IMG/VR virus record: IMGVR_UViG_3300042922_000643 | Span: 1-64,000 of that record | Reading direction: 5' to 3' (one strand) | DNA: 64,000 bases | Translations under genes and position numbers: made by a program | Part shown: piece by piece, positions 1-64,000 of the stretch | Layout of the letters: every line of letters starts with the position of its first letter | Position numbering within the stretch: position 1 is the first letter of the stretch | Notes under the pieces: model-generated | Seen by the model: the letters and a program-made list of their open reading frames with translations, nothing else | Told to the model about the DNA's origin: nothing | The model's database searches: none

Positions 1-1
1 T

Positions 2-181
2 GCGGGTATAGAATGTACAGCTATGAATATCATAAGCATGATAGTTAAAAAAGCTCCTCCATTAGAATCATTCAATCGCGCTCATGCCTTGTCGTATAGC
101 TTTATCAGCCATCCTGACACCTATGAAGGCTTGCTTACTAGTAACGAAAAATGCATGTTTTTACTGGATGATCAGGAGTGA
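2..181 (+). CDS. Partial hypothetical protein (5' end outside window) with C-terminal tag NEKCMFLLDDQE
   Basis: Frame open from base 2 to TGA at 179-181 (my translation; not in the ORF track). Confidence 0.65.
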   Translation, partial: AGIECTAMNIISMIVKKAPPLESFNRAHALSYSFISHPDTYEGLLTSNEKCMFLLDDQE

Positions 182-186
182 TACCT

Positions 187-330
187 ATGATCGATGAATA
201 CAAGCCTATGTCTAGTGAGGAAATAGATCTTTGGATAAAAAAAGTACAGAAGGAAGTTAATGAAACTTTAATCCGATTATTGTGGAGAACGAACGAGGAT
301 TATTCTAAAGATTTACAAGATTGTGAGTAA
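187..330 (+). CDS. 47-aa hypothetical protein with C-terminal tag NEDYSKDLQDCE
   Basis: AGGAG RBS upstream of ATG187; MIDEYKPMSSEEIDLWIKKVQKEVNETLIRLLWRTNEDYSKDLQDCE; below the ORF-track size cutoff. Confidence 0.75.
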   Translation: MIDEYKPMSSEEIDLWIKKVQKEVNETLIRLLWRTNEDYSKDLQDCE

Positions 331-342
331 GGAGGTTGGAAT

Positions 343-690
343 ATGTCCTGGGCATGGATCACTGGTGAACTATCGACTAGAGACGTAACTGAAATCGGAT
401 CAAGGAGAGGGAACATTGGATATACTCCGCAGCCTGTCACTTTCCCTGTGTCAAGAGAACAGCAAATAGCTAGACCGCTCAATCAGTCTCATATTTATAC
501 GTCATTAGATGCTACTGAGTATCTAGTGAATAGTAGTAGGAGTATGCACTATTCAGGTTCCCTAGAGGAATTTAATCTCATCGTTCGAGATCGCGCTCGC
601 CTGATAGAAAGAGATATTTACCAAACATTTTTTGCTTTTAGCTCCAGATCGAACGAAGATTATATCAAAAATCTACAAGATATTGATTAG
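343..690 (+). CDS. Hypothetical protein with C-terminal tag NEDYIKNLQDID
   Basis: AAGGAGGT RBS; ORF track. Confidence 0.8.
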   Translation: MSWAWITGELSTRDVTEIGSRRGNIGYTPQPVTFPVSREQQIARPLNQSHIYTSLDATEYLVNSSRSMHYSGSLEEFNLIVRDRARLIERDIYQTFFAFSSRSNEDYIKNLQDID

Positions 691-700
691 GAGGATTCAT

Positions 701-1021
701 ATGGATATCGGTAATGCAATGGGATTAATTAAGGAAGGAAGAAAAGTTGGACGAAAGGCCTGGGGCAAAAACAATGTATTTGCTTCTTCTTCCAATGATC
801 GTACATGGATTGTTCTTATGCCTGAGTTAAAGCTTCCTGCTTACTCCGCTCAAATTGCTGGAGCAAAAGTCAATGACAGAACCGCTAAACATATTGGTCA
901 TGATACACCACTTAATTCCCAGCCTTACATCGCGCTTTGGGTAGGTGATGGTCGTTGGCAGCCAGGCTGGATACCTACACAAGAAGACCTCTTGGCCATG
1001 GATTATTTTATTGTAGATTAA
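701..1021 (+). CDS. DUF2829 / Tad2-like (Thoeris anti-defence sponge family) protein
   Basis: Start moved to ATG701 after AGGAGG; family pattern AMGLIKEGRKVGRKAW ... GWIPTQEDLLAMDY. Confidence 0.75.
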   Translation: MDIGNAMGLIKEGRKVGRKAWGKNNVFASSSNDRTWIVLMPELKLPAYSAQIAGAKVNDRTAKHIGHDTPLNSQPYIALWVGDGRWQPGWIPTQEDLLAMDYFIVD

Positions 1022-1042
1022 ATATGACATGGAGGTAAGACT

Positions 1043-1213
1043 ATGGCAAAAGCAATCATAACTATTGATGCTGAGGAATTTTGGGTAGCACTTCGTGAGT
1101 ATATTCAAAAACATTATGGAATTACTGCTATGGATCTCGTCGTGAAGTATAGCAGAGGAGAAATCACACAGATTATCGCAGAATATGAATTTAAAAAGAT
1201 ACTTGAAAACTAG
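1043..1213 (+). CDS. 56-aa hypothetical protein
   Basis: GGAGGT RBS; MAKAIITIDAEEFWVALREYIQKHYG... Confidence 0.7.
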   Translation: MAKAIITIDAEEFWVALREYIQKHYGITAMDLVVKYSRGEITQIIAEYEFKKILEN

Positions 1214-1258
1214 CCCACTAAGGTGGGTATACATAAAGGATTAGGAGGTGCTAAGCAA

Positions 1259-1627
1259 ATGTATCTACTTGAAATCAAATATGAAGATAAAATTCATATT
1301 ATTGAGAAGATCCAAGTTTTGGAGCAATCTTCTGATTACCCAGAAGTTAAGTTTGCTTACATTGAAGTGCCACATAACGTACTTCAGCTTTCTCATAACG
1401 ATAGGTTTCTACGTACTTTTTTTAGCGGTATAGGTTCAAGTTGTTACCCTATTATTTATCAAGACCCTGATTTCCCTATGGATGAAAATGCACAAACCTC
1501 AAGATGTGTGTCTAGTAGTCCGTATCGATGGATTGAAATATCTACTTCGGAAAAAGGAAAACTTGCAACCTTACTTACCGATGCAGTTAATCAAGAATTT
1601 GCTCGTCACTTACCTGATTTTGAGTAG
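1259..1627 (+). CDS. Paralog family A member 1, with C-terminal tag NQEFARHLPDFE
   Basis: AGGAGGTG RBS before ATG1259; shares AYI/AFI and YRWIEIS motifs with downstream genes. Confidence 0.8.
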   Translation: MYLLEIKYEDKIHIIEKIQVLEQSSDYPEVKFAYIEVPHNVLQLSHNDRFLRTFFSGIGSSCYPIIYQDPDFPMDENAQTSRCVSSSPYRWIEISTSEKGKLATLLTDAVNQEFARHLPDFE

Positions 1628-1638
1628 GAGGCTTTAAA

Positions 1639-2007
1639 ATGTATACTGTTGAAATTACAGCGAATGGTCTTCATTTGATCAAGGATGTCTTATACCTTGA
1701 AAAGATGACGGATTGGGATAATCAAAGATGGGCGTTTATTAAACTAGATAGTAAAGAAGAACTTCAAAGATATCGACAAGACGATAGCTTGAGGCATATA
1801 TTTGGTGTTTTCGGCTGGACCGCATACACTTTTGAATATATACAGCCAGGTTTTCAACTTGCAGATAAGCATGATGCGACAATGTTTGGACAAGACTCTA
1901 TATATCGATGGATTGAAATATCGAATTCATTAAAAGGTCAACACGCTGTACTCCATCGGGCATTATATAATGAAGAATATTTGCCTATACTATCAGATTA
2001 TGAATAG
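1639..2007 (+). CDS. Paralog family A member 2, tag NEEYLPILSDYE
   Basis: RBS; WAFIK and YRWIEIS motifs. Confidence 0.8.
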   Translation: MYTVEITANGLHLIKDVLYLEKMTDWDNQRWAFIKLDSKEELQRYRQDDSLRHIFGVFGWTAYTFEYIQPGFQLADKHDATMFGQDSIYRWIEISNSLKGQHAVLHRALYNEEYLPILSDYE

Positions 2008-2018
2008 GAGGTGCTACT

Positions 2019-2408
2019 GTGTATACCGTATACCTGGCATCCGATCCAGAAAAATTTCGATTTAAGGTCTGGGCTTTTGAGAAAGTGCATGGAAATTTGG
2101 ATGCAACTACAAGAGCGTGGGCTTGTATTAAATTCAAAGACAGGGCAGAACATGATAGATTTAAGACTGATCCTATCACTTCAGTTCATTATGAGGGAAG
2201 CGCTGGCCCACCTAAAAACGATGTCTATTACCGCATCGAAGGTTTCAGCATTGAAGATGATAAAATTTTAGAAGAGATGGAACGTGAAAATAGCTGTTAT
2301 CGCTGGTTACTATCTTCTAACAACATAGAAGATGGAACATATTGGATATACGAACTTGAACCTCAATCTAATGAAGATAGTCTATGCTTGCTTTGCGATG
2401 CTGAGTAA
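2019..2408 (+). CDS. Paralog family A member 3, tag NEDSLCLLCDAE
   Basis: AGGAGGTG RBS, GTG start; WACIK and YRWLLSS motifs. Confidence 0.8.
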   Translation: MYTVYLASDPEKFRFKVWAFEKVHGNLDATTRAWACIKFKDRAEHDRFKTDPITSVHYEGSAGPPKNDVYYRIEGFSIEDDKILEEMERENSCYRWLLSSNNIEDGTYWIYELEPQSNEDSLCLLCDAE

Positions 2409-2411
2409 GGA

Positions 2412-2735
2412 GTGTTTCCTATGGTCAATTTATACTGGGTTTATTCGGATCAGAACTGGGTCATTCAAAAGGGCACAGTAAGTTATTGGTTGACTGATCA
2501 TATGTATGAAGCAGTAAGGGATGCTAATGGAAGCTTCCTAATTTCCAGTGAATATGAAAATGTAATTTTCAATGATATGCCGACAGATATGTTTGAGTTT
2601 ATTCCAAGGGAGGAAGTTAAAATGCAACCTGTTCTACAGATCACCTGTCTTGAATGTGGCAAAAATGCGGATATTAAGCCAGGCGAGCATTGGATTTGCG
2701 GCGACTGCAAAAATAAACAGGAAAAAAGCAGTTAA
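2412..2735 (+). CDS. Hypothetical protein with C-terminal Zn ribbon
   Basis: CLEC...CGDC. Confidence 0.65.
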   Translation: MFPMVNLYWVYSDQNWVIQKGTVSYWLTDHMYEAVRDANGSFLISSEYENVIFNDMPTDMFEFIPREEVKMQPVLQITCLECGKNADIKPGEHWICGDCKNKQEKSS

Positions 2736-2738
2736 GAG

Positions 2739-3077
2739 GTGATGTTAATGAAATTTCTTGTCTATAAAAAGAATCCTGATTTGTTTCGAAAGAGAGTTCT
2801 TGTCATCGATATATGGATGAAAACAGATAAGTATGCCTGCTTTGAACTTGCCGAGGACGAAAGCTGTCCTTTTAGCTGCGGAGAAGGTGCTCCAGGATCT
2901 GATAGTGATATCTTATATGTTGATCCATCTTTTCAGCTCACCGAAGAAATATTAGAAGAAATGGATGCTTCAGATACTCGGTTTAAGTGGGTTAAACTTA
3001 GCAATGAACATGTTGAATTCGTTGATGTCCTTGATACAAATGAATCTATGGTCAGTATTCTACGAGAGTGTGAATAG
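2739..3077 (+). CDS. Paralog family A member 4, tag NESMVSILRECE
   Basis: YACFE and FKWVKLS motifs; shares EEILEEM with 2019..2408 (DKILEEM). Confidence 0.75.
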   Translation: MMLMKFLVYKKNPDLFRKRVLVIDIWMKTDKYACFELAEDESCPFSCGEGAPGSDSDILYVDPSFQLTEEILEEMDASDTRFKWVKLSNEHVEFVDVLDTNESMVSILRECE

Positions 3078-3483
3078 GAGGTGTTTAGGTGACTGATTAT
3101 ACTCATGTAAAAAAAGAACAATGGACTGCTGAAGAAATTACGGAACATCTTAAAAATATTGGTGTGACTGGGCCTATTGATAAGCCTAAAAGTTCAAAGC
3201 TAGGTACAACAGCGCCACAACAAAAATACGGTAGTTCTCGCTATGTACAGCGCGGCGGAGAACGATGGTAGGAGGTATAGATAATGGAATTCATTGGCGA
3301 AAAGGACCGTCAAATCTGGAAAGCATTGTATTCAACACTTACCACTGCTCAGATTGAAAAAGCTTTACGCAATGCAAAACTCAGCCATGAAGACTGGATC
3401 TTATTTCTTAAAATATTTCACAAATAATTTCGTTGCTACAACCATAACCTTATGGTACTATAAAAAGGAAAAGGAGCTCTATT

Positions 3484-3768
3484 ATGGAACGCACTGTACA
3501 AGAATGGATTAAACAACGGCGGCGACAGATGCTTCTCCATTCCTTCATGTATTATCGTATGGGAGAAAGTCTAGTGTCGGATGAACAATTTGATAAGTGG
3601 GCAAGAGAACTACTCTTTCTACAAACGGAATATCCTCAGGAGTCTCTTGAAGTTGAATTCTATGAAGATTTCAAGACGTGGGATGCAACAACAGGCTATC
3701 ATCTTTCTTTCCATGAATATGATTGGCTAGAACCGCTAGCTCGTTCCATGCTTGATTATCATAAATAA
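3484..3768 (+). CDS. Stand-alone NAD+-dependent DNA ligase domain Ia-like protein
   Basis: LLHSFMYYRMGESLVSDEQFDKWAREL..LQTEYP matches the LigA N-terminal H..YY....ISD.EYD...EL..LE..P pattern. Confidence 0.7.
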   Translation: MERTVQEWIKQRRRQMLLHSFMYYRMGESLVSDEQFDKWARELLFLQTEYPQESLEVEFYEDFKTWDATTGYHLSFHEYDWLEPLARSMLDYHK

Positions 3769-3782
3769 GGAGTGATTTATTA

Positions 3783-4022
3783 ATGAAGAAGATTGGCCAT
3801 TTTCTGCTTAGGAATATACACTGGGGATTTATTGCTTGTATGATTTACTGGATATTTAACGGAATCCAGGTGATTAGAGGAGAATGGGTCTTTGACAAAG
3901 GAGATTCTGTATTCTCATGTATTATGGTAGCTCTCTTCTTTGCACAGGCCACTGTTCAACACCTTAGAGATATCAGACGTAATCCTGAGTGGTATGGCAA
4001 AGTAACAAAACGGGATGTATAA
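3783..4022 (+). CDS. Small membrane protein (2 TM)
   Basis: Two hydrophobic segments; RBS. Confidence 0.6.
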   Translation: MKKIGHFLLRNIHWGFIACMIYWIFNGIQVIRGEWVFDKGDSVFSCIMVALFFAQATVQHLRDIRRNPEWYGKVTKRDV

Positions 4023-4058
4023 TTCAACTACCATCATTGACGAACAGTAGGTGATACT

Positions 4059-4304
4059 ATGCGTGCAAGAGGCGAAAAACATTATAAAGCTGTTTTGACC
4101 GATATGCAAGTAGCCATCATACGGGAAATGATAAACGACGGTATTCGTTTGAACGAAATCCAAGAAAACTTTGGTATTTCCAGAAGTGTTCTTCATAGTA
4201 TTAGTGCGAATTTTAGCTGGAAACATATTGCGCCACCTTCTCGTGCAAAAAAAGGTCGTGCGGATGGTCGATTGAGAGAAAAAGAAACTTCAGAAAACCC
4301 ATAA
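4059..4304 (+). CDS. HTH protein resembling the C-terminal DNA-binding module of phage HNH endonucleases
   Basis: RGEKHYKAVLTDMQVAIIR...IQENFGISRSVLHSI....SWKHI. Confidence 0.6.
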   Translation: MRARGEKHYKAVLTDMQVAIIREMINDGIRLNEIQENFGISRSVLHSISANFSWKHIAPPSRAKKGRADGRLREKETSENP

Positions 4305-4677
4305 AGGAGATTCTAGTATGTTTAAACCAAATGTACATTTGAAGTATGTCATGGAAGTAGAAGATCTTCTTATAAAAGCTGTAGCTGCTCTCGATGAAGT
4401 ACAAAGTAAGGATATACTTGATGGTCGCGCTCAATATGCTATTAGCCAAATCCAAAAAATGATTCATGCAGTAGATCACGCCATCATTTCAGAACGTTAT
4501 GTTATGATGAATACGTTTGAAGCTGCAAAAGATAACCAGAAAGAATTATTAAATCGATCTGAACAACAACGTTTAGAACGTCTTGAAGGTATTAAAGAAA
4601 GAGCAAAAGAAGAAGGTAGCACTTATATTAGGTAAAATTTCTGGGTGGCGGTATGTTCTATCCAGGCATCGGTGCAT

Positions 4678-4748
4678 GGGGTAGGTAGCCCAAGTGAGAG
4701 GCGGCCTGACAAGGGAGGAGATGGCGGCGAAAACCCGCCCCTACCCCT
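4678..4748 (+). ncRNA. tRNA-like RNA A (no anticodon loop)
   Basis: Acceptor GGGGTAGG/CCTACCCC, then TA, D-arm GCC-CAAGTGAGA-GGC, CCT-GACA-AGG mini-hairpin, T-like arm GGCGG-CGAAAAC-CCGCC stacked on the acceptor; followed by a T-run. Confidence 0.6.
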
Positions 4749-4785
4749 ATACTTTTTTTATAGAAGTAGCACTACATAATGGGAG

Positions 4786-5121
4786 GTGAGATCCATGCAA
4801 AAACTTATTCGTGACAATGAAAAATGGATCATCGAAGAGTTACACGGCAAAGAAGCATACACTCGAACTATTGACGATGATACTTCTTTCATCTATGAAG
4901 GCACTAGAAAGCTTCTTCTTGATGCAGGAGAGTACGCAAGATCCAAAGATGTCTGTGAAAATTTGGAGAAGCTTGCAGATATTCTTGAGATTGTATATGC
5001 ATTAGGTGCTGCAAGCGGATTTTCTCCTGAGTTATTGGATGAAACAAGACAGAGCAAAGCAAAAACATACGGTCGATTTGATAAGAGGATCTTTCTTGTC
5101 GGAATTGATAACGGTCAATAA
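4786..5121 (+). CDS. Phosphoribosyl-ATP pyrophosphohydrolase / MazG-like NTP pyrophosphatase
   Basis: KLIRD N-terminus; LADILEIVYAL; K...GRFDKRIFL C-terminus. Confidence 0.7.
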   Translation: MRSMQKLIRDNEKWIIEELHGKEAYTRTIDDDTSFIYEGTRKLLLDAGEYARSKDVCENLEKLADILEIVYALGAASGFSPELLDETRQSKAKTYGRFDKRIFLVGIDNGQ

Positions 5122-5569
5122 GGAGATTTTTCTATGAGAGTTAACTTACAAAATAACGCAATGAAGCCGCGAATCAAACTCCTATCTCATAAAGAAATTC
5201 TTACCTGTTCTGACACTCAGTATGTCGTTAAGGAAAACAATGGATACTACTTGGCAACAAGAGAGCCAGAACATCTAGGAAGTAGGCCGACCATGCATGT
5301 TAAATTCCTTCGTGATTTTATAGTCACTTCTAAACCTAATCAGTCATCAAGAATATACAAAATCTTAGGATCGAAGTAAACTGAAATTGGGAGGTGAAGA
5401 AATGAACGAGAATGAAAAGCTATATCTGTGTGATACTATCACTATTCTCATTGATTACGATGGCTTTCGTACACCTGAAGGTTTGATGTCCCTAATCGAT
5501 GAAGTGAAAGAAAGACTCGTTAATATCCGTGACAATAAAGTCACATCGGATACGGTTTAACTTTTTAAT

Positions 5570-5747
5570 GTGCGCCTCGCTAGTTGGAGCATCAAGCTGG
5601 TTCGAGTCCAGCAGGCATGGGGTTGTTGGTGACTCACAAGGCAGCTAGAGGAACCAACAAATACTACAGAGGGAGTCCCACCAGAGGGAAATAAGGCTGT
5701 GGTTCAAAACTTCCGACACTGAGGTTTGTCCTGGTTTCTCAGTGTCA
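5570..5747 (+). ncRNA. tRNA-like element B (D and T arms only) followed by further hairpins
   Basis: GCT-AGTTGG-AGC D-arm; GCTGG-TTCGAGT-CCAGC T-arm; GCCT/AGGC closing stem; downstream stems TTGTTGGT/ACCAACAA and GACACTGAG/CTCAGTGTC. Confidence 0.55.
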
Positions 5748-5772
5748 CCCTATATATTAAGGAGCAATCATT

Positions 5773-6006
5773 ATGCAGTGGCTATACACAATATTCGAAT
5801 GGACGTGGCATTTGAATTCTTTCGGGAACTTTATGTGGACTGTTTTTCTGATTGCGATCTTTATCTGGTCATTTTTGGGCATGCTATTCATCGCTGGAGC
5901 TAATGATCCTACGTTAGGTAGATTGATTAGATTTTTTACTATATGGTTTACTAGTCCACTGATTGTTCTTTTACTTGTTGGTTACATTGGATATTTGTCA
6001 TTTTAG
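5773..6006 (+). CDS. Small membrane protein
   Basis: Hydrophobic; AAGGAG RBS. Confidence 0.65.
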   Translation: MQWLYTIFEWTWHLNSFGNFMWTVFLIAIFIWSFLGMLFIAGANDPTLGRLIRFFTIWFTSPLIVLLLVGYIGYLSF

Positions 6007-6271
6007 GTATGTCTAGGAGGTTATAAACCTTGAAAATCGGAACAATTGGTAAAGGAAAGTGGCACCATATCGTAGAATACCGTAAGAGCTACTCAGGTGA
6101 ATATTATTACTGGTATCCTATTTGCCATAGTAGTGGACGATCCATCGAAAAGGCTATTGAATATCATCCTAATCATGAACGCTACCTGTGTCCTTCATGT
6201 GTACGACAAGCTTATCAAGATGGCATTATTCGTATATCCATAGCTGAATAAATATCTGAGGGGGAATCTAA

Positions 6272-6664
6272 ATGAAAAAGAAGCTCGCAATTATGGTTAT
6301 AGCTCTTATGACAATTATCTTAACATCATGTACTAGTGAAGCAGACACCGTATCTCATAACCTATCGAAGTCCGCGGACTCATTTGAAGTACAAAGACGA
6401 GTCGTATTCTTTAATGGGATAACAGATAAATATCTGCTTACTGTTGAAGGTCTATGCTCCCTGAATACTGATAGTGAGAAGAAGTTGACCGTTACTTGTA
6501 AGGTTGGAGACGGTCAATACAAGAAACACTACCTTGGTTTGAGCGATAATGTAAGTTATTTTGTGGAACAAACAGACGCGAAGTATGAAGATGCATTCCA
6601 CTATAAAGTAATATTTAGACCAGAATCAATCATTCCAAATATAGACCTTCAGACAAGTAAGTAA
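6272..6664 (+). CDS. Phage lipoprotein
   Basis: Signal peptide MKKK-hydrophobic-LTSC lipobox. Confidence 0.7.
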   Translation: MKKKLAIMVIALMTIILTSCTSEADTVSHNLSKSADSFEVQRRVVFFNGITDKYLLTVEGLCSLNTDSEKKLTVTCKVGDGQYKKHYLGLSDNVSYFVEQTDAKYEDAFHYKVIFRPESIIPNIDLQTSK

Positions 6665-7032
6665 TCATTATGGAAAAGAAGACAAAGCAAGTACGATGTG
6701 ATAATACAAGATGTACAGCGTTGGTCGATGTTCCTGATGATTTTGAATATGAGTTTTGTTGCAATGGTTATATGTGCGGCTGCTATGGATATGCAATTAA
6801 CCCAGTATTTTGTGAAGTCTGCGAGAAAGAAATTCTGGGGAACACGCTCTAGCTGTAACAGAATGAAAAAAGGAGTTGTTATAATTGAAAACATGGAATG
6901 ATATGAAAAAGGAAATTACATCTATAAGTCCGAAGAAAAAAGCATTAATTGCTACTTTAGCAAAGAAAACGAATAATGGTCAGATAACAGAAGAAGAAGC
7001 AATGAGCATCTTATCAAAGATTAAATAAAATA

Positions 7033-7170
7033 TGCTGGAAGTAGCTTAGAGGGAGAGCGGCCCTGTGTAGGGGTGTATAAAGGCCGACATGGATATAGTT
7101 TACTGTTCAGACAGTGTTCTAAACATGGCGTCAACCTTAGCAGCGATGGTTCGAGTCCATCCTTCTAGCA
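7033..7170 (+). ncRNA. tRNA-like RNA C (anticodon arm replaced by a tetraloop hairpin, ~70-nt extra arm)
   Basis: Acceptor TGCTGGAAG/CTTCTAGCA; TA-GCTT-AGAGGGA-GAGC D-arm; CCCT-GTGT-AGGG; long arm capped by ACTGT-TCAG-ACAGT; GATGG-TTCGAGT-CCATC T-arm. Confidence 0.65.
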
Positions 7171-7489
7171 GTACATATCTTTACCGAAGGGGGTGCTGTA
7201 AATATTGGATTATTTCAACTACAAAACTGCATGTGAATATATGGCTAAAAACTATTTGGTATCTGGCCCAGGTAATTATGATTATTATTTGCTGGTACAA
7301 GACAAACTTTATGGACAGTTTAGCTGTGACGATACTATATATCCTATTAAACATACACCTCAAATGCTTGAAGATATGCAGGATGATGCACTATACTGGT
7401 ATATAGTTGGCGGATGCGGCGTATGGTATGAAAATAAAGCAGAACACGATCCCCGACCTTACGGCATTTCCAGGAGGTGATAAACAACT

Positions 7490-7873
7490 ATGAAATGTCC
7501 TTATTGTCAAGGCGAAGTTATGTTTCTCACCAGTAAACAGTTTTATGGAGTAGACTATGGAACAAACGTTTATTCATGCAAGCCATGTGACGCTTACGTG
7601 GGCACTCACGGTAATACTAAGCAACCTCTAGGAACTCTCGCGAATAAAGAGCTTCGGAAATATCGGAGTCTTGCACATAAAGCATTTGATCCATTGTGGA
7701 AAACTAAAGGAATGACTCGTACTGCTGCTTATCGATGGATGTCTGAACAGATGTCTATTGCGCCGCAGGAAGCGCATATCGGAATGTTTAATATTAATCA
7801 GTGTAAGCAGATAATTGAACTACTCTCAGTAGTAAAATACTTTGTAGAAGGGAATTATGATGAAAGATTCTAA
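7490..7873 (+). CDS. DUF3268-like zinc-finger protein
   Basis: CPYC...CKPCDAYVGTH...PLGTLA...AHKAFDPLW...AHIGMF. Confidence 0.75.
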   Translation: MKCPYCQGEVMFLTSKQFYGVDYGTNVYSCKPCDAYVGTHGNTKQPLGTLANKELRKYRSLAHKAFDPLWKTKGMTRTAAYRWMSEQMSIAPQEAHIGMFNINQCKQIIELLSVVKYFVEGNYDERF

Positions 7874-8886
7874 TTTAGTTATAGACACACACTGTGAAGT
7901 ATGTAAAAGCGATTTTATGATACCTTACAGTACACATCTTGAAAATGATGTATACTGTGATACATGCAAAAGCCTCTTGGTCAAAAAAGGAGAGTTGGTT
8001 TATGAACAATGATATTGTAGTGCGTATCGTAGATCGAATCCTATCCAACCTTACAAACCGTTCTGGCTTTGGTGAGGTTTGGTGTAGCTGTGAAGAAATC
8101 ACTCATGAAAACATTAAGGCAGACCTGGAGAATATTGTTCGTCGCGAAATGGAAAGAGCGGGTATATCATGAGCCGAAAACCAAAGAAAGAATCTTCGTG
8201 GCTGAATATAATTGGAGATATATTTGAAGCCTTGGCAGATCTAGTCGAGGCTATTTTTGTGAAGTAGGAGGACTCTTATGAGTTTCGTTGATCTTAAAAC
8301 AATGGAAGACTTTATTACTTTTGAATTAGGTTCTGATGTAGTAGCTGTTGTCTTTAATAATCAATTTGAAAATCTTCTAAAAAATGGAGAAATCATTTTC
8401 TTTACACTTGAAGATGGGTATGGAACTTGTTACATGAAAAAGGGTTTCGGATTTTCCAAGCCTAAAGTTGAAATGACAATTTTTTCTTTTGACAAGGATG
8501 AATTTCTTTCCTATCGCCACAAGGATATTGGAAAAGCAATAAAGGTGTTTGAACAATTTTACAAGGATGGAACTCGATTTTTTTATGAGCCAGGTCTTCA
8601 ACAAGAAAGGCTGATGAAATGATGTATCAAGATCCTTACGATACACTCCACCTGGACGTATCAGGAATCAAAGTATCCTATGCACTAAAAAGGGATTTTA
8701 AGAATGGAGATATTGTACGATTGAGGGAGCCTTACAAGGGCTATACTCATGGTGTTATTGTTTATCATAACGAAACCTTGGGTGTTCTTGTACGTCTTCC
8801 TGGAACTTGGCAGAATGAACGTGGTGTATGGAATTATCATAAGTATTATTTCGAGCACGAAATTGACTGTGTAAAGGAGAATTGAA

Positions 8887-9246
8887 ATGAGTGGTGGAAG
8901 CAACTCTAACGCCGAAGCGGGAGGATTAGCCATATTCCCTCTCGTCGGCCTGATATTTATCATCCTTAAGCTTACTGGAGCAATTGGATGGAGTTGGTGG
9001 TGGGTTACCGTTCCATTTTGGGGGCTTCCAGTACTAGGCGGCGGACTAGTTATTGCAGGCATGATCCTTTATGTTATATTCTCTTTCTTTGGTCTTGTTT
9101 TTTCTTCTTTAGCTCTGAATGTAGCTAACAAAACCTTAGATAAAAAGAAAAAAGAAGTAGAGCTTAAAAGAATGATACAAGAACAGAGTCGTCCATACAG
9201 TGCTGATGAAATTCCGTCAAAAACAACAACAAAACATTATCTTTAA
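8887..9246 (+). CDS. Membrane protein
   Basis: LIFIILKLTGAIGWSWWWVTVPFW, a common phage TM motif. Confidence 0.7.
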   Translation: MSGGSNSNAEAGGLAIFPLVGLIFIILKLTGAIGWSWWWVTVPFWGLPVLGGGLVIAGMILYVIFSFFGLVFSSLALNVANKTLDKKKKEVELKRMIQEQSRPYSADEIPSKTTTKHYL

Positions 9247-9310
9247 GTAAGGAGATGATAGTTATGAAAAAGAAGTTTGATCACCTGTAGGTAAGTCCAC
9301 CTATAAGGAG

Positions 9311-9952
9311 ATGACTGTTTTGAAATATTATATTCACAGCCTGACGAAGAATACGTACTTTACTCTCGATTCTTTTGAAGAGATGATTCAATGGTTTGCT
9401 CGTCAGAATAGGCCGAATCACCGTCAAATTTTTTACGGGAGTCATCCTTGGGAATATCGCCGCGAGGAATTGCCTATCAATCCAAAGATTCATCATTGGT
9501 CACTGTTCAATAGTGCGCTTGCAGAGATTGCAATGAATCCTACAGATGTTCGTCATCGGTATGATTGGGATGGAGCAGGTGGATACATTGCCGTCAGAGA
9601 CATTATGGTGACTGATGAACTGAATCGAACCATTGATCCGCGGCATTACTGGGATAAGATCGCGACTACTGTTGTTAACTACACTTATAGAAGTAACATA
9701 CATCCGTATGTCTACCGCTTTGATCCTGTAGAACGCACGGGAAAGCGTCGCGGAGGACCTTCTTCTAAGCGTATTGCTACATTCCAAGAGCGAAAGCTCT
9801 CTTGCGATCCTGAAATCAAAGAATTTGTTCATCCTAAACGAAACATGATGAATCTTCCTAGTTCTTGGGATCAGCATCCTCGTAATACAAACCACTGCTG
9901 GAAAGCAAAAAAACTAAAGAAGCAGTGGATGAAACACCTAAAAGGAGCTTAA
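9311..9952 (+). CDS. Hypothetical protein with basic C-terminus
   Basis: AAGGAG RBS; 213-aa ORF. Confidence 0.7.
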   Translation: MTVLKYYIHSLTKNTYFTLDSFEEMIQWFARQNRPNHRQIFYGSHPWEYRREELPINPKIHHWSLFNSALAEIAMNPTDVRHRYDWDGAGGYIAVRDIMVTDELNRTIDPRHYWDKIATTVVNYTYRSNIHPYVYRFDPVERTGKRRGGPSSKRIATFQERKLSCDPEIKEFVHPKRNMMNLPSSWDQHPRNTNHCWKAKKLKKQWMKHLKGA

Positions 9953-10151
9953 TGAAATGCAAACCGCCGTATTCGATGCCAATGGTAACATTGTCACTGA
10001 GGGAGATTTTGTACGCTCCCTAAAAACAGGATTTACCTGGGTTGTACTGGGAAGCAATGAAGTGATTGTTTCCTTAGCTTATGGCCCCATACAAGAAGCA
10101 GTCCGTCTTGAGGTATTCCGCACTGAATTTGTGCTTGAAAAATAGAGCATG

Positions 10152-10400
10152 CTTTTTACGTCCTTCCTCCCCTAAGGTCCTCAGATAAAGGTAGCTTACA
10201 GGTATCTTTATCAATTCTTCATTCATATAACTTACCGAGGGGCAAATCGGTAAGGTGAGGGAGCCGCCTAAAACTGTTGACCACAGCAGAAGGTTGGAAT
10301 CGTGGCGGTGAGCGGAACCGTAATAATCCGTTAGCTCTGGAGGTGGGATGTCTTGGTCGGCATTCATGTCGCCACCTCTGGGGCGAATCTTTTAAAAAAG
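10152..10400 (+). ncRNA. Candidate multi-branched structured ncRNA
   Basis: Nested stems in an intergenic gap: GATAAAGGTA/TATCTTTATC, CTTACCGA/TCGGTAAG, CCTCA/TGAGG, GCCGCC/GGCGGT, GAGGTGG/CCACCTC; ends pair through CGTCC/GGGCG and CTTTTTA/TAAAAAAG. Confidence 0.5.
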
Positions 10401-10411
10401 GGGGTATATTT

Positions 10412-10687
10412 ATGAGTGACTTTAGCAAGTTAGACCTCGTACATGCCACGCTAAGCGCTTTAAGGGACGGGTATAGACCGTCTATTCTATCTCCCGTAAA
10501 AACTCATGACGTAAAGCGACAGTGGCACTGTTGCCATATTACATGTGACAATCTGGCTGACTTTGTATTACATAGTGATAATCACTTCGAGGATTACACT
10601 CATATGTGTACTGACCACGTTGCACATTATCAAGAAGATTATGACCATAAGACGCCTATTACTCGGCCAGAGAGAGGAGAAACTTAA
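10412..10687 (+). CDS. Cys/His-rich hypothetical protein
   Basis: ATG10412 after AAGGGGGT; CCHITC...HMCTDH. Confidence 0.65.
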   Translation: MSDFSKLDLVHATLSALRDGYRPSILSPVKTHDVKRQWHCCHITCDNLADFVLHSDNHFEDYTHMCTDHVAHYQEDYDHKTPITRPERGET

Positions 10688-10818
10688 AAAATGATATTTA
10701 TTAATGCACTAGAAAAGTTCGTCAATTTTCTTGCTCTTATAGAAATGGTTCTTTTGGAACACGAGGATAACTCTTGAAGTCTGTATAATCAAAATCTTGA
10801 TATGGGAGGTGATATAAG

Positions 10819-11337
10819 ATGGCAAGTAGAAAAATGTTCAAAACTTCACTGTCATGGAGTAATTATCTTTGGGTTTTTGCTGTAGAACCTAAACCTCGAC
10901 CAGATATCATGAGAGGAATTACATCTCGTGGATCGATAAGTCCTTATGAAACTTACAATGCTAGAAGTTATGTTATTGTAACTGTCGATTCACCATTGGC
11001 AAGAACTTTGGGTGTCAGCATTCCAGACATACCTGTTATTCAAGCAATCCTTGATATGGGTTTTCGTAATGATAAAAAGAGCTCACATTATCCTGGCCAC
11101 CATTACATTCCAGGACTACGTGTTGAACGTATCGGAGAACAAAGAGCCCATCAAATTGTCAGTGAACCTGAACGATTCTTTAGGCAGGATGTCATTGAAT
11201 TTTATAAGGAGAGAGGAATTACATTGGACCAAATGGTAATAGAACTATTGCAACCTATGGAATCATACGAACTACCCATATCTTTTGAATTACCCAGATA
11301 TCACAAGCTTGGTCCAGAATGGACCCACTTAGAATGA
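10819..11337 (+). CDS. Hypothetical protein
   Basis: GGGAGGTG RBS; TGTATAAT upstream. Confidence 0.7.
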   Translation: MASRKMFKTSLSWSNYLWVFAVEPKPRPDIMRGITSRGSISPYETYNARSYVIVTVDSPLARTLGVSIPDIPVIQAILDMGFRNDKKSSHYPGHHYIPGLRVERIGEQRAHQIVSEPERFFRQDVIEFYKERGITLDQMVIELLQPMESYELPISFELPRYHKLGPEWTHLE

Positions 11338-11358
11338 TCATAAAGGAGAGGAAACGTT

Positions 11359-11820
11359 ATGGAAGAGAGGGGGACGAGTCAGAACCTATTCTACGAAGCT
11401 GAATTCGATGGTTCTTCAAAACCTGATATACAATTTTCTAGTGTTGGCGGTGTGATCTATAACCCCGCTGGCGATATTATTTGTGAATATGGACGCGAAG
11501 TACCTTTCACGAATAATATTTACGAGCTTGAATATTTAGCACTTATTGAAATCATGAAAGAGCTACATCGTTTAAACGTGAAGAATGTTATCATCTCTGG
11601 CGATAGCAAATGGGTTATCTACAAAGTTTATCTTGGTAGCTCCAGATTAAAACTCCATGAAGAAAACCTTAAGCGTGTTCACGAAAAGGCTAGAAATTTA
11701 TTCCGAGATTTCGATTATTGCAGACTCAAGTGGGTTTCCCGAGATCTTAATTGCTATGCTCATAATCTATGTAATTCAGTTACCCAAAAAGAGAAAGACG
11801 AGCAGAAGAGCATAATGTAA
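11359..11820 (+). CDS. RNase HI-like protein
   Basis: FDGSS, ELEYLAL, GDSKWV, WVSRDLNCYAHNLC; the usual last Asp appears as His. Confidence 0.85.
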   Translation: MEERGTSQNLFYEAEFDGSSKPDIQFSSVGGVIYNPAGDIICEYGREVPFTNNIYELEYLALIEIMKELHRLNVKNVIISGDSKWVIYKVYLGSSRLKLHEENLKRVHEKARNLFRDFDYCRLKWVSRDLNCYAHNLCNSVTQKEKDEQKSIM

Positions 11821-11844
11821 TCCCTTCGTCTTTCTCTTTTTGGG
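11783..11844. repeat. Perfect 19-bp inverted repeat with 24-nt loop (possible terminator)
   Basis: CCCAAAAAGAGAAAGACGA (11783-11801) / TCGTCTTTCTCTTTTTGGG (11826-11844). Confidence 0.8.
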
Positions 11845-11925
11845 GTCCTGTAAATTTATTTCGGGATCGCAAATAATGTACTTCCCTTACCTAGTATATT
11901 TTGCTATGATATCTATAGTAAAGTT

Positions 11926-12366
11926 ATGGATAAGGGTAATCAGAAGAGGAGTGTGAATGTATTGAGTTATTCGTCTCATAGTTTTATCGGTCGATTGACT
12001 AGAGATCCTGAAGGCCGCAATGTGAATGCTGGCGGCGAAGAAGCCCGTGTAGTAAACTTCACAGTTGCAGTGGATCGCCCAGGCGTTAACAAAGGCGCTG
12101 ACTATTATCCCGTTGTTGTTTGGCGGAAACTGGCTGAAAATTGTGAACGTTACCTAGGGAAAGGTCGTCTAGTACATGTTGAAGGCCGTCCTCAGCAACG
12201 TAGTTATAAGACTCAGAAAGACGGCGTGGAAGTTACTGTGAATGTAACTGAAATTATCGCCAATGATGTTCAGTTCTTAGACCGTGCAGATGCGCCAGCA
12301 GCTCAGACACCTCCACCTGAAACGGACTATGCTCTAAATATCAGTGATGACGATTTGCCATTCTGA
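11926..12366 (+). CDS. ssb: Single-stranded DNA-binding protein
   Basis: IGRLTRDPE, VVVWRKLAE, KGRLVHVEGR, acidic DDDLPF tail; true start probably ~11953-11962. Confidence 0.95.
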   Translation: MDKGNQKRSVNVLSYSSHSFIGRLTRDPEGRNVNAGGEEARVVNFTVAVDRPGVNKGADYYPVVVWRKLAENCERYLGKGRLVHVEGRPQQRSYKTQKDGVEVTVNVTEIIANDVQFLDRADAPAAQTPPPETDYALNISDDDLPF

Positions 12367-12378
12367 GGAGGTACACTC

Positions 12379-12696
12379 TTGTCTGACCAAAGAAGAGATC
12401 GTATCGAGATGCGCCAAGGATTTCACCAATTCATGATGCATATGTATCAATCATATCTTCAGTCTAATTCCGAACAAAAAGCTAAAGAGATCGTCGCCGA
12501 GTGTATTAAGGAGCAGCTAAACTTGCTAATTGGCGACGATTTTCTGTCCTCTTCGGAGTGTGCAAAGCTAAAAGAACGGAAAGAAGCTTTGGATAAAGAA
12601 CTTGCTGCTTCTGACAATTACGACATGCAGCTTTATCTAGCGGAGAAGATTGATACTTTGCAAGGCGCAATCGATATAATGACTGAATCGTATTAA
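12379..12696 (+). CDS. Hypothetical protein
   Basis: GAGGAGG RBS, TTG start. Confidence 0.7.
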   Translation: MSDQRRDRIEMRQGFHQFMMHMYQSYLQSNSEQKAKEIVAECIKEQLNLLIGDDFLSSSECAKLKERKEALDKELAASDNYDMQLYLAEKIDTLQGAIDIMTESY

Positions 12697-12733
12697 ACCC
12701 TTGGTTTCAAACAGTATAAAGGAGTAGTGATAT

Positions 12734-13861
12734 ATGGATAGCGATCTGGTCAAACTCTTTAGCACTATTAATAAAAATTATGACAAATCCTTGAAGCATC
12801 AAACAATTCGAATGTTAACAAAAGAAAACATGCCAGAGATTAAGACTTTCCCTTCAGGTTCTTTAAATCTTGACCTTGCGATAGGTCGTGGCGGTCTTCC
12901 TCGTGGACGTATTATCGAAGTATTTGGTCCTGAAAGTTCGGGTAAAACAACAGTATGCCTACTGCACATCGCTGAAGTTCAGAAAGCAAATGAAGGCTTG
13001 TGCGCTTTCGTGGATGCGGAGCACGCTTTTGACCCCATGCTTGCCCATGATTACGGAGTTGACCTCGACAATCTTGCTTACGTTGATGCTCTCACTGCGG
13101 AGCAATCTCTTGATACCGTAGAAGCACTTGTCCGCACAGGGAAATTTCGATTGGTTGTTGTAGATTCAGTGTCTGCACTTACGCCTACAGTTATTGCAGA
13201 AAGTTCTATCGAGAAGCAAACGATGGGTCTTCAAGCTAGACTAATGTCTACAGCGATGATGAAACTCAATGGTGTTGCCTATCAAAACGATTGTAGCGTT
13301 ATCTTCATCAATCAGCTTCGTGAAAAAGTGGGCGCATTCAGTCCAATCCCTGGACAGGCTGCTACAACTACTTCTGGTGGGCGTGCTCTTCCTTTCTATA
13401 GCTCTGTACGTCTGAGAGTTACACGCGTAGAAAATATTGGAGAGAAAGAAAACGTTATCGGTCATGTCATGAAAGTAAAAGTCGTCAAAAATAAGATCGG
13501 AGTACCTTTCAAAGAGGCTACTTTCCCAATCTACTATAATGTCGGTGTTGATAAAGTCTACGAAATTGTAACCATCGCCATTCTTGCTGGAATCATTTAT
13601 AAATCTAGTGGCTGGTATAGCTATCGTGACGGAAACAACGAGATTATTATTCGAGATGGAGAGAAGTATCAGTGGAATGGTGAATCTTCTGTTATCGACT
13701 TTGTTCGTTCTCACGAAACCTTTATGAACGAACTGGAATCCCGTGTACGTGGAGTAGAGGTAGAGGCTCCGACAGGTGCTCCTGAGTCTGAAGATGGCTA
13801 TAGCATCGAAGAGGCGGCCGCAGCCGCGGTAGCAGCTGGATTGGAGACCCCTAATGAGTGA
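12734..13861 (+). CDS. recA: RecA recombinase
   Basis: GPESSGKTT Walker A, VVVDSVSAL, IFINQLREKVG, GGRALPFYSSVR. Confidence 0.97.
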   Translation: MDSDLVKLFSTINKNYDKSLKHQTIRMLTKENMPEIKTFPSGSLNLDLAIGRGGLPRGRIIEVFGPESSGKTTVCLLHIAEVQKANEGLCAFVDAEHAFDPMLAHDYGVDLDNLAYVDALTAEQSLDTVEALVRTGKFRLVVVDSVSALTPTVIAESSIEKQTMGLQARLMSTAMMKLNGVAYQNDCSVIFINQLREKVGAFSPIPGQAATTTSGGRALPFYSSVRLRVTRVENIGEKENVIGHVMKVKVVKNKIGVPFKEATFPIYYNVGVDKVYEIVTIAILAGIIYKSSGWYSYRDGNNEIIIRDGEKYQWNGESSVIDFVRSHETFMNELESRVRGVEVEAPTGAPESEDGYSIEEAAAAAVAAGLETPNE

Positions 13862-14204
13862 GGAGCCCATCCATATCAATGATTCTGAAATGATTGCGTA
13901 TATCACGAAGCGTGTACTAGAGGAGTATCATTATAAGATATCTCCTAGAGTAGTCTCTATCGTGATCGACATGGAATCTGAATACTATGATTCTATAGGG
14001 CTTTCAATGTCAGAAGAAGAATTTGATGCGGAGGTAGAAGTTATAGACCAGAAATGGTCTATGGCTCTACTTAACATCGAAAACATCATCGATGATATCA
14101 TTGAAATGAGACGAAACGAATCCTTTGACAACTACGAGTCTTTACAGGTTGAAGCAAAAAATTTACAGGACATTCTACTCGATCTTTCTGGTAAAAAACT
14201 GTAA
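13854..14204 (+). CDS. Acidic hypothetical protein
   Basis: Overlaps the recA stop (translational coupling). Confidence 0.65.
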   Translation: MSEEPIHINDSEMIAYITKRVLEEYHYKISPRVVSIVIDMESEYYDSIGLSMSEEEFDAEVEVIDQKWSMALLNIENIIDDIIEMRRNESFDNYESLQVEAKNLQDILLDLSGKKL

Positions 14205-14423
14205 TAATTGACAATATTTACCTATAGGGGTTTCAAAATTTCAATATTTTTGGAGGCGATTTTGCGATGGAAGAGTTTGAAAATGTAACAATTGACTTTA
14301 CCTCTCCTGAATTTATCATCAAGACCCTGAATCTTCTTATTGAAGAAGGGCAAACTCAGTTTAGTTATGATGATATTCAACTGATCGCGTCTGCTATGAT
14401 TACTCTTGCTATTGGAGTAGCAC

Positions 14424-15356
14424 ATGGGGAAGTTTGATCATTGGTATGATGAACATGTAAAATACATCCTAGAAAACGGGACTTGGGATACAAGTACAGA
14501 TGTCCGTACGAAATGGGCAGATGGAACTAGCGCCTATACGATTAGTACTGTAGGCTGCCAAGCCCGTTTTGACAACAGTGAGCTCCTTATCCCAACCAAG
14601 AAACGGCTTGCATGGAAGAGCGCTATTCATGAGGGACCTATCTGGTTCTATATTAAGCGCACAAGCGATGTCACTTACTTGAAGGAAAATAAGGTAAAGA
14701 TCTGGGATGAGTGGACGCGGCCAGATAATACTATTGGCCGAGCCTACGGATATCAGCTAGGAAAAGCTATACCAGATATGAAGACGATTCGTAAGGATAA
14801 ATATGGAACCTCTTATTCCACAACAAATCAAATTCATCAATTGCTTGAGGGATTGAAGAATAACCCTGCCTCCAGGCGACATATCACTACGCTATGGGAT
14901 GCTAAAGAGATCTGGGATATGGCTCTAGCTCCCTGCTGGTGGAATACTCAATGGCTTGTGAAAGAAGGCAAACTGTACTTGATAGTGCAGTCTAGATCTT
15001 CTGACACAGGTTTGGGTCTATCTTTTAATATCTTCCAGTATCAAGTACTGCTGAGAATGGTAGCACAAGTAACGGGATATGAAGTTGGAGAACTGATCTG
15101 TAATATCAGCGATGCTCATATTTATGATCGTCACGTTGAACCTCTTAGCCAGTTAGCAAAACGTAAAGATTTCCCAGCTCCGAAGCTATGGATTAATCCG
15201 AACATCGAAGAGTTCGATCATTTTACAATCGATGACTTTGTACTGGTGCATTATGCTTTTGAAGATGAGGAAATCAAAAAATGGTCCCGACAAGATGCAT
15301 TACTTCACGCATATTACGAGCATGGCGGCAACCTGGAAATGGAAGTTGCCATCTAA
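14424..15356 (+). CDS. thyA: Thymidylate synthase (Bacillus ThyA type)
   Basis: IWDEW, YGYQ, SRRHI, MALAPC, RSSD...SFN, DAHIYDRH. Confidence 0.95.
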   Translation: MGKFDHWYDEHVKYILENGTWDTSTDVRTKWADGTSAYTISTVGCQARFDNSELLIPTKKRLAWKSAIHEGPIWFYIKRTSDVTYLKENKVKIWDEWTRPDNTIGRAYGYQLGKAIPDMKTIRKDKYGTSYSTTNQIHQLLEGLKNNPASRRHITTLWDAKEIWDMALAPCWWNTQWLVKEGKLYLIVQSRSSDTGLGLSFNIFQYQVLLRMVAQVTGYEVGELICNISDAHIYDRHVEPLSQLAKRKDFPAPKLWINPNIEEFDHFTIDDFVLVHYAFEDEEIKKWSRQDALLHAYYEHGGNLEMEVAI

Positions 15357-15960
15357 GTGTGAATATGTGGATAATCTTGGGGATAACCAAGGAGGTGCCA
15401 GTCATGGCAAAGGATCACGATTGTCAAAGTTGTTCATGGTGCCATGACTTTGGCACTTTCGGTTTCTGTACAAATATAGATATAAAAAGCCCCAAAGATC
15501 TTCAAAATCGATTAACATATGAGGACCTCGTTACACAGAACGAATGTCCTGGTTTTGCCGATAATCTTTGGTTTGGCGGATAAAGATAAAAGGGGAAATG
15601 AACGTGAATCGTATTGATGAAATCCTTGAAGAACTAGCACAGCGTCCTGATGTTACGATTACTTATGTAGATCGAGGTGCTTCATGGAATGTTAGCAACT
15701 TTAAAGGTAGCGAAGGCGTTAGCTATGTAGGTGATGGCAAGGCTGCTATCGTTATTGTTGAATTTGAGGAGGAATTGTAAATGCCAAAAGAACAAGGTGT
15801 TTGCTACAGCACCTGCATCATGAAGGAGCTCGATTATTTTCTTTCTATACTTAGTACGCAGAATCTGTCGGAAGAAAATATCATTATCGTGAATGGGCTC
15901 ATATCGCATCTTCTTCATATGTATGCAGAACCTAATGTTGTGATAACTGTATAAAGATTT

Positions 15961-15984
15961 GGGGCGCTTCGGCGCTCCTTTTAT
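15961..15984 (+). terminator. Intrinsic terminator
   Basis: GGGGCGC-TTCG-GCGCTCC followed by TTTT. Confidence 0.75.
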
Positions 15985-16108
15985 TTGGAGGATGCTATGT
16001 CCGTAAATAAACCGAGCGCTGTGCTTCCACCTAAGTCATTAATCGCTACTAAGAAAAATAATAAAACTCCAAAAACCGTATACCGAGTGGGCTATATCGA
16101 GAGGAGAG

Positions 16109-16711
16109 TTGGGTTTGAGTCGTCTATGGACTAAAGAAGAGGATGAGATCGCTATTTATTGTTTGGGCCGTATGACTTATGACGCGATAGGGAAAAAGCT
16201 AGGTCGTACAGCGCAAGGTGTTGAGAAGCGTATGATTAAGCTTGGTTACTCAAGCACAAGAGAATGTTGTCCGTATCTTACCATGCGTCAATTCCAAATG
16301 GCGATACGTACTGATCATCATATTGTTACACGCTGGATCAAAAAACACGGTATGCCTATTAAAAACATGAGGATCGCTTATAAACGAGACCTTAAATATA
16401 AGAGTTTGTTTGTTGATCCCGAAGAATTCTGGATTTGGGCTGAGCAAAATAAATCCTTGGTCGATTTTTCACGAATAGAAAAACATGCTTTACTTCCAGA
16501 ACCTGATTGGGTTGAAGAGGAAAGAATTAAAGGTCCAATTTCAAAGATTAGAGAATGGACTGCTGAGGATGACCAAGAACTTTTCGAATTATATTATAAA
16601 CAGTGTAATAGCCAGAAGGAAGTAGCCAGAATCATGGGGCGATCACATACTGTTATTGGAGAGAAAGTTGCTTTGCTGCGAAATACGCAGAAGAAAAAAC
16701 ATACGGGATAG
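16109..16711 (+). CDS. DNA-binding protein with two Myb/HTH-like WT.E.D repeats
   Basis: WTKEEDE...IGKKLGRT and WTAEDDQ...VARIMGRS. Confidence 0.7.
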   Translation: MGLSRLWTKEEDEIAIYCLGRMTYDAIGKKLGRTAQGVEKRMIKLGYSSTRECCPYLTMRQFQMAIRTDHHIVTRWIKKHGMPIKNMRIAYKRDLKYKSLFVDPEEFWIWAEQNKSLVDFSRIEKHALLPEPDWVEEERIKGPISKIREWTAEDDQELFELYYKQCNSQKEVARIMGRSHTVIGEKVALLRNTQKKKHTG

Positions 16712-16714
16712 GAG

Positions 16715-17026
16715 ATGCGGTTGATGAATCAAATACCTTTAGAATGCGTAATACCAGGAATGCGCGTAAGGCTATCACCACAATCTCCATTTCACGAAGC
16801 TGGTCAGTCTTGTGATTGGGAAGGAAACGAATATGATGGGACCGTAACTTATGTTCACAAGGCTAATATAGATTGGTTCCCTATCAATGTAATATGGGAC
16901 GGCGAGCTAGATCATTCTATTCCAGTCCTTGAACAAAAAGGAGAGTATTGTTATGGTGTTTCTGATTTGATTTTTCTCCTTGTAAATAATGAACAGCTTA
17001 CACTATTCCTGGAAGATTTCGATTGA
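16715..17026 (+). CDS. Paralog family B member 1, tag NEQLTLFLEDFD
   Basis: PGMRV...GNE..GTV...WFPINVIWD...Y.YG..DL. Confidence 0.75.
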   Translation: MRLMNQIPLECVIPGMRVRLSPQSPFHEAGQSCDWEGNEYDGTVTYVHKANIDWFPINVIWDGELDHSIPVLEQKGEYCYGVSDLIFLLVNNEQLTLFLEDFD

Positions 17027-17036
17027 GAGGTGCATT

Positions 17037-17333
17037 ATGCAGAATATCCTATCGGATTTCAAACCTGGTACGCGAGTCGGGATGTCGAAGAACTCTGCAT
17101 TTTCCCATTTAAATCAATCTTTTGATGCTAGGGGAAATGAATGTCTTGGAACAGTAATAACTATCAGCTCTAGTGGAAGATGGTTTCCAATCAATGTTCT
17201 ATGGGATTACGAGGTAAGTCCTGGTTGGAAAGCATCCTGGCACCGAGGTACCTATAGTTACGGCCCAACAGATCTTGTGATTATTGGCGACAGTAATAGT
17301 AGTATGGTAGAATATCTATTAGATATAGAATAG
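17037..17333 (+). CDS. Paralog family B member 2, tag NSSMVEYLLDIE
   Basis: ATG17037 after GAGAGGTG; PGTRV...GNE..GTV...WFPINVLWD. Confidence 0.75.
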   Translation: MQNILSDFKPGTRVGMSKNSAFSHLNQSFDARGNECLGTVITISSSGRWFPINVLWDYEVSPGWKASWHRGTYSYGPTDLVIIGDSNSSMVEYLLDIE

Positions 17334-17345
17334 GGAGTCGATAGT

Positions 17346-17840
17346 ATGATATCTATAATTACAGCGATGGATAGAAACTATTTAATAGGGAAAGAGAATG
17401 GCTTGCCATGGAATCTACCTGCTGATATGACACATTTTAAACGGAATACCCTTGGAAAGACAATTGTAATGGGTAGAAAGACAGCAGATTCCCTTCCGAA
17501 TCCTTTGGTGGGCCGCAACAACATTGTCCTGAGTAGACAGCAGATGGCGATGAAAGGTTTTGTAATAGAAAATTCAGTTGAGAATATATTAAAGCATTAT
17601 CGCGGTAGTGACATCTTTGTAATCGGCGGGGCTGAGATTTACAGGGCTTTCCTACCTTATGCAGATCGCTTAATCATCACTCGAATACTCGATTATTTCG
17701 AAGGAGATACACACTTTCCTATTGAAGATGTTAAGTGGGAACAATGGGACCTTTCGCATGCTGAATCTCATATGCCAGACGAAAGAAACAAATATAGTTA
17801 CATCTTTCAGACATATACAAAACGCAGAAATGTGACTTAA
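17346..17840 (+). CDS. dfrA: Dihydrofolate reductase
   Basis: IGKENGLPWNLPADM, VMGRKT, GRNNIVLS, VIGGAEIY, GDTHFP. Confidence 0.96.
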   Translation: MISIITAMDRNYLIGKENGLPWNLPADMTHFKRNTLGKTIVMGRKTADSLPNPLVGRNNIVLSRQQMAMKGFVIENSVENILKHYRGSDIFVIGGAEIYRAFLPYADRLIITRILDYFEGDTHFPIEDVKWEQWDLSHAESHMPDERNKYSYIFQTYTKRRNVT

Positions 17841-17942
17841 ATCACACCAGTTTTTCCCTGTTTGGATTATGATGAAAGTCCACTATATTTTTATCTAGTA
17901 TATAAACTTTCATCATATAATCCCAAAGAAGAGGTGTCCGAG

Positions 17943-19901
17943 ATGCACGAAAAGCACGTTGAATCACTACATCAAATGGCAGAAAACATTATCCAAGTTC
18001 AAGATGTTGATCTGGCAAGAGAAAACGCTAACCTGAATGGGGAGTCTTTCTCTGGCAAGATGAGCAAGATGGGTAGTGAGTTCTCCAAATGGTATGCAAA
18101 ATCGGTAATGATGCCAAGCAAATTGGTCAACGCCATTGACGAAAACTTTGTTTATGTTCATGATTTAGACCAATATGTATTAGGTACTACCAATTGTATC
18201 TTTATACCGTTTGGAAAGCTTCTTGAACGCGGATTTAATACAGGGAATGGTAGTGTACGGCCACCGAATTCGATCATGACAGCAATGTCTTTGGTCGCCA
18301 TCATCTTTCAGTCTCAACAGAACTCTCAATACGGCGGAGTCTCAGGAAACAAAATTGATTGGGACCTTGCTCCGTATGTAGACAAATCTTTTGCAAAGCA
18401 TTTCCTGGTAGGACTAGAGTTCCTGGAAGAAACTCTGCCACATCCTTTCACTATAGAAAACAAAGCTGACCTTACGTTCGACAATGCAATGCTTCGCGCT
18501 GTGTGCCCTAAGGCTTTTTCATATGCAGAAAAGCTGACTATCAATGAAACAAACCAAGCCGCCGAGAGTATGATCCACAATTTGAATACAATGTCGAGTC
18601 GTGCTGGTGGACAGATTCCTTTCACTAGTATCAACTATGGAACATGTACTTCACCTCAAGGGCGATTGGTTATCCGTGCAATCTTAAGAGCAACCATGAA
18701 TGGACTTGGGAATGGAGAAACTCCGATTTTCCCGCAACATATTTTCAAATGTAAAAAAGGTGTGAACCAATCTACAGAAGATCCAAACTATGATCTGTTC
18801 CTCGAAGCAATTGAGTGTTCGTCGAAGCGTCTTTACCCTAACTTTGCGAATATTGATGCACCATTCAATCTTCAATACTATAACCCCGAAGATCCTGATA
18901 CAGAGTTTGCAACAATGGGCTGCCGTACACGCGTAATTTCTGATCGCTTCGGCTACAACCATCTTTCAGGTAAGGGAAACCTTTCTTTCAACACTCTGAA
19001 TCTAGTAAAGCTAGGGCTGGAATATGGTATCGCTTTAGGAGAACGTTCAGAAGCGGACTTAGAAAGTTTCTATTACGAACTCTATCACTATATGGATCTA
19101 TCTTTAGAAGGTTTGATTCATCGCTTTGAGATTCAAGCGGAGCAACAAGCCAAGGCCTCTGATTTCATGATGCGTGAAGGTGTCTGGGAAAATGGCGAGA
19201 AGCTTGAACCAGAAGATAAGGTTCGTGAACATATCAAACATGGTTCCTTGTCTATTGGTTTTATTGGAGTCGCTGAGTGTATGAAGGCACTCTTTGGCAA
19301 GCACCATGGTGAGGACCCTGAAGTAATGAAGTTTGCAGTTGATCTCATCGATACGATTCGACAATATTGTGATCGTAAATCAGACGAGCACAACCTGAAC
19401 ATTACACTATTTGCTACACCTGCTGAAGGACTATCTGGTAAGTTTACCAAGAGTGATCGTCAGTACTATGGAAACATAGAAGGCGTAACAGACCGTGAAT
19501 ACTATACAAATTCGTTCCATATCCCTGTATACTACGATATGAAAGCTGCTGATAAGATTCGCGCCGAAGCACCGTTCCATGAACTGTGTAACGCAGGAGC
19601 TATCTCTTATATCGAACTAGACGGAAACGCACGGAACAATCAACTGGCTTTCTTAAAGATCGTACAGTACGCATTGTCTCAAAACATCAGTTATTTTAGC
19701 GTTAATCATCCCGTAGATCGATGCCCTTCCTGCGGCTACGAGGGCTCTATTGGAGACACTTGTCCGAACTGTGCAGCAGATGAATCTACTCATCCTTTCA
19801 GACGCTTACGCCGTGTCACAGGCTACCTGACAGGAGACTATACGACTCGATTCAATAGTGCGAAACAAGCTGAGGTTAGAGATCGGGTTAAACATCTATG
19901 A
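17943..19901 (+). CDS. nrdD: Anaerobic (class III) ribonucleotide reductase, without ATP cone
   Basis: ENAN, YVHDLD, TTNC, TMGCRT, TPAEGL, YYTNSFH, CPSC/CPNC, RRVTGY glycyl-radical motif; ATG17943 after GAGGTG. Confidence 0.96.
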   Translation: MHEKHVESLHQMAENIIQVQDVDLARENANLNGESFSGKMSKMGSEFSKWYAKSVMMPSKLVNAIDENFVYVHDLDQYVLGTTNCIFIPFGKLLERGFNTGNGSVRPPNSIMTAMSLVAIIFQSQQNSQYGGVSGNKIDWDLAPYVDKSFAKHFLVGLEFLEETLPHPFTIENKADLTFDNAMLRAVCPKAFSYAEKLTINETNQAAESMIHNLNTMSSRAGGQIPFTSINYGTCTSPQGRLVIRAILRATMNGLGNGETPIFPQHIFKCKKGVNQSTEDPNYDLFLEAIECSSKRLYPNFANIDAPFNLQYYNPEDPDTEFATMGCRTRVISDRFGYNHLSGKGNLSFNTLNLVKLGLEYGIALGERSEADLESFYYELYHYMDLSLEGLIHRFEIQAEQQAKASDFMMREGVWENGEKLEPEDKVREHIKHGSLSIGFIGVAECMKALFGKHHGEDPEVMKFAVDLIDTIRQYCDRKSDEHNLNITLFATPAEGLSGKFTKSDRQYYGNIEGVTDREYYTNSFHIPVYYDMKAADKIRAEAPFHELCNAGAISYIELDGNARNNQLAFLKIVQYALSQNISYFSVNHPVDRCPSCGYEGSIGDTCPNCAADESTHPFRRLRRVTGYLTGDYTTRFNSAKQAEVRDRVKHL

Positions 19902-20392
19902 ACATTTGCGGATACTACCCAGAAAGCATTAACGAGGGTCACGGCTTACGAGCCGTGATCTTTATTAGTGGTTGTAAACATGCCTGTAAGGGTTGCTTCA
20001 GTGAGAAAACATGGGGCTTCGATGTGGGAGAGCCACTAGATCTTGCAAAGCAATTGGAGCTAATTGAGGATATGAATAATAATGGTCTTCTCCAAGGAGT
20101 TACATTCTGTGGAGGAGATCCTTTTTTCTCTGCTAAAGAGCTTGTTCCATTCGTTGAAATGATACGAGAGCTGGCACCCCATCTAGATGTATGGTCTTAC
20201 ACAGGGTTTACTTTTGAAGCTCTTATTAAAAATAAAGAAATGTCTAGCTTCTTAAGCCTTTGTGATGTTATTATAGATGGAAAATACGTCCAAGATAAAA
20301 AGGATTTAACCTTACTTTATCGCGGTTCTTCTAATCAGAGAATCATAAATGTCCGCGCCAGCTTACAATCAGGTCAAGTTGTCGAACTATAA
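19898..20392 (+). CDS. nrdG: Class III RNR activating radical SAM enzyme
   Basis: GLRAVIFISGCKHACKGC, GGDPF, YTGF, RGSSNQR; overlaps nrdD. Confidence 0.95.
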   Translation: MNICGYYPESINEGHGLRAVIFISGCKHACKGCFSEKTWGFDVGEPLDLAKQLELIEDMNNNGLLQGVTFCGGDPFFSAKELVPFVEMIRELAPHLDVWSYTGFTFEALIKNKEMSSFLSLCDVIIDGKYVQDKKDLTLLYRGSSNQRIINVRASLQSGQVVEL

Positions 20393-20663
20393 TTGACGAA
20401 TCTATAAAGGTACAGACAGTACATTAAAGAAAGAAGAAAATACTTGTACTGTCTGTACCTTTATGAAGGAGGAGATTAAATGCAGGTTCAGCACAAAGGA
20501 AGAGTGACAGATACAGGTAAGCATAATGGGACGGGGATGGTATTTATGAAGCTCACTTCTGCCCCAGGTGTAAACTTTCGTACGGACTTTATGTCTAAGG
20601 AAGAAATCGAAGAAGAAAGTGGCCCATGCGTAGTTATTGTGCCAAAAAAGGAGGGTGATAAAA

Positions 20664-21377
20664 ATGATTAATAAACCAAGAAGTGAATTGCTGTGGTTCA
20701 ATCAGATCATGGAAATGAAACTGGCTAAAAATGATGATCGTGATGGATGGAGACATGAAAGGTTCTCTTATCTTCTTACAAGACTAAAAGATGAAGTTGA
20801 AGAGCTTGAAACTCTTCTTCAAATTTCAGGTGGATCTACTGATAATATGGCTCAAATCATGGAAGAATCTGCTGATATTGCAAATTTCGCTATGATGATC
20901 GCGGATAAGATTGCTTCAGAAGCATCTTACAGAGAGGCCTGGGATCAAGCTGTTGTAAGAGGGAACGTCCCTAAAGAGCAGACAAACTTAGCTGTAGATT
21001 ACTGGGTTAATATTGAAGGTACCAAATTCTATCCAGGTGATATGACTAATGCTCATCTTCAAAACACAATCAATCTGATTGAGCGAAAAATGCCAGTTGT
21101 CAAATTTTTAGATCCACTAGTGGATCGTCAGGAGTATCTAATCTATTTCCTTCTTAAAGAAGAGAAACAATTTCGTGAAAACAAGTCAAAGATGAAAACT
21201 TATCAATTCACTGTCACCTGGTTAAAGGGCTGTATCGTTGAGATCCTTGCTGAAGATTCCATTCAAGCAGAAAGAATGATACATGAACATAATGAGTCTT
21301 GTAAAGATGAACCATACGAAGGTCATTATATCGAAGGAAGCTTTGAAATTGATTACATTCAAGAGAAGGAGTCTTAA
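20664..21377 (+). CDS. MazG-like (all-alpha NTP pyrophosphatase) domain fused to an unknown C-terminal region
   Basis: RLKDEVEEL...EESADIANFAMMIAD. Confidence 0.6.
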   Translation: MINKPRSELLWFNQIMEMKLAKNDDRDGWRHERFSYLLTRLKDEVEELETLLQISGGSTDNMAQIMEESADIANFAMMIADKIASEASYREAWDQAVVRGNVPKEQTNLAVDYWVNIEGTKFYPGDMTNAHLQNTINLIERKMPVVKFLDPLVDRQEYLIYFLLKEEKQFRENKSKMKTYQFTVTWLKGCIVEILAEDSIQAERMIHEHNESCKDEPYEGHYIEGSFEIDYIQEKES

Positions 21378-21380
21378 AAA

Positions 21381-21833
21381 TTGAAAAGTACGCTCAGGCT
21401 GATAATGATATTATCTATCAGTCTTTTAAGTGCATGTAATTTTGAATATAGTTCTGAGCCTAAGCCTACTCACTCTGATCAAACAATAACTGTGCATGGA
21501 GAAGTATACGATGTCATACTGTACTTCCCGACAGATAGGTATCCTAAGACAGCTGAGCACATCACAGAAGCTATTGAGAGTGGAGAGTCTGATATATGTA
21601 CCATCGATAGAGAGGGAGCAGATGAGAACCGTCAGGAGTCTCTGAAGGGCATTCCTACTAAGGATGGATATGATCGTGACGAATGGCCAATGGCAATGTG
21701 TGCAGAGGGCGGCGAGGGAGCCGACATTGAATATGTACCACCAAAAGATAATAGAGGTTCGGGTAGCTGGGTAGGGCATCAACTAGATGACTATCCTGAC
21801 GGCACAAAAGTTTTATTTGTGTTAAAACCATAG
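21381..21833 (+). CDS. NucA/NucB-family DNase, lipoprotein
   Basis: LLSAC lipobox; [34 protein letters not shown]. Confidence 0.88.
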
Positions 21834-21847
21834 TATATATACTGGAG

Positions 21848-22321
21848 ATGTTATATCATAATATGAGATACACAAATAGAATGTTTGAATCATTGTGCGC
21901 CCAATGTGGTTCTAGTTTTATGGTTACTATAGGCGACGACTTTAATCAATACTGTTCTGATATTTGTAGTGGAAAAGGTTCTAATGATAATAGGCTGCAA
22001 CAACTTAGCAGAGTCTTAAGAGCAAGAGAAGCTTGGAGATATGTACAGCTTAATACTTATCTCAATGAACATAACATTCCACATCAGTTTGAGTTCCCCT
22101 TAGGAAATTACGTCTTCGATTTGGCACTTACAGATGAACAACTACTTATTGAATTTGACGAACCGTATCATGAAGGATTAACACAGGCCAGTAAAGACCT
22201 TCAAAAAGATTCTTACGCCGAACAGCATAAGTTCTCAATCGTTCGAATTCCCGTTGGTGTTAATACCATCATTTCAGCTGAGCTTATTGAACCTATCATC
22301 AATATCTGTAGGGGGAATTGA
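21848..22321 (+). CDS. Zn-finger plus DUF559/Vsr-like endonuclease
   Basis: CAQC..YCSDIC; YVFDLA...IEFDEPYH...KD. Confidence 0.7.
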   Translation: MLYHNMRYTNRMFESLCAQCGSSFMVTIGDDFNQYCSDICSGKGSNDNRLQQLSRVLRAREAWRYVQLNTYLNEHNIPHQFEFPLGNYVFDLALTDEQLLIEFDEPYHEGLTQASKDLQKDSYAEQHKFSIVRIPVGVNTIISAELIEPIINICRGN

Positions 22322-22795
22322 AGAGTGTCTACGTATCACTATGTAGCTTGTCACGACTGTAAGCAGTATGGAATGCTACCAAAGAGTAGTGTGCCACATA
22401 TCTTTGCTGTAAAATGGATTGAAAAATATGGTCATGCTTCTCACAATACCCAATGGGCCAGTGAGTATGATGAAGAATTTGAGGCAAGAGTACATGGTTC
22501 AGAGATAATCTCCTATGGGTACTACGGACCCGAAACTAGGCGCGTTGCTGAACCTTATAACGATGTAACGAAACAAACATTGGAGTAAGGAGGATTAGGC
22601 ATGAGTCATATGGGTGAGGTTAAAATCACTATGGATGAAGTTCATAAAGCTATTAGTGAGTATGTTGAACGAAAATATAGTGTCAAAGCAACTGGTAATT
22701 CTATACATTATACATCCTATGGAAGCGTGACCTTTCAAGGTGCTACAGTCAAATACCAGATGATCCCGAAAGATATAACATAAGGAGGTGAATTC

Positions 22796-23509
22796 ATGAG
22801 TAGGATATTTATCACGGGCGATCTTCATGGTGAAGTGGATATTCACCGTCTCAATACTGGGGGATTTGTTGAGCAGAAAGATCTTACAAGAGACGATTAC
22901 CTAATTATTGCTGGTGATTTTGGACTCGTCTGGAACATGGATAAAACAGATCAATACTGGCTGAAGTGGATGAATGAAAAGAACTTCACTACACTTTTTA
23001 TTGATGGCAACCATGAAAACTTTGATCTGCTAGATGCTTATCCTGTAAAGGAATGGAATGGCGGAAAGGTACATCAGATCATGCCGAACATCTATCACTT
23101 GATGCGTGGACAAATGTTTACGATCCATGGTAAAAACTTCTTTACCTTTGGTGGAGCATCCTCTGTAGATATCGAGAGAAGAACAGAAGGAAAGTCCTGG
23201 TGGCCTAGAGAAATTCCTTCATATGCTGAGTTCGAAGAAGGACTGGCTACGCTAGAGAAACATGGCTGGAAAACAGACTATGTTATTACACATAATTGCC
23301 CGACAAAAACACTAGAGTGGATGGCTGCAAAGTATGGGTTCTATTTGAAGCCACCTGATGCTGTTAATGCTTACTTGGATCGAATCAAAGAGAACTTGGA
23401 ATACAAACACTGGTTTTTCGGCCACTTCCATGAGAATTTAAATCTTCCAGACAACTTGGCCATGTTATACTACGACATTGTCGAGCTGAAAGGAGAAGAG
23501 AACTCATGA
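22796..23509 (+). CDS. Calcineurin-like metallophosphoesterase
   Basis: GDLHG, GDFG, DGNHEN, ITHNCP, FGHFH. Confidence 0.92.
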   Translation: MSRIFITGDLHGEVDIHRLNTGGFVEQKDLTRDDYLIIAGDFGLVWNMDKTDQYWLKWMNEKNFTTLFIDGNHENFDLLDAYPVKEWNGGKVHQIMPNIYHLMRGQMFTIHGKNFFTFGGASSVDIERRTEGKSWWPREIPSYAEFEEGLATLEKHGWKTDYVITHNCPTKTLEWMAAKYGFYLKPPDAVNAYLDRIKENLEYKHWFFGHFHENLNLPDNLAMLYYDIVELKGEENS

Positions 23510-23937
23510 AGATCGCTTTAATCATTCTAATCATTACTCAACTAGTGTCTATCCTGATTATTATTGATCACAAAATAGCAATTAAAATGTTGCAAGAAAT
23601 GGTCCATGATTATATGAATAGATATTGGCTCCAGAGTATGAAAGATGCAGGTGCCGAAATTGTTTCTATTGATAAGGAGGACATGTTGTGAAAGAAGTTG
23701 GCAAGTGTGATGAATGCTTAAGCCTTGAAGAACTAACACCTTACGAAAACTCAGACGGTTTTGTTTCTTATCTCTGCAACGATTGTATTGGTGACTATGT
23801 TTTTCACGATTTTATTAAGGAACTAGAAGAAGAAGATAATGAAGAGCTGGAAGAAGACCTGGATGGAGAAGACGAAGATTAAGTCTTCTTTTTTCTTTGC
23901 TCTGTGGTATAATATGAAAACGAAAGAAGGTTTATCC

Positions 23938-24231
23938 ATGAGTCAAGTATGGAAGTTCCCTCTAGTGCCAATTGGAAATTCAAACATCGTTGAGGTTGAT
24001 ATGCCGTTTTACAGTAGCCCGATATCTGTTACCAATCAACATGGAGATATCATGCTCTATGCACTCGTAACGCCTCCATTAGAGAATGAGCCTAAAGTAA
24101 AGCGCCGTTTTCTAGTTGCACCTACAGGTGGGGAGATCCCCGAGTGGCCCGAAGATCGTTTTATTGGAACTGTCACGATAACTAATATTTACAATATGCA
24201 GTATGTGTTTCACATCTTTGAGGTTGACTAA
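23938..24231 (+). CDS. Phage hypothetical protein
   Basis: VWKFPL...LYALV...TGGEIP...FIGTV...VFHIFE; preceded by TGGTATAAT. Confidence 0.65.
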   Translation: MSQVWKFPLVPIGNSNIVEVDMPFYSSPISVTNQHGDIMLYALVTPPLENEPKVKRRFLVAPTGGEIPEWPEDRFIGTVTITNIYNMQYVFHIFEVD

Positions 24232-24425
24232 GCTAGGAGGTGATGAAGTTGGAAACCACAAGAATCAATGAGAAACAATTACTAGAGTACCTTGATACCC
24301 TCTACGCTCGTTCGGAAGCACATCGCAGAGCAGGTGAAAAGGATATTGGAGAGGCTCTATTTCGTGTGACCAATGAAATTCTTCATCTGCTCGGCCATAT
24401 TTAACAAAACTGGGGAGGTTTATTC

Positions 24426-25199
24426 ATGAGTATTGATTTAGCAAAGAAGCACTTGATTGATCTGACGAAGAAAGCAACAGAGGTTGTTCAAAAGGTTGGG
24501 TTGGGAGATCAAAAAGCTAAAGTCGCCGTTGCTTTTGATGTCTCTGGATCTATGAGTGATCGCTATCGTAAAGGTGAAGTACAAGAAGCAGTGGATCGTA
24601 TCTTGGCTCTTGCTGTAAATTTTGATGACAACCGAGCGCTAGATATGTTTGCTTTTGATACTCGCGGCCATAGCATTGGTGAAATTAGTGAAGAAAACTT
24701 CTATCAATTCATTAATAAGAATGTGCAACCTCTAGTGGGTGGCGGCACAGCGTATGCTCCTGTCATGAAAATGATATTAGCTAGCTATGGGATTTCGATT
24801 GATGGAGAGACTGCTCCACAACCAGTAGTAAAGAAACGTTTCGGGTTCTTCGGTAAGAAAGAAGAAGCTCCTGTGGTAACACAGAGCAATGGGCCACTGG
24901 ATGAGCCCATCTTTATTATCTTCGTAACCGACGGGGAAAACGGGGACCATCAAGCCACTGAGCATGTTGTTCGGGAAGCCTCTAAGTATGGTGTGTTCTT
25001 CAAGTTTGTAGGTATTGGAAATGAACGTTTCTACTTCTTGGATAAACTGGATAACCTTACAGGTCGTTTGATTGACAATGCTAACTTCATTAAAGTGAAT
25101 GACATTGCAAATATTAATGAAGAAGATTTATATGCTGATCTTCTCAAAGAATTTCCTGAGTGGCTCGTCGAAGCACGTAGCAACAATTTGATTAAGTAA
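24426..25199 (+). CDS. vWA domain protein (TerF-associated vWA-like)
   Basis: MIDAS DVSGSM, GGTAY, FVTDGE, FVGIG, LDNL.GR.IDN. Confidence 0.85.
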   Translation: MSIDLAKKHLIDLTKKATEVVQKVGLGDQKAKVAVAFDVSGSMSDRYRKGEVQEAVDRILALAVNFDDNRALDMFAFDTRGHSIGEISEENFYQFINKNVQPLVGGGTAYAPVMKMILASYGISIDGETAPQPVVKKRFGFFGKKEEAPVVTQSNGPLDEPIFIIFVTDGENGDHQATEHVVREASKYGVFFKFVGIGNERFYFLDKLDNLTGRLIDNANFIKVNDIANINEEDLYADLLKEFPEWLVEARSNNLIK

Positions 25200-25216
25200 G
25201 ACAAAGGAGCGAGGAT

Positions 25217-27142
25217 ATGCGTGATCTTTTAGACAAGCTAGATCCCAGACAGCGAGAGATTGTTCAAGATACCGAAGGCCAAGTACTTGTATTGAGTGGT
25301 GCTGGCAGCGGTAAAACACGCGTTCTTACTTATCGCATTGCTTACTTGATAGAGAATGGTGTACCGCCATGGGCAATCCTGGCGGTCACCTTCACTAACA
25401 AGGCGAAAAGAGTCATGGAAGAACGTATTCAGGAGCTAGTGGGTGACCAAGGTAACGAAGTGTGGATGGGTACTTTCCATAGTATCTGTATTCGTATACT
25501 ACGCCGCTTTGGTGGTCAGATAGGATTGGCTCCTAACTTTACGATCATTGACGACAAAGAACGCACTAAGATTTTGAAGGATGCTATTGAAAAAGCGGAG
25601 TGCCAGTATGAACCAGAAGTAATGGCTTCAATTATAGGTAATGCAAAGAATGATCTGCTTACACCAGCAGAACTTCGAATGAATGCTTCCAACAGATACG
25701 AAAGAGATGCAGCTTATGTTTACGAAATATATGAAGAAAAGAAAGACAAGTCTGGTTATGTTGATTTTGATGACATGATTATGAAAACGGTTCGTCTTCT
25801 TCAAAATTCAACAGAAGCTCGTGATCTTTACCAGAAACAGTTCCGCTATATACTTGCAGACGAAGGGCAGGATACAAACACCGCGCAGTATACTTTGCTC
25901 AACTTGCTGATGGGCGAACATCAAAATCTGTTCGTTGTAGGAGACATTGACCAGAGTGTGTACCGCTGGCGTGGAGCAAAGATCGAAAACATGATCAAGT
26001 TTCAAGAGGTTTATCCCGAATCTCGTATCCATCAGCTGGATCAGAACTATCGTTCCACTGCTAATATTGTCAACGCAGCTAACGCAGTGATTGAGCATAA
26101 CGTAGAACGTCTTGAGAAGACGGCCTGGACGAGCAAAGAAGCTGGACCACCTATTGTTCTCTATGAAGCAGAGGATGACTCTCGCGAGGCAGAGTTCGTT
26201 GTGAGTGCTATCCAGCGTATGGTGGACGTAGAAGGACAGTCGTATAATAACTTTGCAATTCTTTACCGTATGGGTAGACAGTCAAGACTGATTGAAGTGG
26301 CGCTTACTCAAGCGGGGATTCCATACAAAGTTGTTGGCGGCAAATCGTTCTATGATCGGAAAGAAATCAAAGACCTGGTAGCGTATCTTCGTATCATTGC
26401 TAATGAGTTTGATGCCTTAGCTATGGAGCGTATCATTAATGTTCCAAAGCGTGGGATTGGGGACACAACGGTAAAGAAGATTGATCAATACGCTAAGGAC
26501 TGTTCTATCCCGTTTCCTAAAGCGCTGGAGTATATTGATGACATCCCTAAGATTTCCAAGGGCACCAAGCTTAAGATTGAAAATTTCGATCACTTCATAC
26601 TTAGTCTTCGTGAGTTTGCTTGTGTCCCTGGGGTTAGTATTCCTGAAATTATTCAGCACATCTTGAGTCAGACAGGATATCTAACCGAGCTTGATCCTGA
26701 TAAAGAAGAGGATGAAAGTCGGATTGGAAACATCCGTGAATTGATTAAGGTTGCCGAAGAATGGGAAAACACAACCTCTAATCCTGGTTGTATCTCAGAC
26801 TTCTTAAGCGAGACTACCCTCTCAGGAATTGAGGAAGGCGAAGAGGAAGTCGATTCTGTGACTTTGATGACAGCACACTCTTCAAAAGGACTTGAATTCC
26901 CATGTGTCTTTATGGTAGGTATGGAAGAGAATATCTTCCCACACTCCAGATCGTCTAATGATCCAAAGAACATGGAAGAGGAAAGACGCCTTGCTTATGT
27001 CGCAATTACTCGCGCTGAGTATAGACTTTTCATTACTTACTGTTTCAATCGGTATGAATATGGCGATCCTAGACCTAAGAGAAGTAAGGTTTCGAGATTC
27101 GTCCTTGAAATTCCCAGCGAATTAGTTAGGAAAATAGGTTAA
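25217..27142 (+). CDS. pcrA: UvrD/PcrA SF1 helicase
   Basis: GAGSGKT, TFTNKA, DEGQDTN, VGDIDQSVY, QNYRST, TAHSSKGLEF, EERRLAYVAITRA. Confidence 0.96.
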   Translation: MRDLLDKLDPRQREIVQDTEGQVLVLSGAGSGKTRVLTYRIAYLIENGVPPWAILAVTFTNKAKRVMEERIQELVGDQGNEVWMGTFHSICIRILRRFGGQIGLAPNFTIIDDKERTKILKDAIEKAECQYEPEVMASIIGNAKNDLLTPAELRMNASNRYERDAAYVYEIYEEKKDKSGYVDFDDMIMKTVRLLQNSTEARDLYQKQFRYILADEGQDTNTAQYTLLNLLMGEHQNLFVVGDIDQSVYRWRGAKIENMIKFQEVYPESRIHQLDQNYRSTANIVNAANAVIEHNVERLEKTAWTSKEAGPPIVLYEAEDDSREAEFVVSAIQRMVDVEGQSYNNFAILYRMGRQSRLIEVALTQAGIPYKVVGGKSFYDRKEIKDLVAYLRIIANEFDALAMERIINVPKRGIGDTTVKKIDQYAKDCSIPFPKALEYIDDIPKISKGTKLKIENFDHFILSLREFACVPGVSIPEIIQHILSQTGYLTELDPDKEEDESRIGNIRELIKVAEEWENTTSNPGCISDFLSETTLSGIEEGEEEVDSVTLMTAHSSKGLEFPCVFMVGMEENIFPHSRSSNDPKNMEEERRLAYVAITRAEYRLFITYCFNRYEYGDPRPKRSKVSRFVLEIPSELVRKIG

Positions 27143-27197
27143 CAATCCTATTTTCCTATGCTATAATGATTTTACAATTAAAGAGGAGGCTGTTCAA

Positions 27198-28139
27198 ATG
27201 ACAAGAAGAATTGTTACTAAGCCTATGATGAGAAAAATACAATCTGCTTTTGAACGTATGCTCGAAAGTGGTAATTTTGGTGATAGCTACGAACGCCTTA
27301 CTTTCGGATACAAAGATGTTATCGAATACTCTAACGGTAACTTTGCATTCGCAAGTGATGTTAGTGGATTGATGAAGGCATTTGAGGCGATCAACTACGT
27401 TGTTCGGCTGCGCAGAGGAACTCAGGGTGTTAAATCAGAGTTTAACATTGCAAAGCTTATGAATTCTTCACCTATTCGTGTTGATGCTACTGGTCCAGAG
27501 CCAATCATTCAGGCCGACAACAAATTCAATCATCGAGACACTGTTAATGTGCCCGAATCATCTTTGAATATTCCTGAATCTGAGGAAGAAGTTGTAGTAA
27601 CAGAGGAAGAGCAAGTTATTGTAGAGACTGTTGAAGAAGCTGTTGAAGCCGAAGTTGTTGAGCCAGTTCTAAGTATTCCTGTGGTAGCTCCTGAAGTTAT
27701 CAAGGTCAGCCGCGAAGAATTTAAGAATGAGATTCGTGAAATGGTCACATTTATGCAGTCCATTCCTAAACAAATGGTTGGTAGTTTAACTGAAATGCTG
27801 ACTCAACTTGATAGCCAAGACCCTGCCTATGTTGCCGAGTTGGAGAACATGCTTGATAATACCCTGAAGGAAAGAGACCAGGCACGTAAGGAAAAAGAAG
27901 ACGCCTTATTCGAAGTTGCAGTTCTTAAAGAACAGCTGCGTAGCTCTAATGGCATTTCCGACATTGACCTGCATGAACTGTATCGTGTTCGTAACTCAAT
28001 CTTGGATGAAATGGAACGGTATATTTACACTCCAGGATGGAAGAAACAACCGTCTGCTGAAAGTTTCAGAAAAGCTATAACTTCTAAACTGGATAGCATC
28101 TTTGATAAGATCTCGCCTAAAGAAGAAACAGCTGTCTAA
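27198..28139 (+). CDS. Hypothetical protein with acidic linker and coiled coil
   Basis: TGCTATAAT promoter and GAGGAGG RBS. Confidence 0.75.
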   Translation: MTRRIVTKPMMRKIQSAFERMLESGNFGDSYERLTFGYKDVIEYSNGNFAFASDVSGLMKAFEAINYVVRLRRGTQGVKSEFNIAKLMNSSPIRVDATGPEPIIQADNKFNHRDTVNVPESSLNIPESEEEVVVTEEEQVIVETVEEAVEAEVVEPVLSIPVVAPEVIKVSREEFKNEIREMVTFMQSIPKQMVGSLTEMLTQLDSQDPAYVAELENMLDNTLKERDQARKEKEDALFEVAVLKEQLRSSNGISDIDLHELYRVRNSILDEMERYIYTPGWKKQPSAESFRKAITSKLDSIFDKISPKEETAV

Positions 28140-28176
28140 TCGTGCGACTAAAATAATTTCATGGGGGAATCGTTTA

Positions 28177-28644
28177 ATGCATGAGCTTCACTACTTGCCA
28201 ATTCATATCAAGTTTTTGAGTAACTATAAAGGGCCAAAGGAAGGTCCTAAGTATGGGTCTGATCTGGCCGCTGCATTTGACTTTAATGCAGGGATTGAAG
28301 GGGTAATTGAAATTGCACCAGGAGAAACAAAGTTGATCCCCGCGGGGTTCTCTCTGGCCCTACCAGCTAGTATTGCGCTACTCCCTGTCCCTCGATCTGG
28401 ATTGGCACTTAAATTCCAGGTGGGCGTTGGTAATAGTCCAGGTGTTGTAGATGCTGACTACAGAGGTGAAGTTGGTATTATCGTACAAAACCTTGGTAGC
28501 GCAGTATTTACTGTATACCCAGGTGATCGTATCGCTCAAGGACTCTTGGTGGATACGTACCGAGCTCAGTGGCTTGAAGTTGATGAGCTTCCTGAAACAG
28601 AACGAGGCTCTGGCGGATTCGGTTCAACAGGTGTACAAGCTTAG
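28177..28644 (+). CDS. dut: Trimeric dUTPase
   Basis: AAFD, PRSGLA, GVVDADYRGE, GDRIAQ, RGSGGFGSTG. Confidence 0.96.
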   Translation: MHELHYLPIHIKFLSNYKGPKEGPKYGSDLAAAFDFNAGIEGVIEIAPGETKLIPAGFSLALPASIALLPVPRSGLALKFQVGVGNSPGVVDADYRGEVGIIVQNLGSAVFTVYPGDRIAQGLLVDTYRAQWLEVDELPETERGSGGFGSTGVQA

Positions 28645-28701
28645 TTGACCTAAGCGTTACTCTTTGATAGAATGAAAGACCAGGTTTGAGTAGGTGCTAT
28701 C

Positions 28702-28734
28702 GGGTGAACCAATCACCTTGTAGCACCTTTTTTT
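28702..28734 (+). terminator. Intrinsic terminator
   Basis: AGGTGCTA..GGGTGA/TCACCT..TAGCACCT followed by a T-run (coordinates approximate). Confidence 0.65.
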
Positions 28735-29451
28735 ATAGAAAGGAGTCAATGAAAATGAGAGAAATGAATATCAAGCCTTTAAGATGTGAGGTTCTTCGTC
28801 AGCAACTTTGGGAAATCCAGTTCGCTGAAGACCCTGCAAAACATGTCGCTAAACTTGCAAGGGTATTAGAGGAAATTATTGATATGATTGACCCATTACC
28901 TGGTGCGCCAAAGGAGGAAGTATGATGTTTGATCTTCGAAACGACTTTAAAACAAGACTTAATCTGCCTGATGATACAAGTTTTAGTTTTAAAGAAATTC
29001 GATTATATGAAAAAATTGATTGGTGGACTAAAAAATTTAAAAATGGTGATGAAACCAAAGCTATTGACTTGAAAAACCTTCTTGATACAAAACATGAATA
29101 TGATACTAGCATACTGTTATTGAAAGATCTTCTCAATGATTATGTTAATCACGGTAAATATGAAGAAGTTTCTAACGTTGTTACCCGTATGAAAATACTT
29201 GAACATCGCTGGAATTGTTTTAATATGATCCAAATTTAAAGGAGGAAATATAATGTTTGGGCAAAAGAAAAAAAAGGTTGAGAATGCATACACTCTTGTA
29301 ATTGATTGGGACAAGGTAAAGACGGTAGAAGATATGACGTCTATCCTAAGACTGATACACCCATTTTCTTTTATCGTTCTTAACGAAGAAGCAGCTGAAA
29401 AAGGTCGTATACTTCATCTTACGAAAAAAGTAATAAAATAGGAGGCACCAT

Positions 29452-30651
29452 ATGATTCCACAAAAGTTTGTTGAAGAGCTTAAGAGCAAGATTAACATCC
29501 TTGATGTCGCTTCTAGCTACTTTGACATTGAGAAATCTGGATCGGTTTATCAGGCTTACTGCCTCCATGGAGATAAGAATACAAAGTCTTTAACGTTTTT
29601 TCCTGAAACGAATACCTTCCATTGTTTTGGATGCGGTGCGGGTTCAAAGCAGGTTACAGACGGATCAGATATTGTATCCTTCATGATGTGGGTAGAGAAA
29701 TGTAACTTTCCAGAGGCTGTAGAGAAACTTGCAGCTCTAGGTGGAGTCGAGGTTCCTCAGAAAGATTTGAATGCAGAAGAAAAGAAGCGGCAAACGATGC
29801 TGTTCAAAACACTTCAAGAAAATCGACAGTATTATAACACTCTACGTGGTAATGAGGAGATGCTTAAGTATCTCTGGGGACGTGGTATTGGGAATATGGA
29901 GATCGAGAAATGGAGAATCGGATACGTCGGCAAGGACGATGTCACCAAGGCAGCAGGACGTATTGCTTTTGCGATCATGGATAGCTGGGGAGATACAGTT
30001 GGATTCTCTTATCGAAACATGGAATCCTACATACCCTCTGCGGACAATCCAGATACGGGTCCGAAGTATATTAACTCTCCGAAGTCAGCCCTATTCGACA
30101 AGGGAGCGATCCTGTACGGACTGAACTTTATCAAGAAGATGATCCGCGAGAGGGATTATGTAGTCATCGTAGAGGGGTTCGGCGATGCGATCATTGGTCA
30201 GAAATATGACTGTCCATTTGTAGGCCTCATGGGGACCTCGTTAACTCAGGCTCATTTGGATCTACTTAGCCTCTATACTAAGAACATTTATGTCTGGTTT
30301 GACGGTGATGCTGGAGGACTGAATGCATCTCTTCGTCATATCGACGCGCTACGTTCCAGAGGTTTCTTGGTTAAAGTTATCTACACACCGAATAATGATC
30401 CTGATGATGTCATTCAGGGTGTTGGTTCTGATCTTGAAGAATGGATTATGGATAACGCTATTCTTGCAGGACAATTTCAGATCAATCTCATCATGAATAA
30501 GCACAATTCGGCGATGACAGAACAGAAAATCAAAACAGTTTCTCTCATTAAAAATCTGCTTGCTGGAATCTCTGATGGACACGAGAAAGAAATCTACTGT
30601 AATCAGGTTGCTGAACATTTGGGTGTAGATCCAATCACTTTAAGGAGGTAG
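29452..30651 (+). CDS. dnaG: DNA primase
   Basis: CHC2 Zn finger (CLH...CFGC), PKYINSP, VEGFGD, FDGDAGG TOPRIM, DPDD. Confidence 0.95.
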   Translation: MIPQKFVEELKSKINILDVASSYFDIEKSGSVYQAYCLHGDKNTKSLTFFPETNTFHCFGCGAGSKQVTDGSDIVSFMMWVEKCNFPEAVEKLAALGGVEVPQKDLNAEEKKRQTMLFKTLQENRQYYNTLRGNEEMLKYLWGRGIGNMEIEKWRIGYVGKDDVTKAAGRIAFAIMDSWGDTVGFSYRNMESYIPSADNPDTGPKYINSPKSALFDKGAILYGLNFIKKMIRERDYVVIVEGFGDAIIGQKYDCPFVGLMGTSLTQAHLDLLSLYTKNIYVWFDGDAGGLNASLRHIDALRSRGFLVKVIYTPNNDPDDVIQGVGSDLEEWIMDNAILAGQFQINLIMNKHNSAMTEQKIKTVSLIKNLLAGISDGHEKEIYCNQVAEHLGVDPITLRR

Positions 30652-30944
30652 AGATATGAAACGAACTAAAACAAAAATTAAACTGGAGAAGCTGGATGAT
30701 CTGGCTTCTTCTATTATTTTTTATACTCAAGGTGATCGAAAATATTTCACAGAAAAACACCTTGAAGGGTATAGATTTAAAGCAGGCGCAAACTTTCAAA
30801 CTCTTATTGATTTGGGTTTTAGAGCTCGTAAGCATGGTGGGTTTAAGTTTGAGCGTGAAGTTTCTTATGTTCGAGCAGAGTTAGAGCAATATATTGAACC
30901 GTTAAGAGTTAGGGATCGATGGTTCTTCCCCTGGAATTCATGAC

Positions 30945-31205
30945 ATGGATGCTCCAAAATTCAACGTAAGGGATGAGGTTGTTGTCACTTTTCCTGACGG
31001 ATCTAGGATCAGAGGGAAAATATATCCTATTCCTGGGGCTTTTTTAAATGAGAAAGGCTACCTCGTGCTATATGAACATACAAGATTTTATATTGAAAAT
31101 GGGAAACGTTATTTCACAAGCGGAGCAAGACACCCTGAGTATATGATCACTTTATTCATAGAGAACAATGACTACTACCACCTTCAACTCGACGACCTGG
31201 AATAG
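30945..31205 (+). CDS. Small beta-barrel-like hypothetical protein, tag NDYYHLQLDDLE
   Basis: PKFNVRDEVVV N-terminus; C-terminal tag. Confidence 0.65.
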   Translation: MDAPKFNVRDEVVVTFPDGSRIRGKIYPIPGAFLNEKGYLVLYEHTRFYIENGKRYFTSGARHPEYMITLFIENNDYYHLQLDDLE

Positions 31206-31314
31206 CAAACATTGCCAAATTCCATGATATGTTATATAATTCATCTAGTATATGGGTGTGTTTTAAATAGATTGCAATCCTTGAGACGACCAATGAAATA
31301 AGGAGGACGCATGA

Positions 31315-32091
31315 ATGGGTTCTAAGCATTCAGGGCGAGCCTATCGTTTCCTTGTACCTATTGTGATTATTGTAGTTCTATTAATTGCATGGGGCACTAG
31401 AGAACATAGTCTAAGCCAGAAGCACCAGTCTACGATCTCTTCCCTTAAATCAGAACTAAGTAGCAAGGGTCAGGTTATTGAGAATAAGAATATCCTCATT
31501 CAGCAGAAACAAGCTGAACTTGATCTCCAGTCTTCGCTGCTGGAACAACAGCAAAAGAAGCTAGACAAAAGACAGGCTATTATCGAGCTGAATATTAAGG
31601 AGGCGCAAGTCTCCGATAATAAGATCGAAGCTCAAAAGAAGACTATCAATCAATTGCAAAAGAAGTTGTCTTCGGAACAGTCCAATACCAGTTTGAAAGC
31701 CAAGCCAACCACTGTAAATGCTACTACAGTCTCGGCAAAAGCATCAGGAAGCTTTCAATCTGGATGGACTGCAACTTACTATTCGCTAAGCGTGGCTTCC
31801 ACTGGGAAGAGACCAGGTCACCCTGGCTACGGAATCACGGCTAGCGGACGTAAGGTAGTAGACGGTGTTACGATTGCCGTTGATCCACGATACATTCCTT
31901 TGGGAACTTGGATCGAAATTAAAATGCCTAACGGCGAAGTCATCAAACGAAGAGCCGACGATACAGGCTCCGCCATTAAAGGACATAAGCTAGATATTTA
32001 TGTGGCTGGCGTCAGTGACTCATACATCTATCAAGAACTTGGTAAGAAACAAATCTCTATCCGTATTCTCGGAAAGGGAGAACTGAACTAA
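31315..32091 (+). CDS. Membrane-anchored coiled-coil plus 3D-domain cell-wall protein
   Basis: N-terminal TM; ATYY, GITASG, IAVDPRYIPLGT, ADDTGSAIKGHKLDIY. Confidence 0.9.
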   Translation: MGSKHSGRAYRFLVPIVIIVVLLIAWGTREHSLSQKHQSTISSLKSELSSKGQVIENKNILIQQKQAELDLQSSLLEQQQKKLDKRQAIIELNIKEAQVSDNKIEAQKKTINQLQKKLSSEQSNTSLKAKPTTVNATTVSAKASGSFQSGWTATYYSLSVASTGKRPGHPGYGITASGRKVVDGVTIAVDPRYIPLGTWIEIKMPNGEVIKRRADDTGSAIKGHKLDIYVAGVSDSYIYQELGKKQISIRILGKGELN

Positions 32092-32156
32092 AAATCTGTA
32101 AAAATATACTAGACGCTCTGGGATTGCGTTACTTTGTACTGCTGCGATATAATGTT

Positions 32157-32248
32157 GGTATAGCGAGAACACACCCTCTCGCTGTGCCGATCTGTGGTTG
32201 CAACCAGCAGAACAGCATCAAGGGTTTCTCACTAGAGAGCCCTTTTTG
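32157..32248 (+). ncRNA. Candidate ~90-nt small RNA with its own promoter and terminator
   Basis: TTGCGT-N18-TATAAT (32124-32153); 12-bp 5' stem with ACACACCC loop; second hairpin; AAGGGTTTCTC-ACTA-GAGAGCCCTT terminator plus T-run. Confidence 0.55.
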
Positions 32249-32324
32249 TTTGTAAATTTTTGAAGACGTATATAGAAATATAAGGTATAATACTGTTACT
32301 ACCATAACACGGAGGTTATGAACC

Positions 32325-32507
32325 ATGGCAAAAAGCAGTGCAAGAAAGAAGAGAGAACATAGGGTGCGACAAGGAAAATTAAATCCTGAGAATTCCAGAG
32401 GCAGTTGGAATGGTGTTATGCCTGTGACTAAGGTGAAACCAAACAAGAAAAAAGATCACCGCTTTGGTGATTATGATCGAGCTTACAACATTGTTGTAGG
32501 TTGGTAA
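32325..32507 (+). CDS. Small basic protein
   Basis: TATAAT and GGAGG upstream; MAKSSARKKREHRVRQGKLNP. Confidence 0.7.
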   Translation: MAKSSARKKREHRVRQGKLNPENSRGSWNGVMPVTKVKPNKKKDHRFGDYDRAYNIVVGW

Positions 32508-32532
32508 ATAATCATGAGAGAGGAGACCAACA

Positions 32533-32850
32533 ATGTGGTGTAGAATCATGGAGAACACGGAGAATCCTTCTAATATCTTTGAATTTGAAAGCAACAATGA
32601 TTTAATTGTTCATTATACCGTATCGAAAGAAACAAGCACTCCAGTTGTTGAGATTACAAAGTTAGCTACTATTGAAAATAGACTGGAAACATGTGCTATT
32701 AGTCTTATCAAAAATGAAATTCAGATCCACCTATATACAGGAGAACAGTTATTCAGAGTTTGCGTAGGTGGAATCAGAAGATTCATGTTGTTTGAGCATA
32801 ATGATACAGTTCATGAACGACTAATTATTGATGTAACGAAAGACTTGTAG
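32533..32850 (+). CDS. Hypothetical protein directly upstream of the rSAM cassette
   Basis: AGGAG RBS; its stop is followed immediately by the RBS of 32862. Confidence 0.7.
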   Translation: MWCRIMENTENPSNIFEFESNNDLIVHYTVSKETSTPVVEITKLATIENRLETCAISLIKNEIQIHLYTGEQLFRVCVGGIRRFMLFEHNDTVHERLIIDVTKDL

Positions 32851-32861
32851 GAGGAGTAGAA

Positions 32862-33392
32862 ATGGCCGTACCAGGCAGCCTGTGGGTTCAAGGGACCCAG
32901 CTTCGTTTTACGAGTCAAAGCGGAGTCAACTTTGCATATGAAGGTACTTATAGTAGCTCGCCTGCTGGAGCTAAACCAGGCAGCTCATGGATCGAAGGCG
33001 ATAACTTCGCTTATATCGACCAGTATGGTTCTAAAAGACTCGTTATTAATTATACTGCTACTAATATTCCCGCCGCAGTTGCAGGCAGCTTATGGATTTA
33101 TGGCAATTATCTTTATTGGATTAACACTAATAAGAATAAAACCTACGGACATGGAGATGCAACTCATCAGAATACAAGCTATAATGATGGTAGTTATAAC
33201 GATTATAATAATTCATCAACATCCCATGGTGATTCTACGGTAACTTTCCAAGATTCGCCGACACATGGTAATCATGTACCCTACCATGCGGACTGGCCTG
33301 CTTCACATACGGATAGCTATAACTATCAAGATACACACAACAATAGCTACCATACGGATACTCCACATGCTGATTATCCTATTCAAGTGTAG
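32862..33392 (+). CDS. Putative radical-SAM substrate: three GS(L/S)W repeats plus a tail with 14 aromatic-X-(D/N) motifs
   Basis: Repeats PGSLWVQG / PGSSWIEG / AGSLWIYG at 35-aa spacing; tail HGD,HQN,YND,YND,YNN,HGD,FQD,HGN,HAD,HTD,YQD,HNN,HTD,HAD. Confidence 0.75.
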   Translation: MAVPGSLWVQGTQLRFTSQSGVNFAYEGTYSSSPAGAKPGSSWIEGDNFAYIDQYGSKRLVINYTATNIPAAVAGSLWIYGNYLYWINTNKNKTYGHGDATHQNTSYNDGSYNDYNNSSTSHGDSTVTFQDSPTHGNHVPYHADWPASHTDSYNYQDTHNNSYHTDTPHADYPIQV

Positions 33393-33407
33393 GGAGGAGA
33401 GAACACA

Positions 33408-34628
33408 TTGACAACAGAAGTGAGACCTATGGGTGTTTCGTGTCCTTTAAAATGTGTTTATTGCTATCAAGAACCCCAGAGGGTTGCGGGAAATACTAAT
33501 GCAAAATATGATTTGGCGAAGATGATTCAGGAGATCTCAAAGACTCGAACAAAGAATATTAATTTCTTTGGTGGCGAGATCTTAATGATGCCTATAGAAG
33601 ATCTAGAGGTACTGCTGGCTTACGCTCATGTTAAGTTCGGTGGATCAGGTGTTCAAACCAGCGGATCTATCATGAGAGATGAACATATTGAACTCTTCAA
33701 AAAGTACAATGTTCAGCTGGGCTTCTCCATTGACGGTCCTAACGAGCTAAACAGTCTCCGAGTTCCACGCAATCCAAAGACTCCTATTGAAAGTACAACG
33801 GATAATACAATGAAATATATCAAGCTATCAAAAGAAGCTGGGCTTGATGTAGGCCTTATTATTACCCTTCATAGAGAAAACTCTACTCCAGAACGTATTC
33901 CACGGTTGTTTAATTTTATCAAGTGGTTATGGGATCTTGGTATTCGTAGCGGGAATATTCATACTCTAGAAATTGAATCTACAATGCCGAACCACGACTT
34001 TGTATTGACACAAGAAGAGAACATCTGGGCTTACACCCAACTTGCCGAGTTCTTTAAAACGCTTCCTGACCATGGATGGAATCCTTTCGCAGAGATTAAA
34101 GACTTACTGATGGGTAACGATCAAAAAACTCTTTGTTATTGGCACCGATGCGATCCATTGAATACTCAAGCTGTCCACGGAATCGAAGGTGACGGTGCAA
34201 TCTCTAACTGTGGACGAGCAAATAAAGAAGGAATTGACTGGGTCAAAGCTCCTGATAATTATTATGCAAGATACATCAGCTTCTATCATACGCCTCAAGA
34301 TATGGGTGGCTGTAATGGATGCCGCTTCTGGACAGTATGCGGAGGAAGTTGCCCAGGTGAATCCGATCAGGGGGATTTCAGAAATAAAACAACACATTGC
34401 TCTACTCAGAAAGCAATACTTTCCTATTATGAAAAAGAACTTATTGATGAAGGCAAGCTACCCATTACGACATCGCCTTTGCTTCCTCTTGTTGAACAGC
34501 TCGTTCTTAATGGTCTTGAAAGAGGAGAGAACTTATATCTTAATACTGTTATTTCAATGATTGAAGAGATGAGAACAGAAGTCATCCAACTGGAAGTCGT
34601 AGAGGAGGATATCAATGAAACTACTTGA
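33408..34628 (+). CDS. Radical SAM/SPASM peptide or protein maturase
   Basis: CPLKCVYC, FFGGE, QTSG, FSIDGP; SPASM cysteines CYWHRC, NC, CNGC-x5-C-x3-C-x15-C. Confidence 0.92.
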   Translation: MTTEVRPMGVSCPLKCVYCYQEPQRVAGNTNAKYDLAKMIQEISKTRTKNINFFGGEILMMPIEDLEVLLAYAHVKFGGSGVQTSGSIMRDEHIELFKKYNVQLGFSIDGPNELNSLRVPRNPKTPIESTTDNTMKYIKLSKEAGLDVGLIITLHRENSTPERIPRLFNFIKWLWDLGIRSGNIHTLEIESTMPNHDFVLTQEENIWAYTQLAEFFKTLPDHGWNPFAEIKDLLMGNDQKTLCYWHRCDPLNTQAVHGIEGDGAISNCGRANKEGIDWVKAPDNYYARYISFYHTPQDMGGCNGCRFWTVCGGSCPGESDQGDFRNKTTHCSTQKAILSYYEKELIDEGKLPITTSPLLPLVEQLVLNGLERGENLYLNTVISMIEEMRTEVIQLEVVEEDINETT

Positions 34629-35559
34629 TTTTAGTATGCCACCATTTGCAAGAACGGTTTGGGCCTCTCAAGAAATAGAGAAGGAGTGGCGTCCCAAACT
34701 GGCTTTAGCCTCTCAAGCTTATGAGCGTTTAGAGTATGAAACGGTTGTTCATGGCCTTAGAGCCTGTACAACAGCACATTGTACTCCTGATGATATGGTT
34801 CGTCGGATTCAATTTTATGCAAAGAAAGGTCTTATGTATCATCCCTTACAGCAAGTAGGTGCTTATACAGGGTTCGCTCATACACACCCTCCAGTTATTC
34901 CAGGAAAACCTTGGACCTGGTTCGGTGTTGTAGCTAAAGACCCTCTTGATGCTTACACCTTTGCTGAGGCATCTGCATTGACAGAAGATTCCGCGGGTAA
35001 GGAAATAGATCACTCAACGATTGGCACTCTTCTTGGATACCCTGAATGCTGCCGAAAGTTCTTCACAGATGTATGGGCCGCGGGATATGTTGATCCTGTA
35101 TGGCAACAAGCAGAAAACTGTGAAGGTGAATACGTAGTGAAGAAAGAAGAGCATCTTATTCAGCTAAGCAAGGAGACTCCATGGGAGACTTCACCACTAC
35201 TGAGATACATTGGAGTACGTATCATGCCTCACATTCCATGCTCTCATGATTGTAAACCTTCTCTGGTTATCGCAAGAAGTTGGTTGGATCTTGGTAGAGA
35301 GTTGGCCATACCAGGCATGGAAGAGCTTGAGCAATTTCTTCGGATGCCAGTAGAATGGGATTGCTTGAAGGGGATAGCCTATGTGTCTACTCCAATCTTC
35401 AAGATTGAAACGAATTCCATGACATGTTATCCACGGCATGTTGTTCAAAAGGAAGGAACATTTAGACCAAAGAGTGGAGCAAAAGGACTGAAGTTTCCTT
35501 TTATTCCGCTAGGATCTGATAAGTTTGCTCACCTCTTTGGAGGAGGAAGCGGGTGCTAA
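34615..35559 (+). CDS. Cys/His-rich partner protein (GYPECC motif, tentatively DUF483-like)
   Basis: Overlaps the rSAM stop; IGTLLGYPECC, HIPCSHDC, AHTH. Confidence 0.65.
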   Translation: MKLLDFSMPPFARTVWASQEIEKEWRPKLALASQAYERLEYETVVHGLRACTTAHCTPDDMVRRIQFYAKKGLMYHPLQQVGAYTGFAHTHPPVIPGKPWTWFGVVAKDPLDAYTFAEASALTEDSAGKEIDHSTIGTLLGYPECCRKFFTDVWAAGYVDPVWQQAENCEGEYVVKKEEHLIQLSKETPWETSPLLRYIGVRIMPHIPCSHDCKPSLVIARSWLDLGRELAIPGMEELEQFLRMPVEWDCLKGIAYVSTPIFKIETNSMTCYPRHVVQKEGTFRPKSGAKGLKFPFIPLGSDKFAHLFGGGSGC

Positions 35560-35562
35560 TTC

Positions 35563-35808
35563 ATGTTTAAACAACGTTTATGGGATTGCCTTTTGGCAGT
35601 CCTTTCTTTTATTGTAGCAATAGTATTAATCATTGGTATAGCTTTTCTAGCTGTTTTCTTGTCAGACATCTATTGGTTTAAGATACTTGTAAGTACTGTT
35701 GTTATTCTTATCTTGTCCTTCGTTGTTATTATCGCTCTTTCACTGTTTGTTAACTGGCTGTTTATTGAACCATACAAACATTGGAAAGAAGAAAATAAAA
35801 ACAGATAG
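35563..35808 (+). CDS. Small membrane protein (2 TM)
   Basis: Highly hydrophobic; 3 nt after the previous stop. Confidence 0.65.
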   Translation: MFKQRLWDCLLAVLSFIVAIVLIIGIAFLAVFLSDIYWFKILVSTVVILILSFVVIIALSLFVNWLFIEPYKHWKEENKNR

Positions 35809-35915
35809 ATCAAAGATGATCCTTGCCAAAATTTGTATTCTGTATTAAAATGGTAATTATTACAGGACCTATAAGTTTCGTAGTTCCTAGTGATTAAATT
35901 CACTAAGATGAAGGG

Positions 35916-36245
35916 ATGTTGATGAGATTGAGTTCGCAAAATGTAAGTAATGCTTTTATGACGTTCATGAAAGAGGCTCCTAAACAATACGAAGCTTGGC
36001 AAGAAATGATTATGAAACTTGACGTAGCAAGCGCACTTGTCAATAAGACAGAGGAGCTTGCCTATATTTCAGTTCTTGCCGCTGTTAGACTAGAAAGCGG
36101 TTTGGAGTTCCATGTAAAACAAGCAAAATCTTTTGGAGCTACGCGGGATGAAATCATTAGTGCAATTCTATTACCACTTCCCGCTGTTGGTAATGTAGCC
36201 ATTCAATCTCTACCAATCGCATTACAAGCTTACGATGTGTCATAA
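35916..36245 (+). CDS. Carboxymuconolactone decarboxylase (CMD/AhpD-like) family protein
   Basis: KTEELAYISVLAA...FHVKQAKSFGATRDEI. Confidence 0.8.
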   Translation: MLMRLSSQNVSNAFMTFMKEAPKQYEAWQEMIMKLDVASALVNKTEELAYISVLAAVRLESGLEFHVKQAKSFGATRDEIISAILLPLPAVGNVAIQSLPIALQAYDVS

Positions 36246-36350
36246 TCTTCAAAATTATACAGAAGAAAAACAGGGTTTACTATATAGGCTCTAAAGGTTA
36301 TAGTGCTTGTGTTCAATCAGTTTGCACTATTTACATAAGGAGGATGTACA

Positions 36351-36707
36351 GTGAAACTTGTATTTACCAAGACACTACTGAACAACATCTACACAGTTAA
36401 TTTGGCTGTCGAAGAAGTTGAGGACACCGACACTGCTCTGTTCGCAGATTTCGGCGAACCTTCCATCAACATCGGTGGAGAGATCAAGTCAGGCGCTACC
36501 ACACTAGCGACATTGCCTGCGAACTTCCGTAAGGTTGTATCTCAGATGCCTGTCGTCATGCGGTTTGCTGACAAGGATTATTCCAACAATGCCAAAGCCG
36601 TAGCTGAAGCATGGGTGTTGACCGTCGAAGGTCGCATCAACACAGAGATGACAACTATCCGCGCAAAGACTGATGACTTTAGCGGTCCTGAGGAATTCAT
36701 CATCTAA
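36351..36707 (+). CDS. Monocistronic hypothetical protein, possibly highly expressed or virion-associated
   Basis: AAGGAGG RBS, many C-ending codons, own terminator. Confidence 0.75.
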   Translation: MKLVFTKTLLNNIYTVNLAVEEVEDTDTALFADFGEPSINIGGEIKSGATTLATLPANFRKVVSQMPVVMRFADKDYSNNAKAVAEAWVLTVEGRINTEMTTIRAKTDDFSGPEEFII

Positions 36708-36721
36708 TATCTACTTGCGCA

Positions 36722-36748
36722 AAGAGGGGCCGAAAGGCCTCTTTTTTA
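36722..36748 (+). terminator. Intrinsic terminator
   Basis: GGCC-GAAA-GGCC hairpin followed by TCTTTTTT. Confidence 0.75.
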
Positions 36749-37192
36749 TCTCTTGATTTTACCTACCATGATTTGTATAATTAAATCTAGTAGGGTTTCG
36801 TGGATTACGAGACCCATTGTTGCTATCGTTTAGTTTCAATAGGTTAATATGGTCGGGGGGATCATCGTGAAGAAAAAACTAGAAAAAGCTTGGACACTGG
36901 AACCAGGACAAAGGTACCTACTGGACAAGAAGCTTGAGCGGATTATTGATACGTACCATTCAGAAAACCAAGGAAAAAATATTCTGATCTCCAACCAGCA
37001 TGAAGACGGCATTTATTTTATGATTCTAAATTCAGATGGTACGGTTATCGATGCAGATGTCGCCCTATTATTTCAGGACGACTATTCTTTTTTACAGAAG
37101 GAAAAAGCGCTTACCTTAACCCAGTCGTACATGAGGTACATGAGGTTGCTGGGCGAAGCAATTAACCAGCTTGAAGAAGAGAGTGACCAGCC

Positions 37193-37900
37193 ATGAAACA
37201 GCTGGTTGCTATCTCTGGCAAGATCGCCTCGGGAAAGACCACAGTGTCGGATTATTTTGTACGGGAGTATGAATACCAACGGGTATCCTTTTCTTCTCCA
37301 TTTAAGTGGATCGTCGAGCACTGGTATAAAACTCAATACAATACAATGTTTGCAGATGAAAGAGGGTATTACACTGGTCTTTTTGAAAAAATGGATCTTC
37401 AAATTCATTTGAGTCAAGTGTGTGATTCTCCTGTCTCTGCAAATAAAGCTTACAATATTTTAATGTACGAGATTTTTCCCAGCACTCCTGATATAGATTG
37501 GGAAGTGGAAAAGAATCTTGAATGGAGACAACTTCTTCAGCGGGTTGGGAATACGTTAAGAGATCAAGTCGATCCAGACATATGGGTAAAAGCTTTAGTT
37601 CGTAGTCTTTCACCTGGTAATCTTTACATCTGCGATGATGTACGATATCCTAATGAATATTTTGGACTAGAAGAAGCTGGATTTGTGAACATTAGACTAG
37701 ACATCTCTCCTGAAGAACAGGCTCGGAGAATTAAAAGGAAATACGGTGAGCTGCCCCGCGAACGACTGGAGCATATCTCAGAAGTCGCACTAGACAATCA
37801 TCCTTTTCCTTATCGCGTTAATGCAGACATGCCTCTAGCTGATGTTATTAACGAGGTGAGTATTATAACGCAAATGGGGGATATGGATGACAGTTATTGA
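37193..37900 (+). CDS. Deoxynucleoside monophosphate kinase
   Basis: ISGKIASGKTT, RQLLQRVG, DIWV, DDVRYPNE, HISE. Confidence 0.88.
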   Translation: MKQLVAISGKIASGKTTVSDYFVREYEYQRVSFSSPFKWIVEHWYKTQYNTMFADERGYYTGLFEKMDLQIHLSQVCDSPVSANKAYNILMYEIFPSTPDIDWEVEKNLEWRQLLQRVGNTLRDQVDPDIWVKALVRSLSPGNLYICDDVRYPNEYFGLEEAGFVNIRLDISPEEQARRIKRKYGELPRERLEHISEVALDNHPFPYRVNADMPLADVINEVSIITQMGDMDDSY

Positions 37901-38345
37901 GCTTTCTGATGATCAGTGGAACATAAGAAAGAGGGAATACAAAGCAAGAATCTCTTCTATCATTATTCCACTGGACATTAACACAGGAGTTGCGCTGGGT
38001 TTGCTCTCACGGATCGACAGTTTCTTCTCTGAAGTCCGAGTTGAATTTGGCGAAGTAGAAGAACAAAAGGAAATCATCGAAGGTATTATTTATGAATGGG
38101 AACGCACAAAGATTGAGGGTACGAACGATATGATCCGCAAGAAAAGCGCTTCAGTTGCCATTCAGAATTACGAGATGGCAGGGGAGCTGATCAACCTCTA
38201 TGAGGTCCAGAGACAGGTCCGAAGTCGCCAGGCATATCTGAAGGGAGTACTCAGCTCTCTTGAAGGAAAACAGTCTCGATTGATCACCATTCTTGGCTTG
38301 TTGAAGATCGAAAATAATTTAACTCCTTTCTCAAAAAATGATTGA
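37887..38345 (+). CDS. Helical hypothetical protein
   Basis: Coupled ORF. Confidence 0.65.
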   Translation: MTVIELSDDQWNIRKREYKARISSIIIPLDINTGVALGLLSRIDSFFSEVRVEFGEVEEQKEIIEGIIYEWERTKIEGTNDMIRKKSASVAIQNYEMAGELINLYEVQRQVRSRQAYLKGVLSSLEGKQSRLITILGLLKIENNLTPFSKND

Positions 38346-38402
38346 TTTTATGAGGACAAGCGTTCTCTGGTTATGCTATAATTACCAACAAGGAGTCTTT
38401 CT

Positions 38403-39038
38403 ATGGAATACAAATGTAATGTAGAGATGCACAAAGTGTGTACAAATAGCGCTATATGTCATCTCTGTGACGGCGAGCGATTATTCAAAGACCCTGTTGC
38501 TGAACGTAAAGCAAAAGAAGAAGCTAAGATTCAGCGACAGGTGGAAAAAAGAAACGCTCCACATAAGGTACATTCCCGAGAGAAGAAAGAAGGTATGGGG
38601 TTTGAGAAACAGGTTGCTAAAAAGTGGAACAGCGCCTTTAGTCAGCAAAGAAAACCCATAACTGATAAGCCGCGTTTCCAGGTCGAAAGCGATGAAGCCC
38701 AACGACAGCCAAACTCAGGTGCAACCTGGAGAGCAAAGGGCGATATCAAACTTTACCATGCACTGATGGAATGCAAACAACGAGGAACACTCTCCAGCAA
38801 AGGGGAGAAACAAATTGCAATCATGAAGGACTGGCTAGACAAGCTGGAGATTGAAGCCTTTCAAGAGAATCGGGAATTCTGGTATCTACCTTTTGGTTTT
38901 AAAGGTAGCGATGACATCTACCTTGTCAAACCCTATGAGCATGAAATCCAGATGGTCTTGGAGCTTCGTCAAGCTAGAGAACGTATCGAAGAATTGGAAT
39001 CCCGAGTAGGAGGTGAAAATAATGGGAGTAATAACTGA
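38403..39038 (+). CDS. PD-(D/E)XK nuclease / Hjc-like resolvase with N-terminal Cys cluster
   Basis: FEKQVAK, PNSGA, GD...ECK, DWLDK. Confidence 0.7.
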   Translation: MEYKCNVEMHKVCTNSAICHLCDGERLFKDPVAERKAKEEAKIQRQVEKRNAPHKVHSREKKEGMGFEKQVAKKWNSAFSQQRKPITDKPRFQVESDEAQRQPNSGATWRAKGDIKLYHALMECKQRGTLSSKGEKQIAIMKDWLDKLEIEAFQENREFWYLPFGFKGSDDIYLVKPYEHEIQMVLELRQARERIEELESRVGGENNGSNN

Positions 39039-39696
39039 AGATTTCCATCGTTGTACTGAATGTGGTAATCCATATTTCGTTATAAACGAAGTAGTTCTCA
39101 TTAGTAAGGAATCTACCTATAGTGATCCTAAGGTCATTAAAAGAGTTTCCGAATATAAATGTAGCCAATGCGGAGCTGTCGAATACAAAGCACGAGAATA
39201 GTTTAGGAGGCCACATAATGTCAGACTTTTTACGTAACCCGCAGTTTCAACCTGACGAAGAAATGAAGAAATTCATTGAAGGACTCTTCGCTGAAGCACC
39301 AAAGAAACCTTCTAAACCAAAAGGTAAGATTTCACCGCCAGCACCAGAGAGCATGCCGACTTTAGAACTATCTATGGACTATGACGACGATCTTCCTCAG
39401 TTCGATATGGATCTAGCAACAAAGTATGCCAAAGAAGAGATGGAGAGTATTCGTGTTATCTATCTTGAGTTCCAAGATAAAATATCGGATATGGCAATCT
39501 ATCCTTATCTGTATCCAGGCATACAAGATCTGGGAGAGATTTGCAGAGACATGGACAGCATGATTGAAAACACCTTCGATACCGAAGAGCTCAGCTCTAT
39601 GGGCGAAGTTGACTATAAAAAAATGCTGAAGATTCGGGCTCGTATTCTAGCATCAGTATTTAACAAATACAAAGGTAAAAAATAGGGGGAATCGAA

Positions 39697-40014
39697 ATGA
39701 GTTCAGTCGTAGAAAGAGCAAAGTTGGTTCGGGCAAATGTCTTTGAGATCCTGTCTAAGTTTCCTGAAACAAGAGATAGTGATCGTCGGCTCCTCCTTCG
39801 GTATTGGAACCATGTTGACGGACTCCAATTCGATTTTACATTCCCTGAACAATTCGCAACTACTGGGACATCTGCTGAAAGTATTACCCGCGCCCGTAGG
39901 CAGATTCAGAAAGAAGGTCACTTCGTAGCTTCTCAAGAAGTTTTGGAGCGCCGAGAAGAAAGTCGTAGCGGAATGCGAGAATACTTTATCGGTTCTGAAG
40001 TATCCAGAGCTTAG
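39697..40014 (+). CDS. Paralog family C member 1
   Basis: PETRDSD..L...YW...ESITRARR. Confidence 0.7.
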   Translation: MSSVVERAKLVRANVFEILSKFPETRDSDRRLLLRYWNHVDGLQFDFTFPEQFATTGTSAESITRARRQIQKEGHFVASQEVLERREESRSGMREYFIGSEVSRA

Positions 40015-40019
40015 TCTTT

Positions 40020-40301
40020 ATGGCTGAGCAAGAGTTCAAAAGGGCAGATCAAAAAGCTGCCTACCTGATGGACGCAGCCCCGCAAACAAGACAGGACCAT
40101 TTGCTACTCATCCTAATGTACTGGCAGATATTCGACAATATTGATTTGCCTGACACAGTGGTAAAAGAAATTATAGAGAAAGCCACTGCACCCGAGACCA
40201 TTACACGTTCTAGGAGAAAGGTCACGGAAAAGTTAAGGTACAAACAATTGTTTGAACTTCAAAGGATGATAAGGGAACAGGTACAGGAAGAGGCTCCTTG
40301 A
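40020..40301 (+). CDS. Paralog family C member 2
   Basis: PQTRQDH..L...YW...ETITRSRR. Confidence 0.7.
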   Translation: MAEQEFKRADQKAAYLMDAAPQTRQDHLLLILMYWQIFDNIDLPDTVVKEIIEKATAPETITRSRRKVTEKLRYKQLFELQRMIREQVQEEAP

Positions 40302-40660
40302 AAAATTGAGGAGGACTTCTATTGTCTAGTGAAAATAAATCTTACGATTATAACAACCAATCCCGCGGTCATAAAACCAAAGGGGCTTCCTACAAGGAGC
40401 GTTATGTGAATGACGTCGTTTGTCCAAATCCAATCTGCGGTCACAACAAGGCATACAAGGATACATGGACAACACGCATCGTGTACACCTGCATGAAGCG
40501 GGACTGCCGTACCAAATGGTATGTAGCATTGACACAGGAAGAAATTCAGGCTAACAATGCGGCCAAAGAACAAGCTGCTTTGCTCGAAAAAGAAAACAAT
40601 CAGGAGATGGAGGGCTAAGCCCCTCTGGGCCCTGCTCTTTCTCGACAAAGGAGAGTTCAT

Positions 40661-41248
40661 ATGAAAGGCACATTAACAGTCATCACAGGTAGTATGTATG
40701 GTCGCAAGTCTCTTGATCTAATTGAAGAGATTAAGAGCTGGGAGTATCAAAGTATTCCATATGTTGCTTTCTCTCCTATCAAGTCTAGTATTACCTCAAG
40801 AGGATCAAACACATCGATTCCAGCAGTTCATATTGTTCGTCAACATGCTGCTATCATCTCTTACTATATTGGATCTTTAATTCAAAAAGGTCAACTGGTA
40901 AAAGCTGTCGCTATCGACGAGGTAAGTTTCTATGACGAAGGGATTGTGTCTGTTGTTGACATCCTACTGGAAGAGGGAATCGATGTTATTGTCGCAGGAC
41001 TAGACCTCGATTTTGCTAACCAGCCCTTTGGCTACATCGGCGATTTGATGACTATGGCTGTAGATGTACGAAAAAAATATAGCGTTTGCATGAAATGTAA
41101 GACAGCTCTAGCAACAAAAACTCAGAGGCTTCTGAATGGACAACCTGCACCACTGGATAGTCCATTAATAGTTGTCGAAAGTGAGACGGAGCAGTATACT
41201 TATGAATGCAGATGCAAAGACTGCTACGAACGGAGCACACTACTATGA
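40661..41248 (+). CDS. tdk: Thymidine kinase
   Basis: ITGSMYGRKS, AIDEV, VAGLDLDF..PFG, CMKC...CKDC Zn site. Confidence 0.9.
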   Translation: MKGTLTVITGSMYGRKSLDLIEEIKSWEYQSIPYVAFSPIKSSITSRGSNTSIPAVHIVRQHAAIISYYIGSLIQKGQLVKAVAIDEVSFYDEGIVSVVDILLEEGIDVIVAGLDLDFANQPFGYIGDLMTMAVDVRKKYSVCMKCKTALATKTQRLLNGQPAPLDSPLIVVESETEQYTYECRCKDCYERSTLL

Positions 41249-41599
41249 GTCGAGAAAAGGAGAAAGAAGTTGCGCAATCGACACGGCACTCTAAACAGCG
41301 TACGAAGGACAGGCTAGGCTTAAGCAAGAAACTCGCTGACAAAAAAGCTCAAGAAGCTCTTGATCATGGTCTACGCCATAAAGAACTTACGGGTGGGCTC
41401 AAAAAGTATATTACGTCTTTGTACTTCTATAATGAAACCGCAAATAACATTCGTGTATATCAACAGAAGGTATATATATTTAGAGACACGAAGTGTATTA
41501 CGATTCTAAATTTACCTCAGAACTTGTGTAATGTAGCTAATAAGTTACAAAAACGTAAAGATTCTTTGAGAAATAACGAAGCGATTTAACTATGAAGAG

Positions 41600-43441
41600 G
41601 TGGTCCCATTGTTCTCTGTTCGTCTGAAAGGCGATTTCTTAGATATTCGATTTGAAACTTACCTATCTCCTAGGGAATATGCACTCACCAGTCAGATTTT
41701 CGAGGGAATGAAGGGATCATTTTTTCACGAACCGACTAATTCTTGGCGCATACCGAAGGAATTTGTAGACGATATCAACGATGCGTTCACTGATAAAGTC
41801 GCATGGTATACTTCTATCAATGAAATCAAAGGGATTCGTGAAGTTATTTTACCTAAGTTCACCGTATATTCAGAAGGGCTGGAAGATTTAAAGCTCCAGC
41901 CTTATCCTTTTCAAGTGGTAGGTGCTAGCTTCTTCCATGATTTAATGCAGGGATTACTTGCTGATGAGATGGGATTAGGAAAAAGCTTACAGTCAATTGC
42001 AGCTACCCACCTTCTTTGGAAAGAAGGACATGTTCATAAAGCTTTGGTGATCTGTCCATCTTCATTAAAATATCAATGGGCAAACGAGATTGAAAAGTTT
42101 ACTGATCATAAAGCCGTTGTTATTGATGGCACACCATCAGGACGCAAGAAACAGCTTCTTCAGTGGTTTGAAGGAGATGAATTTCTTTTTGCAGTCATTA
42201 ACTATGAGCTTGTTCGTAATGACTTAGAGCTAATCAAAGCGATTCCTGTTGATGTCATTATTGCTGATGAAGTCCATAAGATTAAGAATCATCTGACAAA
42301 GACTAGCATAGCTTTAAAACAGTTACGATCCAAATATAAGTTTGGAATGACAGGCACTCCTGTACAGAACAAGCCCGAAGAATTATATAATATTATGGAT
42401 TTCTTGAATCCGACAATTCTTGGAAACTTCTGGGCATTTCGTAATCGATATGTCGTTACAGGAGAAAAGTTTGGTCAGAAGAACGTGGTCATTGGATACA
42501 AGAATCTTGATGAACTCCGTAAGCGTGTTTCACCTTACATGCTACGACGCATGAAAAAAGACGTAGCTCCTGAGCTTCCTGATATTACAATCAGTGACTA
42601 TCCTGTTGAGATGACATCCGAACAGAGACGTATCTCAGAGGCGATGTCAGAGGACTTACTTGAACTCCTTAAAGAGATTACCGAATGGAGGAAAAGCCAG
42701 CCAGCAGGAGCGCAGGACGGCTCTGACGGCGAGGTAAAGCATCCGAAGGAAGGTCAGCAGATGGGATACTTCACTATGATGCTTGAAGTTTGTGATTCAC
42801 CTCAGCTACTACTCATGAGTGATGCAAATATGCCCAAACGTTATGCTGAAGGTATTGATGCGTCTAATGTTAGAAGTCCTAAACTAGATGAGATCTATGA
42901 TCTTTGCACTGACCTTATTGATTCTGGCAATAATAAAATCATGATTTTTACACAGTTCACAAGTATGCAAAAGTTGGTTGTTGACCGTCTTAGTAAAATT
43001 GGAAAATGTGAGATCATCAATGGATCGATGAAGCCTTTCGAAAGACAAGCATCGTTGGACCGTCACAAGTATGATGAAGAAATAAACTTCCTTGTCTGTA
43101 CAGATGCTGCAAACTATGGTCTTAATGCTCAGCACTGTAGTGTTCTGATCCATGTGGATCAACCATGGAATCCTGCAACTTACGACCAGCGTAATGGACG
43201 TATCCATCGTATTGGTTCAGCATTTAAAGAGGTTAACATTATCAATTTGATTACCCGCGGCGGGATTGATGAGCGTATCCAGGAAGTACTCTATAAGAAA
43301 AGAGAATTCTCTAATCAGCTGGTTGAGAAAAACGCTGATGAACGCGCTGAATTAGGACGACTAAACAGCAATGTCATGAAGTCCTTGCTCAAGCAGCCTG
43401 CCAAACGGGGCAGAAAGAAAAAAGAAGAGGAGGTTGAGTGA
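41600..43441 (+). CDS. SNF2-family helicase
   Basis: LLADEMGLGKS, DEVH, TGTPVQN, MLRRMK, WNPA.YDQRNGRIHRIG. Confidence 0.95.
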   Translation: MVPLFSVRLKGDFLDIRFETYLSPREYALTSQIFEGMKGSFFHEPTNSWRIPKEFVDDINDAFTDKVAWYTSINEIKGIREVILPKFTVYSEGLEDLKLQPYPFQVVGASFFHDLMQGLLADEMGLGKSLQSIAATHLLWKEGHVHKALVICPSSLKYQWANEIEKFTDHKAVVIDGTPSGRKKQLLQWFEGDEFLFAVINYELVRNDLELIKAIPVDVIIADEVHKIKNHLTKTSIALKQLRSKYKFGMTGTPVQNKPEELYNIMDFLNPTILGNFWAFRNRYVVTGEKFGQKNVVIGYKNLDELRKRVSPYMLRRMKKDVAPELPDITISDYPVEMTSEQRRISEAMSEDLLELLKEITEWRKSQPAGAQDGSDGEVKHPKEGQQMGYFTMMLEVCDSPQLLLMSDANMPKRYAEGIDASNVRSPKLDEIYDLCTDLIDSGNNKIMIFTQFTSMQKLVVDRLSKIGKCEIINGSMKPFERQASLDRHKYDEEINFLVCTDAANYGLNAQHCSVLIHVDQPWNPATYDQRNGRIHRIGSAFKEVNIINLITRGGIDERIQEVLYKKREFSNQLVEKNADERAELGRLNSNVMKSLLKQPAKRGRKKKEEEVE

Positions 43442-44032
43442 TGTTTACATTCATTTTTGGAGTTGTAGTCGGCGCTTTTGGATATCGTTTCTTTGCAAAA
43501 AAATAGACTAGGAGGCGAAATGCTAGAACATTTGATTGGACACGTTCGTAGATGGCAAATTGGCAGCACTCATTTCAAAGAAAGAATTATTCGCATTGAA
43601 AAGGATGGTGCTGTCGCTGAGCTACAGGCTGTAGATCGAAGCAAGAATCGCTCCTCGATTACCATGATTAAACTTGATTACCGCGAACTTATAAGTCGCG
43701 GCTTGATTACTACTGAAGGGGACTGGCTATAAAGCGAGTCTCTTTCTCTTTACAAGGAGGGATAATATGGTACAATATCGAATATTAAAGGCTGTCACGG
43801 CGACTCAGGAATACATTGTAGAGGCAGATAGCCAGGCTGAAGCCGTTCATCTAGTATACTCCGACACTGTTAATCCCGTTTCTATAGAAATCGGGGGCCT
43901 AGATTACACTAGAGGTCTTGATTTAAGTGTTATTGACAGAGACCTGATGCTTGAAATTCTAGAGCATGGTTACATTTACACTGAAGGTATCCTAGAAGGA
44001 ATCACTTTGATCGAAGAAGTGGAGGAAAAGTA

Positions 44033-44644
44033 ATGTCTACCTCAAACACTCTGGCAATTTACGCTGGAGAAGAAGTCTCTCTAGAGCAATACATTATTAA
44101 TTGCTCCTATTCTTTTGGAGCTATGCGTGGTCTTGCGGGTTCTGATATTCCTCAAAAGTTTGAACCTAGCACATATCACCCTAGAGCCATAGAAAAAATC
44201 GAGAAAGAATTGGCGGAATTCCTTTCTAAAAGTAAAGACGAACACGAAGCTGATCGCCAAACCTCATATGAAGAAGATATATATGAGCTCGAAAAAACGA
44301 TAGCAGACAATGATTCAGCAAAGTCACGGTACGAAGCAATGATCGAAAAAGTTAAGGGTTGGACACCGCCGACTCCAGATCATGATAAGTTAAAAGAAGT
44401 AGCAATCAAAGAGCTCGAAGAAAGTATCGCATTCGATTGCAATAATAATTGGGTTGCTACAAACCTTAGCCAAATCAAAGAAAGATATGAAACGACTACA
44501 ACAGATCGGTGGATTGCAGAAAAAGTCGAAAGATTTAAAAGAGATATTGAATACCACGAAATAGCATACAAAGAAGAGATTCGGTTCACAGATGAAAGAA
44601 GCAAGTGGGTTCAGGCATTAATCAATAGCTTTACTAACAACTAG
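44033..44644 (+). CDS. Helical phage hypothetical protein
   Basis: 203-aa ORF; WTPPTPDHDKLK. Confidence 0.7.
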   Translation: MSTSNTLAIYAGEEVSLEQYIINCSYSFGAMRGLAGSDIPQKFEPSTYHPRAIEKIEKELAEFLSKSKDEHEADRQTSYEEDIYELEKTIADNDSAKSRYEAMIEKVKGWTPPTPDHDKLKEVAIKELEESIAFDCNNNWVATNLSQIKERYETTTTDRWIAEKVERFKRDIEYHEIAYKEEIRFTDERSKWVQALINSFTNN

Positions 44645-47276
44645 GGGAGCTGATATCATGAGTGAGTGTGCTCACGAAGGTGAAGCTCTTTTGATTGATA
44701 AGCAGGAGGGCTATGGCATCTATCTTTGTACATGCGGACAAAGTTTTATCCGATTGGATGAGGAGGAACAAAGTGATTGTTTCAATATGCTGTCAGGCCC
44801 AGACCCTAAAGGGAACTTATACTAGACTTATTAATGGAGCTTTGAAATTAACAGAAAGAGAAGAAGATATTACAATCTGCTGTTCATGTTGCAAGCCCTG
44901 TGAAACGATGATGAAGGAGGAAGATAAATATGTCTCAACCAGATTCAATGGTATTAAGATCCCAAAGTTCTATAAACGCGTACAGATCTAGTCATGTTCA
45001 TTACCTTCTTCGCCGAGCTGAAGGCCTTCGTAAACGGGCAGAAGCAATCGAAGCTGACGCCCTTAAGCTACTAGCTAATACTAAAAAAGAGGAGGAAGTT
45101 TAAGATGAAAGAACCAATCGTAAAAAGTAGAGAAGATCTTGTAGGACTTACAGGTAGTTATACTCGAACTTTTGAGATCATTGAAGCTAAAGAGTATGTA
45201 TATGAAAGCGGAAATCTTGGAGGTGTTGAAGTTCGTATCTCTGACGATATGGGTAACACTTTCTGGACGAGCTACGATAATGCTTTGAGTATGGACTAGG
45301 AGTGAAAAATATGAGACTGGAATCATTTAATCTTAACAACGATGTCTATATGAGGTTGACTCCTACAGGAAAAAAGATATTGAATACTCAGCCATATAAG
45401 TTAAGTGCTTGGAAAACGGATGATGAAGGATATATTCATATACCGCTTTGGGAAGTCATGAGGATTTTCGGCAAAGAAATGCGAATGGGAATGTCGGAAG
45501 TTCCTTTTGTCAATAATGAGATTATGATCGATACTGATAAGTTTGAAAGAGCTTCCCAAAGGGAGGCTCTTTACTTTAAGGAGGATGTATGATGAGGAAA
45601 TTTATTATTCCAGTTTTCTGGACAATGTCTAACGATTTGGAAATCGAAGCAGAAACTTTGGATGAGGCCATTATAAAAGCAAGAGAATGGACTAATATCC
45701 CTGAGCAGGGTTCTGAATATGTTGCTGATAGTTACACTGTAAATACTGAATGTGCAGAGATGCTAAATGATCCAAGTCCTGGCAATACTAAAGATAGTCG
45801 GCAAATTCTAAGAACTATCTATCGATACAGTGAAGATGTATTAATGCAAATGACTGATGAACAGTGCGAAGAGGAAGTATCCGCGAATCAAATGTACCCA
45901 GAAAACTGGTAAAATGAGGAGGATTCGTCATGGATAAAACAAAAGAACGATTATTGATCTATACTCAGGTCCGTAAACAACATCCAGAATATAATGATTA
46001 CCAAATGGCAAAAACTGTTGAAGATATCATGAGTATGATGGAGCAAGTTGAGGAGGTCAAAGAATATGGATCTTATATCTATGGCTCACTCGGAGAGTAC
46101 TAATTACGGGGGAGCAGGCATTAGTCGTTATATGCAGCAGTATATAGATGAAGGGCTTGAAGTTAGAAATCGAGCGATTGAAAATATTGTTCGTGGATAT
46201 TTGGAGGCTCTGGATATTGAATACGATAAAGAAAATATTCAGGAAATAAATCAGTTCCTTAGGGATAATGGATACTCTATTCTTGCTCGCGGAATTCCAT
46301 CTGAGAATCTTGGAGTCGAAAGAATGTTTATTGATCTTGTTCGTACGAAGAACACTGGACATTACGTAGAAAAGTTCACAGTTCAATCCAGGGTTGTTGA
46401 AGTTAGATATCTTTAAAGAAGGAACGAGGAGTTACCATGTCGATTACTTTATATGAACAACCGAAGGGAAAATGTTTACACTGCGGACACATAGGACGTA
46501 TAAATACTCTACAGATTAATGGGATAAGTGGAGGATCAATAATTAGTTTATGTGATCAGTGTAAAGGGATGGTGAGTAACTTGTTGACAAAAGATACAGA
46601 AGAAAAAGATATTAAAGAGCTATTGATAAATATGGGGATGGATTACATGGCAGCTTCATTATCTGCTTATGGTTTTATACCTACAGACAAGTTGCTTGAA
46701 GATACCTCTATTGAAGCTGTAAAATTAATGACGAAACATATTGATGACGCTGTTCGAGATATCGTGAATAAGATGAGGGGAGGATTACAGTGACTTGGGA
46801 AGAAGAAACTATAAAAACGATTCGTAATAGTGGTGCAATTTACAGATATTACGCGCACATTCTAGATGAAGTTTGTGAGGGTATTGAGCTGATGGCTGAC
46901 CATGAAGATGCGGAAGAGATGTTGTATTTCCTTGAGAAGAAGAAAGAATGGATGGAGAGCAATTCCTTCTCTGTCCACTACCTTTGGCTAAAAGGTATTC
47001 TAACTTACCTGCGTGATTCATATTTAGATAAGGAGGATATGGGATGATGAAAGAAGTCGGCTATGTTATTATATGGAGAGACACAAACAAGCAGGAACAT
47101 TCAGAATATATTCATATTAATCAGGCCGACGAGCTAGTGGCCAAGTATGAAGAAGCTCTGACAATGTGCGGGGAAGAACATATCTATATTTATCCCGTTA
47201 GTGATATCCTGTCTATGTGGCAAACCCGTAATTTAATTGTAGAACTCAAAAACAATACAGCAGGAGTGGAAGCTTA

Positions 47277-47594
47277 ATGGTTCAATTCAAAACAGGTGAA
47301 TGGGTTTATGGAATTATCGGGATGCGCAAAATGACAGGTTATCTTCTTGAGGTAGGCGAGACTCAGTCTCTCATGCGAATAACGCTGCCTGAGGAAGATA
47401 AGGATCTTTCCGTCATTGTGGAAACGAGGGATTTGATTCCTTCTGCATACACTGTGCATCCTGATGACATTCCGAATCTAATTGATCTTGCTCTAAGCAT
47501 GAAAGACAAAGAATGGTTTGACCAACTGACACATGAACTTAGCTTGTGGAAGAGCGCAACAGAATATTTTGGAGGAGGTGGAATTATTGGTTGA
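47277..47594 (+). CDS. IDEAL-domain protein
   Basis: LIDLALSMKDKEWFDQLTHEL. Confidence 0.8.
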   Translation: MVQFKTGEWVYGIIGMRKMTGYLLEVGETQSLMRITLPEEDKDLSVIVETRDLIPSAYTVHPDDIPNLIDLALSMKDKEWFDQLTHELSLWKSATEYFGGGGIIG

Positions 47595-47800
47595 GTCGAT
47601 CACTTATATGGTATGCTGGCACGACGAGACTGGTCAAAAAGAATGGGAGTCTATGACACCTCAAGAATTGTTTAATTTTTTGCAAGATAAGTTCATAGAG
47701 TATGGTCTTGCTATCGATGATGTATTTATTTATAACGAAGTTTCATATCAAGATCCAGCAGAGCTCTTTTTAAAGCTATTAAAAGAATGGGGAGAATAAT

Positions 47801-48700
47801 ATGCCAACAATGATTTTTAGCCACACCGATCTCGATGGAGTTGGTCCAATTGTGATTGCCAAAAAATATTTTGATGAAACTGTAGACTATAAGATGTGTA
47901 ACTATGATCGAATCGATGAAACGGTTCAGGAGTTTATTACTAGCGGCTCTTATATGAAATATGATAGAGTCATTATCACGGATATTTCGGTCAATAAAGA
48001 GACCGCTGGCCTTATTGATCACGTCACGAAAAATAACTGGCTCTTATTTGACCACCACCCGACGGCTCTTTGGCTCCATGACGCTTATTCTTGGGCGAAT
48101 GTGCGTGAGTATGAAGAAGATGGTGTTACCAAAACCTGTGGAACAAAGATGTTTTATGATTCCCTTGTAAGACACAATGAAATTATTGGTGGTGCTTCTG
48201 CATTCGTTTATCTGGTTCAGCAGTATGATACATGGGCCTGGAAAGAAACTAACAATCAGCAGGCTAAGAGATTGAACGATCTTTATTATCTGATTGGCCC
48301 TTCGAAGTTCATTGCTAGATTCTCTAATGAGATATCAACTACGCTTACCTATGAAGAAGAAACAATCCTTGATATCGAGAATGAAAAGATTGAAAAGTAT
48401 ATCAAGAAAAAGGCAGACGAAGTCTTAGCTCATAACATTGGAAAATATTCAGCGGGTGTTGTCTTTGCTGATCGTTACATTTCTGAGCTTGGTAATAAAC
48501 TTGCTGAAGCTTACCCTCAATTTGATTTCATTGCTATGGTAGATATGTCTAGTAAGAAGGTTAGCTACCGTACAGTTAGAGATGATATTAATGTTAGCGA
48601 GATTGCACAATATTATGGTGGCGGCGGACATCCAAAAGCTTCAGGCTCTCAGTTCAACCATAGACTGATTACACGTTTTCTAGACAATATATTTGAATAG
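47801..48700 (+). CDS. DHH/DHHA1 phosphoesterase (oligoribonuclease-like)
   Basis: SHTDLDG, ITDIS, FDHH, YDTW, GGGGHPKASG. Confidence 0.92.
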   Translation: MPTMIFSHTDLDGVGPIVIAKKYFDETVDYKMCNYDRIDETVQEFITSGSYMKYDRVIITDISVNKETAGLIDHVTKNNWLLFDHHPTALWLHDAYSWANVREYEEDGVTKTCGTKMFYDSLVRHNEIIGGASAFVYLVQQYDTWAWKETNNQQAKRLNDLYYLIGPSKFIARFSNEISTTLTYEEETILDIENEKIEKYIKKKADEVLAHNIGKYSAGVVFADRYISELGNKLAEAYPQFDFIAMVDMSSKKVSYRTVRDDINVSEIAQYYGGGGHPKASGSQFNHRLITRFLDNIFE

Positions 48701-49410
48701 GAGGATACTCTCATGGACGAATTATTAGAGCGCGTCAAGAAACTTGAATTCGTGGACACTTCTTTTTCTGGTGGAGAGGTTGAATACATGATGATTGAGA
48801 ATAGCATTGAGAATGTTGAGCTTCTTAGAGAGATTGGTATTCCCGAATTTGAAATCTGGTCATCTACAGATACTGATAGCGCAACGATTGATGTGGCTAT
48901 GTACATCTTTGACTTTTTATCAAGGTATAATATTACCCATTACCATACCAATCAAGGGTTTATGACTGAAAAAGAATATAGGTTGGTGACAGAAGATGAG
49001 TAGAGGTAGATATATGTTCATCGTTCAAACAGATAAGTATGCTGGAAACTTTGAACGTGAGATGTGTGCATATATGACAGGGCAATATGGCGAATGCGAA
49101 GTTGGCGATAGGGAAGCTGATGAGTTCACTGAAAGCGAAGGGGACGATCTCAAGAAATTGTTTGAGACTTTTATCCTTCAAGTTCCCGATGAACATGCAA
49201 TTGAGCGCCCTGTTGAAATTTCGAACATACATGATGATGGACACAAATCCTTTGCTATATTCTTCAGTAAAATACCACCTCGTAAGCTAGTAAAGATTAT
49301 GAAACATCGTGGTGATGAATATGCAGAGGAACATAATTTCAATGTATTAGGATACTCTCTGTATCTAGAGAGAAAAATAGTAGAAAGAATCGAATTGGAG
49401 CTGGATAAAG

Positions 49411-49662
49411 ATGAATAAATTTGTTTTCCGCGATGTGGAAGTTGAAGGTATCGCTGCTCGTATCCCAAAAAAAGACAGAGACCCTGAGTATTACTACTAT
49501 GAATTACGCCACGGAGATGAACCTCACCCGCCATTAACTATTGAACATGCTGTGATGGTGAATTTTTATGGAACTATCCGATCAGTTCTACCTATCCTTG
49601 TTGACGGAGAAGTTATTGATCTTACCGAAGACGAATCCTACGATATCGGATCAGAGATGTAA
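49411..49662 (+). CDS. LPD28-like domain protein
   Basis: YYYELRHGDE...TIEHAVMVNFYGTI. Confidence 0.65.
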   Translation: MNKFVFRDVEVEGIAARIPKKDRDPEYYYYELRHGDEPHPPLTIEHAVMVNFYGTIRSVLPILVDGEVIDLTEDESYDIGSEM

Positions 49663-49708
49663 AGGAGAAATAACAGGGAATGATAGAGTAATTACTTGAC
49701 CTGTAAAA

Positions 49709-49737
49709 GAAAAAGGCCCCTACTCGGGGGCCTCTTC
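49709..49737. terminator. Probable bidirectional terminator between convergent genes
   Basis: GGCCCC-TACTC-GGGGGCC hairpin preceded by an A-run. Confidence 0.6.
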
Positions 49738-50142
49738 TGTGGCTTCTGGGAGCCATTCTCCTGCTCTGATCTTCTCTTGCTCCCTAGCTTCCATCCAAAG
49801 ACGAACGGTGTCTTCAGGGACCTCACGGAAGTTGATGTTGTCTACTAGACCTTCAACTTGGTTATGTATATCATGTGCATCAAGATCGGGTTCATGCCAA
49901 ATCTTCCTACACGTACCACACTGCAAGATCACCGTATCTGTCTTTTCTCGGTATTCAAAGAACTTCAAATGGCCTGCGCATTTTGGGCAGTCACGACCTG
50001 TAGACCATTGGCTTTCAGCCACAGGCTGACCAGTTGTGCTTGGAGCTTGGATAATCTGTCTCCATATCGCACCAACTTGATCTAGTAGCTCCTCAGTTAA
50101 ACCATCATCGTTATTATAGGGGGTTCCTTTATTAATTGGCAT
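49720..50142 (-). CDS. Zn-ribbon hypothetical protein, isolated on the minus strand
   Basis: CPKC...CGTC; AAAGGAG RBS on the minus strand. Confidence 0.7.
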   Translation of the reverse strand: MPINKGTPYNNDDGLTEELLDQVGAIWRQIIQAPSTTGQPVAESQWSTGRDCPKCAGHLKFFEYREKTDTVILQCGTCRKIWHEPDLDAHDIHNQVEGLVDNINFREVPEDTVRLWMEAREQEKIRAGEWLPEATEEAPE

Positions 50143-50250
50143 CGGGATTCTCCTTTACGTATTGGTATAAAAATGGTATAATTCTTTATGACAAGTGTTT
50201 ACATTCCAGACTAAGCATAAGCGATTCAGGGTAAGGAAATCAATATATAA

Positions 50251-51117
50251 ATGGGGAATCAAGATATGACTGATGATTTTAAAAGACGTTACGATCAATT
50301 TGGTGACAACGCAAACCTAATCAATATGGTACACAACTTCTTACAGGAAGAAGGCCGTGCAAACCATCAGAAGCGTATCGACGAAGGACGCACAGGTAAA
50401 TTTTACCCTAGTTCTGTAGGCCGCTGTAATCGTCAAATTGCGTATCAGATGCTGGGCTACCCTGGAGCAGATAAAGCAGGGCAAACCATTCTGATTATGG
50501 ATAATGGAACCTACTTTCATAATCGTATGGAGGATATGTTTGAGCGTATGGGAATATTAGTAGCTCCTGAACTCAAGCTCGTTGATCCCGACCTAAGAAT
50601 TAGTGGTAGATCCGATGCGATCATCTGGAACTTTTTAAAAGAAGAAGATGAGCCTGACGGTGAGATCATTAGTCTGTACCAACCTAAAGCGATATTCGTG
50701 GCTGACGGAGAAGATATAGAGGTAATCTCTGAAGTCTATCATGGTCCCGCCAATAATGTTATGATCGTAGAATTTAAAAGCATTAAGAGTAAGAACTATG
50801 ACAAGCTTCCCAAGTCTAAGCCTAAAAAAGAACATGCTATGCAGTTACAGCTGTATATGTATATGACAGGAATTCGCAAGGGGCTTGTATACTACGAGAA
50901 TAAAGATACGCAGGAACAAAAATATTTCATCGTTGATTATGACCAGTCTGTCGTCGATGGTGTGATCAGCTCGATCCGCTCCATCATTGCTATGGTGGAC
51001 ATTGGCCAGCTTCCTGACAGAGAACACCCACCTATTAGCTTTGAATGCATGTATTGTGACTTCAAAGACATCTGCTATCCACAAAAACAAGAATTCAATA
51101 TTGACGATATATTTTAG
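50251..51117 (+). CDS. Cas4-like PD-(D/E)XK exonuclease
   Basis: YPSSVGRC, GTYFH, GRSD, VEFKS, QLQLYM, C-terminal CMYCDFKDIC. Confidence 0.88.
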   Translation: MGNQDMTDDFKRRYDQFGDNANLINMVHNFLQEEGRANHQKRIDEGRTGKFYPSSVGRCNRQIAYQMLGYPGADKAGQTILIMDNGTYFHNRMEDMFERMGILVAPELKLVDPDLRISGRSDAIIWNFLKEEDEPDGEIISLYQPKAIFVADGEDIEVISEVYHGPANNVMIVEFKSIKSKNYDKLPKSKPKKEHAMQLQLYMYMTGIRKGLVYYENKDTQEQKYFIVDYDQSVVDGVISSIRSIIAMVDIGQLPDREHPPISFECMYCDFKDICYPQKQEFNIDDIF

Positions 51118-51171
51118 AATATGATACAATACTTCTATAAGGATCGCTATCTTACCAAGATCACCTCAAAG

Positions 51172-51212
51172 AAAAGCCAGGGCCCGTCTAGTCAACGGAA
51201 GTCCTGGCTTTT
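51172..51212. terminator. Bidirectional terminator at the strand switch
   Basis: AAAAGCCAGGGC...GTCCTGGCTTTT. Confidence 0.75.
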
Positions 51213-51219
51213 GTCATGT

Positions 51220-51897
51220 CTATTCGTAATCAGGTAAATACTTGAGGAAGTCTTCGTTGGTATAACCAGCGAGCGACTCGTATGGACCAAGTTCTTGAGC
51301 AAAGGCTTCGGGACTATAGACTTCTCGCAAATGTTTAAGCTCGTCTTCATCATAGAGTCCTAGTCGTAATGCATCTCGATAATCATATTGTAAACATAAG
51401 AATTCATTTAGTGATTTCCCTTTGTTCTCTTCAATAAGCCGATCCATGAATGAACCTTTATGTAAGTAGCTGCCTGTAACTAAAAGTTTTGCCTGTGGGA
51501 AGTATCTTAGAATATCATCATCATTCATTCGAGGACCTTCTATAGCTCGTTTATATCCGCCCTCGTCAACTGCGATTCTTTCGAGTCGCAAACCTCTCAT
51601 TTCTTCCAGGTTCGAAGCAAAACGAATTGTAGATCCATTCTTAAGTACGATAATATCCCGATTACATATCTCAATTTGGTCTGCGTATCTATCCATGACA
51701 TCAACAACAATATGGTTTATCACATGCTTCCATTGTGTGAAATACAAAGCGTTTCCCTTTGTCTCTGCCAACCAATCAACAAGCATTGTTGTTTTTCCCA
51801 TCCGTCGTGCCATACGAACGATTGAGATTTTTGCGTCACTCTCATACAAAGCTGTCCGAATATCTTTCCCCAGTTCTAAAAGTCTTGCCTCACTCAT
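51220..51897 (-). CDS. Truncated terminase large-subunit ATPase-like protein, tag NEDFLKYLPDYE
   Basis: MARRMGKTT Walker A, LKNGSTIRF, MRG...IAVDEG Walker B, FAQE; no nuclease domain. Confidence 0.7.
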   Translation of the reverse strand: MSEARLLELGKDIRTALYESDAKISIVRMARRMGKTTMLVDWLAETKGNALYFTQWKHVINHIVVDVMDRYADQIEICNRDIIVLKNGSTIRFASNLEEMRGLRLERIAVDEGGYKRAIEGPRMNDDDILRYFPQAKLLVTGSYLHKGSFMDRLIEENKGKSLNEFLCLQYDYRDALRLGLYDEDELKHLREVYSPEAFAQELGPYESLAGYTNEDFLKYLPDYE

Positions 51898-52437
51898 CTA
51901 CTTTTCCTCCCCAAATAATTGGATGCCGAGCTTTGCGTCGGCTGCATAAATCTTTCCTTTAACCAATTCCTCTGTGATCTTTTCATTGTGCGCAATGCGA
52001 ATTAATGTGACGTTATTCTTTTTACACCCGATATCTTTCAGGCGATCACATTCTTGATAGTACTGGAAGTTCTTCACGCTTTTATGTATGTATTTTTTAT
52101 ACTCCGTATGTGTAGAGCCATCGAACTCAAAGCCAAGCCGAAGCTGTGGGTAGTAACGATCTATCTGTAGCTCACTGTTTTTAGGGCTGCGTAGGAATGA
52201 GTAGAAGCCGTGGTTGATATATTCGTAGCTTCCAAGGAGAGGTTCTAATACGGAGAATAAAGAGAGTTCACCTTCGGTGTTCTTGTTCTTAGGATAGCGG
52301 CGCTTACCTCGCTTGCTTTTAGACTTAGCTTTCGGAGGAGCTTCTTTCTTAACCGATTTACACTCCTCGCATTTGAGCGGCTTCTTCGTTGTGTATTCCA
52401 TAACGATGCCGCAGTTGATACACTTTGTATACTTCAC
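51898..52437 (-). CDS. Zn ribbon plus Vsr/DUF559-like endonuclease
   Basis: CINC..CEEC; LQID.Y...FEFDGSTH...DRLK...LIRI. Confidence 0.75.
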   Translation of the reverse strand: MKYTKCINCGIVMEYTTKKPLKCEECKSVKKEAPPKAKSKSKRGKRRYPKNKNTEGELSLFSVLEPLLGSYEYINHGFYSFLRSPKNSELQIDRYYPQLRLGFEFDGSTHTEYKKYIHKSVKNFQYYQECDRLKDIGCKKNNVTLIRIAHNEKITEELVKGKIYAADAKLGIQLFGEEK

Positions 52438-53285
52438 TGGTATCCTTCCTTTGAAATCCTCTCCATAGCGATTTGGATTAGATTGATCGCTTTCTGTCTG
52501 TACTTGAATATTGTGTTCAGATGCATCCCCATAGACTTGGCAATATCTTTATCAGCCATTTTGTCTTCATAATGCATCTTCAATATCATGCGGTAAAGCG
52601 GTGATAAACCCTCAAATTCTTCTCCACAGGTCAACCCTCGTACCCAAGCATTTCCCAGATCATCATCCTCAACTAGCAAAGGCGTGTTCACCATAATCTG
52701 TTTGTTATATTCTTCTTCGCTTTTTTCGTCAACGGCAAAAGCTTCGTTCATCACAACAAATTTTGATTTGCGATACTGTAGATTATAAGGTTCCATTTTT
52801 CTCACATGGCGCTGAATATAATCAATGATTGCATAGTTATAAGAGTTGTAAAGATAGCCTTGGAAGTAAACGCTTTTCTTAATATGTCGATAGCGATACA
52901 TCTGCTTTATAAAGAGGCATCGAAGTTCTTGTTTCAAATCCTCGTCAGGCACAGAGCTTAAGTAAGAGACGATCATGTCCACAGTTTCATAGACCTTTAA
53001 GCGAACATCGGTGTATTGGAAGAAGCGTTTCATCGCATTACGTGTTTCGACTTCCTTAATGAAACAGTTTATGAACTCTCTAGCGTCACGATCCTTGAAA
53101 GGGAATCTTCCCTTCCGTAAGATCTGATAATATTTACCTACATAAAGACTCATAGGTTCATCGGGATGACAACCAAAACGTCTCATTACTTCTTCGCCTG
53201 CTTCATGATCGCCTGATTGGAATCGTAACACGAGCTCGTCAACTTCGAGCATCTTTTGTTTTTGGTATCCACTCGCGACTTTCAT
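52434..53285 (-). CDS. Phage RNA polymerase sigma-70-family factor
   Basis: ELVLRFQSGD, EDLKQE, region-4 HTH LSPLYRMILKMHY...DIAKSMGMHLNTIFKYRQKAI. Confidence 0.8.
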   Translation of the reverse strand: MKVASGYQKQKMLEVDELVLRFQSGDHEAGEEVMRRFGCHPDEPMSLYVGKYYQILRKGRFPFKDRDAREFINCFIKEVETRNAMKRFFQYTDVRLKVYETVDMIVSYLSSVPDEDLKQELRCLFIKQMYRYRHIKKSVYFQGYLYNSYNYAIIDYIQRHVRKMEPYNLQYRKSKFVVMNEAFAVDEKSEEEYNKQIMVNTPLLVEDDDLGNAWVRGLTCGEEFEGLSPLYRMILKMHYEDKMADKDIAKSMGMHLNTIFKYRQKAINLIQIAMERISKEGYQ

Positions 53286-53714
53286 GTATTGACCTCAGCT
53301 TTCTTCTTAGATGTCTCCAAAGTGATCTATGATGCGGATAATTGTGTGTTCGTCCTCAGAAATGTGTCCTTCGGGACCGAAAATTTTACTTAGAGGACTC
53401 TCTCCAAAAGAAGAATTTCCATCAAAATCTATGACTTCAAACCCCTCCATATTCAATAGCTGATCAATAAAATCATTCATGCCGCCCATTTCACTAGCAT
53501 CAATCTCAATGACCTGGTAACCAATCTGTTCGCCTTCACCGTCAAAGCTAGTAAAGAAAGGGTTTTTTGCTATTTCCTGATCAGCTTCAGAAAGATCAAG
53601 GATCATCGTAATGAGATCCCCTGCTTGATTATTATCTAGCATCTCGGCCAATTCATCAACACTTATTTCAACAGAGATACTTCCTTTTTGGATCTTCATT
53701 ATGTATGCCCCCTG

Positions 53715-54209
53715 TTATGCCTGATTTTCTTTAGCTTTACTCACACATACATGCGCCATAGCCAAGGCTTCTGCAATATCATTCTGAACAAATTTTAGTT
53801 TAAGGCCATACATATCATTAATTGCGCGGACACAATCCTTCTTGTTTGCTTTACCACTTTGTAAACCTATGAATGCTTTCCGCCAGGAGCTAGGTGCCAT
53901 TGTGCGGAAAGGAATTTGTTTCTGTGCAGCAAGCAGCATGATTGCGCCACGGTTCTGTGACAGCTTCTTTAAGGTGTCTACGTTGCATCCTTGGTATTGG
54001 TCTTCACAGAGGATACTAGACACACTATACTTAGCAAGAAGCTCGGAGAGGAAGCGGTACTGCACCTCAACCACCTCGTGGATAGCTAGGTGCTTATCAG
54101 CCTTGATCCTACCATAATCTACAATCTCGTGATTACCATTCAGTAGTCCCCAGCCTGTAGACCATATGCTTGGATCAATACCTAGGTAGTACTCTTCCAT
54201 CTCCGCCAT
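53715..54209 (-). CDS. ruvC: RuvC-like Holliday junction resolvase
   Basis: LGIDPS..TGWG, CEDQY, PSSWRK, ANK, NDIAEAL. Confidence 0.88.
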   Translation of the reverse strand: MAEMEEYYLGIDPSIWSTGWGLLNGNHEIVDYGRIKADKHLAIHEVVEVQYRFLSELLAKYSVSSILCEDQYQGCNVDTLKKLSQNRGAIMLLAAQKQIPFRTMAPSSWRKAFIGLQSGKANKKDCVRAINDMYGLKLKFVQNDIAEALAMAHVCVSKAKENQA

Positions 54210-54217
54210 CTCCCTGT

Positions 54218-54658
54218 CTATTCTACCTTTTTCTTTGCAGATGTTTTCTTCTTCGGAGCAGTCTGTTCTTCTGCTTTCTCAAGAGCTTCTACTTCTGCAT
54301 CATAATTTGTATTGAAGGATACATAGTAATCAATGATCGGGCTAGATAATGCACAAGCATAGCTACAACCCATTTCTAGCATGTACTGAGCTAGTTCCCT
54401 GGCTGTGACACCACGAGAATCTTTCCCACTCTCCACCTGTACTAGAATTGTTTTGCCGTCTTTAACACCGATACTAGATTTAGCTGTAGGTGTATGAGTT
54501 TCCTCGCGGAACCCCTCTACATTGTATTCAATATCAACTTCCCCGTTCTTTACGATTCTAGGATAAGTACCTATAGAATAGGCAGAAGTGCCGTCCTCAG
54601 GGATTACATCCAATTCCAAAATCTTCATGTTACTATTATACTTTCTTTCTTCTCTCAC
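54218..54658 (-). CDS. Partial phosphodiester-glycosidase (NAGPA-like) domain protein
   Basis: PRIVKNG, AKSSIGV...GVTARELAQYMLEMGCSYA; lacks the LDGGGS motif. Confidence 0.55.
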   Translation of the reverse strand: MREERKYNSNMKILELDVIPEDGTSAYSIGTYPRIVKNGEVDIEYNVEGFREETHTPTAKSSIGVKDGKTILVQVESGKDSRGVTARELAQYMLEMGCSYACALSSPIIDYYVSFNTNYDAEVEALEKAEEQTAPKKKTSAKKKVE

Positions 54659-54718
54659 GTATATCCATCCTCCTTGATATTTTTGTAACCCTAAATCTAC
54701 TACTTTGTAAACCTTTTT

Positions 54719-55807
54719 TTATTTTAACTCTTTATACCGTTCCTTTGCTACAATATAAAGAGCATTACTCCAACCCAAAGGCGTATTGCCATTATAGTTA
54801 CCATCTGCACCAGAATAGTATAACTCTGGAAGGGCGCTGCCTTCTAGCATGATTGATTCTGTGAGCTTAATATAATGCTTAGCTTTAGCCATGTCACCCA
54901 TTTCCATATAGCAAAGAGCTAGCCATGGAAGTCCGAAGGTCCACTCTGCTTCTCCACCCTTATAATATTCTCTAGGCATATCTCTGCCAGCGATCATCTC
55001 ACCTAGAGAGTAATAGCTATCCCCTTCATAGCGGATCACTCCGTGGCTTCTCAGAAGCTGTTCTTCAACACTTCTAACTATGTCTGCGAAGTGATTATAT
55101 CCAAGACCCTTAACGCGGTATGGATATACAAGAGACAACATTGCTAGATCTATCTTTTTATCAACACTTTCCCGCGGGAGGAGTCTGTAAAGCGCTGTTA
55201 CGCCAAACTCAATCCACTCCTGAGGCACTTTGAACTCCCACCCTAGCAACCTTCTGTTAACCCTCTTAATCGCCTCTAAACCAGCCACACAAGCTCCTAC
55301 GCTAGATGCATGAACTTCTCGCCACTCTTCCCACATTCCATTATCAGGATCTTCCCAGTACCTGCAACACCCAAGATAGTCTACGAGCTTCTGCACAATA
55401 CGAAAGTCGTCAGGGCCACGGAACATCGCCTTACCTTCTTCAAAACCTTGAGCTATGCCGAATAGGAAAGCACCCACTGCATCATGCTGTGCATGTCCCC
55501 ATTCTTGATGGTGTATCTCTGTGACACTATCTGCATCGTATTTAGCATGTATGTATTCCCAGATATGTACAGGGCGCTGTGCGGTATGTATCGTAATCTT
55601 ATCTTCAAGAGAAAGGAACAGGTCTAACATTCGCCAGTAAGCCTTTTCATAATAGCCATCCTTCTTGTCTAGATATGGCATCGACATATAGACGCTATCC
55701 CGTAACCATACATAGCTATAGTCATCAGAAGGGCTTGCTAGATAAAGTCCATGGTCCAGCCTAAGACTGTCTAGTATCTTATAGCTTTCTTTTACATGTT
55801 TATTCAT
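54719..55807 (-). CDS. Glycoside hydrolase family 15 protein
   Basis: YVWLRDS, QHDAVG, DNGMWEE, SSVGACVAGL, GVIRYEGD.Y, LPELY, PLGWS. Confidence 0.85.
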   Translation of the reverse strand: MNKHVKESYKILDSLRLDHGLYLASPSDDYSYVWLRDSVYMSMPYLDKKDGYYEKAYWRMLDLFLSLEDKITIHTAQRPVHIWEYIHAKYDADSVTEIHHQEWGHAQHDAVGAFLFGIAQGFEEGKAMFRGPDDFRIVQKLVDYLGCCRYWEDPDNGMWEEWREVHASSVGACVAGLEAIKRVNRRLLGWEFKVPQEWIEFGVTALYRLLPRESVDKKIDLAMLSLVYPYRVKGLGYNHFADIVRSVEEQLLRSHGVIRYEGDSYYSLGEMIAGRDMPREYYKGGEAEWTFGLPWLALCYMEMGDMAKAKHYIKLTESIMLEGSALPELYYSGADGNYNGNTPLGWSNALYIVAKERYKELK

Positions 55808-55811
55808 CTCT

Positions 55812-56201
55812 TTACTCCTTTATATATCCAAAGTATGCCAATGGAGTGTTAGAAAGTTTTTTATCAATCTTTGCAGTCTCCAGTAGCTCAACGTTTTCGA
55901 TGAGTATGATACTTTTTTCACCAGACTCATTTGCGTGTGTAATTTCAATTTCACCGCAATCAAGATAATGATCTAATGATTCAAAAAGGAGAGTGCCTCT
56001 TACTTGTCCAGTTTTTTTATTGTGTATATATGAAAGAATTTGAATCTTACCCACTGTAACGGTAACGCACAAAACTGGATTATTTTTACTAATCGTTCTT
56101 TTAATATATTTGATAGGCATTTCCTGTGAGGATGTATAAGTCTCTATTTGCATAGTTCGTCCACTTCCAATTCCCCAACAAATGTAATTACAGTAGACCA
56201 A
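55812..56201 (-). CDS. Paralog family D (most degenerate member)
   Basis: VGKIQILSY...TGQVRGTLLF; true start probably downstream (MQIET). Confidence 0.55.
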   Translation of the reverse strand: MVYCNYICWGIGSGRTMQIETYTSSQEMPIKYIKRTISKNNPVLCVTVTVGKIQILSYIHNKKTGQVRGTLLFESLDHYLDCGEIEITHANESGEKSIILIENVELLETAKIDKKLSNTPLAYFGYIKE

Positions 56202-56476
56202 AGCTTATTGTTAATCTCTGGGGTTTCATCAAACTGAATGTCTTTGAAATAAACTCTTGCTGTCTGCCTATACTCATTACAGAAATTGATTTGAATTTTC
56301 CCGTTCTGGACCCATCGATCTAGCTTGCAAAAAATAATGCTTCCAGAAGCCTTCCCTGTCTCTTCATCATACCGATAAGTGATCGCCTGCATCTCCCCTA
56401 GGACATTAATCTTTTCAGTACCATCACAATAGATCATGTCGCATCCGCCAAAAGCTGTTAAGCTTCTTCTAATCAT
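56144..56476 (-). CDS. Paralog family D, tail-tube-like motif
   Basis: TAFGGCDM...LGEMQAITY...ASGSIIF...NEY. Confidence 0.65.
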   Translation of the reverse strand: MIRRSLTAFGGCDMIYCDGTEKINVLGEMQAITYRYDEETGKASGSIIFCKLDRWVQNGKIQINFCNEYRQTARVYFKDIQFDETPEINNKLWSTVITFVGELEVDELCK

Positions 56477-56521
56477 TACTTCTCCTCCTTATAAGAAAGG
56501 CAGGGTTTCCCCCGCCCACGT

Positions 56522-57187
56522 TTAGTCTGTCAGATCAACAAGAGATGAAACCATATTTCTTACTCTATCTTCGACATCTGCTTCGGCCCACTCAGGGACG
56601 ACAATCCCTTTCGAAGAACTACCATAACCAATGATTCGTTGCAATTGGTATGCCCTGTCTCTGAGATCATCGATCTCTTTCTGGACAGGCTCTCTTAGTT
56701 TCCATGGCAAACTACGAAGAGCCTCTTCAAGATCATCCACACTTTTTTCAATCTCATTGATAACTTTTCGGCAAGCTTTGCGAACAAAATAATGAGATAT
56801 GATCTTCATATAAGGATCAGCCTGGATAACCCCTTCAACATTACCCGTAAAGGTTTTGTTCTCAACAATCTCAATCACATCTGGAGTTAACTTCTTAACC
56901 TGAGCGACAGAGAGATCTACATTATATACTTCCTCTTCTGTTTCTTCTTCTACGGCGTTATTCGAAAGAGCATCTTGCTGTGGGTTATTGATCGCAAACT
57001 TATCGATATGTGAGAATAGCTTCTTATCTTCTTGTTCACCAATAGCTTTAAGTTCTTCAGGTGTCATATCATTTCGAGGATCACCTTCAGGAAAGACAAA
57101 TTTCTTTGTAAGGACTTCTTTAGCCACAAGGCTTCCCTTCGGACTATTATCACCGAGTACATAAATATCGTTCTTCTTCTTCGTCAT
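56522..57187 (-). CDS. Hypothetical protein
   Basis: GGGGAGG RBS; 221 aa. Confidence 0.7.
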   Translation of the reverse strand: MTKKKNDIYVLGDNSPKGSLVAKEVLTKKFVFPEGDPRNDMTPEELKAIGEQEDKKLFSHIDKFAINNPQQDALSNNAVEEETEEEVYNVDLSVAQVKKLTPDVIEIVENKTFTGNVEGVIQADPYMKIISHYFVRKACRKVINEIEKSVDDLEEALRSLPWKLREPVQKEIDDLRDRAYQLQRIIGYGSSSKGIVVPEWAEADVEDRVRNMVSSLVDLTD

Positions 57188-57210
57188 TTCTTTTTCCTCC
57201 CCAGGATGTA

Positions 57211-57780
57211 TTACTTGAAATTATTTTCAAGACACAACAGCACTGTTTCTTCAAGAATACCCTCGTCAACAGCTCGCCGAATAAAATACTCATAAGCTCT
57301 ACGATAAGGGTCATCAAGATAAGTCTCGACATCCGTATTTACATTCATGATATGATCTAGAATTTCTTGGAATCCTTTTGATTTTTTAATGGATTCATAG
57401 CTCATTGTACGTACTTTTTCAGCAGCGAATGTGAATTTATCTTCCAGTACATAACCATCAATAGAAACAACAGATTCCAAGGTTAAGAATTCAACGTCTT
57501 CAACAACTCGTACTAAGGAAAACATCTTGTCATTGTGCATCTGGATGAACTCAATTACGATATCATAAGTTCCTTCGCCAGAGAAATGCTCATTGAATAA
57601 TGAAAGTATGACCTCTCCGTCTACGCCGCTGCCAAGAGTCTCTGTAAATCTTAGATATCGAAAGTCATAAAAAACTCGACTTTTCCCCGTGCTCTTATCT
57701 ACAAGATGCGCGATAAGATCTGAACCGCCAAAACTAGAGAATGTAGAGGTATGTTTTTTCCCATTCATTAATTCAGCCAT
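57211..57780 (-). CDS. Paralog family D
   Basis: TFSSFGGSDL...EDVEF...SID...DDPY. Confidence 0.7.
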   Translation of the reverse strand: MAELMNGKKHTSTFSSFGGSDLIAHLVDKSTGKSRVFYDFRYLRFTETLGSGVDGEVILSLFNEHFSGEGTYDIVIEFIQMHNDKMFSLVRVVEDVEFLTLESVVSIDGYVLEDKFTFAAEKVRTMSYESIKKSKGFQEILDHIMNVNTDVETYLDDPYRRAYEYFIRRAVDEGILEETVLLCLENNFK

Positions 57781-57793
57781 TTGCTATATCCTC

Positions 57794-58486
57794 CTATAGA
57801 ACATCTTCAGCAGTAAGTTTGCCATCTTGTAAAGCTCTTTCGATAAACATTCTGAAAGTTGCTTTATAAGGGTCATAAAAATCATCTGTATGGTCTCTAG
57901 CGTACTTTACAATTTCTTTCCATCGACGATTATCCGTAATACTACTATAGTTGACAGTCTCTACGCCTTTTGCACTCGCGCTTCTAAAGTCGTACTTCAA
58001 TGTAAACGAGATGTCGTCAATCGAAGACGTTGAACTTACGTTCGTAAATACCACATCCTCAATCTCACGGAAAAAAGCTTGACCAAATTCATTGAGATAC
58101 ACTAGTGTTAATGTCGTCAAACCTCTTGGCTTGAAATTTGTATCATCAAAGACGGTAATCACCAAGTCTCCATAGACTGTGTCTTGATCCGAATCTCCTG
58201 CTAATGTCCATGCTGAATTGCGCGGGCGTTCCAAAATCTCATGATAATTAAACGCTTGTAGCTCTCCAAGAGTCTTAGTTACTCCTGTTGTTTGATCCTT
58301 GTAAAACAGAATCATATCGGCACCGCCAAAACTTGTATACGTTTTTTTGATAGGCAGCTGTACGGTCTTCTCTATAAAATCATTAGATTTAAGAGAAGAC
58401 CCCGCAATCAGATTAGATGCAAACGTAGTTGTCGTAATACCACCACCTGTAACCTCTTTTGTATAATTAACTTGCTCTTCTGACAT
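57794..58486 (-). CDS. Paralog family D, tail-tube-like motif
   Basis: TYTSFGGADM...LGELQAFNY...NEFG...IEDVVF...SIDD. Confidence 0.7.
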   Translation of the reverse strand: MSEEQVNYTKEVTGGGITTTTFASNLIAGSSLKSNDFIEKTVQLPIKKTYTSFGGADMILFYKDQTTGVTKTLGELQAFNYHEILERPRNSAWTLAGDSDQDTVYGDLVITVFDDTNFKPRGLTTLTLVYLNEFGQAFFREIEDVVFTNVSSTSSIDDISFTLKYDFRSASAKGVETVNYSSITDNRRWKEIVKYARDHTDDFYDPYKATFRMFIERALQDGKLTAEDVL

Positions 58487-59022
58487 TATTTTTTCCCCTT
58501 TCGTTTTCCCTTTTTCTCTTGAGCCATTTTCTCCATACGCTTCTTTGCCAGGTCAAGTACATTTCCCTTTTCCATCAACTGATCAATCTGAGCTACCGCA
58601 GCAACCAGAGCTTCTTTGTCATTTTCACTCATAGCCTTTTCAGCTGCACGGCGTTGTTCACGACTCATATTTGTGTAGTAAGCTTCAACTACAATAGAGC
58701 CTTCATCATCAATACCCGTCTCGATAACGTCTACCTGCGGACGGATCGTTTCAATACACTCCAGATAGTAGATCGTAGTCTCAATAGTGAGTACTGTTTT
58801 AATCTTCTCTACCTGCTCTTCGGTTTCGAGTTCTTTCCAGTTCGGCGTACGGCGCACCAAATCATCGACAGCTTCTTCTTGATCCTTTAAAGGCAGCTTG
58901 ATAAGCTCAAGGATCTGTAAGGTTGCAGGCAAGCTCACAACGATACGCTGTAGGGTCATATTCGAGATAGGATGCTCCGTAACAAAAATACCACTGACAC
59001 TATTCTTCGCTAGTTGTTCCAT
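58486..59022 (-). CDS. Hypothetical protein
   Basis: Coupled ORF; basic C-terminus. Confidence 0.7.
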   Translation of the reverse strand: MEQLAKNSVSGIFVTEHPISNMTLQRIVVSLPATLQILELIKLPLKDQEEAVDDLVRRTPNWKELETEEQVEKIKTVLTIETTIYYLECIETIRPQVDVIETGIDDEGSIVVEAYYTNMSREQRRAAEKAMSENDKEALVAAVAQIDQLMEKGNVLDLAKKRMEKMAQEKKGKRKGKK

Positions 59023-59120
59023 CTTCTTTCTCCTTTACATCTTCTTGTACGTCGCCCAAACCTGAGAGCTTCGCATCTAGTATGATTAGGTCTCCGTTGT
59101 CTTTAATCTCCAGCATCTTC

Positions 59121-60370
59121 TTACCGTTCTTTACTACCTTGATCATTAGAAGTACCTCCGTTTCTTATAGACTCATTAAGTCCGCTATATATTTCATTAA
59201 TGGTATCTAGGAAAATAGATGCGATAGAACCTTCCTTAATATCTAGTCCTGTATATTTTTCAATATCTCTACGAGCATTTTCTTTGTCCGTCTTCTCAGA
59301 AGAAGTTTTTATTTTCTCTTGAAGGTTCTGCATTTTTTGGATAGCCTGATCGATGGTGATTAAGAAACACCTTGCTTCACTACCTTCTTCTGTCGGAAAG
59401 GTGTAATGAGGTTCCTCCTGTTCGCTCTCCACATAAAAAGTAATGATTTGTCGATTCCTATCTACCTCAATATCGCTGAGTATAACTTCGTCTGGCAACC
59501 CTAGTATGTCTGACATCTTAGTATAAGTGACGCTCGTTTTTCCTCGGTTGCGTTTATTCTTCATTGTTTAAACTTTCCTTCCACCGAAGCTCTTCAATTA
59601 CAGCAGCTTCTTCGCAACGCTTTTTTACTTCTTCTACTTCTGGATTCGATGCGACGTATTCATCATAGGCAGTTACGATTTTACGCATTTGAACAACAGC
59701 ATTGTCTAGCGTCATATCGAACTTTGGAGTACTTGCATGTTCATCAACTTCTTTAGTATAAAAGCTTCTCATAGTACTAGTTACATAAGTAGAGATAATT
59801 TGCCGATCTCTGTCCACATCAAAGTCTGTGATTGTAAGATGCTCGGGAAAACCTAAAAGGCTGGATAACCACTCATACGAAAAATCAACTCTACCACGGA
59901 ACTTCTTTTTACTTTTCATTTGCTTCATCCTCCACTTTCATTCTCTGTTCTAGTTCTGCAACTTGTTGTTTTAAATCCTCTAACTTTGACTCGTCCCACC
60001 GACGCTGCATATCTGGCGTGATTGTGATATAAGTTTGGCCTTGTAGATCGTCAATACTGACTTGTGGATGTAGCAAATCTTTCAGTTTCTGAAGCCAAGC
60101 TTCACTTTTCTCATTCCAGCCAGCTGCACAGATGCGTTTTGTCTTTTCCATCTTCGCAATTTGGAGGGTAGCATATTCTATCTTTAAAGGTCTACCATCC
60201 CCGTTGTATGTTGTAAAGTTTGGAACTGAATAATTGCTTAATAGTAAGATATCACACTCATCATATAACGGGTCTTGGATGATTCGAATGTTAACATCCT
60301 TTGGTAATCCTAGCTGAACACGTATCTCGTCATTATGAATACGGTAAGTACCTTTTGAAAAGTTTGGCAT
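59121..60370 (-). CDS. Three tandem paralogs, family E (59121-59564, 59554-59928, 59909-60370)
   Basis: Shared LG(L/F)P motif; first two share VDR.RQII. Confidence 0.65.
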
Positions 60371-60821
60371 GTGGTTCCCCTCCCACGAAAATAGGGGCAG
60401 TTGCCTGCCCCATCAGTTTCTATTCTTTACCTTTGATAAGATTTTCCCACATCTGGTCTTTACGCTGACCAAAGTAATCATGCAGTCCAGCGATAGTAAT
60501 GAGGTTTTGATTCGTACCATAAATATAAAAGAATACAGAACCATCCGCATTCAATCCAACACGAACCTCACAAACAACTTCTGGTGTTACAACTGGAGCA
60601 GAGGGTGCAAATTCTCCTTCTACTACCTTACGTTCTTCCTTCATTTCTATTCTTCCTCCTTGATTCTATTCTCTAGTATAGTTGTATATATTTCGTAATC
60701 CCATACTGCTGCACAGCTTGTGCAAGCAACGATCTTTTGCTTCTCGCCATTCCATACATTCTTACCATCTAGCACTACTACTTTTTCCCCACAATAGAAA
60801 CAATCCATGCGATACACTCCT

Positions 60822-61628
60822 TTAGAATTTCACCCGATCACACATATCCTTATAGCTACATGCCTTGCACATATGACTCTGTCTAGGATAATGAAGCTCA
60901 GCCTGAATGCCTTGTTTCACACCACCAATGATAGATTTCATTCGAGCGAAGTCGGATTCTTGTTTGTGTATGATGATATCTCTACCTGTCTTCAGATAGT
61001 GATATTTCACATGGTCTTCTGTCGATTGAAAAAGTTCTCGGAAGGCATAGGACGCGAGGGATAGATCCAAGTCATGTTTTACTAGAAAAGGATCTATAGT
61101 GTCCGTTCCAGTCTTGAAGTCTACTATCTCAATATATCGCTTCCCGCTAGTGCTGTCAATAATTTCCCTTACAAGTTCAAAACTTCCTATAATTGTAACA
61201 TCATCTAGTGCGACTCTGTAAGGTAAATCGACACCAATAATATTCCCAGGATTGTCTTTGTTGAAGCGATAGAAGTTGTAGATCATTTCAATACCACTCA
61301 TCTGATACTTTGTGGATTCAGGATCTTTCTGCTGAACATTTCCTTTTTGTTTGTAATGAAAACTTGGATGTACTGATAAAATCTCATCGATCATAGACCT
61401 TGGATTGTAAGTTTCTTCCCACATCGCGGACCACTTCTCTTTCATCTGGCCAAGAGAGGGGAGCGTGCCATTCATTACGCTGAAAAAGAAGAAAGAAATT
61501 GTTTTATGTATTGCCTCTTTAAAGATAATACTATTTGTTTTTGCAATGGAAGATTCGTCTTTATGTACAAACTTATATTTCAAAGGGCATTCAAGATAAG
61601 AGTGTAATTCATTAAGGTTCAATTCCAT
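60822..61628 (-). CDS. RecB/AddB-like PD-(D/E)XK nuclease
   Basis: YLECPLKY, IVDFKTG, CKACSYKDMC. Confidence 0.8.
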   Translation of the reverse strand: MELNLNELHSYLECPLKYKFVHKDESSIAKTNSIIFKEAIHKTISFFFFSVMNGTLPSLGQMKEKWSAMWEETYNPRSMIDEILSVHPSFHYKQKGNVQQKDPESTKYQMSGIEMIYNFYRFNKDNPGNIIGVDLPYRVALDDVTIIGSFELVREIIDSTSGKRYIEIVDFKTGTDTIDPFLVKHDLDLSLASYAFRELFQSTEDHVKYHYLKTGRDIIIHKQESDFARMKSIIGGVKQGIQAELHYPRQSHMCKACSYKDMCDRVKF

Positions 61629-62194
61629 AGCTTGTCATCCTTTGCTGGAAGCAACCAGCATGTATTTGATTCTGTATTTCCCAGTCATAGTATTGACCGC
61701 CCTGTTGAATGTCTCTGCCGCATTCGACGCAGTAGGTAATATGATTTTCAAGAACTGACTTCTGCCAATCTGCAAATCCTTCTTTCCAGTTCTCTGGATT
61801 AATAGACTTTTTGGGATCTTTATGATCAAGAAAGTCGCCCCACATGCCGTGTTTAATACCAGCCATATTCCTTCTCCCCCAGTTTTTCAGTTGAACTAAC
61901 TCTTCGGCGGATATCCTCTTTGGTTTCACGCTCTTTTTGGACTGCCTTCCAATACTCATCCCACCACTCTTGGTTGTAAACATGAGCGTCTACATATGGT
62001 GGCCGCTTAAACATAGTAATCATCGTCCCTCAGATAAAGTAATGGGTAGGACTCTGCGGGTTCATGTTCTTTACTTTCGCAAATCGGACATTCTGGATCA
62101 ATCTCATAAGACTCAATATAATACTCATGCCCACAGGATATGCAAGCTACCCATATGTCTGTCGTTACTCTCTTTTTGAATCTCTTTCGTGTTG

Positions 62195-63532
62195 TCATTG
62201 CAATTTTTCCACTCCCAGTTGAGCCAGTTTGGAGCGGACCACTGTTTCCAATGTGATGTGACCAACGATATCTTCACCTTTGAATTTATCCACCGTGTAT
62301 GTAAGACCATTGCTGCTTGGCGTTAGTCGATGATCATCGATCTGTTGTGAGCTAATGTCTCCCAGGAAGACTACCTTACTACCCTCAGCAGCACGAGTAA
62401 TGATTGTCGCAGCTTCATGTGCTGTTAAGTTTTGTGCGTCATCCACAATGATGAACTGACCAGGAATACTTCTACCACGAAGATGAGCCAACGCTTCAAG
62501 CTCTAGAAATTTATTGTCAATGAGTCTTTGAATCTTATCACTTGAAGCCATGAATTTATCATCTTTATCTTCTTCTTTTTCAAGAAGGTACTCTAGTGCG
62601 TCAAAGGTGGAAGCCATCCATGGACTTAGCTTTTCAAGCTTATTCCCAGGTAGATAGCCAATATCTTTACCCACAGGAATCAGTGGCCGCATTACTACGA
62701 CTCTATTATATATTCCGTCTTTTCCTAATACTTGTTCTAGCGCTGCTGCCAATGTAAGTAATGTCTTTCCTGATCCAGAAGGACCGATTGCTGAAACAAA
62801 TTCAATACTTGGGTCAAGCAAGAGATGGAGCAAGAACTTTTGTTCTAGAACTTCATTGCCTTCTTTATCTTTTTTCGGCTTAATTCCCCACGCACGATAT
62901 TCATGTTTCAATGCTTGGATACTATGTGTTCCCGAATCATAAATACCTTGATGAATACCACCCGCTGGATCTTTCATAATTACAAACTGATTATGTACTA
63001 ATCTACGAGTACCTACATCAAAGCCCTGGATCGGATATGAACTATAGAACTCTTTTAATTCTTCTTTTGTAATATCGATATGTCGTACACCTGAATAAAG
63101 TTTACTTACGTTTACATCTTCAGGAGCGAAGTTCTGAGTATCAATTTTCAGAGAGTCTGCAATAACTCGAACATTAATATCTTGGCTGATTAAGGCCGCA
63201 TCTTCATCTCGCGCTGCTTTAATGATTTGGTGATCGTTCTTCTTCAGATCAAGGTCTTCCGCCTTGACAAGGACCTGAACCCAATGGCCTTCGTATGGAA
63301 CACCCGCATCCAGCTGGCCTCTTGTACGAAGCTCATCCAAGAATCTTGTAGTTGCTCGGCAATGTTCATTGATAGGGTCGTGACCCTTCTTGAACTTGTC
63401 TAGCTCGTTTAAAACTACTAGAGGAATAATTACATGAGTGGGTTCACCAAAACTCTTCAGTACGTCATACAGTGGCCGATCTAAAAGCACATTGGTATCA
63501 ACCACGACGCGTTTCAATTGTTGCGCTGCCAA
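62195..63532 (-). CDS. phoH: PIN plus PhoH ATPase (PhoH2/YlaK-like)
   Basis: VVDTNVLL PIN motif, GPSGSGKT, GYLPG, RGRS, DDAQN, GD..QID. Confidence 0.92.
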   Translation of the reverse strand: MAAQQLKRVVVDTNVLLDRPLYDVLKSFGEPTHVIIPLVVLNELDKFKKGHDPINEHCRATTRFLDELRTRGQLDAGVPYEGHWVQVLVKAEDLDLKKNDHQIIKAARDEDAALISQDINVRVIADSLKIDTQNFAPEDVNVSKLYSGVRHIDITKEELKEFYSSYPIQGFDVGTRRLVHNQFVIMKDPAGGIHQGIYDSGTHSIQALKHEYRAWGIKPKKDKEGNEVLEQKFLLHLLLDPSIEFVSAIGPSGSGKTLLTLAAALEQVLGKDGIYNRVVVMRPLIPVGKDIGYLPGNKLEKLSPWMASTFDALEYLLEKEEDKDDKFMASSDKIQRLIDNKFLELEALAHLRGRSIPGQFIIVDDAQNLTAHEAATIITRAAEGSKVVFLGDISSQQIDDHRLTPSSNGLTYTVDKFKGEDIVGHITLETVVRSKLAQLGVEKLQ

Positions 63533-63697
63533 TAAGGTTGCCTCCTTAGAATATCTTCATTAGTTATAGGTATCGGGATAATCCAAAATCTAGTGGCAAC
63601 ACCTCTCTCTCTAGTTCCATTCAAAACGTTTTTAAGACGTAAGTCAATACGAAAACAAAAATAAAAAAAGACCCCTTTTCAGGAGTCCTTACATGGG

Positions 63698-63919
63698 TTA
63701 TACTGTCCATTCTTCAGCTACGATTTCAATATGAATCCAGCCTGCGCGGACTATGTGTAACTTGCCTGAACTATCTTTTAGCCTATGGTTCCCTGATTCC
63801 CTCACAGAGAGTTCAACAACACCTACTATACGTACAAATTCATCCCCAGGGAAACGATAAGTTCTTTGTCTCTCACCGTGAATAAGAGTTGGTGCAAAGG
63901 ATGTAACAGATACAGCCAT
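63698..63919 (-). CDS. Small phage hypothetical protein
   Basis: AAGGAGGT RBS; ERQRTYRFP...SGNHRL. Confidence 0.7.
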   Translation of the reverse strand: MAVSVTSFAPTLIHGERQRTYRFPGDEFVRIVGVVELSVRESGNHRLKDSSGKLHIVRAGWIHIEIVAEEWTV

Positions 63920-64000
63920 ACTTAGACCTCCTTGTCTTTCGTCAGGTCTTCGCCATTAGTCCAGTCACCAACAGTACCTTTGGAACGGTAATTGGAAACA

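What the first reader, a model, noticed from the sequence alone, without database searches (positions are those of the whole stretch)
2..51897. A shared 12-residue C-terminal tag, N-x6-L-x-[DE]-x-[DE]-stop, on 11 proteins from unrelated families
Seen, last 12 residues before the stop: NEKCMFLLDDQE (stop 181), NEDYSKDLQDCE (330), NEDYIKNLQDID (690), NQEFARHLPDFE (1627), NEEYLPILSDYE (2007), NEDSLCLLCDAE (2408), NESMVSILRECE (3077), NEQLTLFLEDFD (17026), NSSMVEYLLDIE (17333), NDYYHLQLDDLE (31205), NEDFLKYLPDYE (51220, minus strand). Asn at -12, Leu at -5 and acidic residues at -3 and -1 are invariant in register. Codons vary synonymously (AAC/AAT; CTG/TTA/CTA/CTT/CTC; GAT/GAC; all three stops), which points to selection on the peptide rather than a DNA repeat. 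Carriers span 47-225 aa, several unrelated families and both strands. Inference: a modular docking or sorting signal attached to variable domains. It could be a capsid-packaging/ejection tag, a degron, or an adaptor tail that brings bound host targets to a common hub such as a protease.
Basis: partly seen in the sequence, partly recalled or inferred. Interest (0 to 1): 0.88.

Follow-up and report, generated by a model that had tools for sequence, protein, structure and literature searches.

The report
Shared C-terminal docking tail in phage
An uncultured jumbo phage of Bacillus-like bacteria puts the same 12-residue acidic tail on at least 34 of its small accessory proteins, most likely so that they all dock to one common partner, which is still unknown.

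Summary
All 11 tails are at the stated coordinates: 11 of 1083 six-frame ORFs match, against 0.07 expected, with no internal matches. Codon use shows that selection acts on the peptide.

The window is bases 1-64000 of a 251.5 kb uncultured jumbo phage contig, whose nearest cultured relative is Bacillus phage KLEB27-3. The 142 kb of this genome that I scanned holds 17 strict tails and about 17 near variants, which are 1-2 residues shorter or 1-6 longer. Most lie in tandem arrays next to replication, nucleotide-metabolism and anti-defence genes (Tad2-like, Apyc1).

Many carriers probably belong to one hyper-divergent family of small beta-barrel proteins. The tail also sits on clearly unrelated proteins, including a P-loop ATPase whose KLEB27-3 ortholog lacks it.

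AlphaFold models show an N-capped short helix with a low-confidence, extended acidic end. KLEB27-3, IMG/VR, JGI metagenomes and 185,579 genomes hold no comparable set of tails. One related phage has a shifted consensus, N-x6-L-x-x-E-[WF].

Best reading: a portable docking peptide for a lineage-specific receptor that is not identified. Rival readings are a capsid-targeting tag like the T4 CTS, a structural helix of one family, and a degron.

The parts
2..181 (+). Carrier c181. The CDS is cut by the window start; the full protein has 73 aa (L014:9618-9839). Tail NEKCMFLLDDQE at 143-178.
187..330 (+). Carrier c330, 47 aa. Tail NEDYSKDLQDCE at 292-327. The gene is disrupted or not called in strain variants L081 and L015.
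343..690 (+). Carrier c690, 115 aa, with no family match. Tail NEDYIKNLQDID at 652-687.
701..1021 (+). Context gene inside the carrier array: a Tad2-like (anti-Thoeris) protein that has no tail.
   Evidence: PF11195, E 3.4e-13
1223..1627 (+). Carrier c1627, family A. Tail NQEFARHLPDFE at 1589-1624.
1639..2007 (+). Carrier c2007, family A, 122 aa. Tail NEEYLPILSDYE at 1969-2004. The AlphaFold model has a beta-rich domain at residues 1-109 and a tail with pLDDT below 50.
2019..2408 (+). Carrier c2408, family A. Tail NEDSLCLLCDAE at 2370-2405.
2742..3077 (+). Carrier c3077, family A. Tail NESMVSILRECE at 3039-3074. An allele, P0005, carries NESMITMLQECE.
16715..17026 (+). Carrier c17026, family B, an SH3-like beta-barrel. 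Tail NEQLTLFLEDFD at 16988-17023. In the model the helix runs from N(-12) to L(-5).
17037..17333 (+). Carrier c17333, family B. Tail NSSMVEYLLDIE at 17295-17330. The DHFR gene starts 12 nt after it.
30945..31205 (+). Carrier c31205, 86 aa, downstream of the DnaG primase gene. Tail NDYYHLQLDDLE at 31167-31202.
51220..51897 (-). Carrier c51220, 225 aa, a P-loop (Walker A/B) protein and the last gene of the sigma-factor operon. Tail NEDFLKYLPDYE at 51223-51258, the best match to the consensus. It is the positional ortholog of KLEB27-3 gp091, which has no tail.

Best explanation
The tail is a portable C-terminal peptide module. Its consensus is [STN]-N-[E]-x-Φ-Φ-x-x-L-x-[DE]-Φ-[DE], where Φ is a hydrophobic residue. 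It forms a short N-capped amphipathic helix from Asn -12 to Leu -5, followed by an extended acidic-hydrophobic-acidic end, with a net charge of about -3.

It is attached to at least 34 small accessory proteins of one jumbo phage. Most are fast-diverging tandem paralogs with small beta-barrel, binder-like domains. A few are unrelated proteins: a P-loop ATPase, a HIRAN protein and small helical proteins.

I think it works as a docking peptide (a short linear motif). The hydrophobic face (-9, -8, -5, -2) and the two acidic residues would plug into one groove of one common receptor. Many different proteins, made together with the replication, nucleotide-metabolism and anti-defence genes, would thus be tethered to the same partner, in the manner of adaptors.

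The receptor is not identified. The consensus has drifted in a related phage and the tail is absent from KLEB27-3. I therefore infer that the receptor is lineage-specific and co-evolving, and more likely phage-encoded than a conserved host hub.

What is shown: the motif, its statistics, selection at the peptide level, its modularity, its low-confidence non-globular character in the models, and its restriction to this lineage. What is inferred: docking to a single receptor, and the adaptor role.
For: Enrichment and exclusivity at C-termini:
- 11 observed against 0.07 expected, and none internal.
- With the relaxed core, 11 against 0.86 in the window and 13 against 0.74 in the 45 kb upstream.

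Selection on the peptide:
- Codon usage in the tails equals the genome's.
- Six allelic substitutions in tails all fall at variable positions.

Modularity:
- After removal of the tails there are about 18 BLAST clusters with no significant profile-profile link; the best hhalign probability is 28%.
- c51220 is a P-loop protein in conserved synteny (sigma, gp090, gp091, Cas4-like) with KLEB27-3 gp091, at 26% identity and E 2e-4. gp091 ends without the tail.

Structure:
- The family A model has mean pLDDT 81.5 with tail residues 110-122 below 50.
- The family B model has a helix at residues 92-99, that is N(-12) to L(-5), the last four residues as coil, and tail pLDDT of 49-64.
- The helical hydrophobic moment is 0.308, against 0.239 for shuffled tails, P = 0.006.

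Carrier domains look like binders: family B resembles SH3-like barrels such as CAP-Gly, KOW-type ribosomal proteins and Tudor/Agenet domains. These matches are weak, with E of 0.07 or higher.

Context:
- Carriers lie in tight operons, 5-12 nt from the next CDS, together with DHFR/NrdD, NrdF, DnaG, a Tad2-like gene and Apyc1.

Lineage specificity with drift:
- There are no tails in KLEB27-3.
- Pattern scans give only chance single hits in IMG/VR, JGI metagenomes and GTDB genomes.
- P0006, from a more distant contig, keeps N-x6-L-x-E-Φ.
- Related phage 3300038393_000804 has three or four proteins ending N-x-x-A-x-x-[LM]-L-x-x-E-[WF].
Against: - No receptor was found and no binding could be computed, because no multimer prediction was available.
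- Thirteen or more carriers share a wider C-terminal block, [WY][FY]..DLI..N..L.D.[DE]. For them the helix could simply be part of a common fold.
- The AlphaFold alignments were shallow (4 and 13 sequences), so low pLDDT is weak evidence that the tail is detached.
- Variants that are 1-2 residues shorter or 1-6 longer show that the free carboxylate is not strictly required. This weakens carboxylate-clamp type models.
- About 113 kb of the genome (73.5-163.8 kb) was not scanned.
- Expression timing is unknown; the sigma-70 promoter scan was uninformative.
Confidence: 0.45

Rival explanations
1. Capsid-targeting tag. The tail would be a C-terminal counterpart of the T4 capsid targeting sequence. 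It would load a diverse arsenal of small, largely anti-defence proteins into the prohead, so that they are ejected with the DNA.
For: The precedent is close. [quoted passage not shown] Giant myoviruses package many ejection proteins: SPN3US has about 50 head proteins and more than 40 MDa of ejection proteins (PMC7411985 abstract). The carriers here are small and hypervariable, lie in tandem arrays, and sit beside Tad2-like and Apyc1 genes. The phage has a T4-like prohead protease and capsid module.
Against: - Carriers lie 5-12 nt from replication and nucleotide-metabolism genes in the same operons. This suggests early or middle expression, not late.
- The portal, protease, capsid-like protein and major capsid protein of this phage and of eight relatives lack the tail.
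- KLEB27-3 shares the head module but has no tail family.
- The T4 CTS is N-terminal.
- A P-loop ATPase of a conserved sigma-factor operon is an odd cargo.
Confidence: 0.2
2. Structural element of one hyper-divergent paralog family. The helix would be the last secondary-structure element, or an oligomerisation helix, of a small beta-barrel fold. It would be conserved for folding, not for docking to a third party.
For: Alignment A3 shows a shared block of 25-30 residues, [WY][FY]..DLI..N..L.D.[DE], in 13 carriers from seven BLAST clusters. Family A ends in a similar way, W-I-Y-E-L...N. SH3, chromo and Sso7d-type folds often end in a C-terminal helix (established knowledge; weak Foldseek hits). 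AlphaFold predicts a helix for N(-12) to L(-5).
Against: - The same 12-mer, with the best consensus score, sits on a P-loop ATPase whose ortholog lacks it, and on c330, c690, c181 and x1, which do not share the block.
- The invariant residues are polar or acidic and lie at the helix C-terminus, which is unfavourable for helix stability.
- The tail is far better conserved than the fold it would stabilise.
- pLDDT is low in both models.
Confidence: 0.2
3. Degron. The tail would mark early proteins for timed removal by a host or phage protease.
For: A shared C-terminal tag on many early or accessory proteins would give common temporal control. The relative KLEB27-3 encodes ClpP and a subtilisin-like protease.
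Against: - Known bacterial C-terminal degrons (the ssrA tag for ClpX, FtsH and Tsp signals) end in non-polar residues, and acidic ends block ClpX recognition (established knowledge).
- No ClpP or other protease was found in the 142 kb scanned of this phage.
- KLEB27-3, which does have ClpP, has no tails.
Confidence: 0.08
4. Translation-level or nucleic-acid element. The tail would be a nascent-peptide arrest or termination signal read in register with the stop codon, or a conserved RNA or DNA element at gene ends.
For: In the window the motif is strictly in register with the stop codon, and most carriers are followed within 5-12 nt by the next gene.
Against: - Codons are as variable as genome-wide usage allows, so this is not an RNA or DNA element.
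- Seventeen variants have the core displaced by -2 to +6 residues from the stop.
- c51220 is the last gene of its operon and c31205 has a 109 nt gap after it.
- The tail is appended to proteins of 47-225 aa, not to leader peptides.
Confidence: 0.02

Closest known systems
T4 capsid targeting sequence (CTS) of the internal proteins IPI, IPII, IPIII and Alt
   Same: A short conserved peptide of about 10 residues is the only feature shared by a highly diverse, hypervariable set of small phage proteins, many of them anti-defence (PMC3012670). It is amphipathic and acidic and contains an [IL]-x-E element (from memory).
   Different: The CTS is N-terminal, is cut off by the prohead protease, and has a known destination, the scaffolding core. 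Here the peptide is C-terminal, the destination is unknown, the genes sit in replication-type operons, and there is no sequence similarity.
Hub-docking C-terminal tails of replication and transcription proteins: T4 gp45-clamp-binding tails of gp43, gp33 and gp55; the bacterial beta-clamp motif QL[SD]LF; the archaeal and eukaryotic PIP box; the SSB C-terminal DDDIPF; T7 gp2.5 and gp4 acidic tails
   Same: Unrelated proteins carry one short C-terminal peptide that plugs into one groove of a hub. These peptides are acidic plus hydrophobic and disordered until bound (established knowledge).
   Different: The consensus differs. There is no Gln and no terminal aromatic pair, and D sits at -3 rather than next to L. 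The phage's own SSB carries the canonical DDDLPF tail, so this tail is something else. The number of carriers (34 or more) and their nature, as expanded accessory families, are unlike replisome clients.
Adaptor families with a short hub-binding box: the SspB XB tail that tethers it to ClpX; eukaryotic and viral F-box, PRANC and BC-box proteins
   Same: The architecture is a variable target-binding domain plus a short invariant docking peptide or helix. It comes with large lineage-specific expansions in tandem arrays, typical of arms-race genes (established knowledge).
   Different: There is no sequence relationship. No hub, protease or ligase link has been shown here. XB is basic and hydrophobic, and F-boxes are 40-50 residues long.
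Encapsulin cargo-loading peptides and scaffold C-terminal tails of HK97-fold viruses
   Same: A C-terminal peptide shared by unrelated cargo families directs them to the inside of an HK97-fold shell (established knowledge).
   Different: The sequence differs; those peptides are Gly- and hydrophobic-rich or basic. No capsid link is shown here, and the head proteins here lack the tail.
Hsp70/Hsp90 EEVD tail recognised by TPR carboxylate clamps
   Same: The last five residues follow the same pattern, Φ-x-[DE]-Φ-[DE]-COOH (from memory).
   Different: No TPR protein is seen in the Pfam hits for the 142 kb scanned. Variants with extra or missing terminal residues argue against a strict carboxylate clamp.

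Membership tests
Any curated protein family (Pfam-A, PHROGs) | A significant profile match covering the carriers or the tail | tested here: not met
   Pfam gave nothing for 10 carriers at E up to 0.1 apart from noise. PHROGs gave nothing, except weak terminase-like or P-loop hits for c51220. The precomputed Pfam field is '-' for all upstream carriers except the HIRAN protein.
T4-type capsid targeting sequence | N-terminal position, and removal by the prohead protease at [LI]-x-E | tested here: not met
   The peptide is C-terminal in all carriers, and their N-termini share no motif. Cleavage cannot be tested with these tools.
T4-type capsid targeting sequence | Carriers are present inside the virion | not testable with these tools
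   This needs virion proteomics. The KLEB27-3 ortholog of c51220 (gp091) is annotated as hypothetical, not as structural.
Sliding-clamp binding motifs (QL[SD]LF, the PIP box QxxLxxFF) | Gln, then Leu, then a terminal aromatic or hydrophobic pair at fixed spacing | tested here: not met
   The column counts show no Gln at -8 or -6, D fixed at -3, and E or D at -1.
SSB C-terminal tail mimic | Ends in D-D-D-[IL]-P-F | tested here: not met
   Only the phage SSB (11926-12366) ends in DDDLPF. The tails end in D-Φ-E.
ssrA-like / ClpX C-terminal degron | A non-polar C-terminal dipeptide or tripeptide, as in LAA | tested here: not met
   The -1 residue is E or D in all 17 strict tails, and -3 is D or E.
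Ribosome arrest or termination-control peptides (TnaC, SecM, MifM type) | Fixed register to the stop or arrest codon, in a dedicated leader ORF upstream of the regulated gene | tested here: not met
   Seventeen variants have the core shifted by -2 to +6 residues. Carriers are proteins of 47-225 aa, and c51220 ends its operon.
DNA repeat or gene-conversion tract | Nucleotide identity above what the protein requires | tested here: not met
   Identical residues share a codon in 49% of pairs. Codon homozygosity in the tails (N 0.59, L 0.21, D 0.67, E 0.58) is about the genome-wide value (0.53, 0.19, 0.59, 0.54).
Short linear docking motif (generic class) | Short; outside the globular fold; found on unrelated proteins; a few invariant positions; binds one partner | tested here: inconclusive
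   The first four features are met. Binding to a partner could not be tested.

The most novel reading that the evidence does not exclude
The phage encodes its own adaptor system. More than 34 fast-evolving binder domains (SH3-like barrels and others) would each recognise a different host or defence protein. Their common tail would hand the captured targets to one phage-encoded machine. Candidates encoded among the carrier arrays are the PRTRC-like ThiF(E1)/Prok_Ub conjugation cassette (L087:2592-10963) and the J-domain protein (L088:1285-1914), which would recruit host DnaK. This would be a bacterial-virus analogue of viral F-box or BC-box hijacking of ubiquitin ligases.
Probability: 0.1. Interest if true: 0.9.

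Novelty: new variant of a known kind. Interest (0 to 1): 0.62.

Why it matters
If the tail is an address label, one 12-residue peptide defines a functional class covering more than a tenth of a jumbo phage's genes, none of which has any annotation. The label would give a direct experimental handle. The peptide could be used as bait to find the receptor, and the carriers would then form a catalogue of binder domains shaped by an arms race, sitting next to known anti-defence genes. It would also be a portable tag for sending cargo to that receptor. The drift of the consensus between related phages offers a natural co-evolution data set for locating the receptor. If the tail turns out to be only a fold element, the finding is still one of the larger lineage-specific paralog expansions described in a phage.

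Tried and rejected
Searches that found nothing:
- Megablast of bases 1-6000 and tblastn of c51220 against 50,697 phage records: no match.
- Word-indexed homolog searches for c51220, family B and the zinc-ribbon neighbour: only self or strain variants.
- A full HMMER search of 1.84 billion representatives with the family A profile: only the four paralogs, a fifth paralog in a strain variant, and one distant copy.
- The tail DNA pattern NE[DE][YF]...L.D.[DE]-TAR in IMG/VR, JGI metagenomes and GTDB genomes: only the contig itself plus single hits. Those I checked are in unrelated proteins (LigA, VWA, PGA_cap) and are chance matches. The pattern covers only about 4 of 17 strict tails, so its sensitivity is low.
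- Foldseek against the PDB: family A has no match with E below 0.8, and family B has only weak SH3-like hits.
- PDB sequence searches: nothing.
- The sigma-70 promoter and terminator scan of the carrier arrays: at or below shuffled expectation, so it says nothing about timing.
- A de novo search for another recurrent C-terminal motif in KLEB27-3: none, apart from the SSB and NrdF tails.
- No literature on such a motif.

Candidates I considered and rejected:
- Window 23839-24231, ending NMQYVFHIFEVD: rejected as a carrier, because the match lies inside a DUF7352 domain and has Ile at -5.
- An 'IPF'-ended ORF at 8685-9068 (-): rejected as an antisense artefact.
- The internal helix QEEFSKFYPELE of KLEB27-3 gp199: it resembles the tail but is part of Prok_Ub repeats.
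- Mimicry of the NrdF C-terminal tail, sigma-factor C-terminus mimicry, the FtsZ C-terminal peptide, the T7SS YxxxD/E signal and a membrane-targeting helix: rejected on register or charge.

Full report
**1. The observation.** All eleven C-terminal 12-mers are in the window at the stated stops. The regex N.{6}L.[DE].[DE]$ matches exactly these 11 of 1083 six-frame ORFs of at least 30 aa. Amino-acid composition predicts 0.07 matches, and the motif never occurs inside an ORF. A position-specific matrix built from the tails scores the eleven at 21.5-31.6, and the next best C-terminus in the window scores 2.2, so the class is sharply bounded there. Shuffling the last 20 residues of 128 called genes gives a mean of 0.02 strict hits.

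The conservation is in the protein. Leu -5 uses six codons, and codon usage at N, L, D and E in 18 tails equals genome-wide usage. Identical residues share a codon in only 49% of pairs. The ribosome-binding site of the next gene lies after the stop codon.

**2. What the sequence is.** The window is bases 1-64000 of IMGVR_UViG_3300042922_000643, a 251,543 bp contig. It carries RecA, NrdD/G, UvrD, DnaG, an SNF2 helicase, PhoH, thymidylate synthase, DHFR, a sigma factor and other genes. The closest cultured relative is Bacillus phage vB_BauM_KLEB27-3, 216 kb, with 56% identity in SNF2 and conserved gene order. This is therefore an uncultured jumbo myovirus of a Bacillus-like host. Near-identical contigs exist in other samples.

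Contigs from other samples bridge the assembly gap in front of the window. They show a 12th carrier directly after nrdF, and they show that c181 is really 73 aa long. I walked along the contig with the locus tools, covering 163.8-251.5 kb, the gap, 0-64 kb, and on to about 73.5 kb. This added four more strict tails, at L088:8045-8314, 8324-8566 and 8578-8838, and L085:2845-3147, plus one at L123:2126-2563. It also added about 17 near variants. These keep N-x6-L-x-[DE] but end one or two residues earlier, or carry 1-6 extra and mostly acidic residues.

The tally is 17 strict tails, about 17 near variants and about 7 doubtful ones. The relaxed core is also far above chance: 13 against 0.74 in the 45 kb upstream. 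The carriers lie in tandem arrays between about 197.7 kb and the contig end and at 0-3 kb, with outliers at 17, 31 and 51 kb. None lies at 186.9-196.9 kb, in the head module, or clearly at 64-73.5 kb. A strain variant has a fifth family A paralog with a strict tail, and has lost c330.

**4. Are the carriers unrelated?** Partly. Among the eleven, four are family A paralogs and two are family B paralogs. Across all 33 compiled carriers, BLAST without the tails gives about 18 clusters, and profile-profile comparison links none of them significantly. However, an alignment of 13 carriers from seven clusters shows a wider shared block before the tail: an aromatic-rich strand, then D-L-I. Family A ends in a similar way. 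Many carriers are therefore probably one hyper-divergent family of small beta-barrel proteins.

Others are clearly different. c51220 is a P-loop protein at the end of the operon made of a sigma factor, a gp090-like gene and a gp091-like gene. Its neighbour is 53% identical to KLEB27-3 gp090. c51220 itself matches gp091 at 26% identity (E 2e-4), with the same length and the same Walker motifs, yet gp091 ends without any tail. c51220 nevertheless has the best-scoring tail of all. c330, c690, c181 and the 63-aa protein lack the shared block. A HIRAN protein carries a weak version.

**5. Anatomy of the tail.** The column counts are as follows.
- Position -13 is Ser, Thr or Asn in most carriers.
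- Asn -12 is invariant.
- Position -11 is usually Glu.
- Positions -9, -8, -5 and -2 are hydrophobic.
- Leu -5 is invariant.
- Position -3 is Asp (or Glu), and -1 is Glu (or Asp).
- The net charge is about -3.

The helical hydrophobic moment exceeds that of shuffled tails, 0.308 against 0.239, P = 0.006. The family A model is confident for residues 1-109 (mean pLDDT 81.5), but residues 110-122 fall below 50. The family B model, built on the 13-sequence alignment, gives a helix exactly from N(-12) to L(-5), with the last four residues as coil and pLDDT of 49-64. I read this as an N-capped amphipathic helix followed by an extended acidic end, loosely attached to the domain.

Family A has no structural neighbour in the PDB. 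Family B resembles SH3-like barrels only weakly.

**6. Distribution.**
- KLEB27-3 has no strict hit among 2939 ORFs and no other recurrent C-terminal motif apart from the SSB and NrdF tails.
- A degenerate DNA pattern for the NE[DE][YF] subset finds only this contig in IMG/VR, and only single hits in JGI metagenomes (63) and in one genome per species of GTDB (31). Those I checked were unrelated proteins.
- Searches of billions of proteins find no homologs of the carriers outside strain variants. The one exception is P0006, from a 1.1 kb contig of a more distant relative. It keeps N-Q-D-L-L-F-T-L-K-E-I, which is the core without the last residue.
- In a related jumbo phage, IMGVR_UViG_3300038393_000804 (terminase 59% identical), 40 kb of the equivalent region has no N..L.D.E tails. 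It does have three or four proteins ending N-x-x-A-x-x-[LM]-L-x-x-E-[WF]. Two of them have no detectable similarity outside the tail. One carrier of our phage, ending NEYLSHKLLTDF, has this flavour.

The principle therefore appears older than this phage, and the consensus drifts between lineages.

**7. Mechanism.** The data fit a portable docking peptide:
- short;
- outside the confident fold;
- a few invariant, partly polar positions;
- present on unrelated proteins;
- under purifying selection at exactly those positions. Six allelic changes in tails all fall at variable positions, although the chance probability of that is about 0.09.

The carriers are small, fast-diverging and tandemly duplicated. 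They sit beside a Tad2-like gene and Apyc1, which is the pattern expected of arms-race binders. They lie 5-12 nt from neighbouring genes such as DHFR, so they are probably made with early or middle genes. I therefore favour tethering of many accessory proteins to one receptor inside the infected cell. The drift of the consensus, and its absence from KLEB27-3, point to a lineage-specific and probably phage-encoded receptor. All of this is inference, because no receptor was identified.

**8. Rivals.**
- *A C-terminal analogue of the T4 capsid targeting sequence.* This is a serious alternative, because T-even internal proteins are likewise diverse defence-related proteins united only by a short targeting peptide (PMC3012670), and giant phages package many ejection proteins. 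The operon context, the untagged head proteins and the tail-less KLEB27-3 argue against it.
- *A purely structural helix.* This explains the beta-barrel carriers but not c51220 and the small non-barrel carriers.
- *A degron.* The acidic end and the absence of a protease in the scanned 142 kb make this unlikely.
- *A termination or arrest peptide, or an RNA or DNA element.* The displaced variants and the codon data exclude these.

**9. Comparison with known systems, and novelty.** The logic matches known hub-docking tails (T4 clamp-binding tails, SSB-Ct, SspB XB), targeting peptides (T4 CTS, encapsulin cargo peptides) and adaptor boxes (F-box, BC-box). The sequence matches none of them, and no curated family covers the tail or its carriers. 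The scale, with at least 34 proteins and more than a tenth of the genes, and the restriction to one uncultured lineage are unusual. I rate it a new variant of a known kind.

**10. Limits.**
- About 113 kb of the genome was not scanned.
- The AlphaFold alignments were shallow.
- The host and the expression timing are unknown.

Noticed in passing
window 701-1021 (+); L087:353-1129: Two known anti-defence genes sit inside or beside the carrier arrays. One is a Tad2-like (anti-Thoeris) protein, PF11195, E 3.4e-13. The other is an Apyc1-type anti-Pycsar nuclease, directly after the carrier that ends NEESLVFLQDLE+LEV.
   Followed up: partly
L087:2592-10963 (contig about 228.4-236.8 kb); KLEB27-3 gp194-gp199 (L004:17647-23637): Both phages carry a PRTRC-like cassette with a ThiF/E1-like protein and a prokaryotic ubiquitin. 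KLEB27-3 gp199 is four tandem Prok_Ub repeats (PF14454, E 5e-27), a polyubiquitin-like arrangement. The window's phage has a single copy ending ...KAGTKGLILA.
   Followed up: partly
L014:5030-8107 and L014:342-4357: The class Ib RNR large subunit NrdE is split by a GIY-YIG homing-endonuclease gene. The PolIII alpha gene is in two pieces of 879 aa and 296 aa. KLEB27-3 shows the same split, with an HNH gene between the pieces.
   Followed up: no
KLEB27-3 terminase L001:5296-8250; L125; L135:1-1336: The large terminase of KLEB27-3 and several relatives contains an intein with a LAGLIDADG domain (994 aa product). The terminase of the window's phage (L133:9998-11806, 602 aa) lacks it.
   Followed up: no
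L088:1285-1914; L088:37-399 and 2958-3146; L089:9154-9630: The phage encodes a protein with a C-terminal J-domain (PF00226, E 2.5e-9) and several IDEAL-domain proteins (PF08858) between the carrier arrays. The J-domain protein could recruit host DnaK.
   Followed up: no
L136:18133-18785; L137:18585-18896 (IMGVR_UViG_3300038393_000804): A related jumbo phage has its own recurrent C-terminal tail, N-x-x-A-x-x-[LM]-L-x-x-E-[WF], on three or four small proteins. Only 40 kb of that 264 kb genome was read.
   Followed up: partly
window 24426-25199 (+), 23839-24231 (+), 33408-35559 (+), 54719-55807 (-): Other accessory genes were seen but not studied: a vWA-TerF-like protein (E 1.3e-56), a DUF7352 protein, a 406-aa radical SAM enzyme followed by a 314-aa protein of unknown function, and a GH15-like glycoside hydrolase.
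   Followed up: no
L081 (strain variant, 4.4 kb) compared with window 1-3500: Gene content differs between strains within the carrier array. The variant has an extra 146-aa family A paralog inserted after the c3077 homolog and has lost an intact c330. In L015 and L016 the c1627 homolog is called with a different start (122 aa against 134 aa).
   Followed up: partly
L123:700-4200 (contig about 197.6-201.1 kb): The carrier array here has long antisense ORFs rich in Pro and Arg. This suggests a locally different base composition from the rest of the genome. I did not measure it.
   Followed up: no

What the first reader, a model, noticed from the sequence alone, without database searches (positions are those of the whole stretch)
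4641..4760. tRNA mimic A has the same anticodon-less design as mimic C
Seen: GC-rich intergenic element with an 8-bp acceptor, TA-GCC D-arm, CCT-GACA-AGG tetraloop hairpin in the anticodon position, and a 5-bp/7-nt T-like arm stacked on the acceptor. It is preceded by another hairpin (4641-4665) and followed by a T-run. Its sequence differs from mimic C but the architecture matches (8/5 stack plus tetraloop), which argues for a maintained RNA class rather than random tRNA decay.
Basis: partly seen in the sequence, partly recalled or inferred. Interest (0 to 1): 0.6.

Follow-up and report, generated by a model that had tools for sequence, protein, structure and literature searches.

The report
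Conserved anticodon-less cloverleaf RNA in phages
The flagged stretch is a real 70-base RNA gene shaped like a transfer RNA but with no anticodon; unrelated soil phages carry the same element inside their tRNA gene arrays, it matches no catalogued RNA family, and its job is unknown.

Summary
Window 4678-4747 (+) folds into an 8-bp closing stem stacked on a 5-bp/7-nt hairpin, plus a 3-bp D-like arm and a short capped hairpin. A hairpin precedes it and a T-run follows.

The decisive result is new. A scan with the element's 19-mer found homologs in high-GC (68-70%) soil phage contigs. In them both outer stems are rewritten by compensatory changes: 5 of 8 and 3 of 5 pairs change on both sides, and all stay paired. 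Nearly every unpaired base is identical.

In those phages the element sits in 36-37-gene tRNA arrays, 6 nt upstream of tRNA-Ala. So it is a maintained RNA class, not tRNA decay, not a chance fold and not merely a terminator.

It is not the same class as "mimic C". C is a tRNA by the Rfam model, with canonical D and T loops. A scores nothing with tRNA, tmRNA or YrlA models and has its own invariant loops.

Most likely it is excised with neighbouring RNAs by tRNA-processing enzymes and acts in trans. One invariant junction resembles a Shine-Dalgarno sequence. Function is inferred only: there are no RNA data and only three sequence types.

The parts
4641..4665 (+). Upstream hairpin: 8 bp including two G-U pairs, 9-nt loop, starting 6 nt after the stop codon of ORF 4318-4635
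   Evidence: Both homolog types also have an 8-bp hairpin 15-23 nt upstream (L119 3169-3191, L111 822-849). The hairpin sequences are unrelated, so whether it belongs to the unit is unproven.
4678..4685 (+). 5' strand of the 8-bp closing (acceptor-like) stem
   Evidence: Pairs with 4740-4747, P about 0.99. 5 of 8 pairs changed on both sides in homologs, all cells paired.
4686..4687 (+). Junction UA, in the position of tRNA U8/A9; invariant
   Evidence: Identical in all three sequence types and not imposed by the search pattern.
4688..4702 (+). D-like arm: GCC, loop CAAGUGAGA, GGC; invariant including the stem
   Evidence: Its invariance is partly forced, because this stretch was the search pattern. 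The 3'-half scan that did not impose it recovered only copies that keep it, plus one spurious hit.
4703..4704 (+). Junction GG; invariant
   Evidence: It lies inside the search pattern.
4705..4715 (+). Short capped hairpin in the anticodon position: CCU, loop GACAA, GGG. It is CCC-GACAA-GGG in L119 and CCC-GAAA-GGG in the L111 type. There is no 7-nt anticodon loop.
   Evidence: All cells pair in the shifted register. The loop varies between GACAA and the GNRA tetraloop GAAA.
4716..4722 (+). Purine-rich junction AGGAGAU; with the preceding GGG it reads GGGAGGAGAU. Invariant, predicted unpaired, Shine-Dalgarno-like.
   Evidence: Identical in all types without being imposed. Unpaired probability 0.8-1.0. 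Predicted duplex with the textbook 16S 3' tail is -13.5 to -16.0 kcal/mol, against -20.7 for a perfect SD (inference).
4723..4739 (+). T-like arm: 5-bp stem and 7-nt loop CGAAAAC (CGGAAAC in homologs), stacked directly on the closing stem
   Evidence: P about 0.94. 3 of 5 pairs changed on both sides in homologs, all paired. The loop lacks the tRNA UUCRA motif.
4740..4747 (+). 3' strand of the closing stem
4753..4759 (+). Run of seven T, 5 nt after the stem; specific to the window copy
   Evidence: It is absent from the homologs, where a tRNA-Ala gene starts 6 nt after the element. The phage's own strong terminators are simple hairpins with a gap of 0-1 nt to the T-run.

Best explanation
Window 4678-4747 encodes a member of a previously uncatalogued family of about 70-nt cloverleaf RNAs carried by phages.

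The fold is an 8-bp closing stem coaxial with a 5-bp hairpin, giving a 13-bp stack against 12 bp in ordinary tRNA. It also has a 3-bp D-like arm and a 3-bp hairpin capped by a GNRA-type loop where the anticodon arm would be. It cannot decode.

The stems are free to vary, but the junctions and loops are fixed: UA, CAAGUGAGA, GG, GGGAGGAGAU and CGRAAAC.

Shown here:
- the fold;
- its conservation by covariation between a 40%-GC Bacillus-type jumbo phage (0305phi8-36 lineage) and 68-70%-GC phages;
- its placement in the latter as a unit of a tRNA gene array, 6 nt before tRNA-Ala.

Inferred:
- It is transcribed with its neighbours and cut out by the tRNA-processing machinery. RNase P acting on the downstream tRNA, or on the element's own 13-bp stack, and RNase Z or exonucleases would do this.
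- It accumulates as a small stable RNA.
- It acts in trans through its invariant single-stranded bases on a partner common to very different hosts.

The most concrete candidate partner is the 3' tail of 16S rRNA on the 30S subunit, because the invariant junction matches the extended Shine-Dalgarno complement at 8 of 9 positions. This last step is speculative.

The confidence given (0.55) is for the statement as a whole. Taken separately: about 0.9 that this is a real, conserved, tRNA-shaped structured RNA; about 0.5 that it is excised as a small RNA and acts in trans; about 0.12 for the 16S/30S target.
For: Homologs and covariation:
- A metagenome scan with the 19-mer of the D-like arm found 5 high-GC contigs carrying a full-length match (R1 66 bits, E 1.5e-13).
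- IMG/VR scans found three viral contigs representing two sequence types.
- Helix 1 has 5 of 8 pairs changed on both sides and helix 4 has 3 of 5. 98-100% of cells are paired, 0 of 500 shuffles reach the observed values, and slid controls collapse.
- RNAalifold predicts the same cloverleaf on its own.
- The high-GC copies fold into it as their MFE.
- Window versus L119: 17 of 26 outer-stem bases differ against 2 of 25 elsewhere, after removing the 19 columns forced by the search pattern. Fisher p = 2.8e-5.

Context:
- In the high-GC phages it lies between tRNA-Trp and tRNA-Ala(GGC) in arrays of 36-37 tRNAs, on the same strand, 6 nt before tRNA-Ala.
- There is one copy per genome.
- The window phage and those phages share no detectable proteins except one weak HTH match. 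Conservation is therefore not explained by recent co-descent of the region.

Not a known family: no Rfam family at E up to 10 in either version, and no ARAGORN tRNA or tmRNA call.

Not a plain terminator.

Junction: unpaired and SD-like.
Against: - There are only three sequence types, effectively two deep lineages. The two high-GC types differ from each other at just five aligned columns: one fully compensated pair (columns 3/68) and an indel-affected stretch in the short hairpin's loop.
- All homologs were retrieved with exact patterns taken from the element. Family size is therefore a lower bound, and the invariance of columns 11-29 is partly an ascertainment effect.
- There is no RNA evidence of any kind: only soil DNA runs hold the sequence.
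- On the window copy alone the two inner arms are thermodynamically ambiguous.
- The folding energy of the 130-nt region is no better than shuffles (z +0.39).
- The element is absent from four isolated relatives of the phage, from GenBank phages by blastn, and from six Ro60-bearing large-phage contigs related to the high-GC carriers. It is rare and dispensable for most relatives.
- Processing by RNase P or Z, stability and trans action are all inferred. The loops lack the D-loop GG and T-loop UUC that form the tRNA elbow, which several of these enzymes use.
- The SD resemblance could be a coincidence of a purine-rich junction.
Confidence: 0.55

Rival explanations
1. It is only a cis-acting 3'-end element: a branched intrinsic terminator and/or a 3' stabiliser for the mRNA of ORF 4318-4635.
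For: It lies in the 3' UTR, 43 nt after the stop codon, is GC-rich, and is followed by T7. A 3-bp extension (4671-4673 with 4751-4753) can bring a helix up to the T-run. A local alternative hairpin, GGGAGG with CCUACCC, exists.
Against: Homologs have no T-run and are followed 6 nt later by a tRNA gene. A terminator does not need invariant loops and junctions across hosts of 40% and 70% GC. This phage's clear terminators are simple 8-13-bp hairpins with a gap of 0-1 nt to the T-run, whereas here the gap is 5-6 nt. The consensus scan calls no terminator here.
Confidence: 0.1
2. It is a cis-regulatory leader, a riboswitch-like or attenuator element controlling the downstream MazG-like gene (4786/4795-5121).
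For: It lies 38 nt upstream of the next gene's first possible start codon (GTG 4786). It has a multi-helix junction with conserved junction bases, and its 3' strand has two mutually exclusive pairings.
Against: The downstream neighbour is not conserved: a MazG-like gene here and tRNA-Ala in the homologs. The alternative pairing is not conserved in the homologs (reading of the A6 alignment). No riboswitch family matches.
Confidence: 0.07
3. It is a Y-RNA-like partner of a Ro60/Rsr protein, a relative of YrlA-type tRNA mimics.
For: In two of the high-GC phages a Ro60 (TROVE + vWA) gene follows the same tRNA array on the same strand. YrlA RNAs are tRNA mimics found in Ro60-encoding phages (PMC4201824).
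Against: The window phage and its four relatives encode no TROVE or vWA_Ro60 domain. The element is about 5.3 kb from rsr, at the far end of the array. The GNCGAAN0-1G motif is not conserved, and the window copy lacks its final G. There is no YrlA model hit. Six other Ro60-bearing contigs lack the element within 10 kb.
Confidence: 0.07
4. It is a decaying tRNA pseudogene or a chance GC-rich fold with no function.
For: The phage has no canonical tRNA but several tRNA-like remnants. The bare stem geometry occurs 9 times in the genome by chance. The MFE z-score is unremarkable.
Against: Compensatory changes in 8 pairs coexist with near-identity of unpaired bases between phages that share no other detectable sequence. 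Decay would do the opposite.
Confidence: 0.02

Closest known systems
Canonical tRNA and phage tRNA-array genes (Rfam RF00005)
   Same: Four-helix cloverleaf of tRNA size. UA follows the acceptor-like stem. A 5-bp stem with a 7-nt loop stacks on the acceptor-like stem. In the high-GC phages it occupies a slot in a tRNA array with tRNA-like spacing.
   Different: 8+5 rather than 7+5 stack. No 7-nt anticodon loop. No D-loop GG and no T-loop UUCRA. Not detected by RF00005 at E up to 10 or by ARAGORN. Its loops form an invariant set of their own.
YrlA / bacterial Y RNAs (tRNA-mimicking partners of Ro60/Rsr; PMC4201824)
   Same: Non-decoding tRNA mimics found in bacteria and phages. M. smegmatis YrlA is cut by RNase P and receives CCA. 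Two carriers of the present family also encode Ro60 next to the array.
   Different: YrlA keeps canonical D and T arms and is circularly permuted: its ends lie at the Ro-binding stem and its acceptor is capped. It carries GNCGAAN0-1G and lies within 4 kb of rsr. None of this holds for the window element, and its phage has no Ro60.
[quoted passage not shown]
   Same: Same phage lineage (portal 42% identical). Non-decoding tRNA-like elements in non-coding gaps of the early region.
   Different: Those two elements are recognisable tRNA derivatives (36 and 30.5 bits; an 8-nt loop and a 47-nt insertion) and resemble window elements C and 244722/244822, not A. Model R1 and model R2 find nothing in 0305phi8-36.
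tRNA-like processing signals and tRNA-like small RNAs outside translation (plant mitochondrial t-elements, mascRNA, tmRNA tRNA-like domain): from general knowledge, not tested here
   Same: Acceptor/T-type stacks without a working anticodon that are recognised by RNase P/Z or CCA-adding enzyme. This is the mechanism proposed for release of the RNA.
   Different: No sequence relationship. tmRNA models do not match. Those elements have no conserved purine junction or GNRA-capped arms.

Membership tests
tRNA (RF00005) | Covariance-model score at or above 29 bits, or a call by a tRNA finder | tested here: not met
   No RF00005 hit at E up to 10 on 4500-4900 or in the whole genome. ARAGORN default finds none, and it still does not call this element in relaxed mode.
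tRNA (RF00005) | 7-nt anticodon loop on a 5-bp stem | tested here: not met
   The arm is 3 bp with a 4-5-nt loop (GACAA or GAAA) in all members.
tRNA (RF00005) | Elbow nucleotides: D-loop GG and T-loop UUCRA | tested here: not met
   The loops are CAAGUGAGA and CGRAAAC in all members.
tRNA (RF00005) | Acceptor and T stems coaxially stacked, with UA-type junction after the acceptor | tested here: met
   8 bp plus 5 bp with no intervening base, and UA at 4686-4687. Supported by covariation. The stack is 13 bp, not 12.
tmRNA | Detection by ARAGORN -m or Rfam tmRNA models; a tag reading frame | tested here: not met
YrlA / Y RNA | Conserved GNCGAAN0-1G Rsr-binding motif near the 5' end, with canonical D and T arms | tested here: not met
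   Only GGCGAA in the T-like loop of the window copy resembles it, and that copy lacks the motif's final G. Homologs read GGCGGA. No YrlA hit. Criteria from PMC4201824.
YrlA / Y RNA | Encoded within about 4 kb of a Ro60/TROVE gene on the same strand | tested here: not met
   No TROVE or vWA_Ro60 in the window's genome. In G001 the element is 5.3 kb upstream of rsr.
Intrinsic terminator | GC-rich hairpin immediately followed by a U-tract, as a conserved property | tested here: not met
   5-nt gap here. No U-tract in homologs. Not called by the consensus scan.
Same class as window 'mimic C' (7035-7169) | Shared sequence/structure model | tested here: not met
   R1 and R2 hit only 4678-4747 in the genome. 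C is an RF00005 hit (31.5 bits) and A is not.
New family proposed here (8/5 anticodon-less cloverleaf) | Four helices kept by covariation plus the invariant junction and loop set | tested here: met
   Three sequence types only.
New family proposed here (8/5 anticodon-less cloverleaf) | Expressed and excised as a discrete small RNA | not testable with these tools
   Only DNA runs hold the sequence.

The most novel reading that the evidence does not exclude
The family is a phage-made tRNA-shaped RNA that displays an invariant Shine-Dalgarno mimic (GGGAGGAGAU) from its junction. After excision by the tRNA-processing enzymes it would dock on the anti-SD tail of 16S rRNA, or on the 30S subunit, to reprogram or protect host translation during infection. 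That would be a small RNA uniting tRNA shape with an mRNA signal, unrelated to tmRNA.
Probability: 0.12. Interest if true: 0.85.

Novelty: new variant of a known kind. Interest (0 to 1): 0.66.

Why it matters
Phages are known to carry tRNAs, tmRNAs and Y-RNA-type tRNA mimics. [quoted passage not shown]

This element shows that at least one such object is not debris. It is a defined RNA family with a fold kept by compensatory evolution, and with loops held constant between phages of hosts as different as low-GC Bacillus-type and high-GC, probably actinobacterial, bacteria. That pattern points to a partner conserved across bacteria.

Its placement as a unit in tRNA arrays suggests how it is made. 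Its lack of an anticodon shows that it does something other than decode.

The family gives a concrete, small, testable RNA: processing, binding partner, effect on infection. It also gives a covariance model that can be run over viromes. If the Shine-Dalgarno mimicry is real, it would be a new way for a virus to address the ribosome.

Tried and rejected
- Near and distant blastn of the region against GenBank phages: no match.
- Synteny route. Both flanking proteins are orphans in the 5.8-billion-cluster word search. Neither has a relative in IMG/VR. The downstream MazG-like protein has none in GenBank phages. Neither has one in the four isolated relatives. RecA gave no IMG/VR relatives. Portal relatives in IMG/VR were short structural-region fragments.
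- Near-identical contigs from other soil samples carry the element unchanged: 1 SNP in 6.3 kb elsewhere, so they are uninformative.
- First IMG/VR pattern, built on the acceptor stem: one chance hit.
- The 80 loci around the widespread VG64-family gene: no element.
- The 3'-half pattern in bacterial genomes: 51 hits, all in coding DNA reading Glu-Glu-Ile/Met-x-Ala-Glu-Thr with no 5' half, so rejected as noise. L114, L117, L118 and L122 were rejected in the same way.
- Ro60 route: six large-phage contigs with Ro60 homologs have no element within 10 kb.
- HisRS-type identity (G-1:C73), suggested by the 8th pair in A and C: rejected, because the homologs have C:G at that pair.
- HDV-like, hammerhead, k-turn and box C/D readings were considered by eye against the three sequences and dropped. 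The needed motifs, for example CUGA, are not conserved. The sR36 hit is E 0.39.
- The short reading frame starting at the AUG in GAGAUGG is not conserved: homologs read AUC.
- Expression: the run search returned only three soil DNA runs.

Full report
**What the window is.** The window is the first 64 kb of a 251,543-bp IMG/VR virus record, about 40% GC. Its portal protein is 42-47% identical to those of Bacillus phages vB_BceM_WH1, Edson, KLEB27-3 and 0305phi8-36. It is therefore a jumbo myovirus of the 0305phi8-36 lineage. Only soil-metagenome DNA runs hold it. The finding lies in a run of small + strand early genes, between ORF 4318-4635 and a MazG-like ORF at 4786/4795-5121. Neither ORF has relatives elsewhere.

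**The observation.**
- An 8-bp perfect closing stem, 4678-4685 with 4740-4747.
- UA.
- A 3-bp D-like arm with a 9-nt loop, 4688-4702.
- A short capped hairpin, 4705-4715.
- A 5-bp/7-nt hairpin, 4723-4739, abutting the 3' strand of the closing stem.
- An upstream 8-bp hairpin, 4641-4665.
- A T7 run, which is at 4753-4759, five bases after the stem.

In the window copy the two outer helices are robust in the ensemble (P 0.94-0.99). The whole 130-nt region folds no better than shuffles (z +0.39). The 75-nt core is marginal (z -1.85).

The geometry is rare in shuffles of the GC-rich island: 43 of 20,000 for the stack, 13 with a D-like arm, and 2 for the 8-bp version. The same loose geometry occurs 9 times in the 503 kb of both strands, the others being AT-rich and weak. 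On the window alone the case was therefore suggestive but not proven. No tRNA finder or Rfam model recognises the element.

**Finding relatives.** Synteny failed.
- The flanking proteins are orphans.
- Near-identical contigs from other soil samples carry an unchanged element.
- The four isolated relatives lack both the flanking genes and the element.

A single-sequence covariance model (R1) hit only itself in the genome.

It returned eight stretches. Five of these, from contigs of 63-68% GC, give full-length matches to R1 (66 bits, E 1.5e-13). The other three are partial and look like chance 19-mer matches in coding DNA.

Two gapped patterns then recovered three IMG/VR viral contigs of 68-70% GC, representing two sequence types. 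The 5'+3' pattern found nothing in 185,579 bacterial and archaeal species genomes. The 51 bacterial hits to the 3'-half pattern are coding-sequence noise. GenBank phages have no match. There is one copy per carrier genome.

**Covariation.** Three sequence types align without ambiguity (alignment A6).
- In the closing stem, 5 of 8 pairs change on both sides and one changes G-C to G-U.
- In the T-like stem, 3 of 5 pairs change on both sides.
- Every cell stays paired.
- None of 500 column shuffles reaches the observed values.
- Sliding the partners by one to three columns destroys the signal.
- RNAalifold, run independently, predicts the same four helices and adds a G-C pair inside the T-like loop.
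- The high-GC copies adopt the cloverleaf as their MFE.

The short hairpin fits all three sequences best as three pairs (C-G, C-G, Y-G) closing GACAA or GAAA. That is a GNRA-type cap with or without an extra C.

Outside the two outer stems the sequences are almost identical. Window against L119, 17 of 26 outer-stem bases differ but only 2 of 44 others do (p = 4.8e-8). Nineteen of those 44 columns were forced identical by the search pattern. Without them the contrast is 17/26 against 2/25 (p = 2.8e-5).

The segments that were not imposed in the first scan and are nevertheless identical are UA, GGGAGGAGAU, and the T-like loop with its closing pairs. The window phage and the high-GC contigs share no detectable protein except a weak HTH match. 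Stems rewritten while loops stay frozen means selection on a folded RNA. It does not fit recent transfer or decay.

**Context in the homologs.** The high-GC contigs are fragments of 31-56 kb, estimated 22-26% complete. They carry arrays of 36-37 tRNA genes. The element lies on the array strand after tRNA-Trp, and ends 6 nt before tRNA-Ala(GGC). As in the window, an 8-bp hairpin of unrelated sequence precedes it by 15-23 nt.

In two of these phages a Ro60/TROVE gene follows the array. In one, a class A RNase P RNA (252.7 bits) lies inside the array. The element thus occupies a tRNA slot. Anything between two tRNAs of such an array is released when RNase P cuts the 5' end of the downstream tRNA. 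This is established knowledge of tRNA operon processing, applied here by inference.

**What it is not.**
- *Not a tRNA.* There is no anticodon loop and no elbow nucleotides, and no model hit.
- *Not tmRNA.*
- *Not YrlA.* The defining motif, the canonical arms and the nearby rsr are all missing; the window genome and its relatives have no TROVE domain.
- *Not a plain terminator.* This phage's terminators are simple hairpins flush with the T-run, and the homologs have no T-run.
- *Not a leader for a specific gene.* The downstream neighbour differs between carriers.
- *Not of one class with mimic C.* C (7035-7169) is an RF00005 hit with canonical D and T loops and 73 nt in place of the anticodon arm. 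Its closest analogue is the insertion-bearing tRNA-like element of 0305phi8-36.

The genome does hold a set of tRNA derivatives with disabled anticodon arms: C, 244722-244795 and 244822-244893, plus a T-arm-bearing fragment near 5570-5620. It holds no canonical tRNA. That is a notable pattern, but these are a different kind of object from A.

**How it most likely works.**
- *Shown:* a conserved 8/5 cloverleaf without an anticodon, with invariant unpaired bases, one copy per genome, and a tRNA-array slot in other phages.
- *Inferred:* co-transcription with neighbours, excision by the tRNA-processing enzymes, accumulation as a small RNA, and trans action on a partner common to distant hosts.

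The invariant junction GGGAGGAGAU is predicted unpaired (P 0.8-1.0). It matches the extended Shine-Dalgarno complement of the 16S 3' tail at 8 of 9 positions, or 10 of 11 in the high-GC copies. Predicted duplexes are -13.5 to -16 kcal/mol, against -20.7 for a perfect SD (the 16S tail was typed from textbook knowledge). A 30S/anti-SD target is therefore the most concrete hypothesis. I rate it at about one in eight. A conserved RNA-binding protein or a tRNA enzyme are equally open.

**Limits.**
- There are three sequence types, amounting to two deep lineages.
- Retrieval was by exact words from the element itself.
- There are no RNA data.
- No literature match was found for the core motifs in the held library. 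The 2023 catalogue of viral structured RNAs could not be checked, because its supplements are not held.

Noticed in passing
window 7035-7169 (+): 'Mimic C' is a tRNA by RF00005 (31.5 bits), with canonical D and T arms and an acceptor that is 8-9 bp long when flanking bases are counted. Its 17-nt anticodon arm is replaced by 73 nt that fold into a long hairpin ending in ACUGU-UCAG-ACAGU. Bacillus phage 0305phi8-36 has an analogous element with a 47-nt insertion, annotated as an 'intron-containing Arg-tRNA' tRNA-like element. The two share TGC...GCA ends.
   Followed up: partly
window 5561-5765 (+): A 200-nt non-coding gap. It contains a canonical T arm (GCTGG-TTCGAGT-CCAGC, 5596-5612) and a D-like arm with AGTTGG, joined by 5 nt with no anticodon arm and only a weak acceptor. 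More structured sequence follows, ending in a 10-bp hairpin. The region folds better than shuffles (z -2.57).
   Followed up: partly
G000 244722-244795 and 244822-244893 (L006 4723-4796, 4823-4894): Two tandem tRNA-model hits (41 and 37 bits) whose anticodon arms are disabled. One has a 6-bp stem with a G-A mismatch and a 6-nt loop. The other has a 6-bp stem with a GUUG tetraloop, and its flanks extend the acceptor helix by 5 more pairs. The genome has no canonical tRNA.
   Followed up: partly
G000 about 244238-244720 (L006 4238-4720): About 480 nt of non-coding sequence (about 48% GC) directly upstream of the two tRNA-like genes. It has no Rfam match at E up to 1 and is a candidate for a larger unknown RNA.
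   Followed up: no
G000 248357-248786 (L006 8358-8787): A group I intron (RF00028, 50.1 bits) lies between ORFs L006 5736-8375 and 8816-9751, which look like two exons of one gene. The T-arm-like GGTTCGAATCC at about 248530 lies inside this intron.
   Followed up: no
L185 961-1288 (-), IMG/VR contig 3300031736_000007: A full-length class A bacterial RNase P RNA (252.7 bits) is encoded inside a 37-gene phage tRNA array.
   Followed up: no
L180 8891-10552 (+) and L184 15924-17663 (-): Ro60/Rsr orthologs (TROVE + vWA_Ro60) lie immediately after the tRNA arrays of two high-GC phages. Related large-phage contigs pair Ro60 with RtcB, a GH5 cellulase-family gene and sugar-modification genes (L186-L191). 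No YrlA reached the Rfam threshold in L180, L184 or L185.
   Followed up: partly
L120/L121, about 6 nt after the element: ARAGORN calls the next gene tRNA-Ala(GGC). My reading by eye of its anticodon arm suggests a 4-bp stem with a 9-nt loop (GUUG-CUCGGCAGA-CAAC), which does not obviously fit that call.
   Followed up: no
window 62195-63532 (-), 33408-34628 (+), 17862-19901 (+): The gene content includes a PIN-PhoH fusion protein, a radical SAM protein, an anaerobic ribonucleotide reductase NrdD, RecA, a UvrD-type helicase, an SNF2 helicase and a DnaG-type primase. NrdD hints at an anaerobic or facultative host.
   Followed up: no

Follow-up and report, generated by a model that had tools for sequence, protein, structure and literature searches.

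Four described systems come closest to the locus discussed here. The first is the 'rSAM module' of the Thermus phages Cumys and phiMa, which are cultivable on T. thermophilus HB8 (Viruses 2024, PMC11437467). Its authors noted that a hypothetical protein, an rSAM protein and a DUF483-domain protein sit together in that order and that this synteny recurs in prophages. They proposed DNA modification as a guess, and they report homologs of the last two genes next to deazapurine DNA-modification genes in some cyanobacteria. The second is the group of triceptides, made by three-residue cyclophane-forming rSAM enzymes (XyeB, GrrM/OscB, FxsB, YhhB, HaaB, HtkB, ChlB). Here the substrates carry aromatic-X-X triads, and His-containing triads (HAA, HNR, HTK) are crosslinked from His-C2 to the Cbeta of residue 3, which is established chemistry for HaaB, YhhB and HtkB (PMC11499958). 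The third is the bacterial HXS antiphage system (HxsA-D; Nat Commun 2026, PMC13128918), in which radical SAM enzymes mature a protein effector with repeated His-x-Ser triads. The fourth is the anaerobic sulfatase-maturating enzyme, anSME, which lacks an RRE, has two fully Cys-ligated auxiliary clusters, and acts on a protein substrate by Cbeta-H abstraction.

This work concerns three coupled genes in a jumbo phage. We analysed the first 64,000 nucleotides of IMG/VR record IMGVR_UViG_3300042922_000643, which we call the window. The window is phage: it holds NrdD, helicases, primase, a UvsX-like recombinase, ThyA and PhoH, and it matches a 251.5-kb IMG/VR contig. A search of the phage collection for near-identical DNA found nothing. 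An initial annotation made from sequence alone had proposed that the three genes are a radical SAM/SPASM cassette with an aromatic-x-(Asp/Asn) substrate, a candidate triceptide-like cyclophane system. The sequence features it described are all present. Its interpretation is partly supported, and we will argue below which parts hold and which do not.

Anatomy of the three genes

The features are as follows.
32862..33392 (+): gene A, a 176-aa substrate candidate with a folded N-terminal domain (predicted), an HxD-type array and a C-terminal cap
32862..33149 (+): A residues 1-96, predicted all-beta domain built of three 'GSxW[VI]xGxxLxY' repeats
33150..33374 (+): A residues 97-171, array of 14 [H/Y/F]-x-[D/N] triads, acidic, with no K, R, E or C
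33366..33389 (+): A residues 169-176, C-terminal cap 'HAD-YPIQV' (last triad plus P-x-x-V), shared by the short family members
33408..34628 (+): gene B, a radical SAM/SPASM enzyme of 406 aa with a TTG start, no N-terminal RRE and no HxD tail of its own
33441..33464 (+): B residues 12-19, CxxxCxxC radical SAM cluster motif
34134..34400 (+): B residues 243-331, SPASM region with eight invariant Cys (C243, C248, C268, C302, C305, C311, C315, C331)
34615..35559 (+): gene C, a 314-aa DUF483-like partner protein without the methyltransferase domain found in many relatives
35035..35052 (+): C residues 141-146, 'GYPECC' signature with invariant C145 and C146
35239..35253 (+): C residues 209-213, 'CSHDC' (C209 nearly invariant, C213 invariant)

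A and B are separated by a 15-nt gap, and B and C overlap by 14 nt. Each gene is preceded by a GGAGG-type ribosome-binding site. The TTG start of B and the ATG start of C are supported by homologs that align from residues 1-3. A promoter and terminator scan gave no informative internal signals.

Residues 97-176 of A hold exactly 14 triads (HGD, HQN, YND, YND, YNN, HGD, FQD, HGN, HAD, HTD, YQD, HNN, HTD, HAD), as had been annotated. Shuffles of the same 80 residues give a mean of 4.7, and none of 100,000 reaches 14, p<1e-5. All 10 Asp residues have H/Y/F at -2, which was also seen in 0 of 100,000 shuffles. Spacing +2 is the only enriched spacing, with 14 cases against 5, 2 and 2 for spacings 1, 3 and 4. 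The 80-residue tail has no Lys, Arg or Glu. There is no tandem repeat at the DNA level, so the regularity exists only in the protein. In an AlphaFold2 model the N-terminal domain has pLDDT 93-98 with 11 strands, the array is predicted disordered with pLDDT below 50, and the last 10-residue block has pLDDT 88 with a short strand at 174-175. The N-terminal domain is conserved in 23 homologs, and the cap pattern is found in 31 of 67 array proteins, mostly the short forms. No Pfam, NCBIfam or PHROG family matches A, and Pfam and NCBIfam have no family for A-like proteins. Foldseek of the A model against the PDB gave no match at E<=0.001; a weak resemblance of the N-terminal domain to beta-hairpin cell-wall or glucan-binding repeats (E 0.2-0.7) was rejected as not significant. 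BFVD returned only one 342-aa viral protein, probably the Thermus phage homolog by length and 33% identity. A fixed-period solenoid can be rejected as well, because triad spacing varies from 3 to 9 across the arrays and the array is predicted disordered.

B matches the radical SAM family PF04055 at 7.5e-16. Cys 12, 16 and 19 and the eight further Cys are invariant in 27 homologs, and their spacing includes GX4C and the CX2CX5CX3C SPASM signature. No Pfam SPASM-domain hit was listed, so the assignment of B to the SPASM subgroup rests on the Cys pattern and the full-length match to anSME. C gives a weak hit to PF04467 and belongs to a family of 938 representative clusters at E<=1e-30. In about half of its relatives it is fused to a methyltransferase. 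Its model is confident (pLDDT 92), but Foldseek against the PDB gave no match at E<=0.001 and a sequence search of the PDB found nothing. C has no known fold. The four conserved Cys, recognised from 29 homologs, could form a metal site, which is an inference that we did not test. PADLOC has no defence-system model for A or C, and B hits only generic viperin models.

Conservation of the module across phages and mobile elements

The initial annotation had named a search of phage genomes for the same synteny and motif register as a way to check its proposal, and the module proves to be widespread. B and C co-occur in about 150 phage, prophage and mobile-element loci, and nearly every locus not cut by a contig end also encodes a protein ending in a triad array. 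The same three genes occur in a different mobile-element context (TrbC/TrbL/TraG) at 65%, 72% and 70% identity, and in phiMa and Cumys at 30%, 41% and 46% identity, where the A homolog has about 59 triads. The 'GYPECC' motif of C served as the search pattern that recovered 128 viral relatives. All 84 loci in the first set examined (80 found through C, plus L001-L004) contain B, and 67 distinct array proteins were found, mostly abutting B. A narrower C alignment searched against genome contigs returned a single genome, and the spread of the module in cellular genomes was not examined.

It had also been stated in advance that rSAM homologs lacking such a neighbour would count against the proposal. 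Among 78 viral loci anchored on B, 70 have C and 68 have an array, and the misses lie at contig ends except for one locus, L139. Two loci (L139 and another, L008) have B and C without a separate array gene. Other apparent exceptions resolve to arrays on the opposite strand, cut contigs, or a mis-called gene. It is important for annotation to realize that these arrays can be mis-called on the opposite strand, as in the locus L086. About 50 of 72 B homologs, the Thermus rSAM among them, carry their own HxD tail, which our model does not explain. This was missed in the initial annotation, as were the spread of the module, its earlier description in Thermus phages, the identity of C and the analogy to HXS.

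A third point raised beforehand was whether the spacing is conserved among substrate homologs, and it is. Against a 65%-identical homolog, positions 1 and 3 of the triads are 26/28 identical while the middle residue is 5/14. Across 13,977 array residues, 97% of His residues have D/N at +2 and 88% of Asp residues have an aromatic residue at -2. There are only 24 aromatic-x-Glu cases despite 319 Glu, and only 7 Cys. Spacing between triads is variable, and 67 of 67 arrays exceed all 500 shuffles. The array proteins are 159-1,471 aa long with up to about 128 triads.

These properties bear on the idea that the His/Asp-rich tail is simply a metal-binding or low-complexity linker, for example a Zn/Ni/Fe-chelating fibre, with B and C acting on something else or only supplying metal or cofactor. 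His and Asp are classic metal ligands, the tail is predicted disordered, and the Cys of C could bind metal. However, generic chelation would tolerate Glu and variable His-to-acid spacing, and it does not explain the tight co-inheritance of three genes. We consider this reading improbable as an alternative, although the two ideas are compatible since crosslinked triads could be pre-organised chelators. A thioether reading of the sactipeptide, ranthipeptide or QhpD type was rejected because the arrays have almost no Cys.

In most phages the module lies among tail-fibre genes, and arrays occur at the C-termini of proteins of 700-1,471 aa with tail-fibre-like parts. This argues against A being a classical RiPP precursor, with the N-terminal domain as a leader and the array cut into small secreted cyclophane peptides. 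The multi-core repeat architecture does resemble multi-motif triceptide precursors. But no protease or exporter is present in the module in any context examined, some arrays lack the N-terminal domain, and a conserved C-terminal cap is present. We regard this reading as very unlikely. The earlier suggestion that the product is a stapled protein rather than a secreted peptide is supported to the extent that a modified protein is the more likely product.

The probable substrate and the candidate chemistry

We believe the best reading is that A, B and C form a self-contained protein-maturation module carried by phages and other mobile elements. In this view A is the substrate, a small folded beta domain followed by a flexible acidic string of triads, mostly His-x-Asp, and B acts directly on the triads without a leader-recognition domain. 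The most likely reaction would have B abstract a hydrogen from the beta-carbon of the Asp/Asn at position 3, after which the radical would couple to the aromatic ring at position 1 (C2 of His). That would give one three-residue macrocycle per triad, up to 14 in this protein. C would be an obligatory partner that probably presents the substrate or carries out a second step. The product would be a multiply stapled protein, which in most phages belongs to the tail-fibre gene region. What our analysis demonstrates is the anatomy, the co-inheritance of the three genes, the selection on triad positions 1 and 3, and the class of the enzyme; that A is the substrate, the nature of the crosslink, the role of C and the biological purpose are all inferences. 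We hold this reading with about even confidence. The chemistry is inferred only from the motif geometry and the enzyme class, since no experiment exists and neither a crosslink nor a loss of 2 Da per motif was measured here. It also counts against the reading that in this jumbo phage the module lies among replication genes, not tail genes.

The enzyme comparisons support part of this. Over its full length the nearest solved relative of B is anSME (family profile against 4k36, 1.6e-28, residues 2-344), which acts on a protein at a Cbeta-H, followed by cyclophane synthases. The solved triceptide synthase ChlB is matched over the rSAM core only. The best named families for the clade are DynA, anSME, AmcB, YhhB and GrrM/OscB, mostly aromatic-crosslinking maturases. 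However, B reaches no named family's threshold, and the whole clade stays below the cutoffs. The scores are 72.5 bits against a cutoff of 425 for AmcB, 50 against 445 for YhhB, 38.8 against 450 for XyeB and 38.7 against 310 for GrrM/OscB. B is not a member of XyeB, GrrM/OscB, FxsB, YhhB or any other named cyclophane-synthase family. A phylogeny of B with reference cyclophane synthases was not built. The initial annotation also stated that GrrM substrates use Asn/Asp at position 3, for which a literature search on GrrM motifs returned nothing useful. A formylglycine reading was rejected because Ser at position 2 is not conserved.

It is possible, though we favour it less, that A is the substrate of B and C but that the chemistry is not a triceptide-type C-C cyclophane. 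Possibilities include a His-N to Cbeta link as in dynobactin, a C-O link, an HXS-like +8 Da modification, a modification of Asp alone with His serving as recognition element, or epimerisation. DynA is the best-scoring named family for the clade, anSME-like enzymes oxidise rather than crosslink, and the one characterised His-x-Ser repeat system shows a +8 Da change, not the -2 Da of a simple crosslink, so related motifs can undergo other chemistry. Methyltransferase fusions show that further chemistry occurs in relatives, where methylation could follow. On the other side, the strict i/i+2 pairing of an aromatic residue with Asp/Asn and the exclusion of Glu are what a three-residue ring closure predicts, and a single-residue modification would not obviously need both positions.

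The published suggestion is that the rSAM and the DUF483-like protein modify DNA or a nucleotide, in which case the repeat protein would be unrelated or only accessory. The reported cyanobacterial neighbourhoods favour it, as does the position of this module in a nucleotide-metabolism and replication region. We did not re-examine the cyanobacterial context. We nevertheless find this idea very unlikely, since B has the SPASM architecture typical of peptide and protein maturases, its nearest relatives act on proteins or peptides, the array gene is almost always present, B itself often carries HxD triads, and in most phages the module is in the tail-fibre region.

A bolder scenario is not excluded, although we consider it doubtful. 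Phages may staple their own structural proteins, mostly tail-fibre-associated ones, with a dedicated radical SAM enzyme, converting long His-x-Asp arrays into chains of tens to more than a hundred small macrocycles, a new class of protein material or adhesin. Alternatively, the product could be a phage-borne counterpart of the HXS effector that acts at the cell envelope during DNA entry or superinfection exclusion. C would then be a new type of rSAM partner or second enzyme. If the inference holds, radical SAM crosslinking extends from small secreted peptides to large phage proteins, with far more modification sites per chain than in any system we could find described. It would also give a first function to a DUF483-like family of roughly a thousand or more sequence clusters, and it would replace the guess of DNA modification for the Thermus phage module.

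Comparison with described systems

The locus resembles the triceptide systems in its conserved aromatic-X-X triads and its SPASM-type rSAM, and these families are among the best-scoring named relatives of B. It differs in that the maturase belongs to none of the recognised families and in that the substrate is a protein with 14 to about 128 triads, not a short leader-core peptide released as a natural product. Asp/Asn at position 3 with His at position 1 is not among the characterised motifs we could confirm, and a literature search for HxD motifs with radical SAM enzymes returned nothing useful. A DUF483-like partner is unknown in triceptide clusters, and the setting here is phage structural genes.

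Compared with anSME, B shares the absence of an RRE and a match over the whole length, but its TIGR03942 score of 53.6 bits is far below the cutoff of 349. No sulfatase was seen in the neighbourhood, and there is no C/S-x-P/A-x-R target motif.

HXS is the closest characterised analogue. In both, a protein with an anchor domain plus repeated His-x-(small residue) triads is paired with radical SAM enzymology and a small or unknown partner protein, and the HXS product acts as a protein, not as a secreted peptide. HXS has five His-x-Ser triads in a basic context, two rSAMs (HxsB and HxsC) plus HxsD, a signal peptide and a peptidoglycan-binding domain, and it is a bacterial defence system. Here the triads are acidic His-x-Asp, up to more than 100, and aromatic-x-Ser occurs only 35 times in the 13,977 array residues. 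There is one rSAM, for which the HxsB model gives 36 bits against a cutoff of 370, and the partner is DUF483-like. A has no Pfam domain and no hydrophobic signal segment at its N-terminus, and the module is phage-encoded. If our inference holds, it would offer a His-x-Asp counterpart to the His-x-Ser effector.

The Thermus phage module is homologous gene by gene and has the same gene order (A by tblastn at 7e-8, B 41% identical to the Cumys rSAM at 2e-104, C 46% identical to the Cumys DUF483-domain protein at 2e-86). That description rests on synteny and never mentions the arrays; the word 'histidine' does not occur in its text. The Thermus A homolog has about 59 triads against 14 here, the Thermus rSAM carries its own HxD tail, and the Thermus module follows baseplate and tail-fibre genes, whereas here it lies in a replication region.

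The cassette and its three genes

The window is part of a large phage genome that is densely packed with short same-strand genes. It encodes an NrdD-type ribonucleotide reductase, two helicases, a primase, a UvsX-like recombinase, thymidylate synthase and PhoH. The NrdD-type enzyme is an anaerobic reductase of 679 aa, and it is followed by a 164-aa ORF that could be its activase, a second radical SAM (rSAM) enzyme in the window, although we did not check this (the pair lies at 17862-20392). The rSAM gene of the cassette matches a 251.5-kb IMG/VR contig at 100%, while the GenBank phage collection holds no near-identical phage. The three ORFs reported in the initial annotation are present:

32862-33392, gene A, 176 aa
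33408-34628, gene B, the rSAM gene, 406 aa, with a TTG start
34615-35559, gene C, 314 aa

A and B are separated by a 15-nt gap, B and C overlap by 14 nt, and each gene is preceded by a GGAGG-type site. No convincing terminator lies inside the cassette; the first strong one is at 36721-36746. Two genes upstream (31315-32091) lies a 258-aa protein with an N-terminal hydrophobic segment, a Gln/Lys-rich stretch that looks coiled-coil by eye, and a C-terminal 3D domain of the cell-wall-hydrolase type with a SpsC-like hit, but it is not conserved next to the module in L002, one of the other loci carrying these genes. Shortly downstream lie an 81-aa hydrophobic, probably membrane, protein (35563-35808) and then a small CMD/AhpD-like protein of the carboxymuconolactone decarboxylase family (35916-36245).

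The motif observation in the initial annotation is confirmed. Residues 97-176 of A contain exactly the 14 aromatic-x-Asp/Asn triads it had counted. Shuffling the same 80 residues gives a mean of 4.7 triads and none of 100,000 shuffles reaches 14. All 10 Asp residues lie two positions after H/Y/F, which also never occurs in the shuffles, and only the +2 spacing is enriched. The tail has 10 His and 10 Asp but no Lys, Arg or Glu. There is no tandem repeat at the DNA level, so the pattern is maintained in the protein and is not the product of recent slippage.

AlphaFold2, run with 23 homologs, predicts a confident all-beta domain for residues 1-98 of A (pLDDT 93-98), built from three 'GSxW[VI]xGxxLxY' repeats. 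The array (101-165) is predicted to be disordered (pLDDT below 50). The last block of residues is confident again (pLDDT 88), with a short strand at 174-175; we did not check whether this end packs onto the folded domain. The predicted fold has no significant PDB match. B has the CxxxCxxC motif at residues 12-19, which leaves no room for an N-terminal RRE. It has eight further Cys, all invariant in 27 homologs, including GX4C and CX2CX5CX3C, and this is enough for two fully ligated auxiliary clusters. C matches Pfam DUF483 only weakly, through its 'GYPECC' segment. Invariant residues in 29 homologs include C145, C146 and C213 (C209 is nearly invariant), plus R49, D160 and W248. A four-Cys metal site is a reasonable inference, though metal binding was not examined. 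The model of C is confident (pLDDT 92), yet it has no PDB match at E<=0.001.

Distribution of the module and its arrays

A 65%-identical homolog of A lies on a 69-kb contig which carries the same A-B-C order (B 72%, C 70%) among conjugation-type genes (TrbC, TrbL, TraG) and an actin-like partition gene. None of the window's flanking genes is there. The three genes therefore move as a unit. Thermus phages phiMa and Cumys carry the same three genes (30%, 41% and 46% identity) directly after their baseplate and tail-fibre genes, and their A homologs are 342-343 aa with about 59 H-x-D triads.

A search for the same synteny in phage genomes had been proposed beforehand, as had the criterion that homologous rSAM genes should not occur without such a neighbour; we looked at the neighbourhoods from both sides. 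A search of IMG/VR with a C alignment found 128 relatives, of which 80 loci were retrieved, and all 84 loci, these 80 and L001-L004, contain a B homolog. Among them 67 distinct proteins have at least 10 triads in an 80-residue window. They usually abut B, are 159-1,471 aa long, and hold up to about 128 triads. A second set of 78 viral loci was anchored on B instead; C was found in 70 and an array in 68, and the misses lie at contig ends, except in locus L139. Other apparent exceptions could be accounted for. L022, L040 and L074 have arrays on the opposite strand, and L035, L046 and L058 are cut by contig ends. In L086 the public gene call had taken the wrong strand: the called gene (4200-4766, minus strand) lies opposite to an array gene at 3957-4805 on the plus strand, the array reading as V-x-V on the other strand, and such arrays may be missed or mis-called elsewhere. 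Two loci, L008 and L139, have B and C without a separate array gene, and in both of these B itself ends in H-x-D triads.

There is variation in how the genes are arranged. The Chengkuizengella axinellae genome (L085:4366-5689) carries two array genes in tandem before B and C, next to a tail-fibre-like gene; the first has the N-terminal repeat domain and the second starts almost directly with the array. In locus L089 (5067-9332) the partner genes are tandemly duplicated, with two DUF483-like genes followed by two rSAM genes and then an A-like gene at 9335-10003, all downstream of a tape-measure gene. Two homologs of B (L040:3938-5992 and L044:2662-5178) are interrupted by an intein with a LAGLIDADG homing endonuclease. 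Many C homologs of about 440-495 aa (L031:5995-7440, L051:6001-7473, L067:6001-7332 and others, and the entry P0077) are DUF483-like domains fused to a C-terminal class I SAM methyltransferase. The window's C has no such domain and no methyltransferase gene is adjacent. The C family has 938 representative clusters at E<=1e-30 in a library of 1.84 billion representatives.

The 67 array proteins provide 13,977 array residues. Position 1 is His in 81% of triads, the rest being Tyr, Phe or Trp. Position 3 is Asp in 82% and Asn in 18%, and position 2 is mostly Ser, Thr, Gly or Ala. Of all His residues 97% have Asp/Asn at +2, and 88% of Asp residues have an aromatic residue at -2. Glu is almost excluded from position 3 (24 cases among 319 Glu residues), and Cys is virtually absent (7 residues). 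The distance between successive triads varies (3, 4, 5, 6, 7 and 9 are all common, with a mode of 5). All 67 arrays exceed 500 of 500 shuffles. Conservation of the spacing among substrate homologs was another point on which the idea had been staked in advance, and here it holds: between the window's A and its 65% homolog, positions 1 and 3 are 26/28 identical and 28/28 conserved in class, while the middle position is 5/14 identical and the other tail positions 26/47 (Fisher p = 6e-4). Selection therefore acts on an aromatic residue and an Asp/Asn held exactly two residues apart, and the carboxylate or amide side chain must have the Asp length.

The genes immediately upstream of the module in other phages are dominated by tail-fibre, tail, collagen-like minor tail and virion structural PHROG families. 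Some long array carriers have tail-fibre-type parts (Gly_rich_2, phrog_863 and phrog_7809), and other loci follow the tape-measure gene. Arrays run to the very C-terminus, short forms ending in 'HxD-x-P-x-x-V-G' and long forms in 'H-x-D-S-E/Q-Y/V/L'. No protease or exporter is part of the module in any context examined. This fits a modified protein, often a virion-associated one, better than a secreted peptide. In the present jumbo phage the module lies among replication genes instead, so a structural role is not shown for this phage. The biological purpose of the product is open; it could serve in stiffening or in protease- and heat-proofing of a fibre, in metal binding, in adhesion, or in an envelope-level function analogous to the HXS system.

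Enzyme class, candidate chemistry and known systems

Several chemistries can be set aside. Thioether formation needs Cys, and the arrays have almost none. Formylglycine formation needs a conserved Ser or Cys, and there is none. A rigid solenoid repeat does not fit the variable spacing and the predicted disorder. What remains invariant is an aromatic ring and an Asp/Asn beta-carbon two residues apart. This is the geometry on which triceptide synthases act, and His-C2 to Cbeta links on HAA, HNR and HTK triads are established (PMC11499958). The most economical model has B abstracting the Cbeta hydrogen of Asp/Asn, followed by coupling of the radical to the ring at position 1. It is important to realize that this is inference, since the chemistry has not been tested. 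The only characterised His-x-small-residue repeat system, HXS, shows a +8 Da change of unknown chemistry on an SHRSS motif (PMC13128918), so other outcomes are possible. C is an obligatory partner. It is present in essentially every locus, but its role is unknown; substrate presentation, electron transfer and a second step are all candidates. The model also leaves one feature of B unexplained. About 50 of 72 distinct B homologs, among the loci L003-L084, end in their own short H-x-D tail, typically 'HGDxPHGDHTD' (for example L004:6026-7276 and L031:4670-5998), and it could be a docking tag, a self-substrate or a metal site. The window's B and its closest relatives lack it.

The interpretation offered in the initial annotation, a triceptide-like cyclophane system, is supported only in part. 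What the analysis itself establishes is the anatomy of the cassette, including the motif, the co-inheritance of the three genes, the selection on triad positions 1 and 3, and the enzyme class; the pairing of substrate and enzyme and the idea of a stapled protein are well supported by the comparative evidence, while the bond that B would make is a matter of inference, although one that can be tested directly. Membership in the triceptide families is not borne out. The initial annotation also stated that GrrM substrates use Asn/Asp at position 3, which our literature search did not confirm.

The Thermus phage work (Viruses 2024, PMC11437467) described the three-gene 'rSAM module' and its recurrence in prophages, and suggested DNA modification, but it does not mention histidine or a repeat protein. 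No paper in the literature we could search links H-x-D repeats to radical SAM enzymes, and no Pfam, NCBIfam or PADLOC model covers A. A repeat-motif substrate matured by a radical SAM enzyme is already known as a kind of system, and we regard the present one as a variant of it. Single-sequence and profile searches place B among SPASM maturases. The family profile matches anSME over its whole length (E 1.6e-28), the triceptide synthase ChlB over the rSAM core only (1.7e-18), and then CteB. Against NCBIfam, all 27 clade members hit DynA, anSME, AmcB, TIGR04083 and YhhB, and 25 hit GrrM/OscB, but every score is far below the curated cutoff. B is therefore not a member of any named family but a separate clade, one that neighbours the protein-modifying anSME and the aromatic-crosslinking maturases.

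What the first reader, a model, noticed from the sequence alone, without database searches (positions are those of the whole stretch)
32862..33149. The rSAM substrate has a folded-looking triple-repeat N-terminus instead of a typical leader peptide
Seen: three repeats at exact 35-aa spacing (MAVPGSLWVQGTQLRF / GAKPGSSWIEGDNFAY / AAVAGSLWIYGNYLYW), rich in beta-favouring residues, with no signal peptide and no double-Gly cleavage site. Inference: G-x-x-W repeats of this kind recall phage fibre or decoration proteins. The modified tail could therefore be a rigidified virion appendage or a His/Asp metal-binding arm, which would be post-translational crosslinking of a structural protein.
Basis: partly seen in the sequence, partly recalled or inferred. 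Interest (0 to 1): 0.68.

Follow-up and report, generated by a model that had tools for sequence, protein, structure and literature searches.

The report
Folded three-blade scaffold carrying rSAM-targeted His-x-Asp loop
This phage gene encodes a small folded beta domain built from three repeats, which displays a loop of His-x-Asp motifs that the neighbouring radical SAM enzyme most likely modifies; it belongs to a large, uncharacterised family that in smaller phages sits among the tail-fibre genes.

Summary
ORF 32862-33392 (176 aa) starts with three 35-aa repeats that chance does not explain. AlphaFold2 folds residues 1-100 at pLDDT 93-98 as three four-stranded blades.

This domain is not a leader peptide. 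It is a modular, mostly viral domain: 452 clusters match at E<=1e-3. It also occurs in proteins with no radical SAM (rSAM) neighbour, and at internal or C-terminal positions.

What travels with the rSAM/SPASM enzyme and its DUF483-like partner is the C-terminal array of aromatic-x-Asp/Asn motifs (14 here, up to 54 in Thermus phages).
- In viral loci, 14 of 14 tailed genes with enough downstream DNA are followed by the rSAM.
- In cellular genomes the same enzyme pair sits beside His-x-Asp (HxD) arrays on unrelated scaffolds.
- Several of the enzymes carry an HxD tail of their own.

The last five residues match a conserved terminal motif and are modelled as a strand, so the array is probably a closed loop displayed on the domain.

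Homologues lie in tail or baseplate modules of Thermus, siphovirus-like and haloarchaeal viruses. The window's own copy, however, is a mobile three-gene cassette among replication genes. Its virion location and the chemistry (probably His-to-Asp crosslinks of the triceptide kind) remain inferred.

The parts
32850..32856 (+). Shine-Dalgarno sequence GGAGGAG, 5 nt before the ATG at 32862
   Evidence: Read from the sequence.
32862..32966 (+). Repeat/blade 1 (residues 1-35)
   Evidence: Self-alignment period of 35 aa. AF2 strands 7-10, 13-17, 23-27 and 29-32.
32967..33071 (+). Repeat/blade 2 (residues 36-70)
   Evidence: AF2 strands 42-45, 48-52, 58-61 and 63-68.
33072..33149 (+). Repeat/blade 3 (residues 71-96), which has only three strands of its own
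   Evidence: AF2 strands 77-80, 83-87 and 92-96.
33150..33374 (+). Array of 14 aromatic-x-Asp/Asn motifs (residues 97-171): HGD, HQN, YND, YND, YNN, HGD, FQD, HGN, HAD, HTD, YQD, HNN, HTD, HAD. This is the presumed rSAM substrate.
   Evidence: In the tail as analysed (residues 95-176), 14 of 21 aromatic residues have D/N at +2; the shuffle mean is 4.8 and 0 of 10000 shuffles reach 14. pLDDT is 44-68.
33375..33389 (+). C-terminal residues YPIQV (172-176): a conserved terminal motif (D-x-P-x-hydrophobic-I/V), modelled as a strand
   Evidence: The last residues (block 171-176) have mean pLDDT about 91 and are modelled as strand or bridge. The motif is found in 41 of 85 N-domain+HxD proteins and in 0 of 62 HxD proteins without the domain.
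33408..34628 (+). Radical SAM/SPASM enzyme (406 aa, TTG start, its own GGAGGAG site)
   Evidence: Pfam Radical_SAM 59.2 bits against a cut-off of 29.5. CX3CX2C at C12/C16/C19 and the full SPASM cysteine set are invariant in 11 homologues. The nearest solved chains are anSME and CteB.
34615..35559 (+). DUF483-like partner (314 aa); its start overlaps the end of the rSAM gene by 14 nt
   Evidence: Pfam DUF483 E 8.5e-4, below the cut-off. The Atlas places it in DUF483 clusters. It is adjacent or fused to the rSAM in 78 of 80 cellular loci. Conserved motifs are LLG[FY]PxCC and LPCSxxC.

Best explanation
The gene encodes a two-part protein, and the three genes 32862-35559 form one self-contained maturation cassette.

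Part 1 (residues 1-96) is an autonomous all-beta domain. It is built from three 35-aa units that resemble four-stranded PQQ-type propeller blades. It is a modular, mostly viral scaffold or attachment domain. It is not a leader peptide.

Part 2 (residues 97-171) is an array of 14 aromatic-x-Asp/Asn motifs. This array is the element that the adjacent SPASM radical SAM enzyme and its DUF483-like partner recognise and modify. The final residues YPIQV most likely fold back as the missing fourth strand of blade 3, so the array would be a loop held at both ends on the domain.

The most likely chemistry is inferred, not shown. It is one radical-mediated crosslink per motif, from the His/Tyr/Phe ring to C-beta of the Asp/Asn two residues on, as in triceptide cyclophanes. 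That would turn a floppy acidic His-rich loop into a rigid, protease-resistant and possibly metal-binding structure.

At family level the product is most likely an externally displayed tail-fibre-region protein. For this jumbo phage's own copy, that location is unproven.
For: Folded domain:
- AF2 pLDDT 93-98 over residues 1-100.
- The domain profile finds 452 representative clusters at E<=1e-3 and 152 at E<=1e-10.
- The domain occurs at N-terminal, internal and C-terminal positions, with LamG, Fn3-like and large unknown partner domains.
- The only structural look-alike cluster is 96% viral.
- Blade-like repeats: the profile hits designed PQQ-type propeller blades, 8prs at E 1.2e-4 and 8pra at 1.8e-4.

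The tail is the target:
- In IMG/VR and JGI loci, every N-domain gene with an HxD tail and enough downstream DNA is followed by the rSAM (14/14) and then by the DUF483-like gene. The eight loci with N-domain genes that lack tails have neither enzyme.
- Among the 80 best cellular relatives of the rSAM, 78 have DUF483 adjacent or fused (25 fusions) and 60 have a same-strand HxD-rich ORF. Only 1 has the N-domain.
- Eight of ten rSAM homologues aligned, and also Thermus phage phiLo, end in an HxD run of their own.

Motif statistics:
- Of 1652 His in 85 tails, 83% have D and 11% have N at +2.
- Tyr/Phe/Trp take the same register, with +2 D at 27-29% against a 16.8% background.

Enzyme class: the full SPASM cysteine set is present, and cyclophane maturases (AmcB, YhhB, XyeB, GrrM/OscB) are among the top NCBIfam matches.

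Cassette unity: only 32873-35559 is shared (67% DNA identity) with the otherwise unrelated contig L032.

Tail-module synteny.

Precedent: His C2 to C-beta cyclophanes on HAA, HNR and HTK motifs (PMC11499958), and the rSAM-matured His-x-Ser effector HxsA (PMC13128918).
Against: - No experimental datum exists for any member.
- All NCBIfam matches to the rSAM are far below their cut-offs (best 72.5 bits against 425) and cover mainly the generic rSAM core. The chemistry is therefore not assignable by homology.
- The complex prediction of rSAM with the substrate gave no verdict.
- Docking of the C-terminal strand rests on one AF2 model, whose coordinates I could not inspect.
- The window's copy lies among replication genes. 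Its closest relative lies beside type IV secretion genes.
- The ends of tail modules are also common sites for accessory 'moron' genes, so synteny does not prove a structural role.
- His/Asp arrays can bind metals without any modification.
Confidence: 0.6

Rival explanations
1. Classical RiPP. The triple-repeat domain would be a long, folded-protein-derived leader (like NHLP or Nif11 leaders). The maturase would recognise it, it would be cut off, and the modified His/Asp peptide would be released as a bioactive product at lysis.
For: The gene order of precursor, rSAM and partner is the usual RiPP layout. N-domain proteins with Cys-rich tails also sit next to an rSAM, as would be expected of a reusable leader.
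Against: - No protease or exporter is present in the cassette or in any of the viral loci read.
- The domain occurs without any rSAM, and at C-terminal or internal positions.
- Homologous enzymes act next to HxD arrays that lack the domain (78 of the 79 cellular loci without the domain have the DUF483 partner, 60 of 80 have an HxD ORF), and some carry HxD tails themselves.
- Some members have a further globular domain after the array (P0056).
- The terminal motif goes with the domain, not with the enzyme.
Confidence: 0.1
2. Non-structural accessory effector. The cassette would be a mobile 'moron' whose modified His/Asp protein acts in the infected cell or its envelope. It could serve superinfection exclusion or counter-defence, as a phage-borne analogue of the HXS system that blocks phage DNA entry.
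For: - The cassette is portable and self-contained.
- In this phage it sits in an early/replication region.
- Its closest relative is beside conjugation genes.
- Some cellular HxD proteins carry Tat-type signal peptides, read by eye and not run through a predictor.
- HxsA shows that rSAM-matured His-x-Ser arrays can act on phage DNA entry (PMC13128918).
Against: - No PADLOC match beyond generic viperin-like rSAM similarity.
- The components differ from HXS: one rSAM plus DUF483 rather than HxsB/C/D, no peptidoglycan-binding domain, and an acidic rather than basic array.
- P0003 has no signal peptide.
- The placement in tail modules recurs across unrelated viruses.
Confidence: 0.15
3. Unmodified metal-binding arm. 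The His/Asp array would simply chelate divalent metal, as the His-x-His motifs of T4 gp37 bind iron (from my own knowledge). The rSAM/DUF483 pair would act on something else, and the enzymes' His-rich tails would serve metal or cluster loading.
For: The tails contain 14.6% His and 16.8% Asp. His-rich tails on the enzymes themselves recall metallochaperone tails.
Against: Metal binding alone does not explain the strict +2 register (94% D/N after His), nor the replacement of His by Tyr/Phe/Trp in the same register. It also does not explain why HxD arrays co-occur with this enzyme pair across phyla and scaffolds.
Confidence: 0.1
4. DNA modification module, the guess published for the Thermus phage 'rSAM module'. 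The rSAM and the DUF483 protein (with a methyltransferase domain in most homologues) would modify phage DNA, and the third protein would be an accessory.
For: PMC11437467 reports rSAM/DUF483 homologues next to deazapurine DNA-modification genes in cyanobacteria. In this window the cassette lies among primase, dUTPase, dNMP kinase, thymidine kinase and helicase genes. Most DUF483 homologues carry a class I methyltransferase domain.
Against: - SPASM enzymes are typically peptide or protein maturases (established knowledge).
- The invariant companion is an HxD array, on many scaffolds including apparent Tat-signal proteins and 65-aa peptides.
- HxD tails are fused to the enzyme.
- The cassette moves without any nucleotide-metabolism genes.
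Confidence: 0.05

Closest known systems
Triceptide (three-residue cyclophane) RiPP systems, e.g. HaaA/HaaB, YhhA/YhhB, HtkA/HtkB (PMC11499958)
   Same: A SPASM-type rSAM lies next to a substrate with repeated aromatic-X-X motifs. His is a known ring donor (HAA, HNR, HTK). Other aromatics can take the same position. Cyclophane maturases are among the best NCBIfam matches.
   Different: - All scores are far below family cut-offs.
- The third residue is Asp/Asn.
- There are up to 54 motifs per protein.
- The substrate is a folded protein rather than leader plus core.
- The partner is DUF483, with or without a methyltransferase domain.
- There is no protease or exporter.
- The context is viral.
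- No mass data exist.
HXS anti-phage system: HxsA with His-x-Ser repeats, matured by HxsB/HxsC/HxsD (PMC13128918)
   Same: An rSAM-matured protein, not a small peptide, carrying a His-x-small-residue repeat array. It is linked to phage biology.
   Different: HXS is bacterial, with two rSAMs plus HxsD, a peptidoglycan-binding domain, five basic repeats and a reported +8 Da change. Here there is one rSAM plus DUF483, and an acidic array of 14-54 motifs on a propeller-blade scaffold. The HxsB model scores 36 bits against a cut-off of 370.
The 'rSAM module' of Thermus phages Cumys and phiMa (PMC11437467)
   Same: The same three-gene cassette. The substrate is 30% identical, and the DUF483-like protein is 46-47% identical.
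   Different: That paper left the third protein uncharacterised and proposed DNA modification. The analysis here identifies that protein as a folded scaffold carrying the HxD array that co-varies with the enzymes.
PQQ-type beta-propeller blades (BamB-like; designed 'Bagel' proteins 8prs and 8pra)
   Same: Units of 35-40 aa with four strands and a similar sequence pattern, roughly 'G-S/T-x-W/Y-V/I-x-G ... L-x-Y-I-D/N-x-x-G'. A terminal strand completes a blade, as in propeller 'velcro' closure.
   Different: There are only three blades. Pfam PQQ models do not match at E<0.1. The overall model resembles beta-prism II lectins only weakly (LlpA, Z 4.0). The oligomeric state is unknown.
Anaerobic sulfatase-maturating enzyme (anSME) and the SCIFF maturase CteB
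   Same: These are the nearest solved relatives of the rSAM. anSME is a precedent for a SPASM enzyme acting on a protein.
   Different: The matches have E around 1e-4 and cover only the N-terminal core. The substrates and chemistry are different.

Membership tests
SPASM-domain radical SAM maturases | CX3CX2C cluster motif and a Radical_SAM domain above the Pfam cut-off | tested here: met
   C12/C16/C19 are invariant. PF04055 scores 59.2 bits against 29.5.
SPASM-domain radical SAM maturases | C-terminal seven-Cys SPASM motif (CX9-15GX4C ... CX2CX5CX3C ... C) | tested here: met
   C248-X14-G263-X4-C268, C302-X2-C305-X5-C311-X3-C315 and C331 are all invariant in 11 homologues.
SPASM-domain radical SAM maturases | Demonstrated modification of the adjacent peptide or protein | not testable with these tools
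   This needs co-expression and mass spectrometry. The complex prediction gave no verdict.
Triceptide synthase systems (3-CyFE) | Precursor with aromatic-X-X motifs | tested here: met
   There are 14 aromatic-x-D/N motifs, and 0 of 10000 shuffles reach this count. Across the family, 94% of His have D/N at +2.
Triceptide synthase systems (3-CyFE) | Maturase scores above the curated cut-off of a cyclophane-maturase model | tested here: not met
   AmcB 72.5 bits against 425, YhhB 50 against 445, XyeB 38.8 against 450, GrrM/OscB 38.7 against 310.
Triceptide synthase systems (3-CyFE) | Loss of 2 Da per motif and a ring-to-C-beta bond | not testable with these tools
   No mass or NMR data are available.
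HXS defence system | HxsA (peptidoglycan-binding domain plus His-x-Ser repeats) with HxsB, HxsC and HxsD | tested here: not met
   The motif is His-x-Asp, and the substrate has no Pfam domain. There is one rSAM. HxsB scores 36.1 bits against 370. PADLOC shows nothing specific.
RiPP precursors with long leaders (NHLP/Nif11 type) | The leader is recognised by the maturase and removed at a Gly-Gly site by a PCAT or protease in the cluster | tested here: not met
   There is no protease or transporter in the cassette or in related loci. The domain occurs without an rSAM, and the enzymes occur without the domain.
Phage tail fibre / adhesin proteins | The gene lies in the tail or baseplate module | tested here: inconclusive
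   Met in homologues. Not met for the window's copy or for its closest relative.
Phage tail fibre / adhesin proteins | Match to a known fibre or decoration family or fold | tested here: not met
   The substrate has no hit in Pfam, PHROGs or NCBIfam. In BFVD only the Thermus phage homologue matches. PDB Foldseek gives no match at E<=1e-3.
Phage tail fibre / adhesin proteins | Presence in purified virions | not testable with these tools
   The search for phiMa virion mass-spectrometry data turned up no virion proteomics for phiMa or Cumys; the listed papers were not read for this.
PQQ-type beta-propeller repeats | Four-stranded blades with the family's sequence pattern, closed into a ring of four or more blades | tested here: inconclusive
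   Blade-like units are seen, and the profile hits 8prs and 8pra at about 1e-4. But there are only three blades, and no Pfam PQQ match.
Beta-prism II (monocot mannose-binding) lectins | Three four-stranded sheets around a pseudo-threefold axis, with QxDxNxVxY sites | tested here: inconclusive
   The best VIA rows are LlpA (Z 4.0, 87 aa), Marasmius lectin (Z 2.6) and curculin (Z 2.1). All are below a meaningful level, and the lectin motif is absent.

The most novel reading that the evidence does not exclude
Phages of bacteria and archaea would use a radical SAM enzyme to crosslink a His-x-Asp loop on a tail-fibre-region protein. The loop would be held on a three-blade mini-propeller. This would be the first radical-SAM post-translational modification of a virion structural protein. 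It would also be the viral branch of a widespread, uncharacterised rSAM-DUF483 system that matures HxD arrays on many scaffolds in at least 15 phyla.
Probability: 0.3. Interest if true: 0.85.

Novelty: new variant of a known kind. Interest (0 to 1): 0.72.

Why it matters
If this is right, radical SAM peptide chemistry is not confined to small secreted natural products or to the bacterial HXS defence effector. Viruses would also use it to harden or functionalise a displayed loop on a folded protein.

The analysis defines three things that the Pfam, PHROGs, NCBIfam and PADLOC libraries searched do not cover:
- a three-blade viral scaffold domain (452 clusters);
- an HxD-array substrate class;
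- an obligate rSAM-DUF483 enzyme pair, often fused, found from Bacillota to Nitrososphaeraceae.

It gives the published Thermus phage 'rSAM module' a testable alternative to the DNA-modification guess. Those phages are culturable, so the hypothesis can be tested directly.

Tried and rejected
- The search for related loci with alignments A3, A4 and A5 failed because no stretch was conserved enough. I replaced it with a degenerate DNA pattern scan and a scan with the rSAM alignment.
- Complex prediction of the rSAM with the full substrate scored 0.26 and 0.22 against a mark of 0.32. That is no verdict and is not used as evidence.
- The fold of the N-domain has no PDB Foldseek match at E<=1e-3. 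The best VIA-wide score is Z 4.0. I do not claim that the fold is new.
- The fold of the DUF483-like protein (AF2 pLDDT 79) best matches 2guk, a protein of unknown function (Z 6.0), and NleE (Z 4.2). No function can be drawn from this.
- Pfam, PHROGs and NCBIfam give zero hits on the substrate. PADLOC shows nothing specific.
- tblastn of the 'MAWTAPRTW' N-extension against isolated phages found nothing.
- The word-based protein search found only two relatives, so the exhaustive search was justified.
- Literature searches for HxD repeats with rSAM, for triceptides in phages and for rSAM-crosslinked tail fibres found nothing relevant.
- I considered a PAAR-like spike tip and rejected it. There is no Pfam or fold match, and Cumys has a separate 'tip protein'.
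- I considered a conserved fourth gene upstream and rejected it. The window's 105-aa ORF is unrelated to the upstream genes of other loci, and the shared DNA starts at 32873.

Full report
**The observation**

ORF 32862-33392 on the + strand (176 aa, P0003) follows a GGAGGAG site. An ungapped BLOSUM62 self-comparison of residues 1-105 scores 46 at offset 35 and 30 at offset 70. All other offsets are negative, and none of 2000 shuffles reaches 46. Homologues keep the period, at 34 or 35 aa.

**The three-gene unit**

The next gene (33408-34628) is a radical SAM enzyme. Pfam gives 59.2 bits against a cut-off of 29.5. It has a CX3CX2C motif and a complete SPASM cysteine set, invariant across eleven homologues. 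Its nearest solved relatives are anSME and CteB. All NCBIfam matches are far below their cut-offs, though cyclophane maturases (AmcB, YhhB, XyeB, GrrM/OscB) are among the best.

The third gene (34615-35559) overlaps the rSAM stop by 14 nt. It is DUF483-like. Its conserved motifs are LLG[FY]PxCC and LPCSxxC. Most homologues carry an extra class I methyltransferase domain, which this copy and the Thermus phage copies lack. Its predicted fold gave no informative match.

**The N-terminal domain is folded and modular**

No Pfam, PHROG or NCBIfam model matches the substrate, and the word-based search found only two relatives. I therefore ran the exhaustive profile search with residues 1-99. It found 452 representative clusters at E<=1e-3 and 152 at E<=1e-10.

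The domain occurs in several arrangements:
- at the N-terminus, followed by His-x-Asp arrays (92 of 153 sequences read);
- after an extra ~100-aa N-terminal module;
- before Cys-rich tails;
- at the C-terminus of larger proteins;
- split by an inserted LamG domain.

AlphaFold2 with 110 sequences models residues 1-100 at pLDDT 93-98. They form three units of four, four and three strands. The tail has pLDDT 44-68, and the last residues are again confident (about 91) and strand-like.

Foldseek and VIA-align find no convincing solved relative. The best match is the beta-prism II lectin LlpA at Z 4.0. BFVD returns only the Thermus phage homologue. The ESM Atlas returns one cluster that is 96% viral. 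A profile search of PDB sequences hits designed PQQ-type propeller blades (8prs at 1.2e-4, 8pra at 1.8e-4) with a clearly similar repeat pattern. Each 35-aa repeat is therefore best described as one propeller-like blade.

**The tail, not the domain, goes with the enzymes**

In the tail (residues 95-176), 14 of 21 aromatic residues are followed at +2 by Asp or Asn. The shuffle mean is 4.8, and 0 of 10000 shuffles reach 14. Nine of the motifs start with His and five with Tyr or Phe. Across 85 tails, 83% of 1652 His have Asp and 11% have Asn at +2. Tyr, Phe and Trp are moderately enriched in the same register. Motifs follow each other every 5, 4 or 3 residues.

A degenerate DNA pattern scan of IMG/VR gave 22 loci. 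Taken together with a JGI locus, every N-domain gene with an HxD tail and enough downstream DNA is followed by a homologous rSAM (14 of 14) and then by the DUF483-like gene. The eight loci whose N-domain genes lack such tails have neither enzyme.

Conversely, a scan of 185,579 species genomes with the rSAM alignment found at least 226 relatives. They span Bacillota, Acidobacteriota, Planctomycetota, Cyanobacteriota, Bacteroidota, Myxococcota, Actinomycetota, Chloroflexota, Armatimonadota and others, plus a Nitrososphaeraceae archaeon. In the 80 best loci:
- DUF483 is adjacent or fused in 78 (25 fusions);
- a same-strand HxD-rich ORF is present in 60;
- only one locus (Chengkuizengella, the closest relative at 51% identity) has the N-domain.

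In those genomes the arrays sit on 60-110-aa peptides, on proteins whose N-termini look like Tat signals (by eye), on coiled-coil proteins, or at the end of 900-1600-aa proteins.

Eight of ten rSAM homologues aligned, and the enzyme of Thermus phage phiLo, carry a short HxD run at their own C-terminus. These fusions and co-occurrences tie the HxD array to the enzyme pair. They also show that the enzyme pair operates next to arrays that lack the N-domain.

**The closed-loop model**

Blade 3 has only three strands of its own, and the protein's last residues are modelled as a confident strand. The terminal pattern P-x-hydrophobic-I/V occurs in the last ten residues of 41 of 85 N-domain+HxD proteins. 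It occurs in none of 62 HxD proteins that lack the domain. So it belongs with the domain and not with the enzyme. I infer a propeller-style 'velcro' closure that holds both ends of the array. This inference rests on one model whose coordinates I could not inspect.

**Where the gene lies**

In smaller viruses the gene lies in tail modules:
- In Thermus phages phiMa and Cumys, the homologue (343 aa, 53-54 motifs) follows the baseplate wedge and 'tail collar fiber' genes.
- In a 40-kb JGI contig it follows the tail tube, chaperones, tape measure and two further genes.
- In several IMG/VR loci it lies a few genes after a lambda-J-like host-specificity protein and directly after a small fibre-like gene.
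- In L006 and L022 the upstream 95-aa gene is the same module that forms the N-extension of some family members.
- Tail-less domain genes in L030 are flanked by tail fibre genes.
- In a haloarchaeal megaplasmid provirus the gene follows baseplate J and a fibre-like 538-aa gene.

Among 50,697 isolated phage genomes, only the Thermus phages carry the family.

The window itself belongs to a 251.5-kb virus record. Its terminase lies near 175 kb and a weak sheath match near 159 kb. The cassette at 33 kb lies among helicase, dUTPase, primase, dNMP kinase, resolvase and thymidine kinase genes. There is only one copy of the domain in the genome.

The closest homologue (65% identity) is on a 69-kb contig next to actin-like segregation and type IV secretion genes. 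Only the three cassette genes are shared with the window at the DNA level (67%, 32873-35559). The cassette is therefore a portable, self-contained unit. For this phage a virion role cannot be read from position.

**Mechanism**

Shown by computation: a folded scaffold; an aromatic-x-D/N array; a SPASM rSAM with an obligate DUF483 partner; and genetic coupling of the array to the enzymes.

Inferred: the enzyme modifies the array. The most likely reaction is a ring-to-C-beta crosslink within each motif, as in the His-containing triceptides HAA, HNR and HTK (PMC11499958). Two points favour this. The motif format is the triceptide format, and other aromatics can replace His in the same register. 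The rSAM-matured His-x-Ser effector HxsA (PMC13128918) is a conceptual neighbour but not a relative. Methylation probably adds to the maturation in the many systems where DUF483 is fused to a methyltransferase, but not in this one.

**Rivals**

- A cleavable long leader. No protease or exporter is present, and the domain occurs independently of the enzymes.
- A non-structural accessory or exclusion effector. This is compatible with the cassette's mobility and cannot be excluded.
- Plain metal binding. It does not explain the register or the coupling to the enzymes.
- The published DNA-modification guess (PMC11437467). It does not explain the invariant HxD companion on exported and peptide-sized scaffolds.

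**Novelty and verdict**

The libraries searched (Pfam, PHROGs, NCBIfam, PADLOC) and the literature searches I ran describe neither the domain, nor the HxD substrate class, nor the rSAM-DUF483 pairing. The only mention found is the 'rSAM module' note for Cumys and phiMa.

The kind of system, a SPASM rSAM maturing a repeat-motif substrate, is known. The substrate architecture, the partner, the motif and the viral tail context are new.

No alternative genetic code was applied by me; the tool itself reported TAG=Q for contigs L007 and L008.

Noticed in passing
L006, L010, L013, L014, L017, L022, L023, L024 (rSAM C-termini, alignment A6); L003:4758-6206 (Thermus phage phiLo): Most homologous rSAM enzymes end in a short His-x-Asp run of their own (for example HGD-x-PHGD-x-HGDHTD). 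phiLo has this enzyme-borne tail plus a DUF483-like gene, but no separate N-domain substrate, and IS605 transposase fragments lie just upstream. The tail could be a pseudo-substrate, a site of self-modification or a metal-loading tail. The window's enzyme lacks it.
   Followed up: partly
L032 (Logan contig, 69 kb), cassette at 10001-12702: The closest relative of the cassette sits between a metallophosphatase gene and ALP/MreB-like, TrbC, TrbL, PrgI and TraG-type genes (conjugation or type IV secretion). Glycosyltransferase and patatin genes lie upstream. Only the three cassette genes are shared with the window at the DNA level.
   Followed up: partly
L007:8001-8471 and L008:1558-2028: A family member with a Cys-rich tail instead of HxD (P0049) lies on contigs that the tool reads only with TAG=Q. 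It sits next to a 295-aa gene with a faint Radical_SAM hit. This suggests the same scaffold also displays thioether-type substrates in a stop-codon-recoded phage.
   Followed up: no
L037-L116 (cellular genomes): The rSAM and DUF483 are fused into one protein in 25 of 80 loci. HxD arrays there sit on 60-110-aa peptides, on proteins with apparent Tat signals (L046, L042), and at the C-terminus of 900-1600-aa proteins with no Pfam domain (for example L043:2848-5979). This is a widespread uncharacterised system.
   Followed up: partly
window 31315-32091 (+): A 258-aa protein with an N-terminal membrane anchor, a long Gln/Lys-rich coiled coil and a C-terminal 3D domain (Pfam E 8.7e-12). It is a likely cell-wall-acting protein, about 770 nt upstream of the cassette.
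   Followed up: no
window 35563-35808 and 35916-36245 (+): Directly downstream of the cassette lie an 81-aa double-membrane-span protein and a 109-aa CMD/AhpD-like protein (Pfam CMD E 8e-10). Neither is conserved next to the cassette in L032, so they are probably unrelated to it.
   Followed up: partly
window 36721-36746 (+) and 31212-31240 (+): There is a strong terminator-like hairpin (11 pairs followed by a T run) after ORF 36351-36707, and an 11-of-12 sigma-70-like promoter before the 3D-domain gene. No convincing terminator lies inside the three-gene cassette, which is consistent with one transcript.
   Followed up: no
P0093 (507 aa) and P0056 (562 aa): P0093 has a Laminin_G_3 domain inserted between blade 1 and blades 2-3, followed by 40 HxD motifs. 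P0056 has a ~330-aa unknown globular domain after the HxD array. The scaffold tolerates insertions, and the array need not be C-terminal.
   Followed up: no
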